This document shows, piece by piece, positions 1 through 38,993 of a stretch of DNA of 38,993 nt. Both the position numbers and the translations under genes were made by a program. The first letter of the stretch is position 1. Each line of letters opens with the position of its first letter. Location: contig JAYWIR010000123.1 in assembly GCA_036172245.1 (NCBI GenBank), forward strand, positions 62,001 through 100,993. Reading direction: 5' to 3'. The DNA comes from Raillietiella orientalis. Its lineage: Eukaryota. The notes under the pieces were generated by a model, which had not been told where the DNA came from, did no database searches, and saw only the letters and a list, made by a program, of their open reading frames with translations.

Positions 1-3000
1 TCTGAATCGTTGATCTGAGGGGAAACAGCGCGCTGTGATACGAATCGCTCGGCTGCTCATTTTGAGGGCTTCTTAGTTTTGTAGCTGCTGCTCTTCTTTG
101 TGCTTGAGTGACTTCGTGGTACTTCGGTTTTTTCATTTTTTCGTTTCTTTCTTTGCTTATCGAATTTATTCATTTTCACCTCGAGAATTCCGAGCAAGTG
201 TTTCATCTTGGGGAATGGAACTTCTTTTCTTACTATGTTTCAATTGTTCTGAGAGATTTGTTGCTCTTGTTCGTTTCTCTGCTCTCCCGGATACATCTCA
301 ATGTTATTTGGTTTCTTTTAATTCGTGTTTGCCGTTTACATCCCGTTGATCTTTTTGATGATTGCGAAGTAAGTCATGCTTTGGAAACTCGTTTTTTTTT
401 TTTGTCTGCAATAGTTCTTGTATTTTTTTCAATGTCTCTTTCTTGCGTGTGGTTTTTGTCGTTGCTGCTTTATTTTCTTGTCTTCACTGCGATGGTTTTC
501 TTAAATATTGAGTTTTTTAGGTTACTACTTTACTGGTTTTCCATTCGGCAGTAGTTTCTACAGATGTTCCTGCAACCAACTTTACTTCGGCGCCAGAAAG
601 ATCTTTAACCGATTTGCTTGATTTTCGTCAGTTTCAGGGATCTTGTGATTTGTTCTTCGACAAGACGGCTGGAAATTGCCAAATGTCTTATGGTTCCGAG
701 GTTTCTCTGCGTAGCGCGTGTGAGACTAGTATTTTTGTGAGTAAATTTCTGCATTTTGCTAAACGTTAAATGTATTTCAGGTAACGGGTCCCTCTGAAAG
801 AGAGAACATCATTTTCTTTCTCCATGGATTGTCGAATAGTTGCTACCTTCGTTATCCTTCTAGCACGCAGTGGTATGTCCTTCTCTCGTGTGGATTTGAT
901 GATGTGTGTATGGATGCTGAACCTCGGTATTCTTTCAGGCAATTGCTGCCGATTCCTTGAATTTGTGGGAGGGATGTATTGGTTTCGAAATATGATGAAT
1001 GGATGCTTTTGCATGGACGAGTTCTGAGGAATGTGTAAAACTATAGGGTTTTAAATCATTCGGCTAGTATGTGTCATCAAGTAACGATCTGTAAACACCG
1101 AACAGGATTCGCTCTGTGAATTGTCATCTCTGCTTATTTCACATCTGAAACAACAGAACGTAGTATCTACCTCGAAGTAGTAGGCTTTGATTTCTCGTTG
1201 TTCATCTTTGCGTGGATTATTTTTGCAGCCATTTTCTTGTTTACCGCCTGTTGCATTCTAGGCTGTTCCCAGGAGAGAATGTTGGATCAGTGCCTTGCAC
1301 TTTGCACTGCGACCCTGTTCGACAACCATCAGTTTTGGTTGACATAAGGAGCATATGATTTGGATGGTCATGGCAGACTCGGAATTTCTGAGAATAAAGT
1401 TTCCTAGTGCAGTTGTGCAGTTTGTTTCGCGAATTGATGTTCAGCAAACCGGTGTTCACTAAAAGATGGTGGGTACATGAAAGGGCTCGTTAGGAACAGG
1501 AATGTAGGCAAGCTCAAAGCTCGTCTGCCTTCTGCAGCAGCGTGTTCTCTTGAGGCCGCAAGGAGGGGAGTTCGGCACTTTCTATCAAAAGCTTCACATG
1601 AAAAATTAACCCAATACTACTCATTTAACGCACATGGAAATTGTTGCTCCCCATGAGGATTGATTTCAAATCATGGAACATTCTTTATGGAGTAAAGATT
1701 TTCAAACACACAGCATTTTTTGGAAACCAAATGTTTTTAGCAGCCTTAAAAATGTTGATGATTTCATTCTATGAACGGCGAGGTTCCAGATCATCAAGTT
1801 ATTTTTTCTGAATGATGTTTGAATGAAGAATTCATATCATAAAATCAAATCTGCAAAAGGCTCTCATAGAAGCAGATCTTGGTTACGTGATCAACGATTG
1901 TGTATGACGATGTTCATTTCAAGCACATGGAATTTGGTCTTTTTGACAACCTCGACAGAGGGACTGCTTTGTTCTTCATCACTGTATCTATCGGCTTTTT
2001 CAGTGACTAGAAGTGAAAATCGATTGTGGAGATTTTTTCCTTTGAGAATCATCTATTCATTAGTTTAGGAGACTTCATGATTTTTCTTCGCACATGGACA
2101 GTTCGATCTCAACCAGAGTTGAATTTAAATATTCCGCAGTCACTTTCGTAACGATAAGAAGAATGCATTTCTTTTATCCGTTTCTGGTTAAAAATTACGT
2201 CTTCCGTGAATCTTATCAATGAGAAAAGAAAACTGAGTCCATCAACGCTACACCCTGATCTTAGCCAGGACCAGAAGCTGATGAGCTCATTTCCTATCGG
2301 TGGTACGTGTCTTACATTGATCTTTGTAAGCTCTAAGAAGGTACCCTTCATACCATTATCTCTTAGAACTGCGATCAACTTTTGTAAAATAGCTGTTTCC
2401 TATTCATTCTCATTTTTCATAGCATCCATATTGGCTTAAACTGCATGATGACTTCTTATCAAATTATTCTATTATCACATTTCTTAATATAAGACATATT
2501 CTAAAATCAACATTATCTGTTTTCTTTTCACGTACTTGCAAAGCTCTTAGTTTTTTTTTTCTTTCCCATGCATAACAGTTGTCAGTGGTTCTCAAGAATC
2601 AAAGAGCACAACAAATTTTCCAGCAACATTTTTAGGGATCGCGACGAGAATCTGTCAGTCAACGAACTGAACTCCATTGGCGTGCAAGAGGAAGACCCCG
2701 CCATCATGACCGTGAGGAGCATTGGTTACGTAAACATGCTGTGCAACAGTACGGCACTTGTGCAGCCCCAGCATGGCTACCCATTGTCCATCCGAGGCTA
2801 GGAAATCTTAGCCGCGACGGAGGGATATTCCTGGTGGACAATACCAAATTGAGAGTAAAATCCCTGTCTACGGATCTAAAAACGGGCTGGTGGAATTCGC
2901 CACGATACACACGCTTTCGATTATGTCGTGCATTCGAATGATGTTCTTGTGTGTCCTCAGCAGAACAGTTGAACCGCCGTCATCTGCCTACGTGGCTCCG

Positions 3001-6000
3001 GATAAAATACACAGTTCAGGTGGTTCATCTGTACAGCTAAGTTCGTTCTCCTATATATCGCATGCAAGCTTTGCGTATGCGTGTAGTGCGGGTAAGAGGA
3101 GCCCCGTCTCAAAAATGCACCTCTGGATTTCTATCATCTTGTTCCTTGCCAGTCCCATTTCCTTTTTCAGAGTCTGCCATCTTGTTGCTTCTTGAGACAG
3201 GTCCAGTCGTGAAGATCCGTGTCCACGTCACCCTATTCTTTCCAAATCTCTTCTGTTTGGTTGCCCGTAAAGTATTCTATCCTGGAAATACTTCGCCTTT
3301 CTCCGTAGTAGAACACCCGGAGGTCATCTTGGATGTCTGGAGGCAGCTCACTCCTCCCGAACGTCGTTTTAAACGCTAAGGTATTGACGGAGTCGTTTCC
3401 GTAGCGATTGGGAACTTTCTGGAGAGCATCGGTGTCTCGATCGTCTTCACGTTTGACATGATGAAGGTGTTTCTTGTTCATCCTGGACCACGCGTTGTTC
3501 CTGTCGCTTTTTTACAATTCGCGTATGCTGTAAAATCCTTTCCCCCACCATCTCGATGTACTTAAGCACGCGATAGTGATGATGGTAGCCATCGCGTCTC
3601 CGTTGATCAAATTTTCTCAAGGTAAATCCAGGCCACTGTCACATCCAGCTTCTCGTGTTACTAGGAATGGGGAGCTGCCAGGGAATTACAAAGATGAATT
3701 TTAGCTTCCAGAGTTCCTTGCTTCGATACAGGAACTCTAGTTGGTGCTTCTGCTCCAGCGCGTATTTCTATCTCTGTGTCGCGTCGATAATGATCCATCC
3801 TCTTTCTCGTCTGATTTGAGTCGTAGTCAGGCTCTAGGCTTGTTCAACAACGAGAAAGCTCTGTGAGATGCTCATAGACAGTCCTCGCATTTAACTGTGG
3901 TGTTCAGGGCTAACTAGGTGGTGAATCCAACAACTCAAACGGAAAACTTCCTCTATTCCATTTTCTCAACTACTGAAAAGAGGAAAACAAATGTAAGGCT
4001 GTGTATATAAATGGAGTAAAAGAAGCCTCTTTAAAAGTGTTCTTACGAGTATGCTGAGCGGTCCAGTTCTCCCGATATCTTCAGCACCATCTCGTGATAG
4101 GTAGGTGTCGAACACCTGATTGTCGGTGAAGCCCAGCCATGGTCTTCATCGTCGTAACGGCTGTACTCGATGATGGTAGACTGACCCCACTTGAATTGTC
4201 CGACATTTAGCCTCCGGCTACCATTCGACCGGAGCAATGAGCAGCGGCATGGTTTCACTCAAGGGTTGTTTCAGATCTTTGTCAACCACTCGGTTCCGGT
4301 TTGCCAATTATCGTTTTATCCTCGGCGTAACATTTACCTTTAAAAAACATGGAAACTCCTTTATAATTGACGTTGCAAGACTTGCACATTCAAACGCAAG
4401 GAAAACGTGTTCACGGATGCAGGGAAAAAGGAAGAAGGAAAGTATCCAATTCTAATCCACACCATCAAGCAGTACGGCAAAGCTGCCATCGTTCAAGCTC
4501 TCATCCTGTAATCCTTAGGATCGTGCGATCCCAAGAAATAGAGCGCATTACGACTACTAGGAATTAAAGAGAACAACGGAAAAAACTTGAGGAAGCTATG
4601 TGTTTCCTGCTGCATTAGGGCAAGCAGGGATATTTAATGGAATCACGGACTGTTCATCCACCTGACGATGAGGGCGACCCCATGCTTTACATTATAGAGC
4701 GACCACAATCCCAAGACCAGTCATTACGAAGTAAACATCAGATCGTCAATCATATTCGAAATGCTGGAACAGCAGGCAGAGCCAGCGGGAACGTTTTTGC
4801 AGTTGTTACCAAATTTAATTCAATAAAAAAAGATTGTTATCCATTAGGTAACTTCAGTCAGATCACCACCTATTGGCATGAGTTTCTTCCTGTTTCCGTA
4901 AAGAATAAGGGTAATCGCTCTTCGCGGATGCACACTGTCAGTTGGTAGAATAGTCGGAGGAAGGCGTTAACAAATCGCTGTTAGTAAGGGTTGGGCACAC
5001 TATCAGAGCTCGCAGTCGCATTTTTGCAAAGTTCCACGGAAGGAGATAGAACTTCTACAGCGGAGATTTTTTCGCCGAGCAATCTCATTTGATGTTCCTT
5101 AATTCATCGGCTCAGGTGGCGAAAAAGGAAGAAAAATACACAAAAAAAACAAGAAAAACGCCTAGGGGACATTGTTTATGGGAAGGGAAATGATGACTGT
5201 GCGTCGAGGGGAGGCCTCTGCATCTGGTTCCGGATGCGAACAAGTGCTGGCGAAATTTTCCTTAGCCGGCGCCAACGGGAAGCCTTCTCCATGGAGATGA
5301 CCACCCAGTGGATGGCATTCCGACTGCTGTGGCCTCTTATCGACGCGTTCCACTTGTCCAATATTCCTTGTATGCAGCCGAGAACTGCAACATATGCGGC
5401 ACCTGGTAGGGAGTTCTGCATCAAGAGCCAAAGGAAAATGTTTTAGGGTCGCTCACCGCAACATTTATGGCCGAAGAGAGTCGATCCCACGTTCGGCGGA
5501 GGGCAACACATTCGATGAGTAAGTGGGGGAAGGTCTCCCTTTTCCCACACCCTGTACAATGAGCATCCAATCTCTCTAATGTCCAGTGAGACAGGCGTGC
5601 TCTGCTCAAAAGTGCCCAATGGAGCACAAGCAGCGCGGTCTTTTGCCAATCCAAAGGGAGGGTGCCACTGTCCCAAGACGCCGGGGGCCACTTCACCTCC
5701 TCCGGAGCCATGTCGAGCAGCTCGCCCCAGCACACAATTCCATTTGGCGGGACACTCGGGGCTGTAGCGTTCGCTAGTTCCCGGAACGTCCACGCCTTCA
5801 TTGGTTTTTTCCTGCCTCCGATGAGGCAGGACACTTCGAAACAAGCGTCCTCTTGGCTGTCCCTGACTTTTATAAGGAAGAGCAGGACGGGGACAAGGGG
5901 AGTGAATGCGGCCTACAAAAGCTTTTGTGGGTCTGATACGATCTCTCGGAGGGGCTGGCCAGCGTTCCTGCCTCGATGAAAGCGACGGAATTCCACCTCG

Positions 6001-6342
6001 CTGGAGCCGCTGATTCTTGCTCACGCGGAAACGGACTCTTGGAGCCAGATAGTCCAGTTTGCGGGGATACAGGAGATCTACGGGTTTCTCCTCACAAGGG
6101 CCACCAATTCCCGTAGCTGCGAATCACAATGGTACAATCTACCGTCGTTGGCTACGAGGACTGCAGTCAGTCCATCGCAGCCGGTTGCCCTATGAGCGAG
6201 GAGTCGTATGGGCGCACACCATGGTGCTGTCCAATATTTTGCCGCAAAGGCAAGTTTTCTTAGTTGGAGCTGAGGCTCCATGCGCTCCAACGTCAGGAGA
6301 CCAAGTCCACCGTCCCTCCGTGGAGCGCACATATCTTTTAGT

Positions 6343-6628
6343 TTGTCACCCGGATATGCCGGGCATTCATTAATCTAATCCTTACAGAATCAGTTAATAA
6401 ATTCTTTCAAAAGTTTGTTGTGGGGAAACACTTGGTTTTCCAAGCTTGGTTGACGTGTCGGTTGCCGGTGCATATGCCGGTTAGGTCCATTACCGAGGCG
6501 CAAACAACCGAGGGAAAACTAGAACAAACAGAAACAAAAAGAGAAATAACGGGGAGCAAAACAGTTATATAAGAGAGTGGAGGGGGCAGGGCAGGGATCA
6601 CTGGGCGCCTGGGTCGCTCCTCTACATC
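6343..6628 (-). mobile_element. 286-bp 5'-truncated LINE copy (last ORF2 codons plus complete 3' UTR) with 13-bp TSD
   Basis: CATATCTTTTAGT is duplicated at 6330-6342 and 6629-6641. Removing the insert restores RVRLKDMCAPRRDGG. Insert has TGATCCCTGCCC, a U-rich tract and the terminal CCCGGCATATCCGGGTGACAA. Confidence 0.92.
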
Positions 6629-7236
6629 CATATCTTTTAGTCGGACGCGGGACCTCTGGTTTCCCCAAAGGGCTTTCCTGATGAAACCCCTTCTCCGTGT
6701 CCTAATTTGGGGAGGGAGGCGCACACAAAAAGTAGAGGGTGAAGGAGAGGTCCACAAAGGCGTTCCACAGCGCGGCCCGTAACCACAAGTAGAACTTGCC
6801 GTCCCTGAACGGGCCGATCGCCAACTGCACCTTTGGAGATGGTCAGACCAGGCTTCTGCAGCGCAGAAGTCCCCAAACGGCACGCCAGGGTACTTGATGT
6901 ACCTGCCCGTGGGGATCCCCGAGCGGATCCAGTCCGGCCCTCCTGCCCGCGACGAGTCAAAAAAGATGATCGGCCATTTCGTCCTGTTCACCTCGAGGCA
7001 TGTCCCGCGGCGCAGCAACTCGACGGATTCTTCGAGCGCCGATGCCTGGGAGGACGCGGCTAGAAGGAGTAGAAGGTCAACCGCATAGGCCGACACGGCA
7101 GGCGTGCCGGAACACGAGCTGGGCACAGTTGCCAAAGTCTAACTGTATGATCTAAGAACAACTCAAAGTAGATGCTGAAGAGTAGGGGGCTGGGGCTGTC
7201 TCCCTGCCGGATGCCGCGACCAACAGCCACGTCGTG

Positions 7237-7330
7237 GTTCTTCGAGCTTGGCTGCAGTATCGCTGCAGCCACTGACATTTTATTGTGGAGTTTATTTTTA
7301 AATAAACGTCCTGGAGAAATCCGGGTTAAA
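7237..7330 (+). mobile_element. ~94-bp extreme 3' end of a LINE, inserted antisense into the RT of S1 at the RKSFD codons, with an adjacent host deletion
   Basis: Hairpin TGGCTGCAG-TATCG-CTGCAGCCA (7249-7271), AATAAA at 7301, then CCTGG-AGAAAT-CCGGG-TTAAA. Immediately followed by ATCGAAAGATTTACG (antisense of RKSFD). Host RT between KSFD and HDVAVGRG is missing. Confidence 0.8.
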
Positions 7331-7371
7331 ATCGAAAGATTTACGCATATCGACTGCGATCGCAAAGACTC

Positions 7372-8356
7372 ATTTTTTGGCATTCCTTGCCGACACCACG
7401 CGCACAGGTGCTTGTGGGCACACCTTCTGCGTGTGCCCCATTGTCCCGCATACCTGGTACTGTACGTTGGGGCACCTCCTATTGAGGTGTCCCGACGTGT
7501 TGCAGAAGCCACAGTATTTGAGCTTCCCCACGTACCAGAGGTCGACGCTTTCTCCGCCGACCACCAGTTTGTGGGGAAGGGTAGAGCCCTTCTGAACGGT
7601 TACACGGGCAGCCGTGAGTCCGCACTGAACTGTGATATAGTCCTCGAAAGGACTAGGCTTGGTCCATACTGCATGTACCGTGCCTTCTTTTCCCAATGCG
7701 GCGCGTAATTGTTCATTCCGCATCCGCGCGGTAACTCCTAAAAGGTGGACCACCATACTGTGGTCCTCCTTAATACGAAGGAGCCTGCGTGTCCCCAACA
7801 CCACGGGGCTTTTGAGAAGACGTTGGGCAGATCTGCGTGTTTGCAGATCACCTCTACGTACTGCCCCCCGCTAGGAATGGTCTTAGCGCAGAGCTCCTCC
7901 TCTTTAACATCGAGAGCGCGCATCCCCTTCGAATAGGCGCGCGCACTCTCAGAAGAATACAAATTTCCTACCTTGTAGAATAGTGATGGGTTATACCGCT
8001 CTTCTACATAGGCAGATAATTCCGCCGCGGCTACAGGCGATGCCGCCGACACGATGGCGCTCCACGCCCGCGCTGCAGCGGGGACCGGTTGTGTGGGGGC
8101 GGACGCCCCCACCTCCTTCGCCACTGAAGGCGACGTTGCCGCCGCCCCCTGGCACTCCAACTTTTCTAGAGGCGACGTTGCCGCCGCCACCTGGCACTCC
8201 ATTTCTTCAGGAGGCGACGTTGCCACCGCCCCCTGACACGCATTGGTGGTAGTGTCAGGCATTGCTGCCCAATCGACCACCACTACACACGAAGCCTACA
8301 CCTAGGGACAATTCCCGGCACGAGGAGCACCGAGAAAACACGTCCGCTCTAACCGA
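7372..8356 (-). mobile_element. Element G: 5' UTR plus ORF1 (frameshifted, ATG ~8262, truncated after the CCHC knuckles)
   Basis: MPDTTT..., ARAWSAIV, SGGQYVEVICK, LPHKLVVGGESVDLWYVGKLKYCGFCNTSGHLNRRC. 5' motif AGAGCGGACGTGTTTTCTCG at 8331-8350. 5' end abuts the RKAFD codons of element F. Confidence 0.9.
8128..8238 (-). repeat. 42-bp coding tandem repeat (~2.6 copies; CQGAxATSPxEEME) in the ORF1 N-terminus of G
   Basis: GGCGACGTTGCC recurs at 8129, 8171 and 8213. Confidence 0.9.
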
Positions 8357-10521
8357 CGTAAAGCCTTCGATTGCGTCTACTAGGAGCTCCTCCTGGAGAT
8401 CCTCGAACGCTTGGAATTTCCGGCCGTCTTCCTGGCATACCTGCGCTCCTGCTGGCGCTTCGCGTTCATCAATATTAATTTCAGCGGCCGGCACGTGTTG
8501 GACGTGCCGGTTGGTCGTGGCATCCGGCAGGGTGACAGCCTCAGCCCCCTGCTCTTCAGCATCTACTTTGAGGTGGTGCTGAGAGCATACAGGGAAACTT
8601 TAGCATCCCTAGCGAGCTCATGTCCTGACACGCCTGACGTGTCGACCTATGCCGGCGACCTGCTGCTTCTGCTGCCCGGATCCACTCCGGCATCGTAGCT
8701 TGAAGATTTTTTTGAGTTGCTGAACCGCAGGACGGGCTTCGAGGTAAGAAGGGCGAAGTCGTCCATCATTTATTCGGACTCGTCGCGGGCAGGACGATCG
8801 GACTGCATCCGCTTGGGGATCCCCAGGGACGGTTACTTAAAGAATCTGGGCGTTCCGTTGGGGGACTTCTGCGCTGCAGAAGCCTGGTCCGACCGTCTCC
8901 AAAAGGTGGAGTTGGCGATCGGCCTGTTCCGGAACGGCAAGTTTTACTTGCAGGAACGGGCCACGGTATGGAACGCTTTTGCGGCCAACTTTCTCCGCCC
9001 TTTACTTTTCGTATGCCCCATACCTCCACAAATTCGTAAAAGGACAAGGGGCCTCATTAGAAAAGCCTTCAAGGGCAATCGGAGGCTTCACGTACGTCTT
9101 GAAGATCTGTGCGCTCAGCGCAGGGACGGTGGTCTGGGTCTCCTGACGCAGGAGCGCATGGAGCGACAGCTGCAATTCCGTAAACTTGCCCTTGTGGCAA
9201 AGTACTGGACCGCACCCTGGTATGCACCTTCAAGACTTCTGGCTCACAGGGCATCCGGCTGCCATGGATTGACCTCAATCCTAGTAGCCAACGACCGCAG
9301 ACTTAATCACTGTGGTTTTCAGCTGCGGGACTTGGTTGCCCTGTTCAGAGACAATCCGTGGATCTCCTGCAACCCTGCTGACTGGACAACCTGGCTCCAG
9401 GAATCCGTTCCCGCATGTGCTAAAATCAACGGCCCCAGCGATGAGGACTTCTCCTGCCTCCGTAGAGGCAGGCACGCTCGTCAGCCACTGCTGGAGATCG
9501 TCAGCAACCCACGGAAGCTTCTGTGGGCCTCCTTTACCCCCTTTGCTCCAGTGCTGCCCTCCCTCAGGGAAGTTCGGAACAGCCAGCAGGAGGCATCGTG
9601 GGAAGTGTCCTGCCTCATCGGAGGTAGGAAAAAATTATTGAAGGCCCGGACGTCCCAGGAAGTAGCGGCCGCTAGTACTCCAATTGTCTTGCCGAATGGA
9701 CTTACACGCTGAGGCGCGCTGCTCGAAGTACCTCCGGAGGAGGTGAAGTGTCCTGCGGCGTCGTGAGATAACAACACCCTTCCCCTGCAGTGGCAGGAGA
9801 CGGCGTTGCTTCTGCTCCATTGGGGACTTTTAAGCAGAGCGCGCTTGTCTCACTGGACATCGGGGAGTGTGAATGCTAAGTGCACAGACTGTGGGGAAAG
9901 AGATACCTTTTCTCACTTGATCATTGAGTGCGTTCTTCTTTGCGATATGTGGGACCGACTCTCGTTGATCTTGAACATTCCGCGGGGCGACCCGAAGAAC
10001 ATCTTTCGACTCCTGATGCGGGACGCCTTGCCAGCTTCCAAGTGTGTAGCAGTGCTCTGTTGCATACGCGGAATACTGGAGAAGTGGACCGCGTCAAGGA
10101 GAGGACATGCCAATCTGAATGTCATCCACTGGGCAACCATCTCCTTGAAGAAGGCCTGCCGTTGGCGCCGACTTGGAAAACATTTACAGGCACTCGTCCG
10201 CATCCGTGACCGGATGCAGAGGCCTCCTCACGGCGTACCATGATTCCTTCCCTTCCCTCTTCCACCCGGAGAACATTACCCCCCAGGCATTTTCTTTTTT
10301 TGTTTGTTTACTTTTTTCCCGCCCCTTCGCTAGTGTGGAGGACCTTATCGGCCTTCGGGTCGGTAAGGACAAGTGCTTCAAGACAGTCGGGCCACGTTTC
10401 CAGACTGAAGAAAGGAAAAAAAAAAAAAAACACTTTATTTAACAAATTAAGACTTTATCATAGAATTTTTTCTAATTGCACAAATTTTAGTAATGCATGC
10501 CCCGACTCACCCGGGTGAAAA
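8357..10521 (+). mobile_element. Element F: ORF2 3' half (RT from RKAFD, zf-RVT), 3' UTR and terminus; degraded
   Basis: RKAFDCV, GRGIRQGDSLSP, TYAGDLLLLL, RRDGGLG, CTDCGERDTFSHLIIEC, stop at ~10243. Terminus CCCGACTCACCCGGGTGAAAA at 10501-10521. Confidence 0.9.
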
Positions 10522-10702
10522 ACCTGCGCTGGAGTAAAGTGCTCCTGGTCTTCTTCGTCCAGTAAGCAGGCATACTTGGATTGCTAGGCCTGCCTCTCTG
10601 CTCCAGCCTTGAACTCTGCCAGGCGACTGACGTTGGGCTTGTTAAAGAACGACGGGCGTGCGGATAGCTCCTGTCGTTCCTCACCCCATCCCCGAAGACC
10701 GG
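10522..10702 (-). pseudogene. Fragment M: EN-RT linker of an older minus-strand element, sandwiched between two antisense insertions
   Basis: Reverse complement translates (with a frameshift) as PVFGDGVRNDRSYPHARR..KPNVSRLAEFKAGAERQA*QS..LLDEEDQEHFTPAQ, homologous to GFGEGPRNERCYLQARR..RRLAEYRAGAERQAWQS in element A. Confidence 0.85.
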
Positions 10703-12719
10703 CCTCGAAAAACCTTTCACCACCGGCGAAATTCTTGCCGGTATCAGAAGGCTCAAGAGACGTAAGGCTCCAGGGGAGGACGGCTTGCCCGCGAAGTTCT
10801 TCCGGTGCTTCGCGGCAGAGCTGGCACTTCTGGTTCTCGAGTTGACAAGGCTAATCCGAGAAGAAGGCGATGTTCCCGCCACGTTTCGGTCAGCCAGGGT
10901 GAGGCTGATTTCGAAGGGAGCAGAACTCAGGAAACTTAGCAACTGGTGTCCGATCACGATTGTGAACACGGACGCCAAGTTGATTGCCGGGCTGTGACCG
11001 GGATAGGTGTCCAATTCCATGATTAGTCCGGAGAAGACCTACGCTGTTCCCGGGCGAAGTATGGAGGACAACCTCTTCTTCGCGAGCACATGGTGTCAAG
11101 TGCAGCGGACTGAGAAGGAAGTGAACGGGAAAATTTGCAACCCCAGTTTGGGACCGTCAGTAGGACAGGGAAGGGACATCCGGGCAGGGAAGAGGGCCCT
11201 AGTGATCGCGGTCGATCTCCAAAAGGCGTTCGACTGCGTGGACCAGGAGCTTCTGTTGGAGCTCCTGGGTCGTATGGGCCTCAAAACCACCTTGATAACC
11301 GACCTGCGCTCCTGCTGGCGACATGCGATTGTTACCGTCTCTTTTAGCAGTCAGAAGGTGTATAACTTGCTGGTGTGACGGGGCATAGGGCAGGGCGATA
11401 GTCTCAGTCCCCGGCTCTTTAGCACCTACTTTGAATTGGTGCTGAGAGCGTACAGGGCAACTGTGCCCCCTTGCTGAGCTCGTGCTTCGGCACGGCCGCC
11501 GTAGCAGCGTACGCCGACGATCTTCTACTCATGTTACCTATGTCCACCCCGGCGAAGGCGGTCGGGGATTTCTTCGATCTGCTTAGCCGCGGGACAGGAC
11601 TACAGGTGAACCAAGCGAAGACGACGGTGGTGCCAGTAGATGCGCCGTGGTCAGGTCAGCAGGATTGGGTCCGTTTGAAGATCCCCATGACGAGGTACGT
11701 CAAGTACCTTGGTGTGCCGTTTGCGGATTACTCCTCTGCGGAATAGTGGTCCGGCTGCCTCCGAAAAGTCGAGTCGGCAATCGGCCCGTTCCTGGAAGTC
11801 AAGTTTCACTTGCAGTTACGGGCCGTGGTTTGAAACTCCTTCACCGCCCCTATCCTCGGTCCCTTGCTTTTTGTTTGCCCCTTCCCCGTTGAAGTCAAGA
11901 AGAGGACGAAGGACTTCCTCTATATTGCCCTTTTGGGCAATGTGAATCCTTGAGTCCCTTTCAGGGACTTATGCGCTCCGCTTCGGGATGGTGGTCTTGG
12001 CCTCCTAAAGCTGGAGCGCTTGGAGGTACAGCTGCGATGGCGCACCCTCGCTATCGCAGCGAAGTCGTGGAGCACCTCTTCCTGCGTTCCGGCCTGCCTA
12101 CTCGCCAGGCGTGTGTGGAGGTACGAAGAACTCGCATCTTTTCTTCTGTTCCCTGGCCGGAAGATCAGAAGATGCGGCCTACTGCTCGGGCGCATGGGAA
12201 CCCTGGCAAAGAACAGCTGGATGGTTTGCAGCCCTGCCAAATTCTCCGCCTGGCTGGAGGAAACCGCTGGCACCTGGGCTGCTATTAACCTGCGGAGTGA
12301 TGAATCTTGCAAGCGCCTGCGCTGCAGCATATACGCTTGCCGCACTCTGGAAGAAATACTGGAGTTTCCCGCGAGCAACACTTGGGCCGATACGACACCC
12401 CTTGCTACGGCGATGCCCTTGCTGACGAAGGCGCTTCACGGCAGCCGGATGCGAAGGTTGCAATTCTCCTGCCGAATCGCAGGCAGGGAGAAGTTTATAA
12501 GCGGCTGGAAAACAGGAGAACTGGCGGACGCCACGACCACGAGCGTCCAGCCGCGTGGTATACTGAGAAGGGGCGAGCTGCTCGCCATCCCCAGGGATGA
12601 GGCGAAGTGGCCCCCGGCATGGAATGAATACAGGATCCTGACCCTTAAGTGGCAAGAGTCGATGCTGCTGCTGTTGCACTGGGGTTTACCCTGCAACGTG
12701 CGTCGCTTCCACTGGACGC
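10703..12719 (+). mobile_element. Element I: 5'-truncated B-family ORF2 (RT to start of zf region), degraded
   Basis: EKPFTTGEILAGI, KAPGEDG, DLQKAFD, AYADD, MSTPAKAVGDFFDLLSRGTG and GELADATTTSVQPRG closely match elements D and C. Confidence 0.9.
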
Positions 12720-12932
12720 CGCATCGCCATTTTCCCAGGATTAACACTAGGGGTCGTCAGTCGCAGTCATATTCGCGCGGCCTGTTGGAATGCCAAGGAG
12801 CTGCGCGACGACGAAAACAGGCGAGCTACAAAGAACACCCTGCGTGAGCTAGACCTGGCCCTGTTGCAGGAGGTCCATGTCATCACCGCGGAAGACGTCC
12901 AGGAGATCGAGTCGATCGCGGATGGTCGGCTC
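12714..12932 (+). mobile_element. Fragment I2: ORF1 end / ORF2 endonuclease start of a second B-family copy, fused to I
   Basis: GGACGCCGCATCGCCATTTTCCCAGGATTAACA matches the ORF1 end of B (38951-38983). Followed by IRAACWNAKELRDD..LRELDLALLQEVHVITAED. Confidence 0.85.
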
Positions 12933-15009
12933 TTGATGACCCAATTGCACCGGGGCGTTTATTAAAAAACTGTCAGGAAACAGAGTTCCTGGACAAGGAA
13001 AAACAAGAGACAAAGGGGGTGGGATCCCCGACACGCAGGTTGGTATGCCGAAAGTACGGAACAGGAGGGAAGAGAACAGAAATACACTCTAATGAAAAAA
13101 AAAAAAAGTATGGAGGGCAGCGGACAGGGGTGTTTGGTTTGGCCGTTCCTTCGTTTCAAAACTGGCGATGGATACCGATGATTTCTCTCCTCACGTCCTC
13201 TGACACATGGGCCCACTCGGCAGCCGACCACATGCTTGCCCTGGCTAATCCAATGGACTGACGATATATGGCCAGCTTCACCTACTCTCGGTGGGCCTTG
13301 TCGATGGCGCGGGTGCAACACACGGCTGCAACAACAGCACCTAGAGACAGGCCGCCTAGCGTGAAGAGACGGCGCATCAAGTCTCTCGCGGTGTCCGTCT
13401 GGTGCAGGAGAGATGGAGCCAGCCTCCGCCAAAGTCGTAGGAGGGCACCGCAGTCCAAGAGCAGGTGCAAGAGCGTTTCCACTTCCCTACACCGCTTGCA
13501 GTTTGGGGAGACAACTGCCCCGGAAACAAGGATCGTTCGCTGGTTGGAGTGAATACCTCAATGCACCAGCATGATGACGTCCTGTTTCCACGATAGGGGG
13601 AACACAGAAGTTTTTTTAAAAAGAGCAAGAAACTACAAGTTCTTCAAGGGGCACACTCAAGTGTTCACTCCACCGAAGAAGTCCCTGCGGGATGTGAAGA
13701 GGCGTGGAGGCATCTGCCAGCTCGCAAGTCCTCTAGACGCCAATAAGTCGCGTTGTTCCTGCAATGATGCAGGCGACCTCCCATCTCGCAGGTTCGCCGC
13801 TGTCATCTCTTGCCCTGAGGGCTGACAGCGCGTCGGCGAGGGGGGTGAGGGCCAGGCAAGTCTACTTCTCCTGGCTGTTGCAGACCTCATCCACTGTGCA
13901 GTACGGGGAGAGGTGAACGCAACAGAGTTCCAGGAGGGAAACATCTTGGTGCTTTGCCCAGCCGTGCATCGGTTTCTGCTGCATGCTTGAAAGTTCGTTG
14001 GGCAGAAGGAGATCCATTCCTGAGCTGCTAGGGGCCAGTAGAGGTGCTTCAACGGGAAACAAAAGTTCTTGTAGCGCGCTACGTATGCGGCCGCAGCGAA
14101 AGCATTCCATCGCTGCCGGTGCAGCGCCGCAGGAGAAGGCGCGCGGAAGCGCATCGAGGAGTGGACCAAGGGTTGGCGCAAAGGGCCAACATCCGAAGCT
14201 GCACCTTCAGATCGATTCTCTCCAGCATCAGGAAGCCTAAGCCAGCATCCCGACGCGGAGCCGCCAAGTCTGTGAGGCGGATCCTGGATCTCGCAGGTCC
14301 ACAAAGAGCGTTTCTCTACAGGCTGTGCGCCTGTAGCTTGGTCGAGTAGGAAGGCGGGCAAACAGGGGGCGCAAGAGGAAGGCAACGATTCTGTTCCATA
14401 TCGCGGCCCGCTACGACAGGAGGAACCTGCCATTGTGGAACGGGCTCAGAGTACTCGTAGCCTTTTGAAGGCAGTCCGACCACACTTCCTCTGGGCTGTT
14501 GTTACCCAGCGGAACGCCCAGATATTGGATGGACGAAGCGGTCAAGATACCCAGGCGGATCCAGTCGGACTGCCTATCCCACGCCGCACAAATAGGAACG
14601 ACCACGCTCTTGCTCCGGTTTAAGCTCATGCCCGCTCGCCGGTGAATCAGCTCGAAGAAATACTCAAGACTGGACTCCAGAGTGGTCATGGGTAAGAGGA
14701 GAAGCAGGTCATCAGCATAGGCCGCCACGGACGGCGTTCCTGGACAAGAGCTCGGCAGGCTGGACAGCGTGAGCCTGTACGCCATCAGCACCAACTCAAA
14801 GAAGATGTTGAAGAGCAACGGGCTTAAGCTGTCGCCCTGCCTGAAGCTTCGCGCACCGGTACGCCGTACTCGTGGCAGCTGTTGAAAGGCAAAGAAATGA
14901 GCGCGTGGCGAAAGCAAGCGCGCAAATACGCCACGAGGTGCACCGGGAAACCGAGGCATTCCAGGTGCTCCAGCAGAAGATCCTGATTTACGCAGTCGAA
15001 CGCCTTGCG
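12933..15009 (-). mobile_element. Element J: ORF2 3' half (RKAFD to zf-RVT) plus 3' UTR and terminus; degraded
   Basis: RKAFDCVNQDLLL, RQGDSLSP, AYADD, IQYLGVP, RRDAGLG, ETLLHLLLDC. Terminus AATAAACGCCCCGGTGCAATTGGGTCATCAA. Confidence 0.9.
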
Positions 15010-16161
15010 TGCTCCAAGGTAGACGTGTTTTCTCGGTGCTCCTTGTGCCAGGAAGTCTCCCCCAGTGGAAGCGTCGTGTGTTTCGGTGGTCGATCAGGCA
15101 GCGATGCCTGACGCGACCACCAGGGATGGCCAGGGAAAAGCGGCAACGCCGCCACCAGAGGCGATGGAGGTGGGGGCATCCGCCCCCACAGAATCGGTCC
15201 CCGCTGCAGCGCGGGCGTGGAGCGCCGTTGTGTGGGCGCCATCGCCTCTAGCCGCGGCGGAATTCTCGGCCTATGTAGAGGAGGGGTACAAACCCTCATT
15301 GTTCTACAACGTAAGCAACCTTTATTCTTTAGAGAGGGAGCACGCCTTTTCGAAGGGCATGAGCGCTCTCGATGTGAAGGAGGAGGAGCTAAGCGCTATG
15401 ACCACCCGCAGCGGGGGTCAGTACATTGAGGTCATCTGCAAACATGCAGAGCTGGCCCAACGACGAATTAAAACCTTCGTTGTGATGGGGACGCGCAGGC
15501 TCCTCTCCACTACGGCGGACCGCAGCATGGTGGTCCACCTGTTAGGCTTAACAGCGCGAATGCGCAAAGAAAAGGTTGGCGCCGCTCTGGAACTGTTCGG
15601 AACGGTCCACGCGCAGTGGACGAAAGTTAGTCCCTTCGAGGACTACACGGGGCTGCAACATGGTCTCACGGCTGCGCGCGTTACCGTTCGGGAGGGCTGC
15701 ACTCTTCCCCACAAACTGGTGGTCGAAGGCCGAACCGTCGACCTCTGGTATGTGGAGTAGCCGAAATACTGTGGCTTCTGCAATACGTCCGTCCACCTCA
15801 AAAAGGTGTCCCAACGTGCAGTGCTAAATATGCGGCACAATGGGTCACACGAGGGAGGTGTGCCCTAAAGAAGCAGTGCGGGTGGTTTCCAAGAGAAAGC
15901 TTAAAAACGCGCCCGGCTTCTGCAGAAAAGGCTGGAGGCGAAAGCTGCCGCGAAGGCTGTGCCACCCGCGCCCAACGCCCAGGCTGCACCCAAGACCCCG
16001 GCCAAGAACGCCGAACAAGTCGAGGGAACTAGCCAGGAGAATGGGTGGCAATTGGCAACGGCGAAAAAATCAAAGAAGAAGAGGAGATTAGAGAAAAAGC
16101 TCGCTTACCGCCAGAAAAAACAGCAGGCAAGCCAGCCGATAAAAAAATGCAGCGTTGTCGT
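15010..16161 (+). mobile_element. Element H (same family as G): 5' UTR plus ORF1 (ATG 15104, premature stops), cut off by element K
   Basis: 5' UTR GACGTGTTTTCTCGGTGCTCC shared with G. MPDATT..VGASAPTESVPAAARAWSAVV, RSGGQYIEVICK, LPHKL..LWYV, decayed CCHC knuckles, ending at IKKCSVVV. Confidence 0.9.
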
Positions 16162-18888
16162 TTATAACCCGGTTGCGCCGGGACGTTAATTCATAATGTC
16201 AACTGGGAACTGTGTTCCCAGGCAAGAAGAACAGAAAATGGGGAGTAGATTTCCCGGAACGTAGGCCGGGTACAATGAGATTTCGAAACGGGAGGGGGTG
16301 GGACAATAAATAAATAAATTGAATGCGAGGGCGGGGATAGACGTATACAGTCTAACCGTTCCTGTTCTCAGAACCGGCGGTGAATGCCGCCGATCTACGT
16401 CCTCACTTCTGCTCACAGGTGTGGCCACCCGAGAGCCATTTCCAGGTTGCAGGCTGCGGTGTCGGGACCGATGTTGGGACTGCTCGCATCTGCAAAACGT
16501 GGCAGGCCCTGACAATGGCGCGGACGCAGCTGATGATTGCGACGACCGCTGCAAGAGAATGACCGCCACGCGTGTAGAAGCGGCGCATCCTATCGAGTGC
16601 GGTGTGTCCGGGATGCAGGAGCGCTGAAGACAGCCGCTGCCACAGATCCTGGAGGGCACCGCACTCAAACAGCAAATGCGGAAGCGATTCCAACGCTGCG
16701 CATTGGGCACAGTTCGGGGAAGCAACTCCCTCGGAAATCAGGTGCGCTTGCTGGTTGCAGTACAAACCCCAATGCACCAGCAGAAAAGCGTACTGTTTCC
16801 ACCGAAGGGGGAAGAGAGTCGTGTCCAAACACGCAGAAGGGACCACAAGTTAATCGGTGGGCACCCCGAGGAGCTCACTGCACTGGAGAAGTCTCTTGTC
16901 ACGAAGGCGAGGTGTGGCAGCGTCTGCCACTTCGCAAGTCCGCCAGCCGCCCAGCAGTCGGGTTTCGCCTGCGATTTCACTTGTGAGCTCCCACCTCGCC
17001 GGCAGGTCACTGTCATCTCGCACCATCAGTGCACACAGTGCTTTGCCGAGTGGCGTAGCGGCTAGGTGTGTCCACTGGACCTGATCTTCCAGCACCTTCC
17101 CCACTGGACAGTATGGGGAAAGTTTCACGCGACGGAGTTCCAAACGGGATACATCCTGTTGCGCTGCCCAGGACGATAAGGCTTCCTGACTCCAGGCGTT
17201 GAAGTAATTCGGCCGGCAGGAGATACACTGATGCTTTCCCAGAAGCGTGGCGAGCTCCTTCAAAGGGAAGCCGAATCCTTTCTGGGCGCGCTCCGTGCGC
17301 AGATGCAACGAACGTAGTCCGTCGCCACCCGTGCAGCTCCGCAGCAGCAGCCGCGCTGGAGCACACCAGGGAGTAGTCCAGAGCTGGGCACAAAGCGCCA
17401 GCATGCGGAACAGCACTAGCAGTCCCATCTGCTCCAGCGTCAGGATGCCCAATCCTGCATCCCGCCGAGGAGCCGCCAAGTCCTTCAGGCGTATCCTGGA
17501 CCTCGCCGGTCCCCACAGGGCGTTACGCAACAGGCGTTGCTCCCGGCGCTTAGCCGAGTAGGGAGGGGGACAAAATAAAAAGAGGGGACGGAGGAGGGGG
17601 GCAACGAAAATGTTCCACACGAAGGCCCGTTCCGACAGGAGAAACCTGCCGCCTTGGAACGGGCCCAGAGCAGTCTCGGCCTTGTGAAGGCAGTCCGACC
17701 ACGCTTCTGCTGGACAGAAGGCGCCCAAGGGAACGCCGAGGTACTGCAAACAAATGCCCGTGGGGATCCCCAGGCGGATCCAGTCGGACTGCCCCTCTCA
17801 CGTAGAGCCAACCGGTACAACGGGTGATTCCGTCCTGTTGACGCTGAGGCCCGCTCCCCGACGAATGAGTTCGAAGAAGTCCTCTATCCTGGACGCCGGG
17901 GTGGACATGGGCAGCAGCAGAAGGTCGTCAGCATAGGCGGCCACGGCCGGTGTTCCCTGGCAGGAGCTCTGCAGGTTGGCCAGCGTCAGCCTGTACGCCC
18001 TCACCACCAGCTCAAAGAAGATGCTGAAGAGAAGGGGGATTGTGCTGTCTCCCTGCCTGATACCACGCCGTATGGGAATGGCGTACACGTGGCGCCCGTT
18101 GAAAGAGATACAGCATAAAGCGTGGCGCAAGCAAAAGCACAAGTAGGCGATGAGGTGCGTCGGGAGGCCTATGCGTCCCAGAAGCTCCAGAAGGAGGTCC
18201 TGATTTACGCTGTAGAACGCTTTGCAGAGATCGACGCCGACCGCTAAGGCTCCCGGCGTTCCAACGTGCCTTTAACACCGCCGCTTACCTTTGACAGCGG
18301 CGATTTCGACTGCCTGGCTCTGCTGCGCAACGCGCTGCTGCAACTCGAACCATGTTAGCGCGAACAAGAGATTCGCGTCCATGGACCGCCCCAAAACAGC
18401 ATACGTCTGCTCCTGTCTTACCAAGGACTCCGCGAGTTTTCCCAGGCGCCAAACCCATAGCTAGGAGAACAGCTTGACCTCCGAATTCACCAAGGTGATC
18501 GGACGCCATTTGCTGTGGTGACGCAAATCCCCGCCTTTCGGCAGGAGCCGCACCTTTGCTGAACGGAAAGAAGCGGGAACATCTCCCGTCTCACCGATCA
18601 GCGAGGTAAGGCTCAGCACCAAGGGGGCGAGCTTTGCCGCGAAGCACTCAAAGGACTCTGCGGGCAGGCCATCCTCCCCACGCGCCTTACGCCTCCTCAG
18701 GCGTGCTATGGCGGAAGATACTTCTTCCGCCGTGAAGGGCAAGTCAAGAGTGACACGTGCCACCTCCTCGACCGCAATCGAATCTGCCGGCAGAAGCAGC
18801 TGCGAGAGACTGCGTTCCGTCGGCTCCCTTGCATACAACGAGCAGTAGTAGCGCCTTAGGAAACGGCAAACGGCGGAAGCAATTGTTG
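16162..18888 (-). mobile_element. Element K (related to J): ORF2 from the EN-RT linker to zf-RVT plus 3' UTR and terminus; degraded
   Basis: RRYYCSLYAREP, KARGEDGLP, WRPITLVN, RRGIRQGDS, AYADD, QYLGVP, RRDAGLG, CAQCAALESLPHLLFEC. Terminus AATTAACGTCCCGGCGCAACCGGGTTATAA. Right boundary +/-10 bp. Confidence 0.9.
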
Positions 18889-21344
18889 TGCGCTTCGTGG
18901 ATAGAGAGTTTTTTTTTTCTAGGGTTTCGTGTGTGTTTCGCGGCCGTTGACAGGCAGAGATGCCTGTGAGCGCCGCAGTTTCAAGTGATGGAGGCGGGAA
19001 AACCGCGCCTCCCAAGCCAAAGGAGGTGGGATCACGCCCCACCACTACTTCTGAACCCGCCACTACGGCGAGGGCCTGGAGCGCGGTGGCAGCAGCGGAA
19101 ACGCCCGATGTCGCCACAGAGATACAATCCCACATCGAGGAGGGCTACAATCCGGCCCTTCTGTACAGAGTAGGAAATTTATATTCCCCGTTAAGGGCGC
19201 GAAAGTTCTGCAATGCCATCAAAAAGATGGGCATTGCCGACCATGAAATTCTTTGCCTGTCCATACGGAGCGGAGGGCAGTTGGCGGAGCTTATCTGCAA
19301 GGATGCAGCTCTTACCCACAAGATGCTCTGCACGCCCGTACAATTTGAGGGCAGGAATTTACTCCAACACACGGTGGACCCCTCCATTGTGGTCCACCTA
19401 ACAGGGACAACAGTGCGGATGGATGAGAACGTCATCCGCGCTGAACTCGAAAAATTCGCTAGCGTTTTCGCGATGTGGGGAAAGCCCAACACCTTCGGAG
19501 TGAACGGTGCGTTCAGTGGGCGAGTAGGCGCGCGCGTGACGCTTAGAGAAAGCGTACAGCTTCCCCACAAGCTCCAAATTGGCGACGAGTTCGTCGACAT
19601 TTGGTTTGTGGGGAAACCTAAATTTTGTGGAAACTGTAAGTCGTTCGGGCTTTTGAAAAAGCGGTGCCCGGACGCGGTTTGTCCAACGTGAGGCGCGGAG
19701 GGCCACACCAAAGTGCTGTGCTCGATGAAGGTCGGTCAAACGCCGAAACTTCTGCAAAAGAAGGAAGGGAAGGCAAAAATAGTGAAAAACCCCACAAAAG
19801 GGGATCAGCCGTCGGCTCCGACAAAAGTCGAGCAGCAGGAAAGGGACTCGGTACAGGAGCTCCCGGAAAAGACTGTGGACGAGGAAGGCTGGCAGCTGGT
19901 CACCCGAAAAGTAAAAATCGTCAAAAAAACCGCGCCCGCACCGGCGAAAGTGGTGAAGGGCAAGGGGAAGGTCGTGCCACGCCCAACAATCAAAGCGTGC
20001 AGCGTGGCCATCAAACGCGTGCAGGCGATTGAACTACAACTTAGGTTCAGGACTCTCGCCCTTGCGGCGGAATTGTGGGACACGCCTTGGTGCGTTCCAG
20101 CACGCCTCCTGGCCCAACGAGCCTGCGGATTCGACGGACTTTTGTCGTTTCTGTCTGCGCGCGTCTGCAGAAGACCATACTGTGGCTCTATGCTGCGACG
20201 CATCTTTGTTGCGGTTCGGGAGAACGCCTGGATCTCCTGCCTCCCAGGGAACTACTCCGCCTGGTTGCACGAGTCAGTCTCCAACTGGGTAAACATCCAC
20301 GTTCCGGCGGGCACAAGGAGCACTTGTATGAAAAGGCACGACCGCTTGACGCTGCAGGAGATCGTGCAGTCCCACGACAAGCTTCTGTGGGCCTTGATAA
20401 CCTTCCTCGCCCCAGTGCTGCCCTTCCTTGTGAATGCCAGGGACAGTAGCGAGCAGGGAAAATGGACCGTGTCCTGCACTATAGGCGGCAGGACACAATC
20501 GATAAAGGCGTGGACATCTCGGCAGCTAGCTGACGCTGCGACGCCGAGTGTCCCGCCCAACGTAATTCGACGCTGGGGCGAGCTACTCGGACTATCTCCG
20601 GAGGAAATGAAGTGGCCCCCAGCGTCCTGGAACAGTGCATCCCTCCCCTTGAAATGGCAGAATGTAACGTTGCTTGTAATCCTCTGGGGACTTCCATTCA
20701 AAGCACGCCTTCATCACACAACCCGGAGGGCTGTGGATCCTTATTGTGACCGGTGCGGGGAAAAAGAGACCTTCCCCCACCTTCTTATCGAGTGCAGTGC
20801 CATCCGCCCTTTATGGGATCGTCTCGCGGCGATCCTGGACTTGCGCGGATGCGGTTTAAAGGACGTTTTCAGGCGCCTCTTCTGTAGCGACGCCTTGTCC
20901 CCGCCCGCTAGTGTAGCAGTCCTCTGCTGCATCAGAGGAATAGTGGCGGCTTGGAACGCCACCAGAAGAAGGCGTCAGCCAACCGGCAACGCCTTACACT
21001 GGACTCGCGTTTTCGCGCGAAGTGTCTGCAAGTGGCGCCACTTGGGCGCTGAAAGGACTCAGCTTGTGCGGATCCTGAATAGGATCTAGAGGACCTCTCC
21101 ACGCGCACCGTGATCCCTTCCCCGCCCTCCCACCCCTACAACATTTGTTCCCCCCCACATTTGAACTTTTTGTTTCTTTTTGTTTTTCTTTATTTCCCAT
21201 CCCCTCGCATCGGAAGGACCTCTCCGGGACGGAGCCGGTAACCAGCAATCTGTTTTGGAGTGGTGAACCTTCGGGTTCGCCACGCGACATTTTTCTGTAA
21301 TTTTATTCCTATGAAATAAATGCCTTGGCACATCCGGGTGTGAA
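18889..21344 (+). mobile_element. Element L: 5' UTR plus ORF1 N-half (ATG 18960) fused near 20030 to an ORF2 C-terminus (zf-RVT), with 3' UTR and terminus; EN and RT core absent
   Basis: ORF 18960-19691 has ORF1 motifs. ORF 19713-21089 switches from ORF1 (IKACSVAIKRVQAI) to ORF2 (IELQLRFRTLALAAELW...CDRCGEKETFPHLLIEC). Terminus AATAAATGCCTTGGCACATCCGGGTGTGAA. Confidence 0.85.
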
Positions 21345-22725
21345 CAAGCCGCCGCCGTACGAACGCCGATGCCGCGACAAAGTCGCGAACCCAGCGTGAG
21401 CGGCGACGACCGGGACTTCAACAAGGCGGCGGAAGAGTTGGCAGCCATGCTCCAGCAACCTCCCAAGGCCCAGAAGAAGGCCTTGAGGCGTCCGGCTGAG
21501 GCGAAAGGACCGGAGACTTCCGAGTCCGAAACCGAAGCCGGCAACGCTCCATCTGTCGCTCTCCCGATGCGCAAAGCGGGCCGCAAGGTAGGCAACCCGC
21601 GGCGCTCCGCACCTCCACCGGCGGAGGAGGAAATGCGGTCGGACCACGACGACGGGGACGCGATGTCAACGAGGTCTCGCGACTCCTCGCCGGAGACGTC
21701 CCTGGCTAAGCAGGATCCTCCAACCACCACCTCAACCACCGACGGACCGCCACCTTGCGAGGAACAGCACGTCGCAATGGAAACACAACTCCCGCCTGCT
21801 GAACAGCAGGCGGAGGACGGTAAGCAAGCGCAATAAACACATCACCGCGTGTACTCTCCTCCTGCCGGCGACTGCGCGTAATCTGTTGGAACGTCAACGG
21901 GCTGCGCGACGACGGCAAGAGGAGAGAAGTGGCCGCCAGCCTGCGGGACTTCGTTCTGGCGCTACTGCAGGAGACGCACGTGCTCCACGCAGGGGAGGCC
22001 CAAGAAATCGAACATATCGCAGGCGGGCGGCTCATATACGAGAACGGGATACCGCACTCGCGGTGTGGCTTTCATGCTGAAGCCAGCCGTCGTTAATGCG
22101 CTGCGCGACGAGCATTTCGACGGGGAAGGTCAAATCGGGCAGCTTGTTGCCAAGTGGTCCGACGCGATCGACCTCGTCGTGACCAACGTGTACGCGCCCG
22201 GCACGAGCCACAGGCGCGGGGAACGCACTGCGTTCTTCGAAGGCCTGCGGCGAGATTGGCTGGCCGAAGCAGGCATGCGAAAGGCGCCCCTCATTGCCGG
22301 GGACTTTAACGTCCGCCTGCTGGCAGGTGCGCCCGACATTCGCGCACACCTGGTCAACGAGATGTGCGCTGCCATGCACGCGCGCAACTTGTTGGCCGGT
22401 GACGCCGGGACGGAGACGAGGATCGACCACATGTTCCTCGAGAACCACCTGTGTTCGCGGGTGGCAAATCGAGGGGCAGTGCCATCCGAACTCTCCGACC
22501 ATCCCCGGCTCGTGCAAGATATACACCCGCGCGGTAGAGGTCCACCCTCCAAATTGTGGCGTTTGCCAGGGGACTGATTGCGCCTCGCAGGAGCAGCGCA
22601 ACATCTTCGCTCGTTCCTGCAAGGCTTCCATCTGCAGTCGCTCGCGGATTGGGACGACTTGAAGAGCTCAGTCCGCGAGTTCTGCGACCAGTTTCCCCTG
22701 AACCGTCTCCCTCCAGGTTTCGGCG
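21345..22725 (+). mobile_element. Fragment E: ORF1 C-terminus plus APE endonuclease up to the GFG linker
   Basis: DFNKAAEELAAML..RKAGRK (ORF1, stop 21836). CWNVNG, LLQETH, TNVYAPG, IAGDFN, RIDHMFL, SDHPR, FCDQFPLNRLPPGFG, then cut by the 3' end of D. Confidence 0.9.
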
Positions 22726-22930
22726 TTGTCACCCGGGTACGCCCGGGGCGTTTATTTATAAACTCTACATGCGTGGTACGAAGCCCCACCACGGCCGTAA
22801 ACACGCCACCTGTCGGGACACCGGGACGCAGCCCGGCGTGGCACTCCCCGACAGCCAAGGGGGATGGGGATAAGGCAAAAAGTAAAATAAAAAGAAACAA
22901 ACAAAAATAAGTTGGAGGGCAGGGAAGGGA

Positions 22931-25724
22931 TCACTGGTCGCTGTGGGGAGGGCCCATCCGTCGAACGATGCCCTCGAGGTCAGTCTGCATATTCCCCAGT
23001 TGGGGCCATCCAGCAGCTCTTCGCAAGAAGCGTTGGGCATACGGGATGACATCCCTCGCCTGTGGACCCACTCCTTCGTTGTTGGCGTCGCTCCATGCCG
23101 CCACGATGCCACGGACGCAGCACAAGGCTGCGATGGCTGCGGCTGGCTGCAGTGCGTCCTTCACGAAGAGAGGCCGAAGAACGTCTCTGGGGGTGCTGCC
23201 TGTAGGGAGCCCGAGGGTCGTCCCGAACCGTTCAAAAAGGGGTCAAAGGGCAGCACAATCCACAATAAGGTGGGGAAGCGACTCCCGCTCCCCGCACCTG
23301 GCACACGTAGGATTTACTGCTCCCCTCGTCCAGTGGAAGCACCGCGCGTTGCAGGGTAGAGCCCAGTGCAACAAAAGCAACGCCGACTCTTGCCACTTGA
23401 GGGGCAGGATCCTGGATTCCTTCATCATCGGGGGCCACTTCAGCTCATCCCTGGGAATGGCGAGCAGCTCGCCCCATCTTAATAATCCTCGCGGCTGGAC
23501 GCTCGGGGTCGTGGCGTCTGCCAGTTCTCCTGTTGTCCAGCCGCTGATCAACTTTTCGCGTCCCTCGATGCAGCAGGAGACTTGCCACCTTGGCGTCCGC
23601 CTGCTGTGAAGTGCCCTCTTCAGGAAGGGCAGCGCCGTAGCTAGACAGGTCGTCTCTGCCCACGTGCATCTTGCTGGACTCTCCAGGAGATTCCGCAGCG
23701 TGCAGCGGGCGTAGGGGATGCATCGGAGACGATTCCACGTCTCGTGGCTTGTCTTGTTCACCACTGCTTACGTTCCAATATTTTCCTCCAGCCAGGCGGG
23801 GGAGTTGGCGGGGCAGCAAACCATCGAGCTGTTCTCCTTGGCCAATGTTGCCATGCGCCCGAGCAGTAGGCCGCATCTTCGCATCTTCCGGCCACGACTC
23901 AGAAGAAAAGACGCGAGTCCATCGCACCGGGACACACGGCTGGCCAGGAGGCGGGCCGGAGTGCACCAAGTGATGCTCCACATCTTCGCTGCGATAGCGA
24001 GGGTTCGCCACCGCAGCTGCTTCTGCACGCGCTCCAGCGTCAGGAGGCCAAGACCGCCGTCCCGACGCGGAGCGCACAAGTCCTTTAGTGGGAATCGGGG
24101 CCTCCCCTTGCCCCAAAGGGCGATACGGAGGAGGTCCTTCGTCCTTTTCTTGGATTCCACGGTGGGAGGGCAAACAAAAAGCAAGGGGCGGAGGATGGAG
24201 GCCGCGAAGGCGTTGCAAACCGCGGCCCGTTCCGGCAAGTGAAACTTGCCTTCCAGGAACGGGCCGATCGCCGTCTCGACTTTTTGGAGGCACCTGGACC
24301 ACGATTCCGCAGGGGAGTAGTCCCCCAACGGCACATCAAGGTACTTGAAGCACCTCGCCGTGGGGATCCCCAGACTGACCCCGTCCTGCTGCTTTGCCCA
24401 CGCCGCACCTATTGGCACAACCGACGACTTCTCCCTGTTAACCTGCAGTCCGGTCCCGCGGCTGAGCAGATCGAATAAGTCTCGGACCGCCTTTGCCGGG
24501 GTGGACATTGGCAACAAAAGCAGAAGATCGTCGGCGTACGCTGCTATGGCAGGCGTGCCGGGGCACGAGATCGGCAATGGGGCCAAAGTCACCCTGTACG
24601 CTCTCAGCACCAACTGAAAGTAGGTGCTGAAGAGCAGGGGGTTGAGGCTATCGCCCTGCCTTATGCCCCGCCGCACCGGCACGCCATACACCTTTTGGCT
24701 GCTGAAAGAGACGGTAATCATCGCATTCCGCCAGCAAGAGCGCAAGTAGGAAATCAGGGAAGGTGGGAAGCCCAAGCGACCCAGGAGCAACAAGAGGGGT
24801 TCCTTGTCTACACAGTCGAACGCCTTGTGGAGGTCGACTGCGAGCGCTAGGGCCCCCTTTCCCGCCCGGGGGTTCCCTGCCAGCCCGGCTTTCGGCCTCA
24901 ATGTGGGGTTGCCGACTTTCCCTATTCCTTTCTTTTCTCTTCTCTGCAGGTGCACCCATGTGCTTGCGAAGAAGAGGTTGGCATCCATACTTCGCCCGGG
25001 AACAGCAGAAGTCTGCTCCAGGCTGATTACGGATTCTGACACCTGCCCCAGACGCGAAGCCCATAGCCCGGCTATCAACTTGGCGTCCGTATTCACGATC
25101 GTGATCAAACGCCAGTTCTTTTACTTCCTGAGGTCTCCCCCTTTCGGAAGGAGGCTCACTCTGGCTGACCGAAACGAGGCGGGAACATCGCCTTCGTCTC
25201 GGATCAGCCTTGTCAGCTGAAGCAGCAGGGGTGCCAGCTCTTCCGCGAAGCTCTGATAAAACTCCACGGGCAAGCCGTCTTCCCCTGGAGCTTTACGCCT
25301 CTTGAGCCTTTTGATACCGGCGAGAATTTCGCCGGTGGTAAAAGGCTCATCGAGGCTTAACGACTCCTCCTCCCCTATTGCCGGGGCACCATCCGGAAGG
25401 AAGAGCCGAGAGGCATCTTGATCCGGGGGCGCCCTGGCGTGAAGGGAGGAATAATAACTCCGCACGAGATGCCGTACCGACGCCGGGGACGAACATTCCC
25501 GGCCCTGGTCGTCCAGCAAGCTGGCCGACCCGGATTGCCAGGCTTGGCGTTCGGCCCCGGCGCGGTACTCGGCCAGGCGACGGACATTAGGGGTTCGCTC
25601 GTACCTACGGGCCCGTAAATAGGCCCGATGGTTGCGAGGACCCTCGCCGAATCCGGAGGGCAGGCGGTCCAGGGGGAACTGCTCGCAGAACTCCCGGACC
25701 GATTCCTTAAAAAGGTCCCAGTCT
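22931..25724 (-). pseudogene. D ORF2, linker + RT + zf-RVT; single reading frame with three in-frame stops (25121, 23768, 23243)
   Basis: ORFs 25121-25519, 23768-25108, 23243-23764 and 22931-23164 are all in the same frame. DLHKAFD, GIRQGDS, AYADD, CARCGERESLPHL. Confidence 0.92.
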
Positions 25725-25741
25725 TGGAGATTCCGGAGCGT

Positions 25742-25760
25742 CGAGCGGACGTGTCTTTTC
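25742..25760 (+). promoter_or_regulatory. Conserved 5'-terminal motif GAGCGGACGTGY(Y)TTT(T)C, putative internal promoter or start element (also 8331-8350 minus, ~15018-15035, 34025-34043 minus, 37011-37029)
   Basis: Found at or within ~20 nt of the 5' junction of five copies from three divergent ORF1 types (degenerate in H). Function is inferred. Confidence 0.55.
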
Positions 25761-25823
25761 GTTGCTCCTGAGCTCCATTTCCGATGGTGCTTGTGCGTGG
25801 TGTGGGTGGAGGATTACGCAGCA

Positions 25824-27482
25824 ATGCCTGATACCACCACCGGTGAGGATCCGGGAGTGATGACCTCATTGCCCCCGGAGGAGATGGAGGTGGGGGCTCC
25901 CGCATCAGTGGAGGCTCCCGCCAGCACGGATGCGCCCCCGGCCCTACCCAGGGCTTGGAACGCCGTGGCTGCGGCACCTACGCCAGCGGCTATGGCGGAA
26001 ATGCGCGCTTACCTGGAGGAGGGGTATAACCCACCACTTCTATATAAGGTAGGCGGTTTATATTCTCCCGAGAACGCGCGCGCCTTTTCGCAGGCGATGC
26101 GCGCTCTCGGTGTACAAAAAGAGGAGCTTCTGGCTATGTCCGTCAGAAGCGGGGGTCAATTTGTGGAAGTTATCTGCAAGGAGGCAACTCTTGCTCAGAG
26201 ACTTCTGCGAACCCCCGTAATTATGGGCAGCCGGAGGCTTCTCCCCATTACTGAAGACCGGTCGGTGATCATTCACCTGACCGGTATCACGTTCCGGATG
26301 ACGAAGGAGTCCGTCCGGAACGAATTAGAAAAGTTTGCAACTGTGCACGCGCTGTGGGGAAAGCCTACTCCTTTTGTCGATTACGACGGGGTGCTTGGCG
26401 GCCTGGTTGCAGCGCGAGTGACGGTTCGCGAGGGATGTGAGTTTCCCCACAAACTCACCGTCAACGGTGAATCCGTTGACGTGTGGTACGTGGGGAAACC
26501 CAAGTTTTGCGGCTGCTGCAGCAGCTTTGGTCACCTTAAAATGAGGTGTCCGAGCGTGCAGTGCCAGCAATGCAAACAAGCGGGGCACACCCGTCTGGTG
26601 TGCTTCCAAAACACAGTCCGCGTCGTGTCCGCGAAAAACGCGAGAAAGCGCGCGGCTAAAAAAAGGAAGAAGCTGGCAGCTCGTGCTGCTGCTAAGGAGG
26701 TCACCTCCGTCACCAAGGCGAAGGCCAGCCCCGAGACTTCGGCGAAAGACGCCGAAAAGGTCGAGGGCGAGGGTCAAGAGCCATGGTGGCAGAATGTCGA
26801 CCCCAAGAAAAACTCCCATAAGAAGGGAAAGAACGTGGCGAAACGGAGCGAAACCGCTCTGCGCCGCGAAAAAATTAAAAGCTGCTGCGTCGTTGTAGAG
26901 CGGATTCCCGCCATCGACGAATGCGGCGCTAAAGAACTCGCTGCTGCCCCTGCTCAACCCTCCGTTGACAAAGTCAACAAGGAGGGGAGCGAGGCGGCGG
27001 CGTCCGTCATCGAGCCCACGCTCGATGACGTCGCCTTCGAGCGCGCCGCGGAGGAGCTGGCTGCTTCGCTGCAGCCGGTTGCCCCCAAGGCTGGCAAGAA
27101 GGCCGTCAGGCGTCCGGCTTCCCCTCAGGAGTCGGCCACTTCCGACCCCGAGGTGAAGGCCGGAAAAACAGCATCCATCTTCGCGGCACCCCGCAAAAAG
27201 GCAGGACGAAAGTCCACAATGCCCCGGAAGATCGTGTCCCCCGACGAAGGGGAAGAGATGGCTTCCGGTAGCGAGGGTGCCATGAGCGTGGGAAACTCCC
27301 GGGACCCGTCGCCCGAGAGAATTCCACGCTCGGACACGGAGGGGATGGTGAGGATGGAGGCCGAACAGGTACCCCAGGCGCCTGAAGAGGCCTCCGTTTT
27401 CGTTCCGATGGTCCTCGTACCGATGGACCTTTCGTACACCTGCCCCGCGGCAGGTGCCGCGACGCCACTTTCCCAGCCATAA
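25824..27482 (+). CDS. Element A ORF1, intact gag-like nucleic-acid-binding protein (~552 aa; RRM-like region, 2x CCHC, disordered basic/acidic tail)
   Basis: Open frame. ATG 25824 (MPDTTT) aligns with the starts of G and H. CGCCSSFGHLKMRC and CQQCKQAGHTRLVC. Confidence 0.9.
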   Translation: MPDTTTGEDPGVMTSLPPEEMEVGAPASVEAPASTDAPPALPRAWNAVAAAPTPAAMAEMRAYLEEGYNPPLLYKVGGLYSPENARAFSQAMRALGVQKEELLAMSVRSGGQFVEVICKEATLAQRLLRTPVIMGSRRLLPITEDRSVIIHLTGITFRMTKESVRNELEKFATVHALWGKPTPFVDYDGVLGGLVAARVTVREGCEFPHKLTVNGESVDVWYVGKPKFCGCCSSFGHLKMRCPSVQCQQCKQAGHTRLVCFQNTVRVVSAKNARKRAAKKRKKLAARAAAKEVTSVTKAKASPETSAKDAEKVEGEGQEPWWQNVDPKKNSHKKGKNVAKRSETALRREKIKSCCVVVERIPAIDECGAKELAAAPAQPSVDKVNKEGSEAAASVIEPTLDDVAFERAAEELAASLQPVAPKAGKKAVRRPASPQESATSDPEVKAGKTASIFAAPRKKAGRKSTMPRKIVSPDEGEEMASGSEGAMSVGNSRDPSPERIPRSDTEGMVRMEAEQVPQAPEEASVFVPMVLVPMDLSYTCPAAGAATPLSQP

Positions 27483-30400
27483 TGCCGGGAATCGCCTCTC
27501 GCCGTCATCTTCTGATCGCCTGTTGGAACGTGAACGGGCTAAGCGACGACGGCAAGAGGCGTGACGTGGCCGCCACCCTGGCATCCTTCGACCTGGTGCT
27601 GCTGCAGGAGATCCACGTGATCTCCGCAGATCAAGCCCGGGAGATCGAACGGATCTCGGGTGGGCGGCTGTTGTGGCGTTGCGGCACCGCGAAATCAAGC
27701 GGTGTCGCCTTCCGGCTTCGGCCAGCCATCGAGACCGCAATAAAGGACGTTCGGTTCGATGACGCAGGTCGCGTCGGTCAGCTGACTCTCAGCTGGTCCG
27801 ACTCTATCGACCTGGTCGTCACCAACCTATACGCTCCTAGCGGAAATAACGCGTTGAAGGCGAAGGCAAGAAGGGAATTCTACCTTGCCCTGAGACGCGA
27901 CTGGCTGACCGATGCAGGAGTTCGCAAAGCGCACCTGATCGCAGGTGATTTCAACCTGCGCCTGCTTTCAGGTGCGCCGGATACACTGAACGACCGCGTC
28001 AACAAGTTGTGCGCAGAAATGAACACGCGCAACTTGTTGGCCGGGGACACGGCCATGGAAAGCAGCATCGATCACGTGTACCTTGATCAGCACCTATGCT
28101 CTCGGGTGGGCAGGCGCGGCAAGGTACCATCCGAGCTGTCGGACCATGGTCGGATCATGTTCGAAGTGCGTCCGCGCGACAAGGGCCCCCCCTCGTCAGC
28201 GTGGCGTCTGCCAGGGGACTGGTTGAAGTTTCCCGACGCGGCGGAGCACCTCCGCGCGTTTATTCGGAGCTTCAGGATGCAGACACTTCAGGACTGGGAC
28301 CGCTTCAAGCGGTCGGTCCAGGAGTTCTGCGATCAGTTCCCCCTGCATCGCCTACCTGCGGGATTTGGGGAGGGGCCGCGTAACGAAAGGTGCTATCTTC
28401 AGGCCCGACGTTACGCAAGAACCCCCGACATGCGCAGGTTAGCAGAGTATCGAGCGGGAGCCGAGAGGCAAGCCTGGCAATCCGGGTCGGCCAGCTTGCT
28501 GGACGACCGGGGCCGGGAGCACTCGGTTCCCGCTCAGAAACGCGGGATAGTCAGGAAATTTTACTCCTCCCTGTACGCCAGGGCGCCTCCGGAGAGAGAC
28601 GTCTCACGACTTCTGCTTCCGGAAGGTGCTCCAGCGATCGGGGAGGAGGAGAAAAGAAGCCTCGACGAGCCTTTCACGATGGACGAGATCCTCTCGGCCA
28701 TCGGAAAGCTCAAGAGGCGGAAGGCTCCAGGGGGGACGGCCTGCCCGCGGAGTTTTACCAAACTTTCGCGGCTGAGCTTACTCCCCTGGTACATCAGCTC
28801 ACCTTGCTGATCCGTGAAACAGGTGACGTTCCCACCTCGTTTCGTTCAGCAAAGGTGCGGCTCCTCCCGAAGGGAGGAGACCTAAGGAGCATGAACAACA
28901 GGCGTCCCATTACAATAGTGAATGCGGACGCCAAGTTGATAGCCAAGATGGAGGCAGAGCGCCTGGGACGGGTCGCCAACATCTTCATCAGCCCGGAACA
29001 GACTTATGCTGTTCCCGGGCGGAGCATGGAGGCGAACCTGTTCCACGCTTCCACATGGTTAGAGCTCCAACAAGGAAGGGGCTTATTGAGCAGCCGGAAT
29101 TCCGGTGCGTCCGTTGGCGGGAGACGGAACGGTTGGGTGGGGAAGGGAGCCCTTGCGGTCGCTGTCGACTTGCGTAAAGAATTCGACAGCGTCGACCAGA
29201 ATCTCCTGCTGGAGCTTCTGGAACGCTTGGGCTTCCCGGCCTCTTTGTTGGCCTACCTGCGCTCCAGCTGGCGCGACGCGCTCATTAATGTTCTTTTCAG
29301 CGGGCAGACCGTGCACGGAGTACCGGTGCGACGCGGCATACGGCAGGGAGACAGCCTGAGCCCCGTGCTCTTTAGCGCCTTTTTCGAATTAATGCTGAGA
29401 GCGTATAGGGAGACTCTTGCGCACCTGCCGTGCGATTGCCCCGGTACGCCTGCGGTTTCGGCGTACGCGGACGACCTTCTGCTCCTGCTGCCTATGTCCA
29501 CCCCGGCTTCGGCGGTCGAGGAGTTCTTCGACCTGCAGAGTCCGGGAACAGGACTGACGGTGAACAGGGCGAAGTCGTCCGTAATGCCAGTCGGGGCGGC
29601 GTGGGCAGGGCAGCAGGACTGGGTCCGTTTGGAAATCCCCACGGTGAGGTACTTCAATTACCTTGGTGTGCCGTTGGGGGATTACTCCTCTGCGGAAGCG
29701 TGGTCCGGCTGCCTTCAGAAGGCTCAGGAGGGGATCGGCCCGTTCCAGGACGGCAGGTTCTTCCTGCATGAACGGGCCGCGGCGTGGAACGCGTTTGCGG
29801 CCCCCCTCCTTCGCCCCTTGCTTTTTGTTTGCCCCCCCTCAGCGGAGTCAAAGAAGAGGACGAAGGACCTCCTGAGGATCGCCCTTTCGGGCAGAGGGAG
29901 GCCCCGAGTCCGTCTATCGGACTTGTGCGCTCCTCGTCGGGATGGTGGTCTGGGCCTCCTGACGTTGAAGCGGCTGGAGCTACAGCTCCAGTTCCGAGTT
30001 GTTGCCTTTATGGCAGAAAATTGGTGCACCCCTTGGTGCCTCCCTGCACGTCTTCTCGTCGAGCGGGCCACCGGCAATGCAAGACTCTCGTCCTACTTTG
30101 CACTCCGAAGCCCCATCTGCCACTGCGGACTTCAACTTCGGAGTGCGGCCAAGCTCGTGAAGAACAACTCGGCGCGGATCCTCGTACGCCCCGCGAACGG
30201 TCCTGCCTGGTTGCAGGAAACCGTCCGCACGTGGGCGATGATTCAGCAGCAGAGCCCGAAACACGAGCGAATAGCTCTGTTCGGGCCGCATGCCCGCCGC
30301 ACGCTCCGAGAAATCATCGAGAATCCCCGAAGAAGAGCGTGAACACAAAGAATCTCCCTTGCTGCGGTACTGCCTACCCTACGGGAACATCTGGGCAGCG

Positions 30401-31061
30401 ACGTCGCGGCACAATGGGAGGTTACTGTCAAGATCGCCAGCAGGGCAAAGAAGATCGGGGATTGGAGAACGGGTCAGCTCAATAACGCTGCGACCCCGAG
30501 GACCACCCCAAATATACTGTTGCGCTGAAGAGAGCTACTAGATGTTCCAGAGGAACATCTCGAGTGGCCTTCGGTGCTCATAGACTCGCGCACCCTCCCC
30601 ATGAAGTGGCAACAGTCGGCACTGATGGTGTTGCATTGGGGGCTTCCTTGCAACGCCCGCCGACAGCACTGGACTTGGGGGGGTGTCAACCCTAATTGTG
30701 TCAGGTGCGGGGAGAGGGAATACCTCACCACCTGTTAGTGGATTGTGTTGCCCTCCGTCCCTTGTGGGAACGCTTTGCCGCAGCCCTGGGGATCCCCGGA
30801 GGCAACTCCAGAGACGCTTTGCGCCCCCACTTCGTCCGTGACGCCCTGCCTCCAGAGGCCTCGCTTGCAGCCCTGGGCTGCCTACGCGAGATCGTCGTGG
30901 CATGGAGCAAAGCGACGGGAGGATCCAGCGACAGGGATGCCAACGTGTATGTTGCCCGTTTCTACTGGATGTCGACGCGATGGCCCCATCTGGAACCACA
31001 CAAGCAGAAACAGCTTGCCGGCATCCTCCAGAGGATGACGGACCCTCCCAGCAGACTGTGA
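27482..31061 (+). pseudogene. Element A ORF2 (APE endonuclease, RT, zf-RVT), frameshifted near 28730, ~30340 and ~30720
   Basis: ATG overlaps the ORF1 stop (TAATG). WNVNG, LLQEIH, NLYAP, GDFN, IDHVY, SDH; DLRKEFD, GIRQGDSLSP, AYADD; CVRCGERE..HHLLVDC. Confidence 0.93.
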
Positions 31062-31244
31062 TCCCTTCCCGCTCCCTCCCTGATTTTTGTTTTTTTTTTG
31101 TTTTCTTTTTGTTTCGTTCCCCCTCCCCTCTGCTGCCGAGGTCGACCGCGCCGGTCTGCGCACCAGTAGCCCGGCAAGCTATATCTTTCCAGGGCGTGGC
31201 TGGACTACTGGTCCAGTCACAGATTGTATAGGTTTATTCGTGAG

Positions 31245-31274
31245 AACAAACGTCCCGGCGCACCCAGGTTTCAA
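31245..31274 (+). other. Conserved 3'-terminal module: poly(A)-signal-like hexamer + CCCGG-N5/6-CCGGG hairpin + ~6-nt tail (9 copies in the window)
   Basis: Copies at 6343-6372(-), 7301-7330(+), 10491-10521(+), 12933-12962(-), 16162-16191(-), 21315-21344(+), 22726-22756(-), 31245-31274(+), 34063-34092(-). Two of them directly abut verified TSDs. Confidence 0.88.
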
Positions 31275-32077
31275 TGGAGATTCCGGAGCGTGACGCCTCT
31301 CAGGTAATCGCGAAGGTGTTCACTCGCACCTGAGATTAGCGTCCAGTCCCCCAACAGACACCAATCCCTGGATGGCGGTCCTTTGTCGCGAGGACGCATC
31401 TCGAAAATTAGCCGGGAATGGTCCGACAACGTCGACACAACCCTCCCCCGTTTGCCGACGCGTGAACACAGGACAGCGTCGAGGAAGACGTGGTCGATGC
31501 TGTGGACCATTCCCCTCTCACCCGTGAACAAGTTGCGCGCACGCATGGCGGCGCACAACTCGTTCATCGCGTTCACTTGTGTTTCCGGCTCACCTGTTAG
31601 CAGGCGGAGATTGAAATCTCCCGCTATCAGGTGAGCTTTTCGCACATTGGTATCCGCCAGCCAGTCGCGCTTCAGGGTTTCCAGCAGCCTGGTGCGGTCG
31701 CGGTACCCCTGTTTGCCGCTGGGGCCATACACGTTTGTGACGATTAGGTCGATCGAGTCGGACCAGCTGAGAATCAGCTGACCGATCCGACCGTCGTCAT
31801 CAAACCGCACGCCCTTTACGGCAGCGTCGATGACCGGCTTCACGAAGAACGCGACCCCGCAGGTGTTGCGGAGGCCGCATCGCCAATACAACCGACCTCC
31901 CGCGATCGTCACGATTTCCTGGGCGTCTGCCGCGGTGATCACGTGGATCTCCTGCAGCAGCGCCAGGTCGAGCTCACGCAGGGTGTCGGCCGTATCTCGA
32001 CTGTTGCCGTTGTCGCGCAGCCCGTTGACGTTCCAAATGGCCGCGCGAATCCCACGGCGACTGGCGAGCCCAGGTGT
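31275..32077 (-). pseudogene. D ORF2 N-terminal APE endonuclease (open frame, no AUG start), separated from its RT by element A
   Basis: TPGLASRRGIRAAIWNVNGLRD..LLQEIH..TNVYGPS..IAGDFN..SIDHVFL..SDHSR. Confidence 0.92.
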
Positions 32078-33950
32078 TAGTCCTGGAAAAACGGCGATGC
32101 GGCGTCCGCCACCTGCTGGGGCGGGTCGCTAGGTGGAGGGGGAGGGGATACAGGTACTGAAGGCACCTGTTCCTCCTCCTCCATCGGTGCCGGCGGGTCG
32201 ACCGGATCACCCGCAGGTGAAGTCGCGCCTACCTGTTCGCCCTCCTCCATGGGTTCGGGCTGCTCAGGTTTCGCGAGTGCAGGGAGGACTTCACCCCCCT
32301 GCTCACCCTCCTCCATGGGGGTGGTCGAGTCGACGGCTTCCGGGCGTGGGTATTCCCCCTCCGGGATTCCCACGCTGCCGCTTCCTTCCGGTTTCTACTC
32401 CTCGCTGGTGGAGTGGAGGCGCCTCCTGGGTTTCTGGGACTTGCGTCCCGCCTTCCTGGGGGGTGCCTCCGAGGAGGAGGATCCGCTTCCGGCCCCCAGG
32501 TCGCACTCACCTGCGGGTGCCTTTTTCGTCGGAGCCGACCTGCGTACGCCCTTGCGCGACGGGGTTTCGCGCTCGGCGAGCGTTGCTGGGAGCTCCTCCG
32601 CCGCTTTCTCGAAGGCCGCGTCTTCGCCAGCGGCGACCGTTGCCGCGGGCTGCTTTGCGACCTTATCGAGCGCTGCGTCATCGCTGACGGCGAACGTTGC
32701 CGCGGGCTCATCCGCGACATTATCGAGCGCGGCGTTCTGGCTGTCAGCGCTCGAGTCTCGCGTCTCACCCTCTAAACGTAGAATGGGCTGGTCCACGCGA
32801 GTATTCATCGCGTCCGCATCAGCTGTTCCGCGAACATTGCCGCGGGCGGTCTCGGCAGGAACGGCTAAGCGTTCCAGTGCCACCGAGCATTCGCGGAGTG
32901 GTTTTTTTGAAAGCGGCGCGGCTTTTTTCTTGTTGCCGGCAGTATTCTTCTCCGACTTTTCTTCTGGCATCACTTTCCTTTTTTTCTCTTTTCTGGCCTG
33001 AACCAGCTACCAACCCTCCTCCATTTTCGCGTTCACGGGAGCTCTTTCCTCCGACGTCTGTACGGGAGGAAGGGAGGCTGGCAGTTGGGAACGGCCATTT
33101 TCGCGAGCTGGTCTTTCTACCAGCTTCCCACGTTTTCCCTGCGCCTTTTTGGCGGCAGGGGAACCGAGGTGGGGCGCTTGGGTCACACGCGCCGAACGTG
33201 ACCCTTTTCGCCGCATAGGTGGCACACAATGTTCGGGCACCTTTTTCGTAGATGCCCTACTGCATTGCAGTAGCCACAAAATTGACGTTTCCCCACGTAC
33301 CAGAGGTCCACCGCTTCTTGGCAGACCTCCAGCTTCTGGGGAATTGCACCACCCACTTTTAGTGTGATACGCGCCGCAGCTTGACCTCCGAAAAGGCTAT
33401 TGTAGCTTCGGAAAATCGTGGACTTCGGCCACAACGCGTGCACTTCTCCCTGCTTTTGTATCTGTTCTCGAACCGCTGACCTAGTCATGCGACTGGAGAT
33501 CCCAGTGAGATGGACCGCCACAGAGCGGTCCATCGTCCCCGGCAAGATCTTGCGACCATCAACGATCAGCGGGTTGGTGATCAGGCGTCGGGCCAAGGTG
33601 ATATCCTTGCATACCACCTCGACCCGCTGCCCGCCGCTGAGGAAGCAGAGGCCGACAAGATCTTTTTCGAAGATATTGGCGTTCTGCAGCGCATTCGTAA
33701 GGGCGCGTGCAGTTCGTCCATCGAAAAGGTTCCCTACCTTGTAGACTAGCGAGGGTTTATACCCCGCTTTCTTGTAGGCTTCCATCTCGGCCATGGCTTC
33801 AACGCTAGGCGCTGCCACTATGGCGCTCCATGACCTTGGCGTCGCCGGGGACGATTCCGGGGCGGATGCCCCTGATCCAGTAGGCTGTGGAGGTGAACAA
33901 GCATCTTCCACGCCTACTTCCATCGCGGTATCCTCTGGCGACGCTGCCAT
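32077..33950 (-). pseudogene. D ORF1 (near-identical to B ORF1, with a stop/frameshift near 33180 and a stop at 32395)
   Basis: ORFs 33183-33974, 32395-32973 and 32077-32373 together tile the B ORF1 protein. Confidence 0.92.
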
Positions 33951-34062
33951 CGGACACCGACGATGTGCACGCACAAATCACTCAAGAAGAAAAAACACTC
34001 GCTTTGCCACGCAGGCGGAGCGCAGGAAAAGCACGTCCGCTCTCCACAGCGGGGATTCGGCG

Positions 34063-37001
34063 ATGCCACCCGGATACGCCGGGACGTTTATTAAAAACAT
34101 TTCAACGGTCAATACAGAACGTGGTACAAGGCCCCACTAACGGCCACGCAATACGGGAACTGCCGGGACACCGGGACGCAGCTCGGTGTGGCTCTCCTCA
34201 GCAGCAGAGGGGGATGGGGGAGAACACAAAAATAAAATAAAAGAGAAAAGCAAACCACAAAAAAAAGTTTGGAGGGCCGGGAAGGGATCACAGAAAACTG
34301 CTGGGAGGGCCCATCCTTTGCAGGATGCTTTCTAGTTCCTTTTTTATCCTTCCTAGATGGGTCCATCGGGTAGCTCTCTGCAGGAAGCGAGAAGCATACT
34401 CGATGACATCCCTGACGATGCAGTCTTCATCTTCGGCATCACTCCAGGCCGCCACTATACCACGCATGCAGCAAAGTGCTGCCAGGGCTGCAGCTGGACT
34501 GAGGGCGTCCCGCACGAAGACAAGACTGAAGATACATTCACCATTGCCAGCATCCGGTATCCCAAGTGCCGTTTGAAGACGTTCCCAAAGAATCTGGACG
34601 GCAGGGCATTCAACTAAGAGGTGGGGGAGCGACTCCCGCTCCCCACACCTGGCACACGCAGGATTTACTCTTCCCCGCGTCCAGTGGAAGCGGCGCGCGT
34701 TGCAGGGTAGACCCCAATGCAGACACAGAAGCGCCGATTCTTGCCACTTCAGGGAAGAATCCTGAATCCAAGTAGAACCGGGGGCCACTTCAGGTCGTCC
34801 AATCGAATGCAGAGCAGCTCGCCCCATCTTCTTAATCCACGCGGCTGGATACTAGGGGTCGTTGCATCTGTCAACTCTTCCATGGTCCTGCCGCTCATCG
34901 TCTTCTCTCTGCCTGCGATACGGCAGCAGACTTGCCACCTTAGCTTCCGGCTTTCGTGAAGCGCCCTTTAGAGGTAGGGCATCGCCGTAACAAGGGGTGG
35001 GCCTTTCGCTTACGTGCAACTCGGAGGAAATTCAAGTATTACACGGAGAGTTTGTCGGGCGTAAAAGCCGTCTCGCAGGCAGTTCATCTGGTCTTCGCAC
35101 CTCTCGTTCAGCTTGGCCCAGGTGCCAGCAGTCTCTTCCAGCCAAGCGAAGGAGTTGTTAGGACCACAAACCATCCATTCGTTCTCCTTTGCCAGGGTTG
35201 CCATGCGGCCGAGGAGTAGACCGCATCTTCGAATCATCCGGATAGGGTACAGAAGAAACGATGCGAGTCCTTCGCAGCGGGACACATGGCTGGCCAGGAG
35301 ACCGGCCGGAATGCACCAAGCGGTGCTCCACATCTTCGCTAAGATGGCGAGGATCCGCCATCGCAGCTGGATTTTTACGCGCTCCAGCGTCAGGATGCTG
35401 AGACCGCCGTCCCGACGCGGAGCGCACAAGTCCTTCAAAGGGGATCGGGGCCTTCCCTTGCCCCAAAGAGCTATGCGGAGGAGGTCCTTCGTTCGCTTTT
35501 TCGATTCCACGGGGGCGGGGCAAACAAAAAGCAAGGGGCGGAGTATGGGGGCCGCGAAGGCGTTCCAAACCGCGGCCCGTTCCGCCAAGTGGAACTTGCC
35601 TTCCAGGTACGGCCCTATCGCCGTCTCGACTTTTTGGAGGCAGCTGGACCACGCTTTTGCAGGGGAGAAGTCCCCCAACGGCACACCGAGGTACTTGATG
35701 CACCTCATTGTGGGGATCCCCAGACGCACCCAGTCCTGCTGCCTTGCCCACGTCGCTCCAACTGGCAACACTGACGACTTCGCCCTGTTAACCTGTAATC
35801 CGGCCCCACGGCTAAGCAGGTCGAAGAAATCTCCGACCGCCTTCGCCGGGGTGGACATACGTAAGAGGAGCAGAAAATCGTCGGCATACGCCGCTACGGC
35901 TGGCGTGCCGGGGCACGAGCTCGGCATGGGGCCAAAGTCACCCTGTACGCTCTCAGCACCAACTCAGCGTAGGTGCTAAAAAGCAGGGGGCTGAGGCTGT
36001 CGCCCGGCCTTATGCCCCGCCGCACCGGGACGTCATACACCTTTTGTCCACTGAAAGTAATTGAGATTATCCCGTTCCGCCAGCAAGAGCGCAGGTAAGC
36101 ATCAAGGAGGGTGAGAAGCCCATGCGACCCAGGATCTCCAAGAGGAGTTCCTGGTCAACACAGTCGAATGCCTTATCAAGGTCGACTGCGATCGCTATGG
36201 CCCCCTTTCCCGCATGATGGTCCCTACATTGTCCCACTGGCGGCTCCAAAGTAGGGTTGCAAATTTTCCCTTTCCCTTTTTATTACTCCGCTGCGCGTGC
36301 ATCCATGTGCTCGCGAAGAGGAGGTTGTCCTCCATACTTCGCCCGGGAACAGCGTATGTCTGCTCCGGGCTAATTATGGAATTGGACACCTTCCCCGATC
36401 GCGACGCCCACAGCCTGGCAATCAACTTGGCGTCCGTGTTCACAATCGTGATCCGACGGCAGTTGCAAAGTTTCCTGAGGTCTCCTCCCTTCGGGAGGAG
36501 CCTCACCCTGGCTGACCGAAACGAGGCGGGAACATCGCCTTCGTCTCGGATTCGCCTTGTCAACCAGAGCACCAGGGGGGCCAGCTCTTCCGCTAAACTC
36601 TGAAAGAACTCCGCGGGAAAGCCGTCCTCCCCTGGCGCCTTACGCCTCTTGAACCTTTTGAGACCGGCGAGAATTTCACCGGTCGTGAAAGGCTCATCGA
36701 GGCTTTCTCTCTCCTCCTCCCCTATCGCCACGGAACCACTCATGAGCAATCGCCGCGAGGCGTCTTGTTCGGGTGGAGTTTTGGCGTAAATGGAGGAATA
36801 AAAACATCGTACGAGATTCCGTAAAGCAGACGGGGAAGAACGTTCCCGACCCAGGTCATCCAGCATGCTGGCTGACCCGGATTGCCAGGCTTTTCGCTCG
36901 GCTCCGGAGCGGTATTCGGCCAGGCGACGGACATTGGGGTTCCTCTCGTGACCACGCGCGTGCAAATACGCGCGTTCGTTGCGAGCCCCTACGCCGAATC
37001 C
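34063..37001 (-). mobile_element. Element C (B family): ORF2 from the GFG linker to zf-RVT plus 3' UTR and terminus; head-to-tail with D, interrupted by B
   Basis: GFGVGARNERAYL, KAPGEDG, DLDKAFD, AYADDF, IKYLGVP, CARCGERESLPHLLVEC. 3' UTR similar to D. Terminus AATAAACGTCCCGGCGTATCCGGGTGGCAT. Confidence 0.92.
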
Positions 37002-37103
37002 CCGCTGTGGAGAGCGGACGTGCTTTTCCTGCGCTCCGCCTGCGTGGCAAAGCGAGTGTTTTTTCTTCTTGAGTGATATGTGCGTGCACATCGTCGTTTT
37101 CCG

Positions 37104-38981
37104 ATGGCATCGTTGCCAGAGGACAATGCGATGGAAGTAGGCGTGATAAAGGCTTGTTCGTCCCCACAGCCTACTGGATCAGGGGCATCCGCCCCGGAAT
37201 CGTCCCCGGCGACGCCGAGGTCCTGGAGCGCCATGGTGGCCGCGCCTAGCGTGGACGCCATGGCCGAGATGGAAGCCTACAAGAAAGCGGGGTATAAACC
37301 CTCGCTAGTCTACAAGGTAGGCAACATTTTCGATGGGCGAACTGCACGCGCCTTTACGAAGGCGCTGCAGGACGCCAATATTTTTGAAAAAGATCTCGAC
37401 GGCCTCTGCGTCCTCAGCGGCGGGCAGCGGGTCGAGGTGGTATGCAAGGATATCACCTTGGCCCGACACCTGATCACCGACCCGCTGATCGGTGATGGTC
37501 GGAAGATCTTACCGATAACGATGGACCGCTCGGTGGTGGTCCATCTCACTGGGATCTCAAGTCGCATGACGAGGTCAGCGGTTCGAGAACAGCTACAAGA
37601 GCACGGAGAAGTGCACGCGTTGTGGCCGAAGTCCACGATTTTCCAAGGCTACAATAGCCTTTTCGGAGGTCAAGCTGCGGCGCGTATCACAGTAAAAGAG
37701 GGTGGTGCGCTTCCCCACAAGCTGGAGGTCTGCCAAGAAGCGATGGACCTCTGGTACGTGGGAAAACGCCAATTTTGTGGCTACTGCAATGCAGTAGGGC
37801 ATCTACGAAAAAGGTGCCCGAACATTGTGTGCCACCTATGCGGCGAAAAGGGTCACGTTCGGCGCGTGTGCCCCAAGCGCCCCACATCGGTGCCCCCTGC
37901 CGCCAAAAAGGCGCAGGGAAAACGTGGAAAGCTGGTAGAAAGACCAGCTCGCGAAAATGGCCGTTCCCAACTGCCAGCCTCCCTTCCTCCCGTACATACG
38001 TCGGAGGAAATAGCTCCCATGGACGAGGGAATGGAGGAGGGTTATCAGCTGGTTCAGGCCAGAAAAGAGAAAAAAAACAAAGTGATGATAGAAGAAAATT
38101 CGGAGAAGAAAACTGCCGGCAACAAGAAGAAAAAAGCCGCGCCGCTTTCAAAAAAAAAACTCCGCGAATGCTCGGTGGCACTGGAACGCTTAGCCGTTCC
38201 TGCCGAGTCCGCCCGCGGCAATGTTCGCGAAACAGCTGATGCGGACGCGATGAAAACTCGCGTGGACGAGCCCAATCTACGTGTAGAGGGTGAGACGCGA
38301 GACTCGCGCGCCGACAGCCAGGACGCCGCGCTCGATAAAGTCGCGGAGGAGCCCGCGGCAACGTTCGCCGTCAACGATGACGCCGCGCTCGATAAGGTCG
38401 CGGAGCAGCCCGCGGCAACGGTCGCCGCTGGCGAAGACGCGGCCTTCGAGAAAGCGGCGGAGGAGCTCGCAGCAACGCTCGCCGGGCGCGAAACCCCTTC
38501 GCGCAAGGGCGTACGCAGGTCGGCTCCGACGAAGAAGGCCCCCGCAGGTGAGTGCGACCTGGGGGCCGGAAGCGGATCCTCCTCCTCGGAGGCACCCCCC
38601 AGGAAGTCGGGACGCAATTCCCAGAAACCCAGGAGGCGCCTCCCCTCCACCAGCGAGGAGGAGAAACCGGAAGGAAGCGGCAGCGTGGGAATCCCGGAGG
38701 GGGAATACCCACGCCCGGAAGCCGTCGAGTCGGCCACCCCCATGGAAGAGGGAGAGCAGGGGGGTGAAGTCCTCCCTACAGTAGCGAAACCTAAGCAGCC
38801 CGAACCCATGGAGGAAGGCGACCAGGTAGGCGCGACTCCACGTGCGGGTGATCCGGCCGAAGCGCCGGCACCGATGGAGGAGGAGGAAAAGGTGCCTTCA
38901 GTACCTGTCCCTCCTCCCCCTCCACCTAGCGTCCCGTCCCAGCAGGTGGCGGACGCCGCATCGCCGTTTTCCCTGGACTAA
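37104..38981 (+). CDS. Element B ORF1, intact (~625 aa from ATG 37104), gag-like with 2x CCHC
   Basis: Uninterrupted frame. SGGQRVEVVCK, LPHKL..LWYVGKRQFCGYCNAVGHLRKRC..CHLCGEKGHVRRVC. Confidence 0.9.
   Translation: MASLPEDNAMEVGVIKACSSPQPTGSGASAPESSPATPRSWSAMVAAPSVDAMAEMEAYKKAGYKPSLVYKVGNIFDGRTARAFTKALQDANIFEKDLDGLCVLSGGQRVEVVCKDITLARHLITDPLIGDGRKILPITMDRSVVVHLTGISSRMTRSAVREQLQEHGEVHALWPKSTIFQGYNSLFGGQAAARITVKEGGALPHKLEVCQEAMDLWYVGKRQFCGYCNAVGHLRKRCPNIVCHLCGEKGHVRRVCPKRPTSVPPAAKKAQGKRGKLVERPARENGRSQLPASLPPVHTSEEIAPMDEGMEEGYQLVQARKEKKNKVMIEENSEKKTAGNKKKKAAPLSKKKLRECSVALERLAVPAESARGNVRETADADAMKTRVDEPNLRVEGETRDSRADSQDAALDKVAEEPAATFAVNDDAALDKVAEQPAATVAAGEDAAFEKAAEELAATLAGRETPSRKGVRRSAPTKKAPAGECDLGAGSGSSSSEAPPRKSGRNSQKPRRRLPSTSEEEKPEGSGSVGIPEGEYPRPEAVESATPMEEGEQGGEVLPTVAKPKQPEPMEEGDQVGATPRAGDPAEAPAPMEEEEKVPSVPVPPPPPPSVPSQQVADAASPFSLD
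38322..38492 (+). repeat. 57-bp coding tandem repeat x3 (DAALDKVAEEPAATFAVND-type) in B ORF1; also present in D at ~32565-32735
   Basis: GACGCCGCGCTCGATAA..GTCGCGGAG..CCCGCGGCAACG recurs with a 57-nt period. Confidence 0.9.
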
Positions 38982-38993
38982 CACCTGGGCTCG

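What the first reader, a model, noticed from the sequence alone, without database searches (positions are those of the whole stretch)
5115..38993. Russian-doll architecture with strong antisense bias and an edge-to-interior decay gradient; candidate centromeric or heterochromatic LINE island
Seen: inferred nesting is M<-I/I2<-J<-H<-K<-L, M<-F<-G, E<-D<-A and C<-B. Eleven insertion events are antisense to their host, two are sense (6343-6628; the L 3' end at 21344), and C sits in D's leader. For 11 of 13, the one-sided binomial P is about 0.011, though antisense junctions are easier to spot. I see no non-LINE DNA in ~34 kb. Copies at the left edge are most decayed, while intact ORF1s (A, B) lie to the right. 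Established: Zepp-like L1-clade clusters are associated with centromeres in some green algae. Inference: the island grows from within, and alternating orientation would produce abundant dsRNA.
Basis: partly seen in the sequence, partly recalled or inferred. Interest (0 to 1): 0.72.

Follow-up and report, generated by a model that had tools for sequence, protein, structure and literature searches.

The report
Nested LINE island with site homing
About 34 kb of this window consists only of LINE retrotransposons inserted into one another, mostly in opposite orientation, and one family landed four times at the same 10-base site inside other copies, which may show how such centromere-like LINE islands build themselves.

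Summary
The observation largely holds. Window 5115-38993 is LINE sequence only: 91% matches LINE proteins, 95% with DNA repeats, and the gaps are 3' UTRs. I resolve 17 elements. I infer 16 insertion events, 13 antisense and 3 sense to the host (one-sided P=0.011). Three events have target-site duplications inside the window (17/17, 12/12 and 9/10 bp). An independent run holds a read-through of the empty A site.

New here: insertion points are not random. Four inserts of one family (D, C, B, J) sit at the same nucleotide of the host's EN-RT linker (GGATTCGGCG^AGGG), all antisense. The chance of this is about 5e-6. Two inserts of a second family share a site just upstream of the RT 'KAFD' motif. 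Once same-site events are collapsed, the antisense excess is no longer significant (9 of 12, P=0.07). Site-preferential homing therefore probably accounts for much of the bias.

The elements lack poly(A) tails and end in a conserved CCCGG-N-CCGGGT motif. Position 5115 is a truncation, not a true island edge. The decay gradient is modest (4.0-4.7 against 2.3 lesions per kb).

The organism, Zepp-clade membership, centromere status and dsRNA production could not be tested. This is a new variant of a known kind, the Zepp-like nested LINE cluster.

The parts
1..5114 (.). Non-LINE flank, 42% GC, with no repeat elsewhere in the window
   Evidence: Composition. No LINE protein hit or internal repeat hit. 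No Rfam match.
5115..7233 (-). M: a 5'-truncated LINE running from the RT to the 3' UTR, interrupted by N. Its 3' UTR is cut at 5114/5115, about 195 nt short of a LINE end.
   Evidence: tblastn. 74-77% identical to G. Homology ends at 5114 and at 7233.
6343..6629 (-). N: a 287-bp 3'-terminal LINE fragment inserted in the sense orientation in M. Its TSD is ATATCTTTTAGT (6331-6342 and 6630-6641).
7234..7331 (+). P: a 98-nt 3' tail of a + strand LINE carrying the terminal motif. Positions 7332-7372 are unassigned.
7373..8349 (-). F: the 5' UTR and ORF1 part of a family-2 LINE. Its 5' end abuts G just upstream of G's RT 'KAFD' codons.
   Evidence: 78% identical to f10.
8350..10522 (+). G: a LINE from RT motif A to the 3' end (family 1). 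Its 3' end abuts X.
10523..10700 (-). X: a 178-bp sliver of an older LINE (EN-RT linker). It is the inferred common host of G on its left and J on its right. Its right end is at the homing site (CCCCGAAGACC on the + strand).
   Evidence: 68-73% identical to D, C and A, against 79% between D and C.
10701..12718 (+). J: a 5'-truncated family-3 LINE inserted antisense at X's homing site
   Evidence: 78-79% identical to D and C. Boundary.
12719..12932 (+). f8: the EN-start fragment of a family-3 LINE, on the same strand as J. The junction has the microhomology GGACGC at 12714-12719.
   Evidence: 81% identical to D 31892-32107
12933..15021 (-). f9: a LINE from its 3' end back to RT motif A. Its 3' end abuts f8.
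15022..16160 (+). f10: the 5' end and ORF1 of a family-2 LINE. Its 5' end abuts f9 at the same RT position as F abuts G.
16161..18862 (-). f11: a LINE from its 3' end back to the EN-RT linker. Its 3' end abuts f10.
18863..22725 (+). E: a LINE from its 5' region through ORF1 and EN, ending exactly at GGTTTCGGCG. It is interrupted by L.
20006..21344 (+). L: a 5'-truncated LINE 3' part inserted in the sense orientation in E. The 5' boundary is uncertain (20006-20030) and no TSD was found.
22726..34052 (-). D: a full-length family-3 LINE split by A. Its TSD copies are 22716-22725 (GGTTTCGGCG) and 34053-34062 (GGATTCGGCG). Its own homing site at 25645-25654 is intact and unoccupied.
25742..31274 (+). 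A: a full-length 5,533-bp LINE with an open ORF1 and an ORF2 read in several frames. Its 17-bp TSD lies at 25725-25741 and 31275-31291.
34063..37001 (-). C: a family-3 LINE from its 3' end back to the homing site. Its 3' end abuts D's 5' TSD copy, so C and D lie head to tail in E's site.
37002..38993 (+). B: the 5' end, a complete ORF1 and the first bases of ORF2 of a family-3 LINE, 93.5% identical to D. It is inserted antisense at C's homing site and runs off the window.

Best explanation
Window 5115-38993 is a fragment of a LINE-only island. It was built by successive target-primed reverse transcription of L1-like LINEs into earlier LINE copies. These elements have a CCHC ORF1, an APE endonuclease, an RT and a zf-RVT-like C-terminus. 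They have no poly(A) tail and end in a conserved CCCGG-N-CCGGGT motif.

Insertion is not random. Family 3 (D, C, B, J) homes to one site in the EN-RT linker of other copies. The inferred first nick is on the host's sense strand after GGATTCGGCG^AGGG, so the new copy lies antisense, with a 10-bp TSD that regenerates the site. Family 2 (F, f10) uses a site just upstream of the RT 'KAFD' codons, also antisense.

Every new full-length copy brings a fresh site and the TSD renews the old one. The next insertion therefore tends to go into the newest copy or beside it. This would give the deep chain of alternating orientation (X<-J<-f8<-f9<-f10<-f11<-E<-D<-A and E<-C<-B) and the head-to-tail pair C-D.

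Shown: the element map, the TSDs and the shared junction positions. Inferred: which strand is nicked first, that the endonuclease (or RNA-target pairing) gives the specificity, and host-insert polarity for events with only one junction in the window.
For: - LINE domains and the element map.
- Insertions with both ends in the window: A, 17/17 TSD; N, 12/12; D, 9/10.
- One contig of the independent run X1 reads D's left flank through position 25741. It then continues with 13 letters identical to 31292-31304, which is the uninterrupted A target.
- Nine predicted 3' junctions carry the same terminal motif.
- Same-site events in family 3: E|D 3' end at 22725/22726, D-TSD|C 3' end at 34062/34063, C|B 5' end at 37001/37002, and X|J at 10700/10701. 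All four fall at the same alignment column of the hosts. The flanks beyond the 10 bp differ, and J is 5'-truncated, so these are separate events.
- Under uniform insertion, 4 or more of 16 events within 5 nt of a 5.5-kb host has P about 5e-6.
- Of the 5 elements whose site region is visible (E, C, X, D, A), 3 are occupied, E twice.
- F|G and f10|f9 junctions align without a gap through flank and element, although G and f9 are only 67% identical.
- The outer members of the right chain carry more stops and frameshifts than the inner ones.
Against: - The sample is small and comes from one window.
- 12 of 16 events show only one junction.
- Two family-3-like inserts are not at the site: A lies about 90 nt upstream at a different sequence, and f8 lies in J's C-terminal region in the sense orientation.
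- D's own perfect site (25645-25654) and a 1-mismatch copy at 29454-29463 are unoccupied.
- The other 3' flanks share no motif.
- The F/f10 coincidence alone is weak if all pairs are counted: 0.44 pairs within 10 nt are expected among 16 events.
- In the left nest the inner element M is not less decayed than its inferred hosts G and F.
- The left halves that the model predicts are absent, because the island is cut at 5115.
- The 3' hairpin has no compensatory changes.
- A metagenome scan for the junction pattern found no further examples: 54 loci, none LINE-related.
Confidence: 0.65

Rival explanations
1. The LINEs accumulated randomly in a gene-poor or heterochromatic region. Insertions land anywhere in older copies. 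The antisense excess and the shared breakpoints are chance, or arise because antisense junctions are easier to see.
For: After same-site, same-family events are collapsed, the antisense excess is 9 of 12, P=0.07. Most 3' flanks share no motif. A and f8 did not use the site.
Against: Four junctions at one nucleotide position has P about 5e-6 under uniform insertion. All four involve the same family and the same orientation. Sense insertions are detectable as jumps in element coordinates on the protein map, and only three were found, so ascertainment bias is limited.
Confidence: 0.15
2. The pattern comes from rearrangement rather than insertion. Inversions, deletions, segmental or inverted duplications, or misassembly joined LINE pieces together.
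For: - The 5114/5115 boundary is not a LINE end.
- The J|f8 junction has a 6-bp microhomology. It could be a deletion across a head-to-tail pair.
- L has no TSD.
- Run X1 shows 1-bp indels relative to the window, for example an extra C after 30725, so the assembly may carry small errors.
Against: - There are perfect or near-perfect TSDs for A, N and D.
- X1 holds the empty-site read-through.
- Nine junctions coincide exactly with the conserved LINE 3' terminus.
- Adjacent inverted pieces cover different element coordinates and belong to families only 64-79% identical, so they are not inverted duplicates.
- A shared 10 bp is too short to cause chimeric assembly.
Confidence: 0.1
3. Twin priming explains the X|J pair. 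In this reading the inverted X sliver and J are two parts of one insertion event with a 5' inversion.
For: X (element coordinates about 2735-2920, inverted) lies directly 5' of J (from about 3026). That is the layout a 5' inversion would give.
Against: X is only 68-73% identical to D, C and A over a region where D and C are 79% alike, whereas J is 78-79% identical to D and C. X and J are therefore not from one RNA. X's left end is set by the 3' terminus of G. X's right end is at the same site as the C|B and E|D junctions.
Confidence: 0.03

Closest known systems
Zepp (Coccomyxa subellipsoidea C-169) and ZeppL-1_cRei (Chlamydomonas) centromeric L1 LINE clusters
   Same: Both are clusters of L1-type LINEs nested in one another with almost no other DNA. 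Both are more GC-rich than their surroundings: about 58-60% against 42% here, and 61% against 53% in C-169 (passage of PMC3446292). Insertion that 'targets existing copies' is already proposed for Zepp (passage of PMC8226300).
   Different: Zepp clusters are described as tandem arrays made mostly of 5'-truncated 3' ends. Here orientation alternates (13 of 16 events antisense), six elements keep their 5' ends, and there is no poly(A) tail. Several families only 64-79% identical take part. Clade membership, one cluster per chromosome and CENH3 binding are untested. The organism is unknown. I found no statement on insertion orientation or same-site reuse in the passages returned, or in the listing of search. 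Higashiyama 1997 and Yamamoto 2003 are not held.
Sequence-specific APE-type LINEs (R1 in 28S rDNA; TRAS/SART in telomeric repeats; Tx1-clade elements in snRNA or other repeats)
   Same: They insert repeatedly at one nucleotide position of a multicopy target, in a fixed orientation and with a short TSD. They form head-to-tail pairs when a site is reused. R1Bm EN specificity: abstract start of PMC1919474 in the search listing. The other examples are recalled.
   Different: The target here lies inside the ORF2 of LINEs of the same superfamily. Specificity is a preference (4 of 6 family-3-like inserts), not absolute. No biochemical data exist.
Stringent-type L1-clade LINEs of plants with a conserved 3' RNA structure
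   Same: They are L1-like elements with a conserved 3'-terminal sequence and a possible hairpin instead of reliance on poly(A). Source: abstract start of PMC3472496 in the search listing.
   Different: The relationship was not tested. The hairpin here has only wobble changes and no compensatory pairs.

Membership tests
L1-clade non-LTR retrotransposon | ORF2 with an N-terminal APE-type endonuclease followed by a reverse transcriptase | tested here: met
   Exo_endo_phos scores 52.8, 44.0 and 26.7 bits (cut-off 24.5). RVT_1 scores up to 68.7 bits (cut-off 29.6). Both lie on the same elements in that order.
L1-clade non-LTR retrotransposon | C-terminal zinc-binding domain (zf-RVT / CCHC) after the RT | tested here: inconclusive
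   zf-RVT was hit in 4 ORFs. The best score is 27.0 bits against a cut-off of 27.5.
L1-clade non-LTR retrotransposon | Phylogenetic placement of the RT within L1 | not tested
   No labelled reference set was available. Nearest named hits are 25-38% identical: plant L1-like RTs, Closterium and animal assemblies.
L1-clade non-LTR retrotransposon | 3' poly(A) tail (relaxed-type L1) | tested here: not met
   Nine 3' ends finish in 0-5 A after CCGGGT-N3-6. None has a poly(A) tract.
Zepp / ZeppL centromeric LINE cluster | LINE-only cluster formed by insertion into existing copies | tested here: met
Zepp / ZeppL centromeric LINE cluster | Tandem arrays made mostly of 5'-truncated 3' ends (as described in PMC8226300) | tested here: not met
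   13 of 16 events are antisense. Six elements have 5' ends (A, B, D, F, f10, E). There is only one head-to-tail pair, C-D.
Zepp / ZeppL centromeric LINE cluster | RT/EN monophyletic with Zepp | not tested
   No Zepp sequence was obtainable from the tools.
Zepp / ZeppL centromeric LINE cluster | One cluster per chromosome; CENH3 occupancy | not testable with these tools
   No genome is held, and there are no ChIP data.
Sequence-specific LINE | Independent copies at the same nucleotide of the target, in a fixed orientation | tested here: met
   D, C, B and J lie at GGATTCGGCG^AGGG, 4 of 4 antisense. P is about 5e-6.
Sequence-specific LINE | All, or nearly all, copies of the family at that target | tested here: not met
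   4 of 6 family-3-like inserts are at the site. A and f8 are elsewhere.
Sequence-specific LINE | The endonuclease cleaves the target sequence specifically in vitro | not testable with these tools
   This needs a biochemical assay.

The most novel reading that the evidence does not exclude
A lineage of stem-loop-terminated L1-like LINEs has evolved to home, in antisense orientation, to a 10-bp site inside the EN-RT linker coding sequence of its own relatives. A second family would do the same at RT motif A. Each insertion both regenerates the site through the TSD and imports a fresh one. The island is therefore self-seeding and grows from its youngest member outward. This would be a concrete mechanism for how LINE-only, Zepp-like (possibly centromeric) islands arise and stay confined to one locus.
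Probability: 0.3. Interest if true: 0.8.

Novelty: new variant of a known kind. Interest (0 to 1): 0.55.

Why it matters
Nested L1 clusters are the proposed or ChIP-supported centromeric DNA of several green algae. The passages I could read say only that new copies 'target existing copies'. If a LINE family recognises a defined sequence inside other LINE copies, three features get a testable molecular cause: confinement to one locus, deep nesting and alternating orientation. The test would be endonuclease cleavage of GGATTCGGCG^AGGG. Alternating orientation would also predict convergent transcripts, a possible source of silencing RNAs. On the evidence of this single window the finding is a well-documented example and a hypothesis, not a demonstration.

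Tried and rejected
- Whole-genome search: no genome is held.
- Earlier-findings look-ups: nothing returned.
- Metagenome scan for the junction pattern GGWTTCGGCGNTGNCACCCGG: 54 loci. None had a tblastn or blastn match to the window's LINEs, so all are chance matches.
- Taxon assignment. The RT search gave one JGI metagenome protein at 67-68% identity and otherwise hits of 38% or less. Names for 20 top representatives were uninformative. The ORF1 search gave one JGI protein at 42%.
- Sequencing runs: one DNA run (X1) holds 28% of the sampled words. No RNA holder was listed, so expression and dsRNA could not be addressed. X1 consists of short contigs. No bridging of the site-specific junctions could be read from the tables shown.
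- Rfam: no match.
- 3' hairpin covariation: 6 pairs, 0 compensatory.
- Same site for G-in-X and E-in-f11: the breakpoints lie within about 20 nt of each other but not at the same position, and E's 5' boundary is uncertain.
- Same site for f11-in-f10 and L-in-E: about 140-165 nt apart.
- TSD for L: none found.
- CpG depletion as a methylation or age signal: observed/expected CpG is 0.68-1.17 with only a slight trend.
- Twin priming for X/J: rejected.
- Papers not held: Higashiyama 1997 and Yamamoto 2003.

Full report
**What is there.** The first 5.1 kb of the window is 40-46% GC. The rest is 53-64% GC.

From 5115 to the end, LINE queries cover 30,963 of 33,879 bases by tblastn. The queries were ORF1, endonuclease, RT and C-terminal region taken from the window, plus the metagenome protein P0001. 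With intra-window DNA repeats the cover is 32,219 bases. The eight uncovered gaps of 40 nt or more are 3' UTRs or the ORF1-ORF2 spacer. Window 1-5114 has no such hit.

Pfam found LINE domains in 13 of 40 long ORFs:
- Exo_endo_phos, three ORFs above the cut-off.
- RVT_1, four ORFs above the cut-off.
- zf-CCHC in ORF1, one ORF above the cut-off.
- zf-RVT, best score 27.0 bits against a cut-off of 27.5.
- One further weak hit (CIMR) lies on the antisense of A and is below its cut-off.

The copies are 64-94% identical to each other. They fall into at least four families:
- Family 1: M and G.
- Family 2: F and f10.
- Family 3: J, D, C, B and f8, with A at 71-74%.
- A fourth pair: f9 and f11.

There is no tRNA-like or other Rfam match. 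Tandem repeats occur only inside ORF1s and one 3' UTR.

**Element map.** I placed every fragment on the coordinates of the full-length copy A and refined the boundaries by pairwise and multiple alignment.

| Element | Window coordinates | Strand |
|---|---|---|
| M | 5115-7233 | - |
| N (inside M) | 6343-6629 | - |
| P | 7234-7331 | + |
| F | 7373-8349 | - |
| G | 8350-10522 | + |
| X | 10523-10700 | - |
| J | 10701-12718 | + |
| f8 | 12719-12932 | + |
| f9 | 12933-15021 | - |
| f10 | 15022-16160 | + |
| f11 | 16161-18862 | - |
| E | 18863-22725 | + |
| L (inside E) | about 20006-21344 | + |
| D | 22726-34052 | - |
| A (inside D) | 25742-31274 | + |
| C | 34063-37001 | - |
| B | 37002-38993 | + |

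**Evidence that these are insertions.**
- A has a perfect 17-bp TSD, N a perfect 12-bp TSD, and D a 10-bp TSD with one mismatch.
- One contig of the independent DNA run X1 matches D up to 25741, the end of the left TSD copy. It then continues with 13 letters identical to 31292-31304. An uninterrupted version of A's target therefore exists, either as an empty allele or as a paralogue.
- Nine fragment ends (N, P, G, f9, f11, L, D, A, C) carry the same terminal sequence...A(A/T)TAAACG-CCCGG-N4-6-CCGGGT-N3-6, ending in 0-5 A with no poly(A) tract.
- A loose regex for this motif hit 7 places. Five were at junctions and two (14951, 16429) were not. The other four ends were read directly from the sequence.
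- The motif can form a 5-6 bp hairpin. Across the nine copies only wobble changes occur, and none of the 6 pairs shows a compensatory change.
- Full-length 5' ends (A, B, D, F) begin with GAGCGGACGTG. f10 has the GACGTG part only.

**Nesting and orientation.** An element that shows its intact 3' or 5' terminus against a broken neighbour is read as the insert. On that rule the events are:
- N in M: sense.
- M in P, P in F, F in G, G in X: antisense.
- J in X: antisense.
- f8 in J: sense.
- f9 in f8, f10 in f9, f11 in f10, E in f11: antisense.
- L in E: sense.
- D in E, C in E, A in D, B in C: antisense.

That makes 13 antisense and 3 sense events, one-sided P=0.0106.

Only A, N, D and L have both ends in the window. 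The other 12 events rest on one junction.

Sense insertions would show up as backward jumps in element coordinates on one strand. The map shows only these three, so ascertainment bias is limited.

The sliver X is the common host of a left nest (G, F, P, M, N) and a right nest (J to A and B). M is not the outer host.

**Same-site insertion (the main new point).** In host-sense orientation, four junctions fall at the same column of the EN-RT linker:
- E ends ...GGTTTCGGCG and is followed by D's 3' terminus.
- The TSD copy GGATTCGGCG at D's 5' end is followed by C's 3' terminus.
- C begins with GGATTCGGCG(T)AGGGG, directly against B's 5' end.
- X begins with its diverged version of the site, directly against the 5'-truncated J.

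All four inserts are family 3 and all four are antisense to the host. The flanks beyond the 10 bp differ and the hosts belong to different families, so these are separate events and not copies of one junction.

Under uniform insertion into a 5.5-kb host, 4 or more of 16 events within 5 nt has P about 5e-6. A simulation gave 5e-6.

C and D lie head to tail in E's site, as expected when a TSD regenerates the target. Which of the two came first is open.

Of the five elements whose site region is visible, three are occupied (E twice, C, X). D's perfect site and A's 2-mismatch site are free.

Exceptions:
- A lies about 90 nt upstream of the site at an unrelated sequence.
- f8 lies in J's C-terminal region, in the sense orientation, with a 6-bp microhomology.
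- A 1-mismatch copy of the motif at 29454-29463 is unoccupied.
- The window has 52 places with 2 or fewer mismatches to the motif.

This is therefore a preference within a sequence context, not an absolute rule.

A second coincidence involves family 2. The 5' ends of F and f10 (78% identical) abut G and f9 at the same position, within about 5 nt, just upstream of the RT 'KAFD' codons. The hosts are only 67% identical. For a given pair P is about 0.004. Among all 120 pairs, 0.44 such coincidences are expected, so this observation is supportive only because the two inserts are the same family.

Nine of 16 insertion points lie in element coordinates 2650-3540 (P=3e-4). After collapsing the same-site events it is 5 of 12 (P=0.03).

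**Consequence for the antisense bias.** If the four family-3 events and the two family-2 events each count once, the tally is 9 antisense of 12, P=0.07. The bias is therefore largely explained by a few families that reuse fixed sites in a fixed orientation.

**Inferred mechanism.** D's cDNA start (TTGTCACCC...) directly follows ...TTCGGCG on the host's sense strand. The first nick would therefore be on that strand after GGATTCGGCG, and the second nick 10 nt upstream on the other strand.

The data cannot say what gives the specificity. It could be the APE endonuclease, as in R1 (abstract start of PMC1919474 seen in a search listing). It could also be pairing of read-through RNA with the target.

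**Decay gradient.** Stops plus frame switches per kb of tblastn-aligned sequence:

| Group | Lesions per kb |
|---|---|
| M, F, G, X | 3.98 |
| J, f9, f10, f11 | 4.65 |
| E, D, C | 2.34 |

The first two groups together differ from the third with P=0.014. Along the right chain Spearman rho is -0.68, P=0.06.

A, B and L were themselves used as queries, so their low values are biased. In the left nest the inner element M (5.2 per kb) is not younger-looking than G (3.2) or F (3.0).

A's ORF2 is read in several frames. At one of those frame changes an X1 contig has an extra C after 30725 that would keep the frame. Some lesions may therefore be private to this copy or be assembly errors.

Both A's ORF1 (552 aa) and B's ORF1 (625 aa) are open.

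**The left boundary.** M's similarity to G stops at 5114. That is about 195 nt before where a LINE 3' terminus would be, and no terminal motif follows. The junction with the AT-rich DNA is thus not a retrotransposition end.

Either another sequence was inserted into M's 3' UTR, or the island was broken there. The predicted left halves of P, F, G and X are missing from the window.

**Comparison with the literature.**
- Coccomyxa C-169 has Zepp clusters of nested elements, one per chromosome, that are more GC-rich than the genome (abstract and passages of PMC3446292).
- Chlamydomonas ZeppL-1_cRei clusters mark the putative centromeres. [quoted passage not shown]
- CENH3 is reported to associate with ZeppL (title and abstract start; passages).
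- Chlorella centromeres are rich in LINE/L1 (passages of PMC11005252).

None of the passages returned for 'orientation', 'antisense', 'nested' or 'target site' describes an orientation bias or same-site reuse. Nothing in the listing of search does either. The original Zepp papers are not held, so I cannot exclude that they describe it.

This window therefore fits the known kind but differs in three ways: alternating orientation, no poly(A) tail, and several diverged families.

**What stays open.**
- The organism is unknown. The nearest relatives are unnamed metagenome proteins (67-68% for the RT, 42% for ORF1). Named hits are 38% identical or less.
- The conserved AATAAA about 20 nt before the 3' ends and the 42% GC flank do not point clearly to a chlorophyte. 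The expected chlorophyte signal is recalled, not tested.
- Centromere status, cluster number, methylation and dsRNA could not be addressed.

Noticed in passing
window 38322-38484, 32574-32735, 8128-8239: There are in-frame tandem repeats inside ORF1: 57 bp x 2.8-2.9 copies in B and D, and 42 bp x 2.7 copies in F.
   Followed up: no
window 30725 (A), also 26151, 34259, 38385: Run X1 contigs differ from the window by 1-bp indels. The extra C after 30725 would keep A's C-terminal reading frame continuous. Either a more intact A-type copy exists elsewhere, or the window has small assembly errors.
   Followed up: partly
window 31617 (D, EN region): One X1 contig matches D up to 31617 and then continues with TTATCACCCGG, the reverse complement of a LINE 3' terminus. 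A D-like copy in that sample therefore carries a further insertion in the sense orientation that is absent here.
   Followed up: no
3' ends at 6343, 7331, 12933, 21344, 22726, 34063 and others: An AATAAA-like hexamer lies about 20 nt before the terminus in most copies, yet no poly(A) tail is present. All 3' UTRs begin with a pyrimidine-rich tract.
   Followed up: partly
window 1-1000: The flank is strongly T-rich on the + strand (AT skew -0.39). It has no long ORF, no repeat and no RNA family match. Its nature (intergenic DNA or another mobile element) is unknown.
   Followed up: partly
window 7332-7372: A 41-nt stretch between P's 3' terminus and the point where F's similarity to f10 begins matches nothing else in the window.
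   Followed up: no
window 20029: An X1 contig matches E up to 20029 and then diverges from both L and the E sequence that resumes at 21345. L's insertion may therefore have deleted some of E.
   Followed up: no

Follow-up and report, generated by a model that had tools for sequence, protein, structure and literature searches.

The 38,993-nucleotide stretch analysed here (the window) is, from about position 5114 on, a nest of L1-like LINEs comprising ORF1, an APE endonuclease and a reverse transcriptase (RT), in which three independent insertion junctions fall at the edges of the same 15 nucleotides, namely the RKAFD or RKSFD codons of an RT copy. These codons are one of several preferred landing sites within the LINE group, and the arrangement probably reflects a self-nesting L1-like cluster whose APE-type endonuclease prefers sites in the coding sequence of its own group.

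The architecture of the group is represented by one full-length copy, which served as the reference:

25742..31274, forward strand: K, full-length reference copy with ORF1, APE endonuclease (EN) and RT; a simple antisense insertion

This copy is flanked by a perfect 17-bp target-site duplication (TSD; TGGAGATTCCGGAGCGT at 25725-25741 and 31275-31291). Pfam recognizes its endonuclease (PF03372, 5.9e-14, 27386-28810) and its reverse transcriptase (PF00078, 7.6e-19, 28384-30342); ORF2 thus starts with an apurinic-type endonuclease followed by the RT, as in an APE-type L1-like LINE. No Pfam match was obtained for the ORF1 of K, the ORF1 of another copy (P) gives a zf-CCHC match (23.2 bits, cut-off 20.8), and a match in copy M to zf-RVT, a C-terminal domain of plant-type L1 (27.0 bits), lies just below the cut-off of 27.5. 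All nine 3′ termini share an AT-rich stretch, a hairpin of the form CCCGG-loop-CCGGG, 2–4 variable nucleotides and a few A residues (one to five), and the poly(A) tail of L1-like LINEs is absent from each of the nine. Several copies are 5′-truncated and TSDs are present, as in L1-like LINEs; the two observed directly, 17 bp in K and 12 bp in an insert of ∼290 bp, are both perfect. Every one of the nine termini lies inside another copy, an observation weakened by the fact that the window from 5114 on is almost all LINE. Since hosts and guests form one group at 70–80% identity, the arrangement looks like self-nesting rather than competition, the latter being implied by the suggestion in the first-pass annotation that the targeted motif is one which competitors could not easily change.

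The features around the RKAFD codons are as follows, with the hosts of the junctions, their guests and the DNA in which the hosts themselves lie:

5114..7372, reverse strand: S1, RT copy running from ∼27 nt upstream of RKSFD toward its 3′ end; last ∼200 nt absent
6342..6628, reverse strand: ∼290-bp 5′-truncated copy in S1, sense to S1, with its perfect 12-bp TSD (CTAAAAGATATG at 6640-6629 and 6341-6330)
7237..7330, forward strand: short insert (‘94 bp’), 5′-truncated 3′ terminus of the L1-like group, ending in AAATAAACGTCCTGGAGAAATCCGGGTTAAA
7331-7345, reverse strand: RKSFD codons of S1, ATCGAAAGATTTACG, antisense of CGT AAA TCT TTC GAT; adjoined by the short insert at its 3′ end
7373..8350, reverse strand: G, 5′ UTR and first ∼300 ORF1 codons (reference 1 to ∼900), fused in frame to S1
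8351..8356, no strand: filler from host F to the 5′ end of G, six nucleotides, TCGGTT in the orientation of G
8357-8371, forward strand: RKAFD codons of F, CGTAAAGCCTTCGAT
8357..10522, forward strand: F, RT copy that begins precisely with the R of RKAFD, with its own hairpin terminus at 10522
10523-10700, reverse strand: X, fragment receiving F in antisense
12718-12932, forward strand: V, EN fragment receiving J in antisense
12933..15009, reverse strand: J, RT copy that begins precisely with the R of RKAFD, with its own hairpin terminus at 12933
14995-15009, reverse strand: RKAFD codons of J, GTCGAACGCCTTGCG, antisense of CGC AAG GCG TTC GAC
15010..15021, no strand: filler from host J to the 21-mer of H, twelve nucleotides, TGCTCCAAGGTA, unrelated to the spacer of G
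15022..16160, forward strand: H, first part, 5′ UTR and ORF1 to reference ∼1150, broken by the T/M pair (16161-21344)
21345..22725, forward strand: H, continued, remaining ORF1 and EN to the GFG codons, where the 3′ end of copy Q inserted

The 3′ end of H falls beyond the window. A run of 13 A residues in F (10420-10432) is internal; as the poly(A) end of F it was ruled out by the canonical hairpin terminus at 10522.

The first-pass annotation had located the three 15-mers and read them as RKAFD-type codons, and both the positions and the reading (RKSFD or RKAFD) proved correct. Its claim that the same 15 nucleotides are bracketed in three different hosts is upheld by an alignment of eight RT copies, in which homology in F and J stops at one identical nucleotide, immediately 5′ of the R codon, and homology in S1 stops immediately 3′ of the D codon (GAT), 15 nt from the F/J break. 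Breakpoints on exact nucleotides are found in three of the eight copies; in the other five (K, I, Q, R and T) the RT is continuous across RKAFD. A reading in which the 15-mer belongs to G and H as a constant component was rejected on account of these alignment boundaries and of the differing 15-mers at 8357-8371 and 14995-15009: the two differ at four of 15 positions, every one a synonymous third position, and from each ∼2.1 kb of its own RT copy continues to its own 3′ terminus, so that the 15 nucleotides are host-derived.

A chance origin of this coincidence is unlikely, a crude, uniform and post hoc model (14 events, 2 × 5533 site-orientations, 5-nt tolerance) putting the probability of one triple coincidence at ∼7e-5. 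The highly repetitive sequence of the region would suit an assembly that had joined repeats at conserved motifs, but mis-joined repeats would be collinear and not inverted with unique spacers, and the perfect TSDs of K and of the ∼290-bp insert speak for accurate assembly; chance or artefact is hardly credible as the source of the pattern.

The short insert, whose family had been regarded as unknown, turns out to be a 3′ terminus from the LINE group to which the other copies of the window belong. Because its terminus resembles eight other termini of the group, the boundary 7330/7331 is a genuine junction of target-primed reverse transcription (TPRT). On its 5′ side, comparison of S1 with F indicates that ∼100 nt of S1 are absent. 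At the far end of S1, unrelated AT-rich DNA begins at 5113; to the left of this position the absent 3′ end of S1 was sought with an alignment score of 31 against a shuffle mean of 30.9, and an RKAFD-like 15-mer with nothing better than 3–4 mismatches.

G and H belong to one subfamily, as had been proposed (78.7% identity over 776 nt). Their 5′ regions share an identical 21-mer, GACGTGTTTTCTCGGTGCTCC, found exactly at 8344-8324 (reverse strand) and 15022-15042 (forward strand) within the window, with a third copy carrying three mismatches at 25748 (forward strand) and no match in any of 100 shuffled sequences. The 5′ ends of G and H had been described as following the 15-mer; the 21-mer is exact in both copies, but does not abut it, 12 nt lying between (TCGGTTAGAGCG at 8356-8345 on the G side, TGCTCCAAGGTA at 15010-15021 on the H side). 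The inner six nucleotides of the G spacer (AGAGCG) fit the 5′ consensus of the family in K, N and P, and the true filler at G is therefore ∼6 nt. Copying of one ancestral junction, by segmental duplication or composite retrotransposition, would reduce the real hits to one or two and would account for a single BLAST HSP that runs through both junctions (8244-8593 versus 15122-14774, 72.7%), as for the spacer length of 12 nt at both. The spacers, however, are identical at only 3 of 12 positions against 72–79% for the flanking DNA, and the canonical termini of F and J lie in different hosts, F in X near reference position 2790 and J in V near 1915; already disfavoured, this account is very improbable. 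With unrelated spacers and with F and J ending at their own 3′ termini in different hosts, the insertions are independent, and the 15-mers belong to the host.

The three junctions are placed as they would be if the first nick fell after the D codon and the second at a distance of 15 nt. Under the preferred-site explanation, the host coding strand would receive a nick directly behind the D codon (TTCGAY, with the nick after Y), and the freed 3′-OH would serve as primer for reverse transcription of the guest RNA, which ends at its 3′ side in a small hairpin with a few A residues; priming from a nick in the coding strand would place the guest antisense to its host. The second strand would be cut 15 nt off, just before the R codon, and the 5′ end of the guest would be joined at this cut with a few extra nucleotides. 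RKAFD would have been used in this way by three independent events, one represented by the 3′ junction of the short insert with S1 and two by the 5′ junctions of G next to F and of H next to J. The endonuclease as the source of specificity, the nick positions and the 15-bp TSD are steps that we infer in order to explain the junctions. For the TSD, described as implied in the first-pass annotation, the junction geometry is suitable, but RKAFD stands on both sides of no insertion in the window, so that the duplication is deduced from separate hosts; with TSDs of 10–17 bp elsewhere in the group, 15 bp is within range.

A tally of this one window gives ∼14 insertion events, three at RKAFD, four at a second site encoding GFG and seven elsewhere; 11 of the 14 are antisense, and the three sense events are all among those located elsewhere. 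RKAFD is hence not a dedicated target, and strict site-specificity, with most copies in one site, fails on these numbers (3/14, 4/14 and 7/14, respectively). The GFG events are located as follows:

10691..10700, forward strand: GFG site, CCCCGAAGAC, antisense of the (V)FG codons of X, before the 5′-truncated copy I (from ∼10701)
22716..22725, reverse strand: GFG site, hit 1, CGCCGAAACC after the 3′ terminus of Q, antisense of the GFG codons of H
34053..34062, reverse strand: GFG site, CGCCGAATCC between the 3′ terminus of R (34064) and the 5′ end of N (34052)
36992..37001, forward strand: GFG site, CGCCGAATCC, antisense of R's own GFG, directly before the 5′ end of P (37002)

R and N represent two hits on one GFG site of H, in tandem, the sole tandem among the 14 events. 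The boundary of I is at the same position as those of P and N; the X/I junction is at 10700/10701, and the string CGGCGAAATT sits off the junction, at 10724. Altogether, five junctions (two 3′, three 5′) fall on fixed nucleotides of the GFG site, with a TSD of 10 bp of which nine positions are identical. The same logic as at RKAFD, with 3′ and 5′ junctions on fixed nucleotides, supports the preferred-site explanation. The only motif common to both sites is TTCG, 2–3 nt before the nick, which has 17 sense occurrences in K alone. Against the preferred-site explanation stand this frequency of TTCG, the seven of 14 events at other sites, three of them sense, and the origin of the evidence in one window, together with the fusion of G to an S1 whose 3′ end is absent, the absence of the 5′ half of F and the position of the 3′ end of H beyond the window.

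In L1 twin priming, an inverted 5′ segment lies beside a direct 3′ segment, with the 5′ end of the element at the inversion point, and such a juxtaposition is also seen here. G/F and H/J might accordingly be read as head-to-head dimers, each produced in a single event by double or ‘twin’ priming, in which cDNA synthesis would start from both severed strands of the target and the two products would be joined 5′ to 5′; F and J would then be 5′-truncated arms and not hosts, and their end at the R codon a reverse-transcription stop or an RNA break. The T/M pair is built in just this way: it is head-to-head, the 3′ ends of T (16161) and M (21344) both face host H, the outer ends adjoin consecutive parts of the ORF1 of H, and the inner ends join at a 7-nt duplication (AAACGGC AAACGGC). 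With both 3′ ends directed toward H, the pair demonstrates that such junctions are possible without simple nesting. Dimers would also agree with the absence of the last ∼200 nt of S1, as expected of an internally primed arm, and with the 5′ half of F, which was not found anywhere in the window. However, classical twin priming yields contiguous segments, the inverted one directly upstream of the direct one in a single RNA, whereas G/F and H/J are non-contiguous: on the reference, G extends over 1-900 (no more than the initial 0.9 kb of an element, lacking a 3′ terminus) and H over 1 to at least 2621, and their partners F and J both begin at 3426. The parts come from separately terminated copies and the breakpoint is shared with an independent 3′ junction, that of the short insert; dimers give no reason why this junction should lie precisely 15 nt from where F and J end. 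The pile-up of 3′ junctions at GFG is likewise left unexplained, and the spacer nucleotides are unlike joining by annealing. Head-to-head dimers are, in our estimation, an improbable origin of these junctions.

Compared with known systems, the preferred sites seen here recall target-specific LINEs. Site-specific LINEs include Tx1L in the Tx1D transposon and R1 and R2 in rDNA. For R2, published abstracts describe target-specific TPRT. The window resembles R2, R1 and Tx1L in the fixed-nucleotide junctions within a conserved multicopy target, the repeated hits and the tandem re-use of a site (R and N at the GFG of H). It differs in that those families are found almost exclusively in their target, whereas one site here takes three or four of 14 events, and in that insertion is into coding sequence of the group to which the element itself belongs. 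By description, and not by sequence, the nest can also be likened to Zepp and ZeppL of green algae, L1-type LINEs whose clusters are built by insertion into existing copies according to Craig et al., nested Zepp clusters being described likewise by Blanc et al. 2012 (PMC3446292). Zepp is described as forming tandem arrays of 3′ ends (PMC8226300) and, in Ohshima 2013 (PMC3747384, Table 3 footnote), as having an (A)n tail; here, in contrast, antisense insertion within ORF1 or ORF2 accounts for 11 of 14 events, and the 3′ ends carry a hairpin followed by 1–5 A.

The closest protein homologue, at 67% identity, is on a 2.9-kb metagenome contig, and the remaining ones (10 in one search, 17 in another) are at most 30% identical. 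The named ones, 24–30% identical, are L1-like proteins of plants and animals, and these values give similarity ranks only, and no algal name occurs among the protein matches. Relatives on metagenome contigs (eight loci, 23–34% identity) are too distant for a comparison of junctions. Scans with the 21-mer GACGTGTTTTCTCGGTGCTCC in a genome contig collection and with the 3′ motif in a viral contig collection gave no match; a looser 3′ motif matched two MAG contigs, by chance, since blastn and tblastn reveal no similarity of these to the window.

The 5′ ends are partitioned by subfamily, both G/H-type ends being at RKAFD (2/2) and both N/P-type ends at GFG (2/2), which also speaks for the preferred-site explanation. 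A possible, though less probable, extension is that subfamilies of the one group have evolved different endonuclease specificities and each insert antisense at conserved codons of the group's ORF2, G/H at RKAFD (RT motif A) and N/P at GFG (between EN and RT). Each functional copy would in that case bring with it the targets for later insertions, and the nested cluster would perpetuate itself, here in a eukaryotic lineage that has been little sampled. In the open-access literature searched, no description of a LINE inserted into codons of an RT motif was found. Should the hot spots hold genome-wide, they would define a LINE with a preference, in antisense, for conserved codons in the reverse transcriptase and linker that it encodes itself, and would provide a nucleotide-level mechanism for the formation of nested LINE clusters, which act as centromere-like regions in some algae. 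They would also offer a natural instance of an APE-type endonuclease that recognizes a longer site, and a reason why the target cannot be lost while the family is active. For annotation, the 5′ motif GAGCGGACGTG together with the 3′ hairpin is a key by which the nest can be separated copy by copy.

From 5114 to its end, the window is GC-rich and packed with fragments of a single non-LTR retrotransposon group, L1-like LINE copies (designated here by letters) with a mutual identity of 70–80%, only one pair reaching 93.5%. This pair, N (32065–34062) and P (36992–38993), consists of inverted 5′ halves on either side of copy R and, judged from its identity against that of the remaining nest, is far younger. 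Positions 1–5113 are AT-rich (40–46% GC), unlike the rest; no ORF of more than 148 codons and no LINE similarity was found there. This AT-rich DNA, which cuts off the 3′ end of fragment S1, may have been inserted later or may mark where the cluster ends. The best-preserved copy, K (25742–31274), encodes an ORF1 of 619 codons, an apurinic-type endonuclease (EN; PF03372 at 5.9e-14) and a reverse transcriptase (RT; PF00078 at 7.6e-19). A perfect 17-bp target-site duplication (TSD), TGGAGATTCCGGAGCGT, lies on either side of it (25725–25741 and 31275–31291), as in a textbook insertion. K provides the coordinate ruler (position 1 at 25748), on which the conserved RT codons RKAFD occupy 3426–3440 and the GFG motif, between EN and RT, ∼2613–2621.

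The LINE copies have (G)AGCGGACGTG in common at their 5′ ends. Poly(A) is absent at the 3′ ends, and the layout in nine copies is an AAUAAA-like AT-rich stretch, AAACGYCCCGG-loop-CCGGGT, 2–4 variable nucleotides and a tail of only 1–5 A. These termini are:

7330, 10522, 21344, 31274; + strand; hairpin terminus
34064, 22726, 16161, 12933, 6343; − strand; hairpin terminus

The hairpin (CCCGG-loop-CCGGG) has five conserved pairs, and no compensatory changes (no covariation) were found across the nine sequences. An A13 run considered as the end of copy F was rejected, being internal; the canonical terminus of F is at 10522. The short insert at 7237–7330 (+), whose family the first-pass annotation had called unknown, proves to be a 5′-truncated 3′ terminus of the same LINE group.

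Three RKAFD-type 15-mers are present where they had been reported, each beside an antisense insertion:

7331–7345; RKSFD codons of S1; short insert into S1, antisense
8357–8371; RKAFD codons of F; G adjoining F, antisense
14995–15009; RKAFD codons of J; H adjoining J, antisense

The proposal that two 5′ junctions and one 3′ junction bracket the same 15 nt is borne out by an alignment of eight RT copies across this region. Homology is unbroken across RKAFD in K, I, Q, R and T; in F and J all similarity ends directly 5′ of the R codon, and in S1 directly after the D codon, the short-insert terminus ...CCGGGTTAAA abutting ATCGAAAGATTTACG at that point. For both G and H, 12 nt separate the host boundary from the start of the 21-mer common to their 5′ UTRs. 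In G, 6 of the 12 nt (AGAGCG) correspond to the family 5′ consensus and the remaining TCGGTT is filler (8351–8356); in H the spacer is TGCTCCAAGGTA (15010–15021). The two spacers match at only 3/12 positions within DNA that is 72–79% identical, and the flanking 15-mers show four differences, all at synonymous third positions. In addition, F and J each run on for 2.1 kb and have a canonical terminus of their own, F inserted antisense in fragment X and J antisense in the EN fragment V. Spacer mismatch, 15-mer differences and separate termini thus show that the 15 nt are host sequence and that the three junctions are separate events; a fixed part of the element, the other reading considered earlier, does not fit flanks that differ and continue each into its own RT copy. 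The fillers of G (TCGGT..) and H (TGCTCC..) each recur 13–21 nt inside the 5′ UTR of their own element (..CTCGGTGCTCC..), a post hoc observation; they may be short template-jump copies.

Since the guest sense strand is continuous with the host antisense strand, the first-strand primer would be the host coding strand. Synthesis would be primed by its ...TTCGAY-3′ end and the guest 5′ end joined, 15 nt off, to the host antisense strand ending ...TTRCG-3′; target-primed reverse transcription of the ordinary kind, its two cuts staggered by 15 nt, would give this arrangement. The junction sequences suggest a 15-bp TSD, and complete insertions in the window have staggers of 10–17 nt, a range that includes this value.

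About 14 insertion events were counted by manual reading of alignments in one window, V into I, M/T and G/S1 being uncertain. Besides those at RKAFD, they comprise:

GFG; N/Q into H; antisense; 10-bp TSD, 9/10 matching
GFG; R into the same H site as N/Q; antisense; in tandem with N (R then N)
GFG; P into R; antisense
GFG; I into X; antisense
GFG sites, four antisense events between EN and RT; 22716–22725, 34053–34062, 36992–37001, 10691–10700
Other sites; K, F, J, T; antisense
Other sites; M, V; sense
Other site; 290-bp fragment in S1; sense; perfect 12-bp TSD CTAAAAGATATG

At the GFG 5′ junctions, the host ends at an identical nucleotide in 3/3 cases, after CGCCGAATCC (N, P) or CCCCGAAGAC (I). 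This tally makes RKAFD a hot spot and not an exclusive target: of the specific target originally claimed, what stands is that antisense integration at these codons is real and recurrent, the self-nesting LINE group having at least two such hot spots. Under a crude uniform model, chance would give the RKAFD triple at ∼7e-5 and the GFG quadruple at 9e-8, both calculated post hoc. The 5′ ends of G/H type lie at RKAFD (2/2) and those of N/P type at GFG (2/2), which, with 2 + 2 cases only, hints at a subfamily-specific site preference. The sole motif common to both hot spots is TTCG, 2–3 nt ahead of the putative nick; TTCGR occurs 17 times in the K sense strand, so that actual recognition must be larger or of another kind.

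R2-like strictly site-specific LINEs use one target almost exclusively, whereas the insertions of this group are spread over several sites. Green algae have self-nesting LINE clusters built from Zepp and Zepp-like L1 elements (PMC8226300, PMC3446292), a likeness by description; in the accounts consulted, however, the 3′ ends of these elements lie in tandem arrays and carry (A)n tails (PMC3747384, Table 3), while insertions here are mostly antisense, inside coding motifs, with a hairpin end. The closest protein match is anonymous (67% identity), the nearest named proteins being plant and animal L1-like (24–30%). No close relatives were found in genome, metagenome and viral contig collections, nor does the open-access full-text literature searched describe LINEs that target RT-motif codons.

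Inverted pairs can also arise without simple nesting, as indicated by T and M (16161–21344), head to head with both 3′ termini abutting consecutive parts of H ORF1. T (minus strand) is 5′-truncated near reference 2800, M (plus strand) has a full 5′ end, and their inner ends join at a 7-nt tandem duplication, AAACGGC AAACGGC (18861–18874); the pair may be a double-primed inverted dimer. Double priming is thereby a rival reading for G/F and H/J as well, though a less probable one: it leaves unexplained both an independent 3′ junction exactly 15 nt from their ends and the 3′ junctions at GFG.

G covers reference positions 1 to ∼900 only and is fused in frame to S1, ∼36 nt upstream of its RKSFD, at a short stretch resembling both ORF1 (...SAKNARK...) and RT (...AGKGA...). 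The join (7360–7380) links reference ∼905 to ∼3390, in frame except for TGA versus GGA in other copies. M is internally deleted, with 1–1171 joined to ∼4218–end (about 20019–20033). In both G+S1 and M the N-terminus of ORF1 and the 3′ part are retained, and these copies may be non-autonomous derivatives. G+S1 as one deleted element in F predicts its 3′ end and the F 5′ half to the left; S1 breaks off at 5113, no LINE-like sequence was found left of this point in the window, and one further deletion or insertion would be needed. The H 3′ end lies beyond the window.

Copy I stops at 12717/12718, just short of its C-terminal CCHC finger (near reference 4927), and V follows directly in the same orientation, starting near the ORF2 beginning (∼1700); this boundary reads as a sense-orientation insertion. 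Finally, the F 3′ junction in X (10523, X end near reference 2790) and the M 5′ junction with T (∼18868, T start near 2800), both antisense, are ∼10 nt apart on the element ruler and could form a weak third cluster or reflect chance (roughly 0.2 by the author's estimate).

Follow-up and report, generated by a model that had tools for sequence, protein, structure and literature searches.

Known targets of site-specific LINEs include rDNA, snRNA and tRNA genes, microsatellites, telomeres and a DNA transposon; R1, for example, targets 28S rDNA, and Tx1L targets the DNA transposon Tx1D. Site-specific LINEs of the Tx1 and R1 clades resemble the locus described here in their insertion features, namely a multicopy target, a precise 3' junction, a defined target-site duplication (TSD) and re-use of the site. 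They differ in that the target here appears to be a conserved protein-coding motif of the LINE ORF2, entered in antisense orientation and supplied by the family itself, and in that the specificity looks partial, i.e., that of a hotspot rather than of an exclusive site. "Transposons" are already named among the known LINE targets in a passage of PMC4640811.

Zepp-type LINEs pile into each other and possibly form centromeres. The L1-type elements Zepp (Chlorella, Coccomyxa) and ZeppL-1_cRei (Chlamydomonas) appear in such excerpts as GC-rich nested LINE clusters beside lower-GC DNA, and the same arrangement is found here. Copies inserted into one another, a feature of Zepp and ZeppL, are likewise present. 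The excerpted accounts of Zepp leave unexplained how the copies find one another, and name neither a target at nucleotide level nor an orientation rule nor a fixed TSD, all of which are proposed here. Poly(A) tails are recorded for Zepp and L1-1_CR (in a table of PMC3747384), in contrast to the present cluster, where all eight LINE ends examined consist of a hairpin followed by a 4-8 nt tail. In the full texts searched, we found no description of a LINE aimed at LINE coding sequence with nucleotide precision.

The nested LINE cluster

The window, i.e., the whole stretch of DNA analysed, comprises 38,993 nucleotides of a GenBank contig of Raillietiella orientalis (JAYWIR010000123.1). Elements were mapped with tblastn and nhmmer, and positions within elements are given as HMM coordinates. 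From ~5.1 kb to its end the window is a Zepp-like, self-nesting cluster of APE-type LINEs, in which at least six divergent families occur together and which borders on AT-richer, non-LINE DNA. The LINEs have a common layout of ORF1 with CCHC knuckles, EN, RT and a ~1-kb 3' UTR closing with a conserved 5-bp hairpin and a short tail; poly(A) is mostly absent, the end of S4 being the only one with an A15 run (at 10416). An APE-like endonuclease domain is present N-terminal to the RT (Pfam PF03372, E = 2.9e-11 on 31274-32128(-)), and EN precedes RT in elements F and E on the tblastn map. The RT domain is confirmed by Pfam PF00078 (RVT_1; E = 3.6e-18 in D and 7.6e-19 in F).

Reconstruction of the window gives a nesting depth of up to nine levels (M > I > K > x129 > x150 > x161 > XE > C > B), with antisense insertion in 11 of 14 events. 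F has a TSD of 17 bp, T1 one of 12 bp and B'/D one of 10 bp with one mismatch, and 5'-truncated copies are represented by I, K, T1, x161 and x200. The perfect TSD of F together with that of T1 shows that ordinary target-primed insertion operates in the cluster. T1, a 287-nt 5'-truncated insert of another family (6342..6628, -), lies in sense orientation in the RT of S1, with its TSD CATATCTTTTAG at 6330-6341 and 6629-6640. The 3' end of x161 (~16150-18901, -) lies in ORF1 of x150, and x189 (18889 to ~20021, +) abuts x161 with its 5' end at HMM 3026. The 5'-truncated 3' part x200 (20028-21343, +) is situated between x189 and E. Host E and 18889-20021 probably belong to one element, XE, of which E would be the 3' part; no TSD of 8 nt or more was found for x200 in XE.

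Junctions at the P-x-G-F-G codons

The P-x-G-F-G codons of the EN-RT linker are a real insertion hotspot of the B clade in this window. The clade comprises B, B'/D, C and I (mutual identity 78-93%), and the GFG codons received four of its five reconstructed events (B'/D, C, B and I), each antisense, in three different host copies. All four insertion junctions reported in the first-pass annotation were found in the sequence, at the positions given there.

Host E (21399..22725, +; HMM 1447-2901 by tblastn/nhmmer) contains the tail of ORF1 and EN up to P-P-G-F-G and ends with the 10-mer GGTTTCGGCG (22716-22725); the next base already belongs to the antisense 3' end of D (TTGTCACCCGGG). D (22726..25741, -; 3' end at 22726) consists of linker, RT, ~1-kb 3' UTR, hairpin and the tail GGGTGACAA, and B' (31275..34052, -; 5' end at 34052) of 5' UTR, ORF1 and EN, with Pfam Exo_endo_phos on 31274-32128. 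The first-pass picture needs correcting here: D and B' form a single element, split in two by the full-length LINE F (25742..31274, +; 5533 nt), which has an ORF1 of 619 aa, EN, an RT (RVT_1) with one frameshift and a 3' hairpin. F interrupts the TLRNL codons of B'/D in antisense orientation, at a point 75 nt upstream of GFG, and lies between the copies of its 17-bp TSD TGGAGATTCCGGAGCGT (left copy 25725-25741, the other 31275-31291); with 31275 and 25724 joined, the reading frame is continuous again (LRGVTLRNLQDWDLFKESVREF). At the outer borders of B'/D, GGTTTCGGCG and GGATTCGGCG form a 10-bp duplication, differing at one position, that is likewise seen in its flanks CGCCGAAACC and CGCCGAATCC.

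The antisense 3' end of C (ATGCCACCCGG) sits immediately behind the second copy of this duplication, GGATTCGGCG (34053..34062, +; one mismatch to 22716-22725), and is attached at the same nick position. C (34063..37001, -; HMM 2882-5830; 78% identical to D) has its 3' end at 34063 with the tail GGGTGGCAT, and at its other end reads GFG|VGARNE, the GFG codons occupying 36992-37001. From 37002 the 5' UTR of B follows; before B (37002..38993, +) leaves the window, its ORF1 (634 aa, intact) and the beginning of EN are seen, and we interpret C as a host that B interrupted at GFG. At the fourth junction the host LINE fragment M (10488..10702, -) starts with P-V-F-G (CCGGTCTTCGGGG, antisense at 10690-10702), and the 5'-truncated I (10703..12717, +; HMM 3181-5213; 79% identical to D and 78% to C) begins at ~10702/10703, antisense to M and adjoining its GFG.

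Both visible B-clade 3' junctions begin at the identical base after the 10-mer. The single nucleotide register claimed before is thus present at these two junctions, and the 10-bp target duplication at B'/D. The alignment of D with C (22716-25654 against 34053-37001, 78.2%) begins exactly at the 10-mer, and host-side homology is absent. These two junctions had been assigned to two hosts, but both hit one physical site, E's GFG and its 10-bp duplicate. In C and M the break lies at GFG, where B and I, respectively, begin with their 5' ends; here the 5' junction alone is visible, and both hosts could instead be 5'-truncated copies. Three of the five copies that cover the linker are broken at it (E, C and M, not D and F), and three of the five exact occurrences of GGWTTCGGCG in the window lie at junctions. 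D's own GFG 10-mer (25645-25654), a perfect target, is intact and unoccupied, and an exact 10-mer in the RT of F (29454) is also without insertion.

The earlier statement that every mappable junction falls at GFG applies to the B clade alone, in the four events above. The exception is K (81% identical to B'), which lies in sense orientation in the 3' UTR of I, and other families are inserted elsewhere: x129 in EN, x161 in ORF1, T1 in RT, and F upstream of GFG. B, B'/D, C and I have their junctions, always antisense, at the linker codons of three hosts; the cluster as a whole is not site-specific. Simulating 14 random events on a 5831-nt element placed at least four within 16 nt with p = 5.5e-5, and at least two of eight random 3' junctions shared an identical base with p = 0.0045.

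Site choice and competing explanations

The repeated backward insertion of B-clade elements at the same ten GFG bases points to a self-renewing target site, although one window is no proof, and two of its four GFG events share one physical site. Judged from the sequence, this site is probably set by the endonuclease. On balance, and with considerable reserve, we favour the following mechanism. The B-clade endonuclease would nick the sense strand of other LINE copies directly after GGWTTCGGCG, and the 3'-OH freed by the nick would prime reverse transcription, giving a new copy antisense to its host. Through a second-strand cut 10 bp upstream, the target would be restored as a 10-bp duplication, and the same site would be open to another hit, as with B'/D and C in host E. 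The target being a conserved coding motif, each long enough copy would carry a new one, as with B in C. Such a self-supplied target would result in alternating orientations and Russian-doll nesting. We infer that EN, and not another factor, fixes the site, and likewise the order of events and the presence of the upstream halves of C, M and E beyond the nested inserts.

Insertion after GFG parts EN from RT, and it is reasonable to suppose that it disables a competitor while supplying a fresh target. If true, a LINE aimed at an ORF2 coding motif protected by selection would offer a simple sequence-level route to self-nesting, a clear case of TE-against-TE competition and a compact endonuclease-target pair (10-bp site, 10-bp stagger). 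Across all families there was no clear nick consensus, at most a weak "TCG near the nick", and no complementarity of the target DNA to the 3' end of the insert RNA was seen by eye.

Attraction of new copies to LINE clusters as such, which is on record for Zepp and Zepp-like LINEs and might act through chromatin, centromeric histone or transcription state, would require a loosely specific endonuclease only. The GFG coincidences would then reflect a re-used fragile site in E and, at B|C and I|M, 5' joining guided by microhomology. We judge this explanation unlikely. It agrees with the position of at least eight of the 14 reconstructed events elsewhere (HMM ~950, 1243, ~1300, 2195, 2812, 3026, 4455 and 5213), with the company of divergent families, with the AT-richer border and with the Zepp nesting literature, whose excerpts have existing copies as targets and leave the nucleotide target unstated (PMC8226300, PMC3446292). 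It does not readily account for two 3' junctions at the identical nucleotide (p ~0.005 for eight random junctions) or for breaks in three physical hosts within ~15 nt. All four GFG events, moreover, stem from one clade while other clades use other sites, and a TSD with a constant length of 10 bp is what a defined staggered cut typically leaves.

B and B' are 93.5% identical and have in common the 10-mer and the following 10 nt (CCGCTGTGGA). The 10-mer beside B' agrees with the copy at B, whose 5' end adjoins the 10-mer of C, and not with that of E; it could therefore have been carried by the B transcript or copied at the DNA level. In L1, 5' inversions by twin priming place the 5' and 3' segments head-to-head with microhomology at the joint, a layout also seen here, but the two parts differ in family kinship (93.5% and 78% to B'/D) and kilobase gaps occur. 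A rearrangement would make B an inverted copy of B', produced when the cDNA end of C (CGCCGAATCC) folded back on the primer GGATTCGGCG, or would make B and C one element with a twin-priming inversion, the 10-mer being microhomology. We consider this quite improbable, even though C is enclosed exactly by a 2-kb inverted repeat of B and B' that takes in the 10-mer, the 10-mers on either side of C are inverted and not direct, and head-to-head 5' junctions recur in the window. Between B and B', the ORF1 core (aa 51-275) has a pN/pS of 0.49 and the disordered tail one of 1.39. Purifying selection restricted to the core is unexpected if all differences post-date a DNA duplication, and because of this pattern B and B' look like separate retrotransposition products. 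Twin priming would need an RNA 93.5% like B'/D over its first 2 kb and only 78% over its last 2.9 kb, and the inverted-to-direct gaps of 1.8-2.5 kb in other head-to-head pairs are unlike the classical case. Rearrangement also leaves D|E, the 3' junction of C and I|M unexplained. Descent of all four junctions from one insertion by segmental duplication, or an assembly artefact, is hardly credible: the second and third junctions have the B-side flank in common, but within +/-200 nt no pair among the four is homologous on both sides. The extended flank identity that the first-pass annotation had named as contrary evidence is thus absent, and we reject the four as copies of one duplicated junction. 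The inserts D and C differ by 22%, the hosts E, C and M belong to different families, and a 93.5% inverted repeat is no read chimera.

A second candidate site and outside relatives

Apart from the linker site favoured for the B clade, RT motif A (VDLxKAFD) is a possible second hotspot. The 5' end of x83 (7375..8350, -), an "X-clade" 5' UTR with ORF1, abuts the antisense motif A of S4 (8356-10432, +). The related x150 (15022-16147, +; 78% identical to x83) abuts with its 5' end the antisense motif A of x129 (12937-15009, -), which starts at this motif (HMM 3708) and has its 3' end at EN residue ~80 of K. Both visible 5' ends of this clade adjoin motif A, in unrelated hosts. Tentatively, and with more doubt than confidence, we suggest that several LINE clades here may each own an antisense target in conserved ORF2 codons, GGWTTCGGCG for the B clade and motif A for the x83/x150 clade. 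Purifying selection would keep the targets and insertion would kill the host copy while renewing the target; the self-perpetuating nine-level doll could define a centromere-like safe haven.

RT searches for outside protein relatives returned one close protein (P0001) at 65%, other hits reaching at most 29%, some with PF13966, and yielded no additional loci. None of the 78 pattern matches from a metagenome scan with the RT alignment was confirmed. A scan with the 3'-hairpin pattern gave 120 matches; the 80 loci listed among them had no tblastn or blastn similarity to the LINEs, and we dismiss these as chance matches. In sequencing run X1, 7% of words were present, and 676 contigs of the family were obtained, which are short and provide no flank survey. 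In one low-depth contig of this run a B-like 5' UTR is separated from a D/C-like 3' end by ~11 other letters, and the likeness to the 10-mer is only partial. A second carries a C-like copy continuous through GFG, and in a further one an E-like GFG is joined to a D-like motif A.

The LINE cluster

LINE fragments on both strands make up almost the whole window from ~5.1 kb rightwards to its end, at a GC content of 54-61%. Positions 1-5100 (40-49% GC, T-rich) contain neither a LINE match nor an ORF of at least 150 aa and probably represent the edge of the cluster. The LINEs possess CCHC knuckles in ORF1, an APE-type endonuclease (EN; PF03372), a reverse transcriptase (RT; PF00078) and a 3' UTR of ~1 kb; at all eight ends examined, this UTR closes with a tail of 4-8 nt behind a conserved hairpin (CCCGG, loop, CCGGG). 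Relatives outside are few: a single unnamed protein shares 65% identity, the remainder at most 29%.

All inferences are drawn from this single window, with nothing informative added by sequencing run X1 or by two metagenome scans. The window was mapped onto a profile of 5831 positions made from its own copies; the Gly-Phe-Gly (GFG) codons of the EN-RT linker lie at profile ~2883-2892. The B-clade copies B and B' are 93.5% identical, and D, C and I share 78-79% pairwise. Element F is ~72% identical to B-clade copies, other elements 64-70%, and the 3' UTRs of T1, x129 (12937-15009, - strand, profile 3708-5828), x161 (16162-18901, -, profile 3026-5831) and x200 (20028-21343, +, profile 4509-5830) can hardly be aligned with D/C or with one another. 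ORF1 tandem repeats occur in B' and B (57-nt unit, ~2.8-2.9 copies, 32574-32735 and 38322-38484) and in x83 (42-nt unit, 2.7 copies, 8128-8239).

Insertions at the GFG codons

The first-pass annotation had placed four B-family junctions at GFG (E|D, the 3' end of C, C|B and M|I), and all were found in the sequence. Host E (21399-22725, +, profile 1447-2901) ends with ...CCTCCAGGTTTCGGCG and is directly adjoined by the antisense 3' end of D (from 22726, -). As a correction to the first-pass picture, D and B' (31275-34052, -) are a single element B'/D interrupted by F. This full-length element (25742-31274, +) has the 17-bp sequence TGGAGATTCCGGAGCGT on either side (25725-25741 and 31275-31291) as a perfect duplication, and once F is taken out B' and D rejoin in frame (...LRGVTLRNLQDWDLFKESVREF...). 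F lies antisense within B'/D, 75 nt upstream of GFG.

The 5' end of B'/D at 34052 is followed by GGATTCGGCG at 34053-34062, so that B'/D is enclosed by a 10-bp duplication with one mismatch. Immediately after this second copy follows the antisense 3' end of C (34063-37001, -); the nick position is common to C and B'/D, and either insertion order fits. C reaches back to its own GFG (36992-37001, GFG|VGARNE), where the 5' UTR of B (37002 to the window end, +) starts. Host M (to 10699/10702, -, profile 2883-3060) starts at PVFG, at the same point as the 5'-truncated I (10702-12717, +, profile 3181-5213). The D/C alignment begins precisely at the 10-mer GGWTTCGGCG, and of five linker-covering copies E, C and M are broken at the linker, while D (perfect 10-mer) and F (GGATTTGGGG) are unbroken. 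Segmental duplication of one junction was ruled out because no two junctions are homologous on both sides over plus/minus 200 nt; the check for extended flank identity leaves the first-pass reading unrefuted.

From map and junction comparisons we reconstruct 14 insertion events, 11 antisense and three sense (K, T1, x200). GFG accounts for four of them (I, B'/D, C, B) and RT motif A for two, x83 and x150, judged by their 5' ends; the remaining eight lie elsewhere. Under random placement, at least four of 14 events would fall within 16 nt with p = 5.5e-5, or 0.002 in a conservative 2-kb target space, and two of eight random 3' junctions would share an identical base with p = 0.0045. All four GFG events belong to the B clade. 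The sole B-like fragment away from GFG is K (12714-12935, +, profile 1974-2195; 81% identical to the EN of B'), which lies in sense orientation in the 3' UTR of I with its 5' junction alone visible. On the left side, we infer the host-insert pairings XE (x189 and E as one element), S4/x83 and M/S4.

Origin of B and the proposed mechanism

The B/B' inverted repeat takes in the 10-mer plus 10 more bases (CCGCTGTGGA), which are missing from the 5' ends of F, x83 and x150. This fits two insertions of one subfamily with a 10-bp target site duplication each, and likewise a B transcript itself carrying the 10-mer, which would guide 5' joining; B as a fold-back copy of B', produced while C inserted, also fits. 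Across 2002 columns, 126 substitutions separate B from B'. The conserved core of ORF1, at 15.7 synonymous and 24.3 non-synonymous differences, has a pN/pS of 0.49 and the disordered ORF1 tail one of 1.39; taken together, dN/dS amounts to 0.76, and third positions are in excess (39/27/54). This codon test disfavours a pure DNA-level copy of B', as moderate and not decisive evidence. Twin priming of one RNA, yielding both B and C, is unlikely because that RNA must match B'/D at 93.5% in front and 78% behind.

The B-clade 5' ends (37002-37017 and 34037-34052) open with CCGCTGTGGAGAGCGG, in which a 5-bp hairpin is possible (CCGCT/AGCGG) and whose first 10 nt are not present at the 5' ends of F, x83 and x150. 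When B is compared with B', pN/pS exceeds 1 in the C-terminal half of ORF1.

While junctions and target site duplications are directly visible, specificity of the B-clade endonuclease for GGWTTCGGCG is what we infer from them. The enzyme would cut the host sense strand after this 10-mer, target-primed reverse transcription would place the copy antisense to its host, and a further cut, made 10 bp upstream, would duplicate the target, so that the site would persist and be open to re-use. A full-length insert would moreover deliver its own GFG. Right of the window, beyond the 3' end of B, CGCCGAATCC would be expected, followed by antisense EN and ORF1 of C. Closest among known systems are the self-nesting Zepp and ZeppL clusters (PMC8226300, PMC3446292) and the APE LINEs with sequence-specific insertion, which are known to target, among others, transposons (PMC4640811). 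No LINE coding motif was described as a nucleotide-precise antisense target in the full-text literature covered, to which the primary Zepp papers did not belong.

RT motif A and other breakpoints

The 5' ends of x83 (7375-8350, -, profile 10-942) and x150 (15022-16147, +, profile 16-1243), which are 78% identical, both adjoin antisense RT motif A (VDLxKAFD; 8339-8360 and 15000-15035). Their hosts are only 67% alike, and the breakpoints, at GTCGAC, are ~5 nt apart or less. Either a second hotspot specific to one clade or an effect of microhomology (GACGT/GTCGAC) may lie behind this; by itself the pair falls short of significance (p = 0.076). Among the short contigs of run X1 matched to 19000-38993, one joins E-like sequence that stops at 22723 (GFG) with sense sequence like D that begins at 24847, a short way upstream of motif A, and links both hotspot positions in one copy, its shorter side being only 39 nt.

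The end of S4 (8356-10421, +, profile 3707-5803) is an A15 run, with ~70-90 nt of AT-rich DNA between it and M (10416-10522), and differs in this from the hairpin ends of other elements; a poly(A)-type family, a 3' transduction or leftover original genomic DNA could account for it. At 19990-20040, ORF1 of x189 (18889 to ~20021, +, 5' UTR and ORF1; ...CSVAIKRVQ) is fused to the RT of x200 (...IELQLRFR) within a short stretch resembling both ORF1 'ALERL' and RT 'LERVQ', a joint of microhomology type, by 5'-truncated insertion or internal deletion. The break of x150 by x161 lies at nearly the corresponding place in ORF1, only ~17 nt further upstream. A 3'-terminal LINE fragment of ~87 nt with hairpin (7249-7335, +) sits between the RT of S1 (5127-7247, -, split by T1) and ORF1 of x83, both on the - strand.

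Follow-up and report, generated by a model that had tools for sequence, protein, structure and literature searches.

Antisense insertion of L1-like LINEs at fixed codons of sibling elements in Raillietiella orientalis, with a 5' leader that may be a duplicated target

LINEs with sequence-specific insertion attract study as natural tools for placing DNA at chosen targets and for what they reveal about the evolution of target choice. Most of their known targets are rDNA, small RNA genes, or telomeric and simple repeats, to which a few DNA transposons can be added. The Tx1 group consists of site-specific L1-clade LINEs of the APE type that insert into other transposons, the target of Tx1L being a DNA transposon. 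R2 elements carry a restriction-like endonuclease and are co-transcribed in sense with the host gene, their 5' ribozyme-processed co-transcripts containing 28S sequence. Tandem copies of R1 are separated by a 14-bp spacer, a duplicated target (TSD), and in the extracts of Stage and Eickbush 2009 used here (PMC2718515) this is explained by insertion into the 5' TSD of the resident copy. For R2, the same extracts put forward the idea that the second strand is primed by annealing at the cut target, either of target-homologous sequence at the RNA 5' end or of a few nucleotides at the cDNA terminus (PMC2718515). Zepp and ZeppL of green algae are described in extracts of two further papers (PMC8226300, PMC3446292) as L1-clade LINEs whose clusters grow by nested insertion targeted at copies already present, with many copies 5'-truncated. 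Literature searches found no LINE that targets the coding sequence of sibling LINEs, which is a statement about the searches and leaves room for such elements to exist.

The window (the whole stretch of DNA that was analysed, 38,993 nucleotides of contig JAYWIR010000123.1) is a nest of L1-like LINEs, with CCHC in ORF1 and with APE and reverse transcriptase (RT) domains in ORF2. Inserts lie antisense at fixed ORF2 sites of sibling elements, and the 12 element-element junctions within the window include nested insertions into related copies. An older nest at 5–21.4 kb contains several host halves for which no partner was found. The locus resembles Zepp, as far as the latter is covered by the extracts cited above, in being GC-rich and L1-like (53–64% GC per kb from 5 kb onwards, vs 61% for Zepp), and in its nesting and 5'-truncated copies; this is a likeness of GC, nesting and truncation, the closest named proteins to the window being at most 29% identical.

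The protein domains place these elements near L1. ORF1 of element B (lettered as in Table 1) has a zf-CCHC domain. In ORF2 an N-terminal APE endonuclease is followed by the reverse transcriptase, as in APE-type, L1-like elements, with Exo_endo_phos and RVT_1 at 5.9e-14 and 7.6e-19 in F, and at 2.9e-11 and 3.6e-18 in D. The best solved relatives in a PDB search were human LINE-1 ORF2p for both the endonuclease part (1.6e-14) and the RT part (2.6e-26); the matches were L1 ORF2p and exodeoxyribonucleases, and no R1Bm or TRAS1 endonuclease chain appeared among them at E ≤ 0.01. Protein searches gave one close relative, P0001, at 67% identity, all others being at most 29% identical, and a protein atlas returned generic RT clusters only. 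TSDs, as made by elements of this type, were also found: perfect copies of the 16-bp GGAGATTCCGGAGCGT flank F (16/16, at 25726-25741 and 31276-31291), and the 10-mers that flank D agree at 9 of 10 positions. A 3' poly(A) tail is lacking at seven 3' ends, which are formed by a hairpin, AAACGYCCCGG..CCGGGT, plus a 4–9-nt tail.

Table 1. Positions of elements, host fragments and 5' motifs within the window
Feature	Position	Strand	Remarks
N	10522..10699	-	Host ORF2 fragment; ends at GFG-equivalent 10-mer (CCCCGAAGAC on +, 10690-10699)
G	10702..12717	+	5'-truncated insert; starts at about F coordinate 2906, 0-2 nt past the 10-mer of N
E	21387..22725	+	Host of D, cut after PGFG codons; target 10-mer 22716-22725 (CGCCGAAACC in antisense)
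D, 3' part	22726..25741	-	Remaining ORF2 including GFG codons 25645-25654, RT, 3' hairpin ending GTGACAA at 22726
F	25742..31275	+	Full-length, nested antisense within D
D, 5' part	31292..34062	-	5' UTR, broken ORF1, ORF2 start with APE domain
Core 5' motif GAGCGGACGTG of D	34032..34042	-	
Extension CCGCTGTGGA, 10 nt	34043..34052	-	Common to D and B, absent from A and F
10-mer CGCCGAATCC ahead of D ('leader')	34053..34062	-	Candidate 5' TSD; 3' end of C adjoins
C	34063..37001	-	From own GFG codons (36992-37001) to 3' end (..GGGTGGCAT, 34063); tandem with D; host of B
10-mer CGCCGAATCC ahead of B	36992..37001	+	Same bases are GFG codons of C on opposite strand
B	37002..38993	+	Extension CCGCTGTGGA, core motif, 5' UTR, ORF1 open from 37104 to window end

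D is a single minus-strand element, interrupted by F. B (+, from 36992) and D (-, from 34062) both start CGCCGAATCC-CCGCTGTGGA-GAGCGGACGTG. The initial annotation had described this shared start, its first 10 nt as the reverse complement of D's own GFG codons, and C as sitting exactly at the leader of D in a C-D tandem, all of which was confirmed: the minus strand at 25645-25654 reads GGATTCGGCG, and the 3' end of C (...CCGGGTGGCAT, 34063) abuts the 10-mer. Exactly two occurrences of the 18-mer CGCCGAATCCCCGCTGTG were found, one at 34045-34062 (-) and the other at 36992-37009 (+). With a tolerance of up to 3 mismatches the expectation is 0.05 matches, and 0 of 100 shuffles reached two. GAGCGGACGTG starts 2 nt past the 18-mer in both copies (34032-34042 on the minus strand, 37012-37022 on the plus strand), and two further elements open with it, at 8339-8349 (-) and 25743-25753 (+). 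A 2-kb inverted repeat between B and the 5' part of D (32065-34062 against 38993-36992, 93.5% identity) has the two 18-mers as its ends, and this repeat stems from homology rather than chance. By itself the 10-mer is not rare, with 9 matches at up to 1 mismatch vs 7.98 expected, and 34 of 100 shuffles reaching 9; its meaning comes from its position at junctions.

B and D show no differences in their first 86 nt and 126 in the next 1916 nt (6.6% beyond the identical stretch), and these are distributed 41/29/56 over the codon positions (chi-square 8.7, p about 0.01). Such a bias is as expected for copies from lineages under selection rather than for a duplicate. Together with the low expectation for the 18-mer and the coincidence of four junctions with the same codons in different hosts, it makes it very improbable that the arrangement is devoid of biological meaning, whether as a chance match, an inverted duplication at the DNA level, or a mis-assembly of repeats, even though the region is highly repetitive and the 10-mer alone is no rarer than chance.

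Two 3' junctions use the same phosphodiester: D ends in ...GTGACAA followed by CGCCGAAACC of host E, and C ends in ...GGGTGGCAT followed by CGCCGAATCC, so that the 3' junction of C is at the canonical nick position, as is that of D in E. The end of host E (22713-22725) reads CCAGGTTTCGGCG (antisense CGCCGAAACCTGG), and stands directly against the 3' end of D. Three 5' junctions are at the other end of the 10-mer, those of B after the codons of C, of D, and of G after CCCCGAAGAC of N plus 0–2 nt. Within the window, B and G are represented by their 5' junctions only and C by its 3' junction only, and the 10-nt stagger is visible on both sides for D alone. The single difference between the two 10-mers flanking D is a T in the 5' copy and an A in the copy of E, and in the reading frame of E this is synonymous (GGA/GGT, Gly); by our own estimate, of the 30 single-base changes that the 10-mer could undergo, 7 would be synonymous. 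The 10-mer preceding G has the spelling of its host N, and shares 7 of 10 bases with the leader. C and D, which have the same orientation, are separated by exactly one target copy of TSD length (C 3' end, CGCCGAATCC, D 5' end).

The best explanation as a whole, to which we assign a probability of roughly one half, is antisense insertion at the GFG site with a 10-bp TSD, followed by re-insertion into the target copy. B, D, C and G would form a group of L1-like LINEs (APE plus reverse transcriptase) that insert antisense into the ORF2 of their siblings, at the ...Pro-x-Gly-Phe-Gly... codons, which lie past the endonuclease domain and ahead of that for RT. As we infer the cleavage stagger and the order of events, the endonuclease would nick the host sense strand immediately past GGWTTCGGCG, and the nicked end would prime reverse transcription, which would place the 3' end of the insert directly before CGCCGAAWCC. 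The other strand would be cut 10 nt further, giving a 10-bp TSD on both flanks. The 'leader' would then be the 5' copy of the TSD, and the element proper would begin with CCGCTGTGGA-GAGCGGACGTG. Since a target copy would persist at each end of the insert, a later insertion there would produce a head-to-tail pair with a spacer of one 10-mer, as in C-10-mer-D, a pair that is compatible with either element having arrived first. In both position and length the 10-mer agrees with a 10-bp TSD, and the C-D tandem is thus most simply seen as a second insertion at a duplicated target, as in R1 arrays. The complementarity of leader and internal site is an automatic consequence, the target being the antisense of a coding motif that the element itself encodes and that related hosts and inserts share.

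Most simply, then, the leader would be an ordinary TSD and nothing else, for which we consider the odds to be about even. The group does make TSDs, as the 16/16 duplication around F and those of about 15 nt at inserts in the KAFD site attest, and the 10-mer of G cannot stem from the 5' leader of an RNA, since the first 2.9 kb or so of the element are missing from this copy. Against a pure TSD, the T/A difference between the 5' 10-mer of D and the copy of E requires a later mutation. This is made less likely by the absence of differences in the first 86 nt of B and D, which points to low decay after insertion, and the synonymous GGA/GGT has the look of a variant originally present in E more than of a random mutation. 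The earlier reading had taken the leader to be unlike a TSD derived from E, apparently encoded by the element, and a means of recreating the target. The leader does differ from the copy of E, by no more than that one base. Regeneration of the target is upheld, insofar as the copy ahead of D was reused by C at the same phosphodiester as that used by D in E, and this does not extend to the element encoding that target. For encoding speaks the T of D vs the A of E; against it speak the TSD-like place and length of the 10-mer, its identity with the codons of host C in the case of B, and the host's version in the case of G.

A less probable alternative, which nonetheless deserves weight, is that B-family transcripts begin at or upstream of CGCCGAAUCC, so that the leader is borne by the RNA. 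The 3' end of the cDNA (GGATTCGGCG) would anneal to the cut top strand ending ...CGCCGAAWCC, yielding a precise full-length 5' junction and a single 10-mer, possibly in the element's spelling. The T/A difference of synonymous effect would fit this, as would the identity of the 10-mer in B and D inside the difference-free 86 nt, with 6.6% divergence beyond. CCGCTGTGGA is clearly inherited, being identical in B and D and absent from A and F, so that the start of transcription must have been upstream of the core motif on at least one occasion, whereas inserts at the KAFD site are variable there (6 and 11 nt). A precedent is found in melanogaster-type R1, where 28S sequence of 6–27 nt is part of the transcripts and anneals to the target, according to the extracts of PMC2718515. 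However, two full-length copies and one informative base bear on whether the leader is invariant with respect to host spelling, 5'-truncated G having its host's spelling, and the 10-mer of B is indistinguishable from the codons of its host C. Because the elements are antisense to their hosts, R2-like co-transcription from a host promoter cannot supply the leader. No Rfam family, ribozyme or other, reached the gathering score in the window, the 5' end of B (36850-37350) likewise gave none when E values up to 5 were allowed, and the fold of the first 109 nt of B is no better than that of shuffles (z 0.10). In a related contig from sequencing run X1, alike at about 87%, the alignment begins no earlier than 36999 and extends to the right, 37 further letters not fitting, which hints at a copy without CGCCGAA.

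Compared with R1 of Drosophila, as given in the extracts, the present elements are alike in being a sequence-specific APE-type LINE with a fixed TSD and tandem units one TSD-length target apart and, if the leader is borne by RNA, would also match those R1 lineages in which an RNA 5' end with target sequence anneals to the target. They are unlike R1 in that its target is 28S rDNA with a 14-bp TSD, while here it is a coding motif of sibling LINEs, entered in antisense with a 10-bp duplication, and in that the proteins resemble L1 ORF2p by sequence. The array appears to work like R1 arrays, yet judged by its sequence it is not an R1. R2 shares, in the extracts, the proposal of a target-homologous 5' end guiding the junction, and differs from the present case in that here the endonuclease is of the APE type, the orientation is antisense, and no ribozyme was found by Rfam. 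The Tx1 group is similar as a set of L1-clade APE LINEs specific for another mobile element, although Tx1L is not known to target the coding sequence of its relatives.

The targeting of sibling ORF2 codons is a more unusual feature than the leader. It would add to the known site-specific LINEs a family that finds its safe harbour in the genes of its own relatives, within coding sequence, at fixed codons and in one orientation, and such self-targeting would explain the build-up of dense LINE nests, for example in algal centromeres. Were the leader borne by RNA, it would parallel the 5' junctions of R1 and R2 that are guided by homology, in elements that are of the APE type and inserted in antisense. 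A broader and rather unlikely proposal unites these features: an L1-like lineage parasitises its own relatives by means of an endonuclease that recognises antisense ORF2 codons (Gly-Phe-Gly, or in a sister group the RT motif Lys-Ala-Phe-Asp), and the RNA leader of the B family, by annealing at the cut, makes full-length junctions precise, renews a landing pad for arrays, and allows programmed twin priming. The last of these would be possible because the cut top strand is complementary to the internal site of the element's own RNA.

Twin priming also figures in a different account, in which the structures are one-step chimeras and not successive insertions. C-D would have arisen by a template jump, the reverse transcriptase leaving D RNA at its 5' end and continuing on C RNA at its 3' end, and the junction of B and C by twin priming, the cut top strand (...CGCCGAATCC-3') pairing with the internal GGAUUCGGCG of its own RNA and priming an inverted 5' part. 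The minus-strand order (antisense B down to its 5' end, then C from its GFG codons to its 3' end, then the 10-mer) has the twin-primed topology, and the top-strand end and internal RNA site are perfectly complementary by construction; moreover, the KAFD site has two head-to-head junctions whose missing host halves were not found in the window. Nevertheless, the 5' parts of B and D are 93.5% identical and the 3' parts of C and D only 78%, which makes B and C unlike halves of one RNA; F in D is an example of simple nesting, in which a TSD and the two halves of the host are present; and twin priming predicts the KAFD target as the flank past the H1 3' end, where a different sequence is seen. We therefore regard such chimeras as improbable.

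Copies outside the window were sought in several collections. A metagenome scan with the shared 5' motif gave at least 120 loci, of which 0 of the 120 listed were similar to B or F (blastn, E 1e-5); with no such similarity among the matches listed, they were set aside as chance. The same 5' pattern occurred at 7 loci in viral contigs, 0 of 7 being similar, and the RT protein had no relative among viral contigs. Among the sequencing runs listed, one DNA run contained 6% of the words and none was recorded as RNA; the contigs of the DNA run on the window were 157 short ones, 91 of them less than 90% alike.

Except for roughly its first 5 kb, the window is filled by a nest of non-LTR retrotransposons, and the GC content per kb is 40–46% in those 5 kb against 53–64% beyond. 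The onset of the nest lies near 5.0–5.1 kb; the outermost element has no recognisable 3' end at this point, and in the left flank (1–5000) neither a gene nor a tRNA nor an Rfam family is evident. Among solved structures, the closest to the encoded proteins is human LINE-1 ORF2p (1.6e-14 for the endonuclease part, 2.6e-26 for the RT part), and the endonuclease chains of R1Bm and TRAS1 are absent from the matches; on this basis the elements are classed, by sequence, as L1-like APE LINEs. Public proteins include a single close relative, which is metagenomic (67% identity), while the remaining relatives show at most 29% identity.

Coordinates of domains, elements and junctions in the nest
Feature	Position	Strand	Remark
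zf-CCHC	ORF1 of B		Pfam 6.7e-5
Exo_endo_phos	27386-28810		Pfam 5.9e-14
Exo_endo_phos	31271-32128	-	Pfam 2.9e-11
RVT_1	28384-30342		Pfam 7.6e-19
RVT_1	23768-25120	-	Pfam 3.6e-18
zf-RVT	19692-21089		Pfam match slightly below cut-off (27.0 vs 27.5 bits)
A	7373-8349 with 5126-7372	-	
G	10702-12717		
K	18894-21346		
E	~21387-22725	+	host of D
D, 3' part	25741-22726	-	
F	25742-31275	+	full-length, used as ruler
D, 5' part	34062-31292	-	
C	34063-37001	-	from own Gly-Phe-Gly codons to 3' end ...CCGGGTGGCAT
B	from 36992 or 37002	+	5' start
ORF1 of B	37104-38981		
Lys-Ala/Glu-Phe-Asp-site junctions	8349/8356, 15009/15022, 7333/7334		
Hairpin 3' ends	7304-7333, 12936-12960, 16163-16188, 21318-21346, 22726-22753, 31248-31275, 34063-34089		

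The anatomy of the nest was mapped by blastn and tblastn, with the full-length element F as ruler. D is a single element in two pieces, split by F, which has a perfect 16-bp duplication, GGAGATTCCGGAGCGT, on both sides (25726–25741 and 31276–31291). The internal GGATTCGGCG at 25645–25654, which the initial annotation had placed within D, therefore does belong to it, and represents its Gly-Phe-Gly (GFG) codons, situated between the endonuclease domain and the RT domain. At 22726, the 3' end of D (...CCCGGGTGACAA) meets CGCCGAAACCTGG, which corresponds to the Pro-Gly-Phe-Gly codons of its host, E, read in antisense. Element C is 78% identical to the 3' part of D, and B is 93.5% identical to the 5' part over 2 kb. 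In B, ORF1 stays open for more than 600 codons and reaches the end of the window, while a 1-nt deletion disrupts ORF1 of D; B may have been active recently.

B and D have their opening 31 nt in common, consisting of CGCCGAATCC, then CCGCTGTGGA, then GAGCGGACGTG, and it is at GAGCGGACGTG that A (at 8349) and F start. The sequence statements of the initial annotation were all correct on re-inspection, but the 10-mer CGCCGAATCC (36992–37001 before B, 34053–34062 before D), taken there for an element-encoded leader that copies the target, is itself probably an ordinary target-site duplication (TSD). Four junctions, in four different hosts, all lie at the same GFG codons: D (in E) and C (before D) each have their 3' end directly before the 10-mer, and B and D each have their 5' end directly after it. 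The 10-mer before B also constitutes the GFG codons of C itself and continues the reading frame of C, so that leader and TSD are indistinguishable at this junction. The informative junction is a fifth, that of fragment G, which starts ~2.9 kb into the element, making a 5' leader impossible. G begins 0–2 nt past the 10-mer that is the GFG equivalent in N, its minus-strand host, and the 10-mer has N's own spelling, CCCCGAAGAC (10690–10699). Thus, judging from B, D and G, the upstream break is set 10–12 nt from the canonical nick regardless of the insert's 5' end, as expected from a staggered cut of 10 nt. Ordinary TSDs also accompany relatives in the window, with 16 of 16 positions matching for F and ~15 nt at a second target site (see below). 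From the GFG-site junctions, that of G in particular, and the TSDs of relatives, CGCCGAATCC is therefore most simply read as the 5' copy in a 10-bp TSD, with the B family proper beginning at CCGCTGTGGA; we assign a TSD alone a probability of about 0.5. The GFG sites of D (perfect target spelling) and F (28361–28370, GGATTTGGGG) are unoccupied, so some target copies in the nest have never been hit.

A more tentative alternative is a 10-mer borne on the element's RNA and pairing with the cleaved top strand, a mechanism which one account of melanogaster-type R1 proposes for the RNA 5' sequence (PMC2718515). It would yield the same single 10-mer, and may keep the element's T where D's two 10-mers differ at a single base (T before D, A in E). 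Read in E's frame, this difference is GGA vs GGT, which is synonymous, as are, by our own count, 7 of the 30 single-base changes that the 10-mer can undergo; the A accordingly looks more like the spelling that E had originally than like a random later mutation, and if it is original, a pure TSD requires the A of the 5' copy to have changed to exactly T. We estimate that this one base favours a leader about threefold. The first 86 nt of B (36992–37077) and D (33977–34062) are without a difference, against 126 sites in the next 1916 nt (chance ~0.003 at that rate), which argues for low decay after insertion. Moreover, CCGCTGTGGA is clearly inherited, so transcription must have begun at least once upstream of the core 5' motif in the B/D family. 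On the other hand, TSDs are general, the G junction has no place for a leader, and the antisense orientation excludes co-transcription from a host promoter. No ribozyme or Rfam family was detected at the B/D 5' end, and the fold of the B 5' end is not unusual. A related contig from the DNA sequencing run X1, ~87% alike, aligns only from 36999 on and leaves 37 additional letters unmatched, hinting at a relative without CGCCGAA.

The 5' UTR of B and D seems, from this stretch of identity, to be under strong constraint, and is perhaps an internal promoter. Differences between the two elements fall 41/29/56 by codon position (chi-square 8.7, p ~0.01), and part of their divergence therefore arose under selection. 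An origin of B and D as DNA duplicates was rejected (126 differing sites plus 2 indels). The B/D-specific extension and the core motif form a 5-bp inverted repeat, CCGCT GTGGAG AGCGG (37002–37017); speculatively, it was left behind by snap-back priming at the 5' end of an ancestor.

C and D are arranged head to tail, separated by exactly one 10-mer, and form the single such pair in the window; C may have entered D's 5' copy, or D the 3' copy of C. The same structure and explanation are already in print for R1, where an account of tandem copies describes a 14-bp TSD between them and insertion into the TSD at the resident copy's 5' end (PMC2718515). The proposal that each insertion recreates a landing pad holds whether the 10-mer is a TSD or a leader. 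A copy of the target survives at each end of the insert; the reusable duplicated target of the initial annotation thus stands, with its element-encoded leader kept as a tentative possibility. It is improbable that B and C are instead one twin-primed insert, in which the top strand, cut to end in ...CGCCGAATCC-3', would pair with the internal GGAUUCGGCG of the element's RNA. The complementarity would be perfect, and the minus-strand order (B antisense to the 5' end, then C from GFG to the 3' end) has the twin-primed topology, but the unequal identities of B (93.5%) and C (just 78%) to the corresponding parts of D are unlike those of two halves of one RNA, and F in D is a plain nested insertion with both host halves present.

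In behaviour the elements resemble sequence-specific APE LINEs such as R1, although in sequence they are L1-like. With Zepp/ZeppL, L1-clade elements of green algae described as targeting existing copies, they share nested insertion, as far as the accounts compared extend (PMC8226300, PMC3446292). What stands out more is the target site: insertion is antisense, into conserved ORF2 codons of related elements. We found no report of a LINE targeting fixed codons of sibling LINEs in the literature searched. Inserts are antisense to the host at 10 of the 12 assignable junctions (5000–38993, assignments at 5–21 kb being less certain), the other two being the C-D tandem and K-E at 21346. There is a second fixed target, the RT motif Lys-Ala/Glu-Phe-Asp (ruler coordinate ~F:3431), which is hit antisense three times; A and P have their 5' ends there, and a short fragment, M, has its 3' end there. 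The duplication here is ~15 nt, ACGTAAAGNNTTCGA, and is separated from the insert 5' ends by variable additional stretches of 6 and 11 nt.

Seven 3' ends share the hairpin AAACGYCCCGG-NGNA-YCCGGGT (8 matches to the motif vs 0.49 expected), followed by an A-rich tail of 4–9 nt and lacking poly(A), which suggests a 3' stem-loop recognised by the reverse transcriptase. A and K run from ruler ~1 to 900/1176, jump to ~3400/4223 and continue to the 3' end, carrying ORF1 plus the 3' part of ORF2; they may be internally deleted derivatives, possibly non-autonomous.
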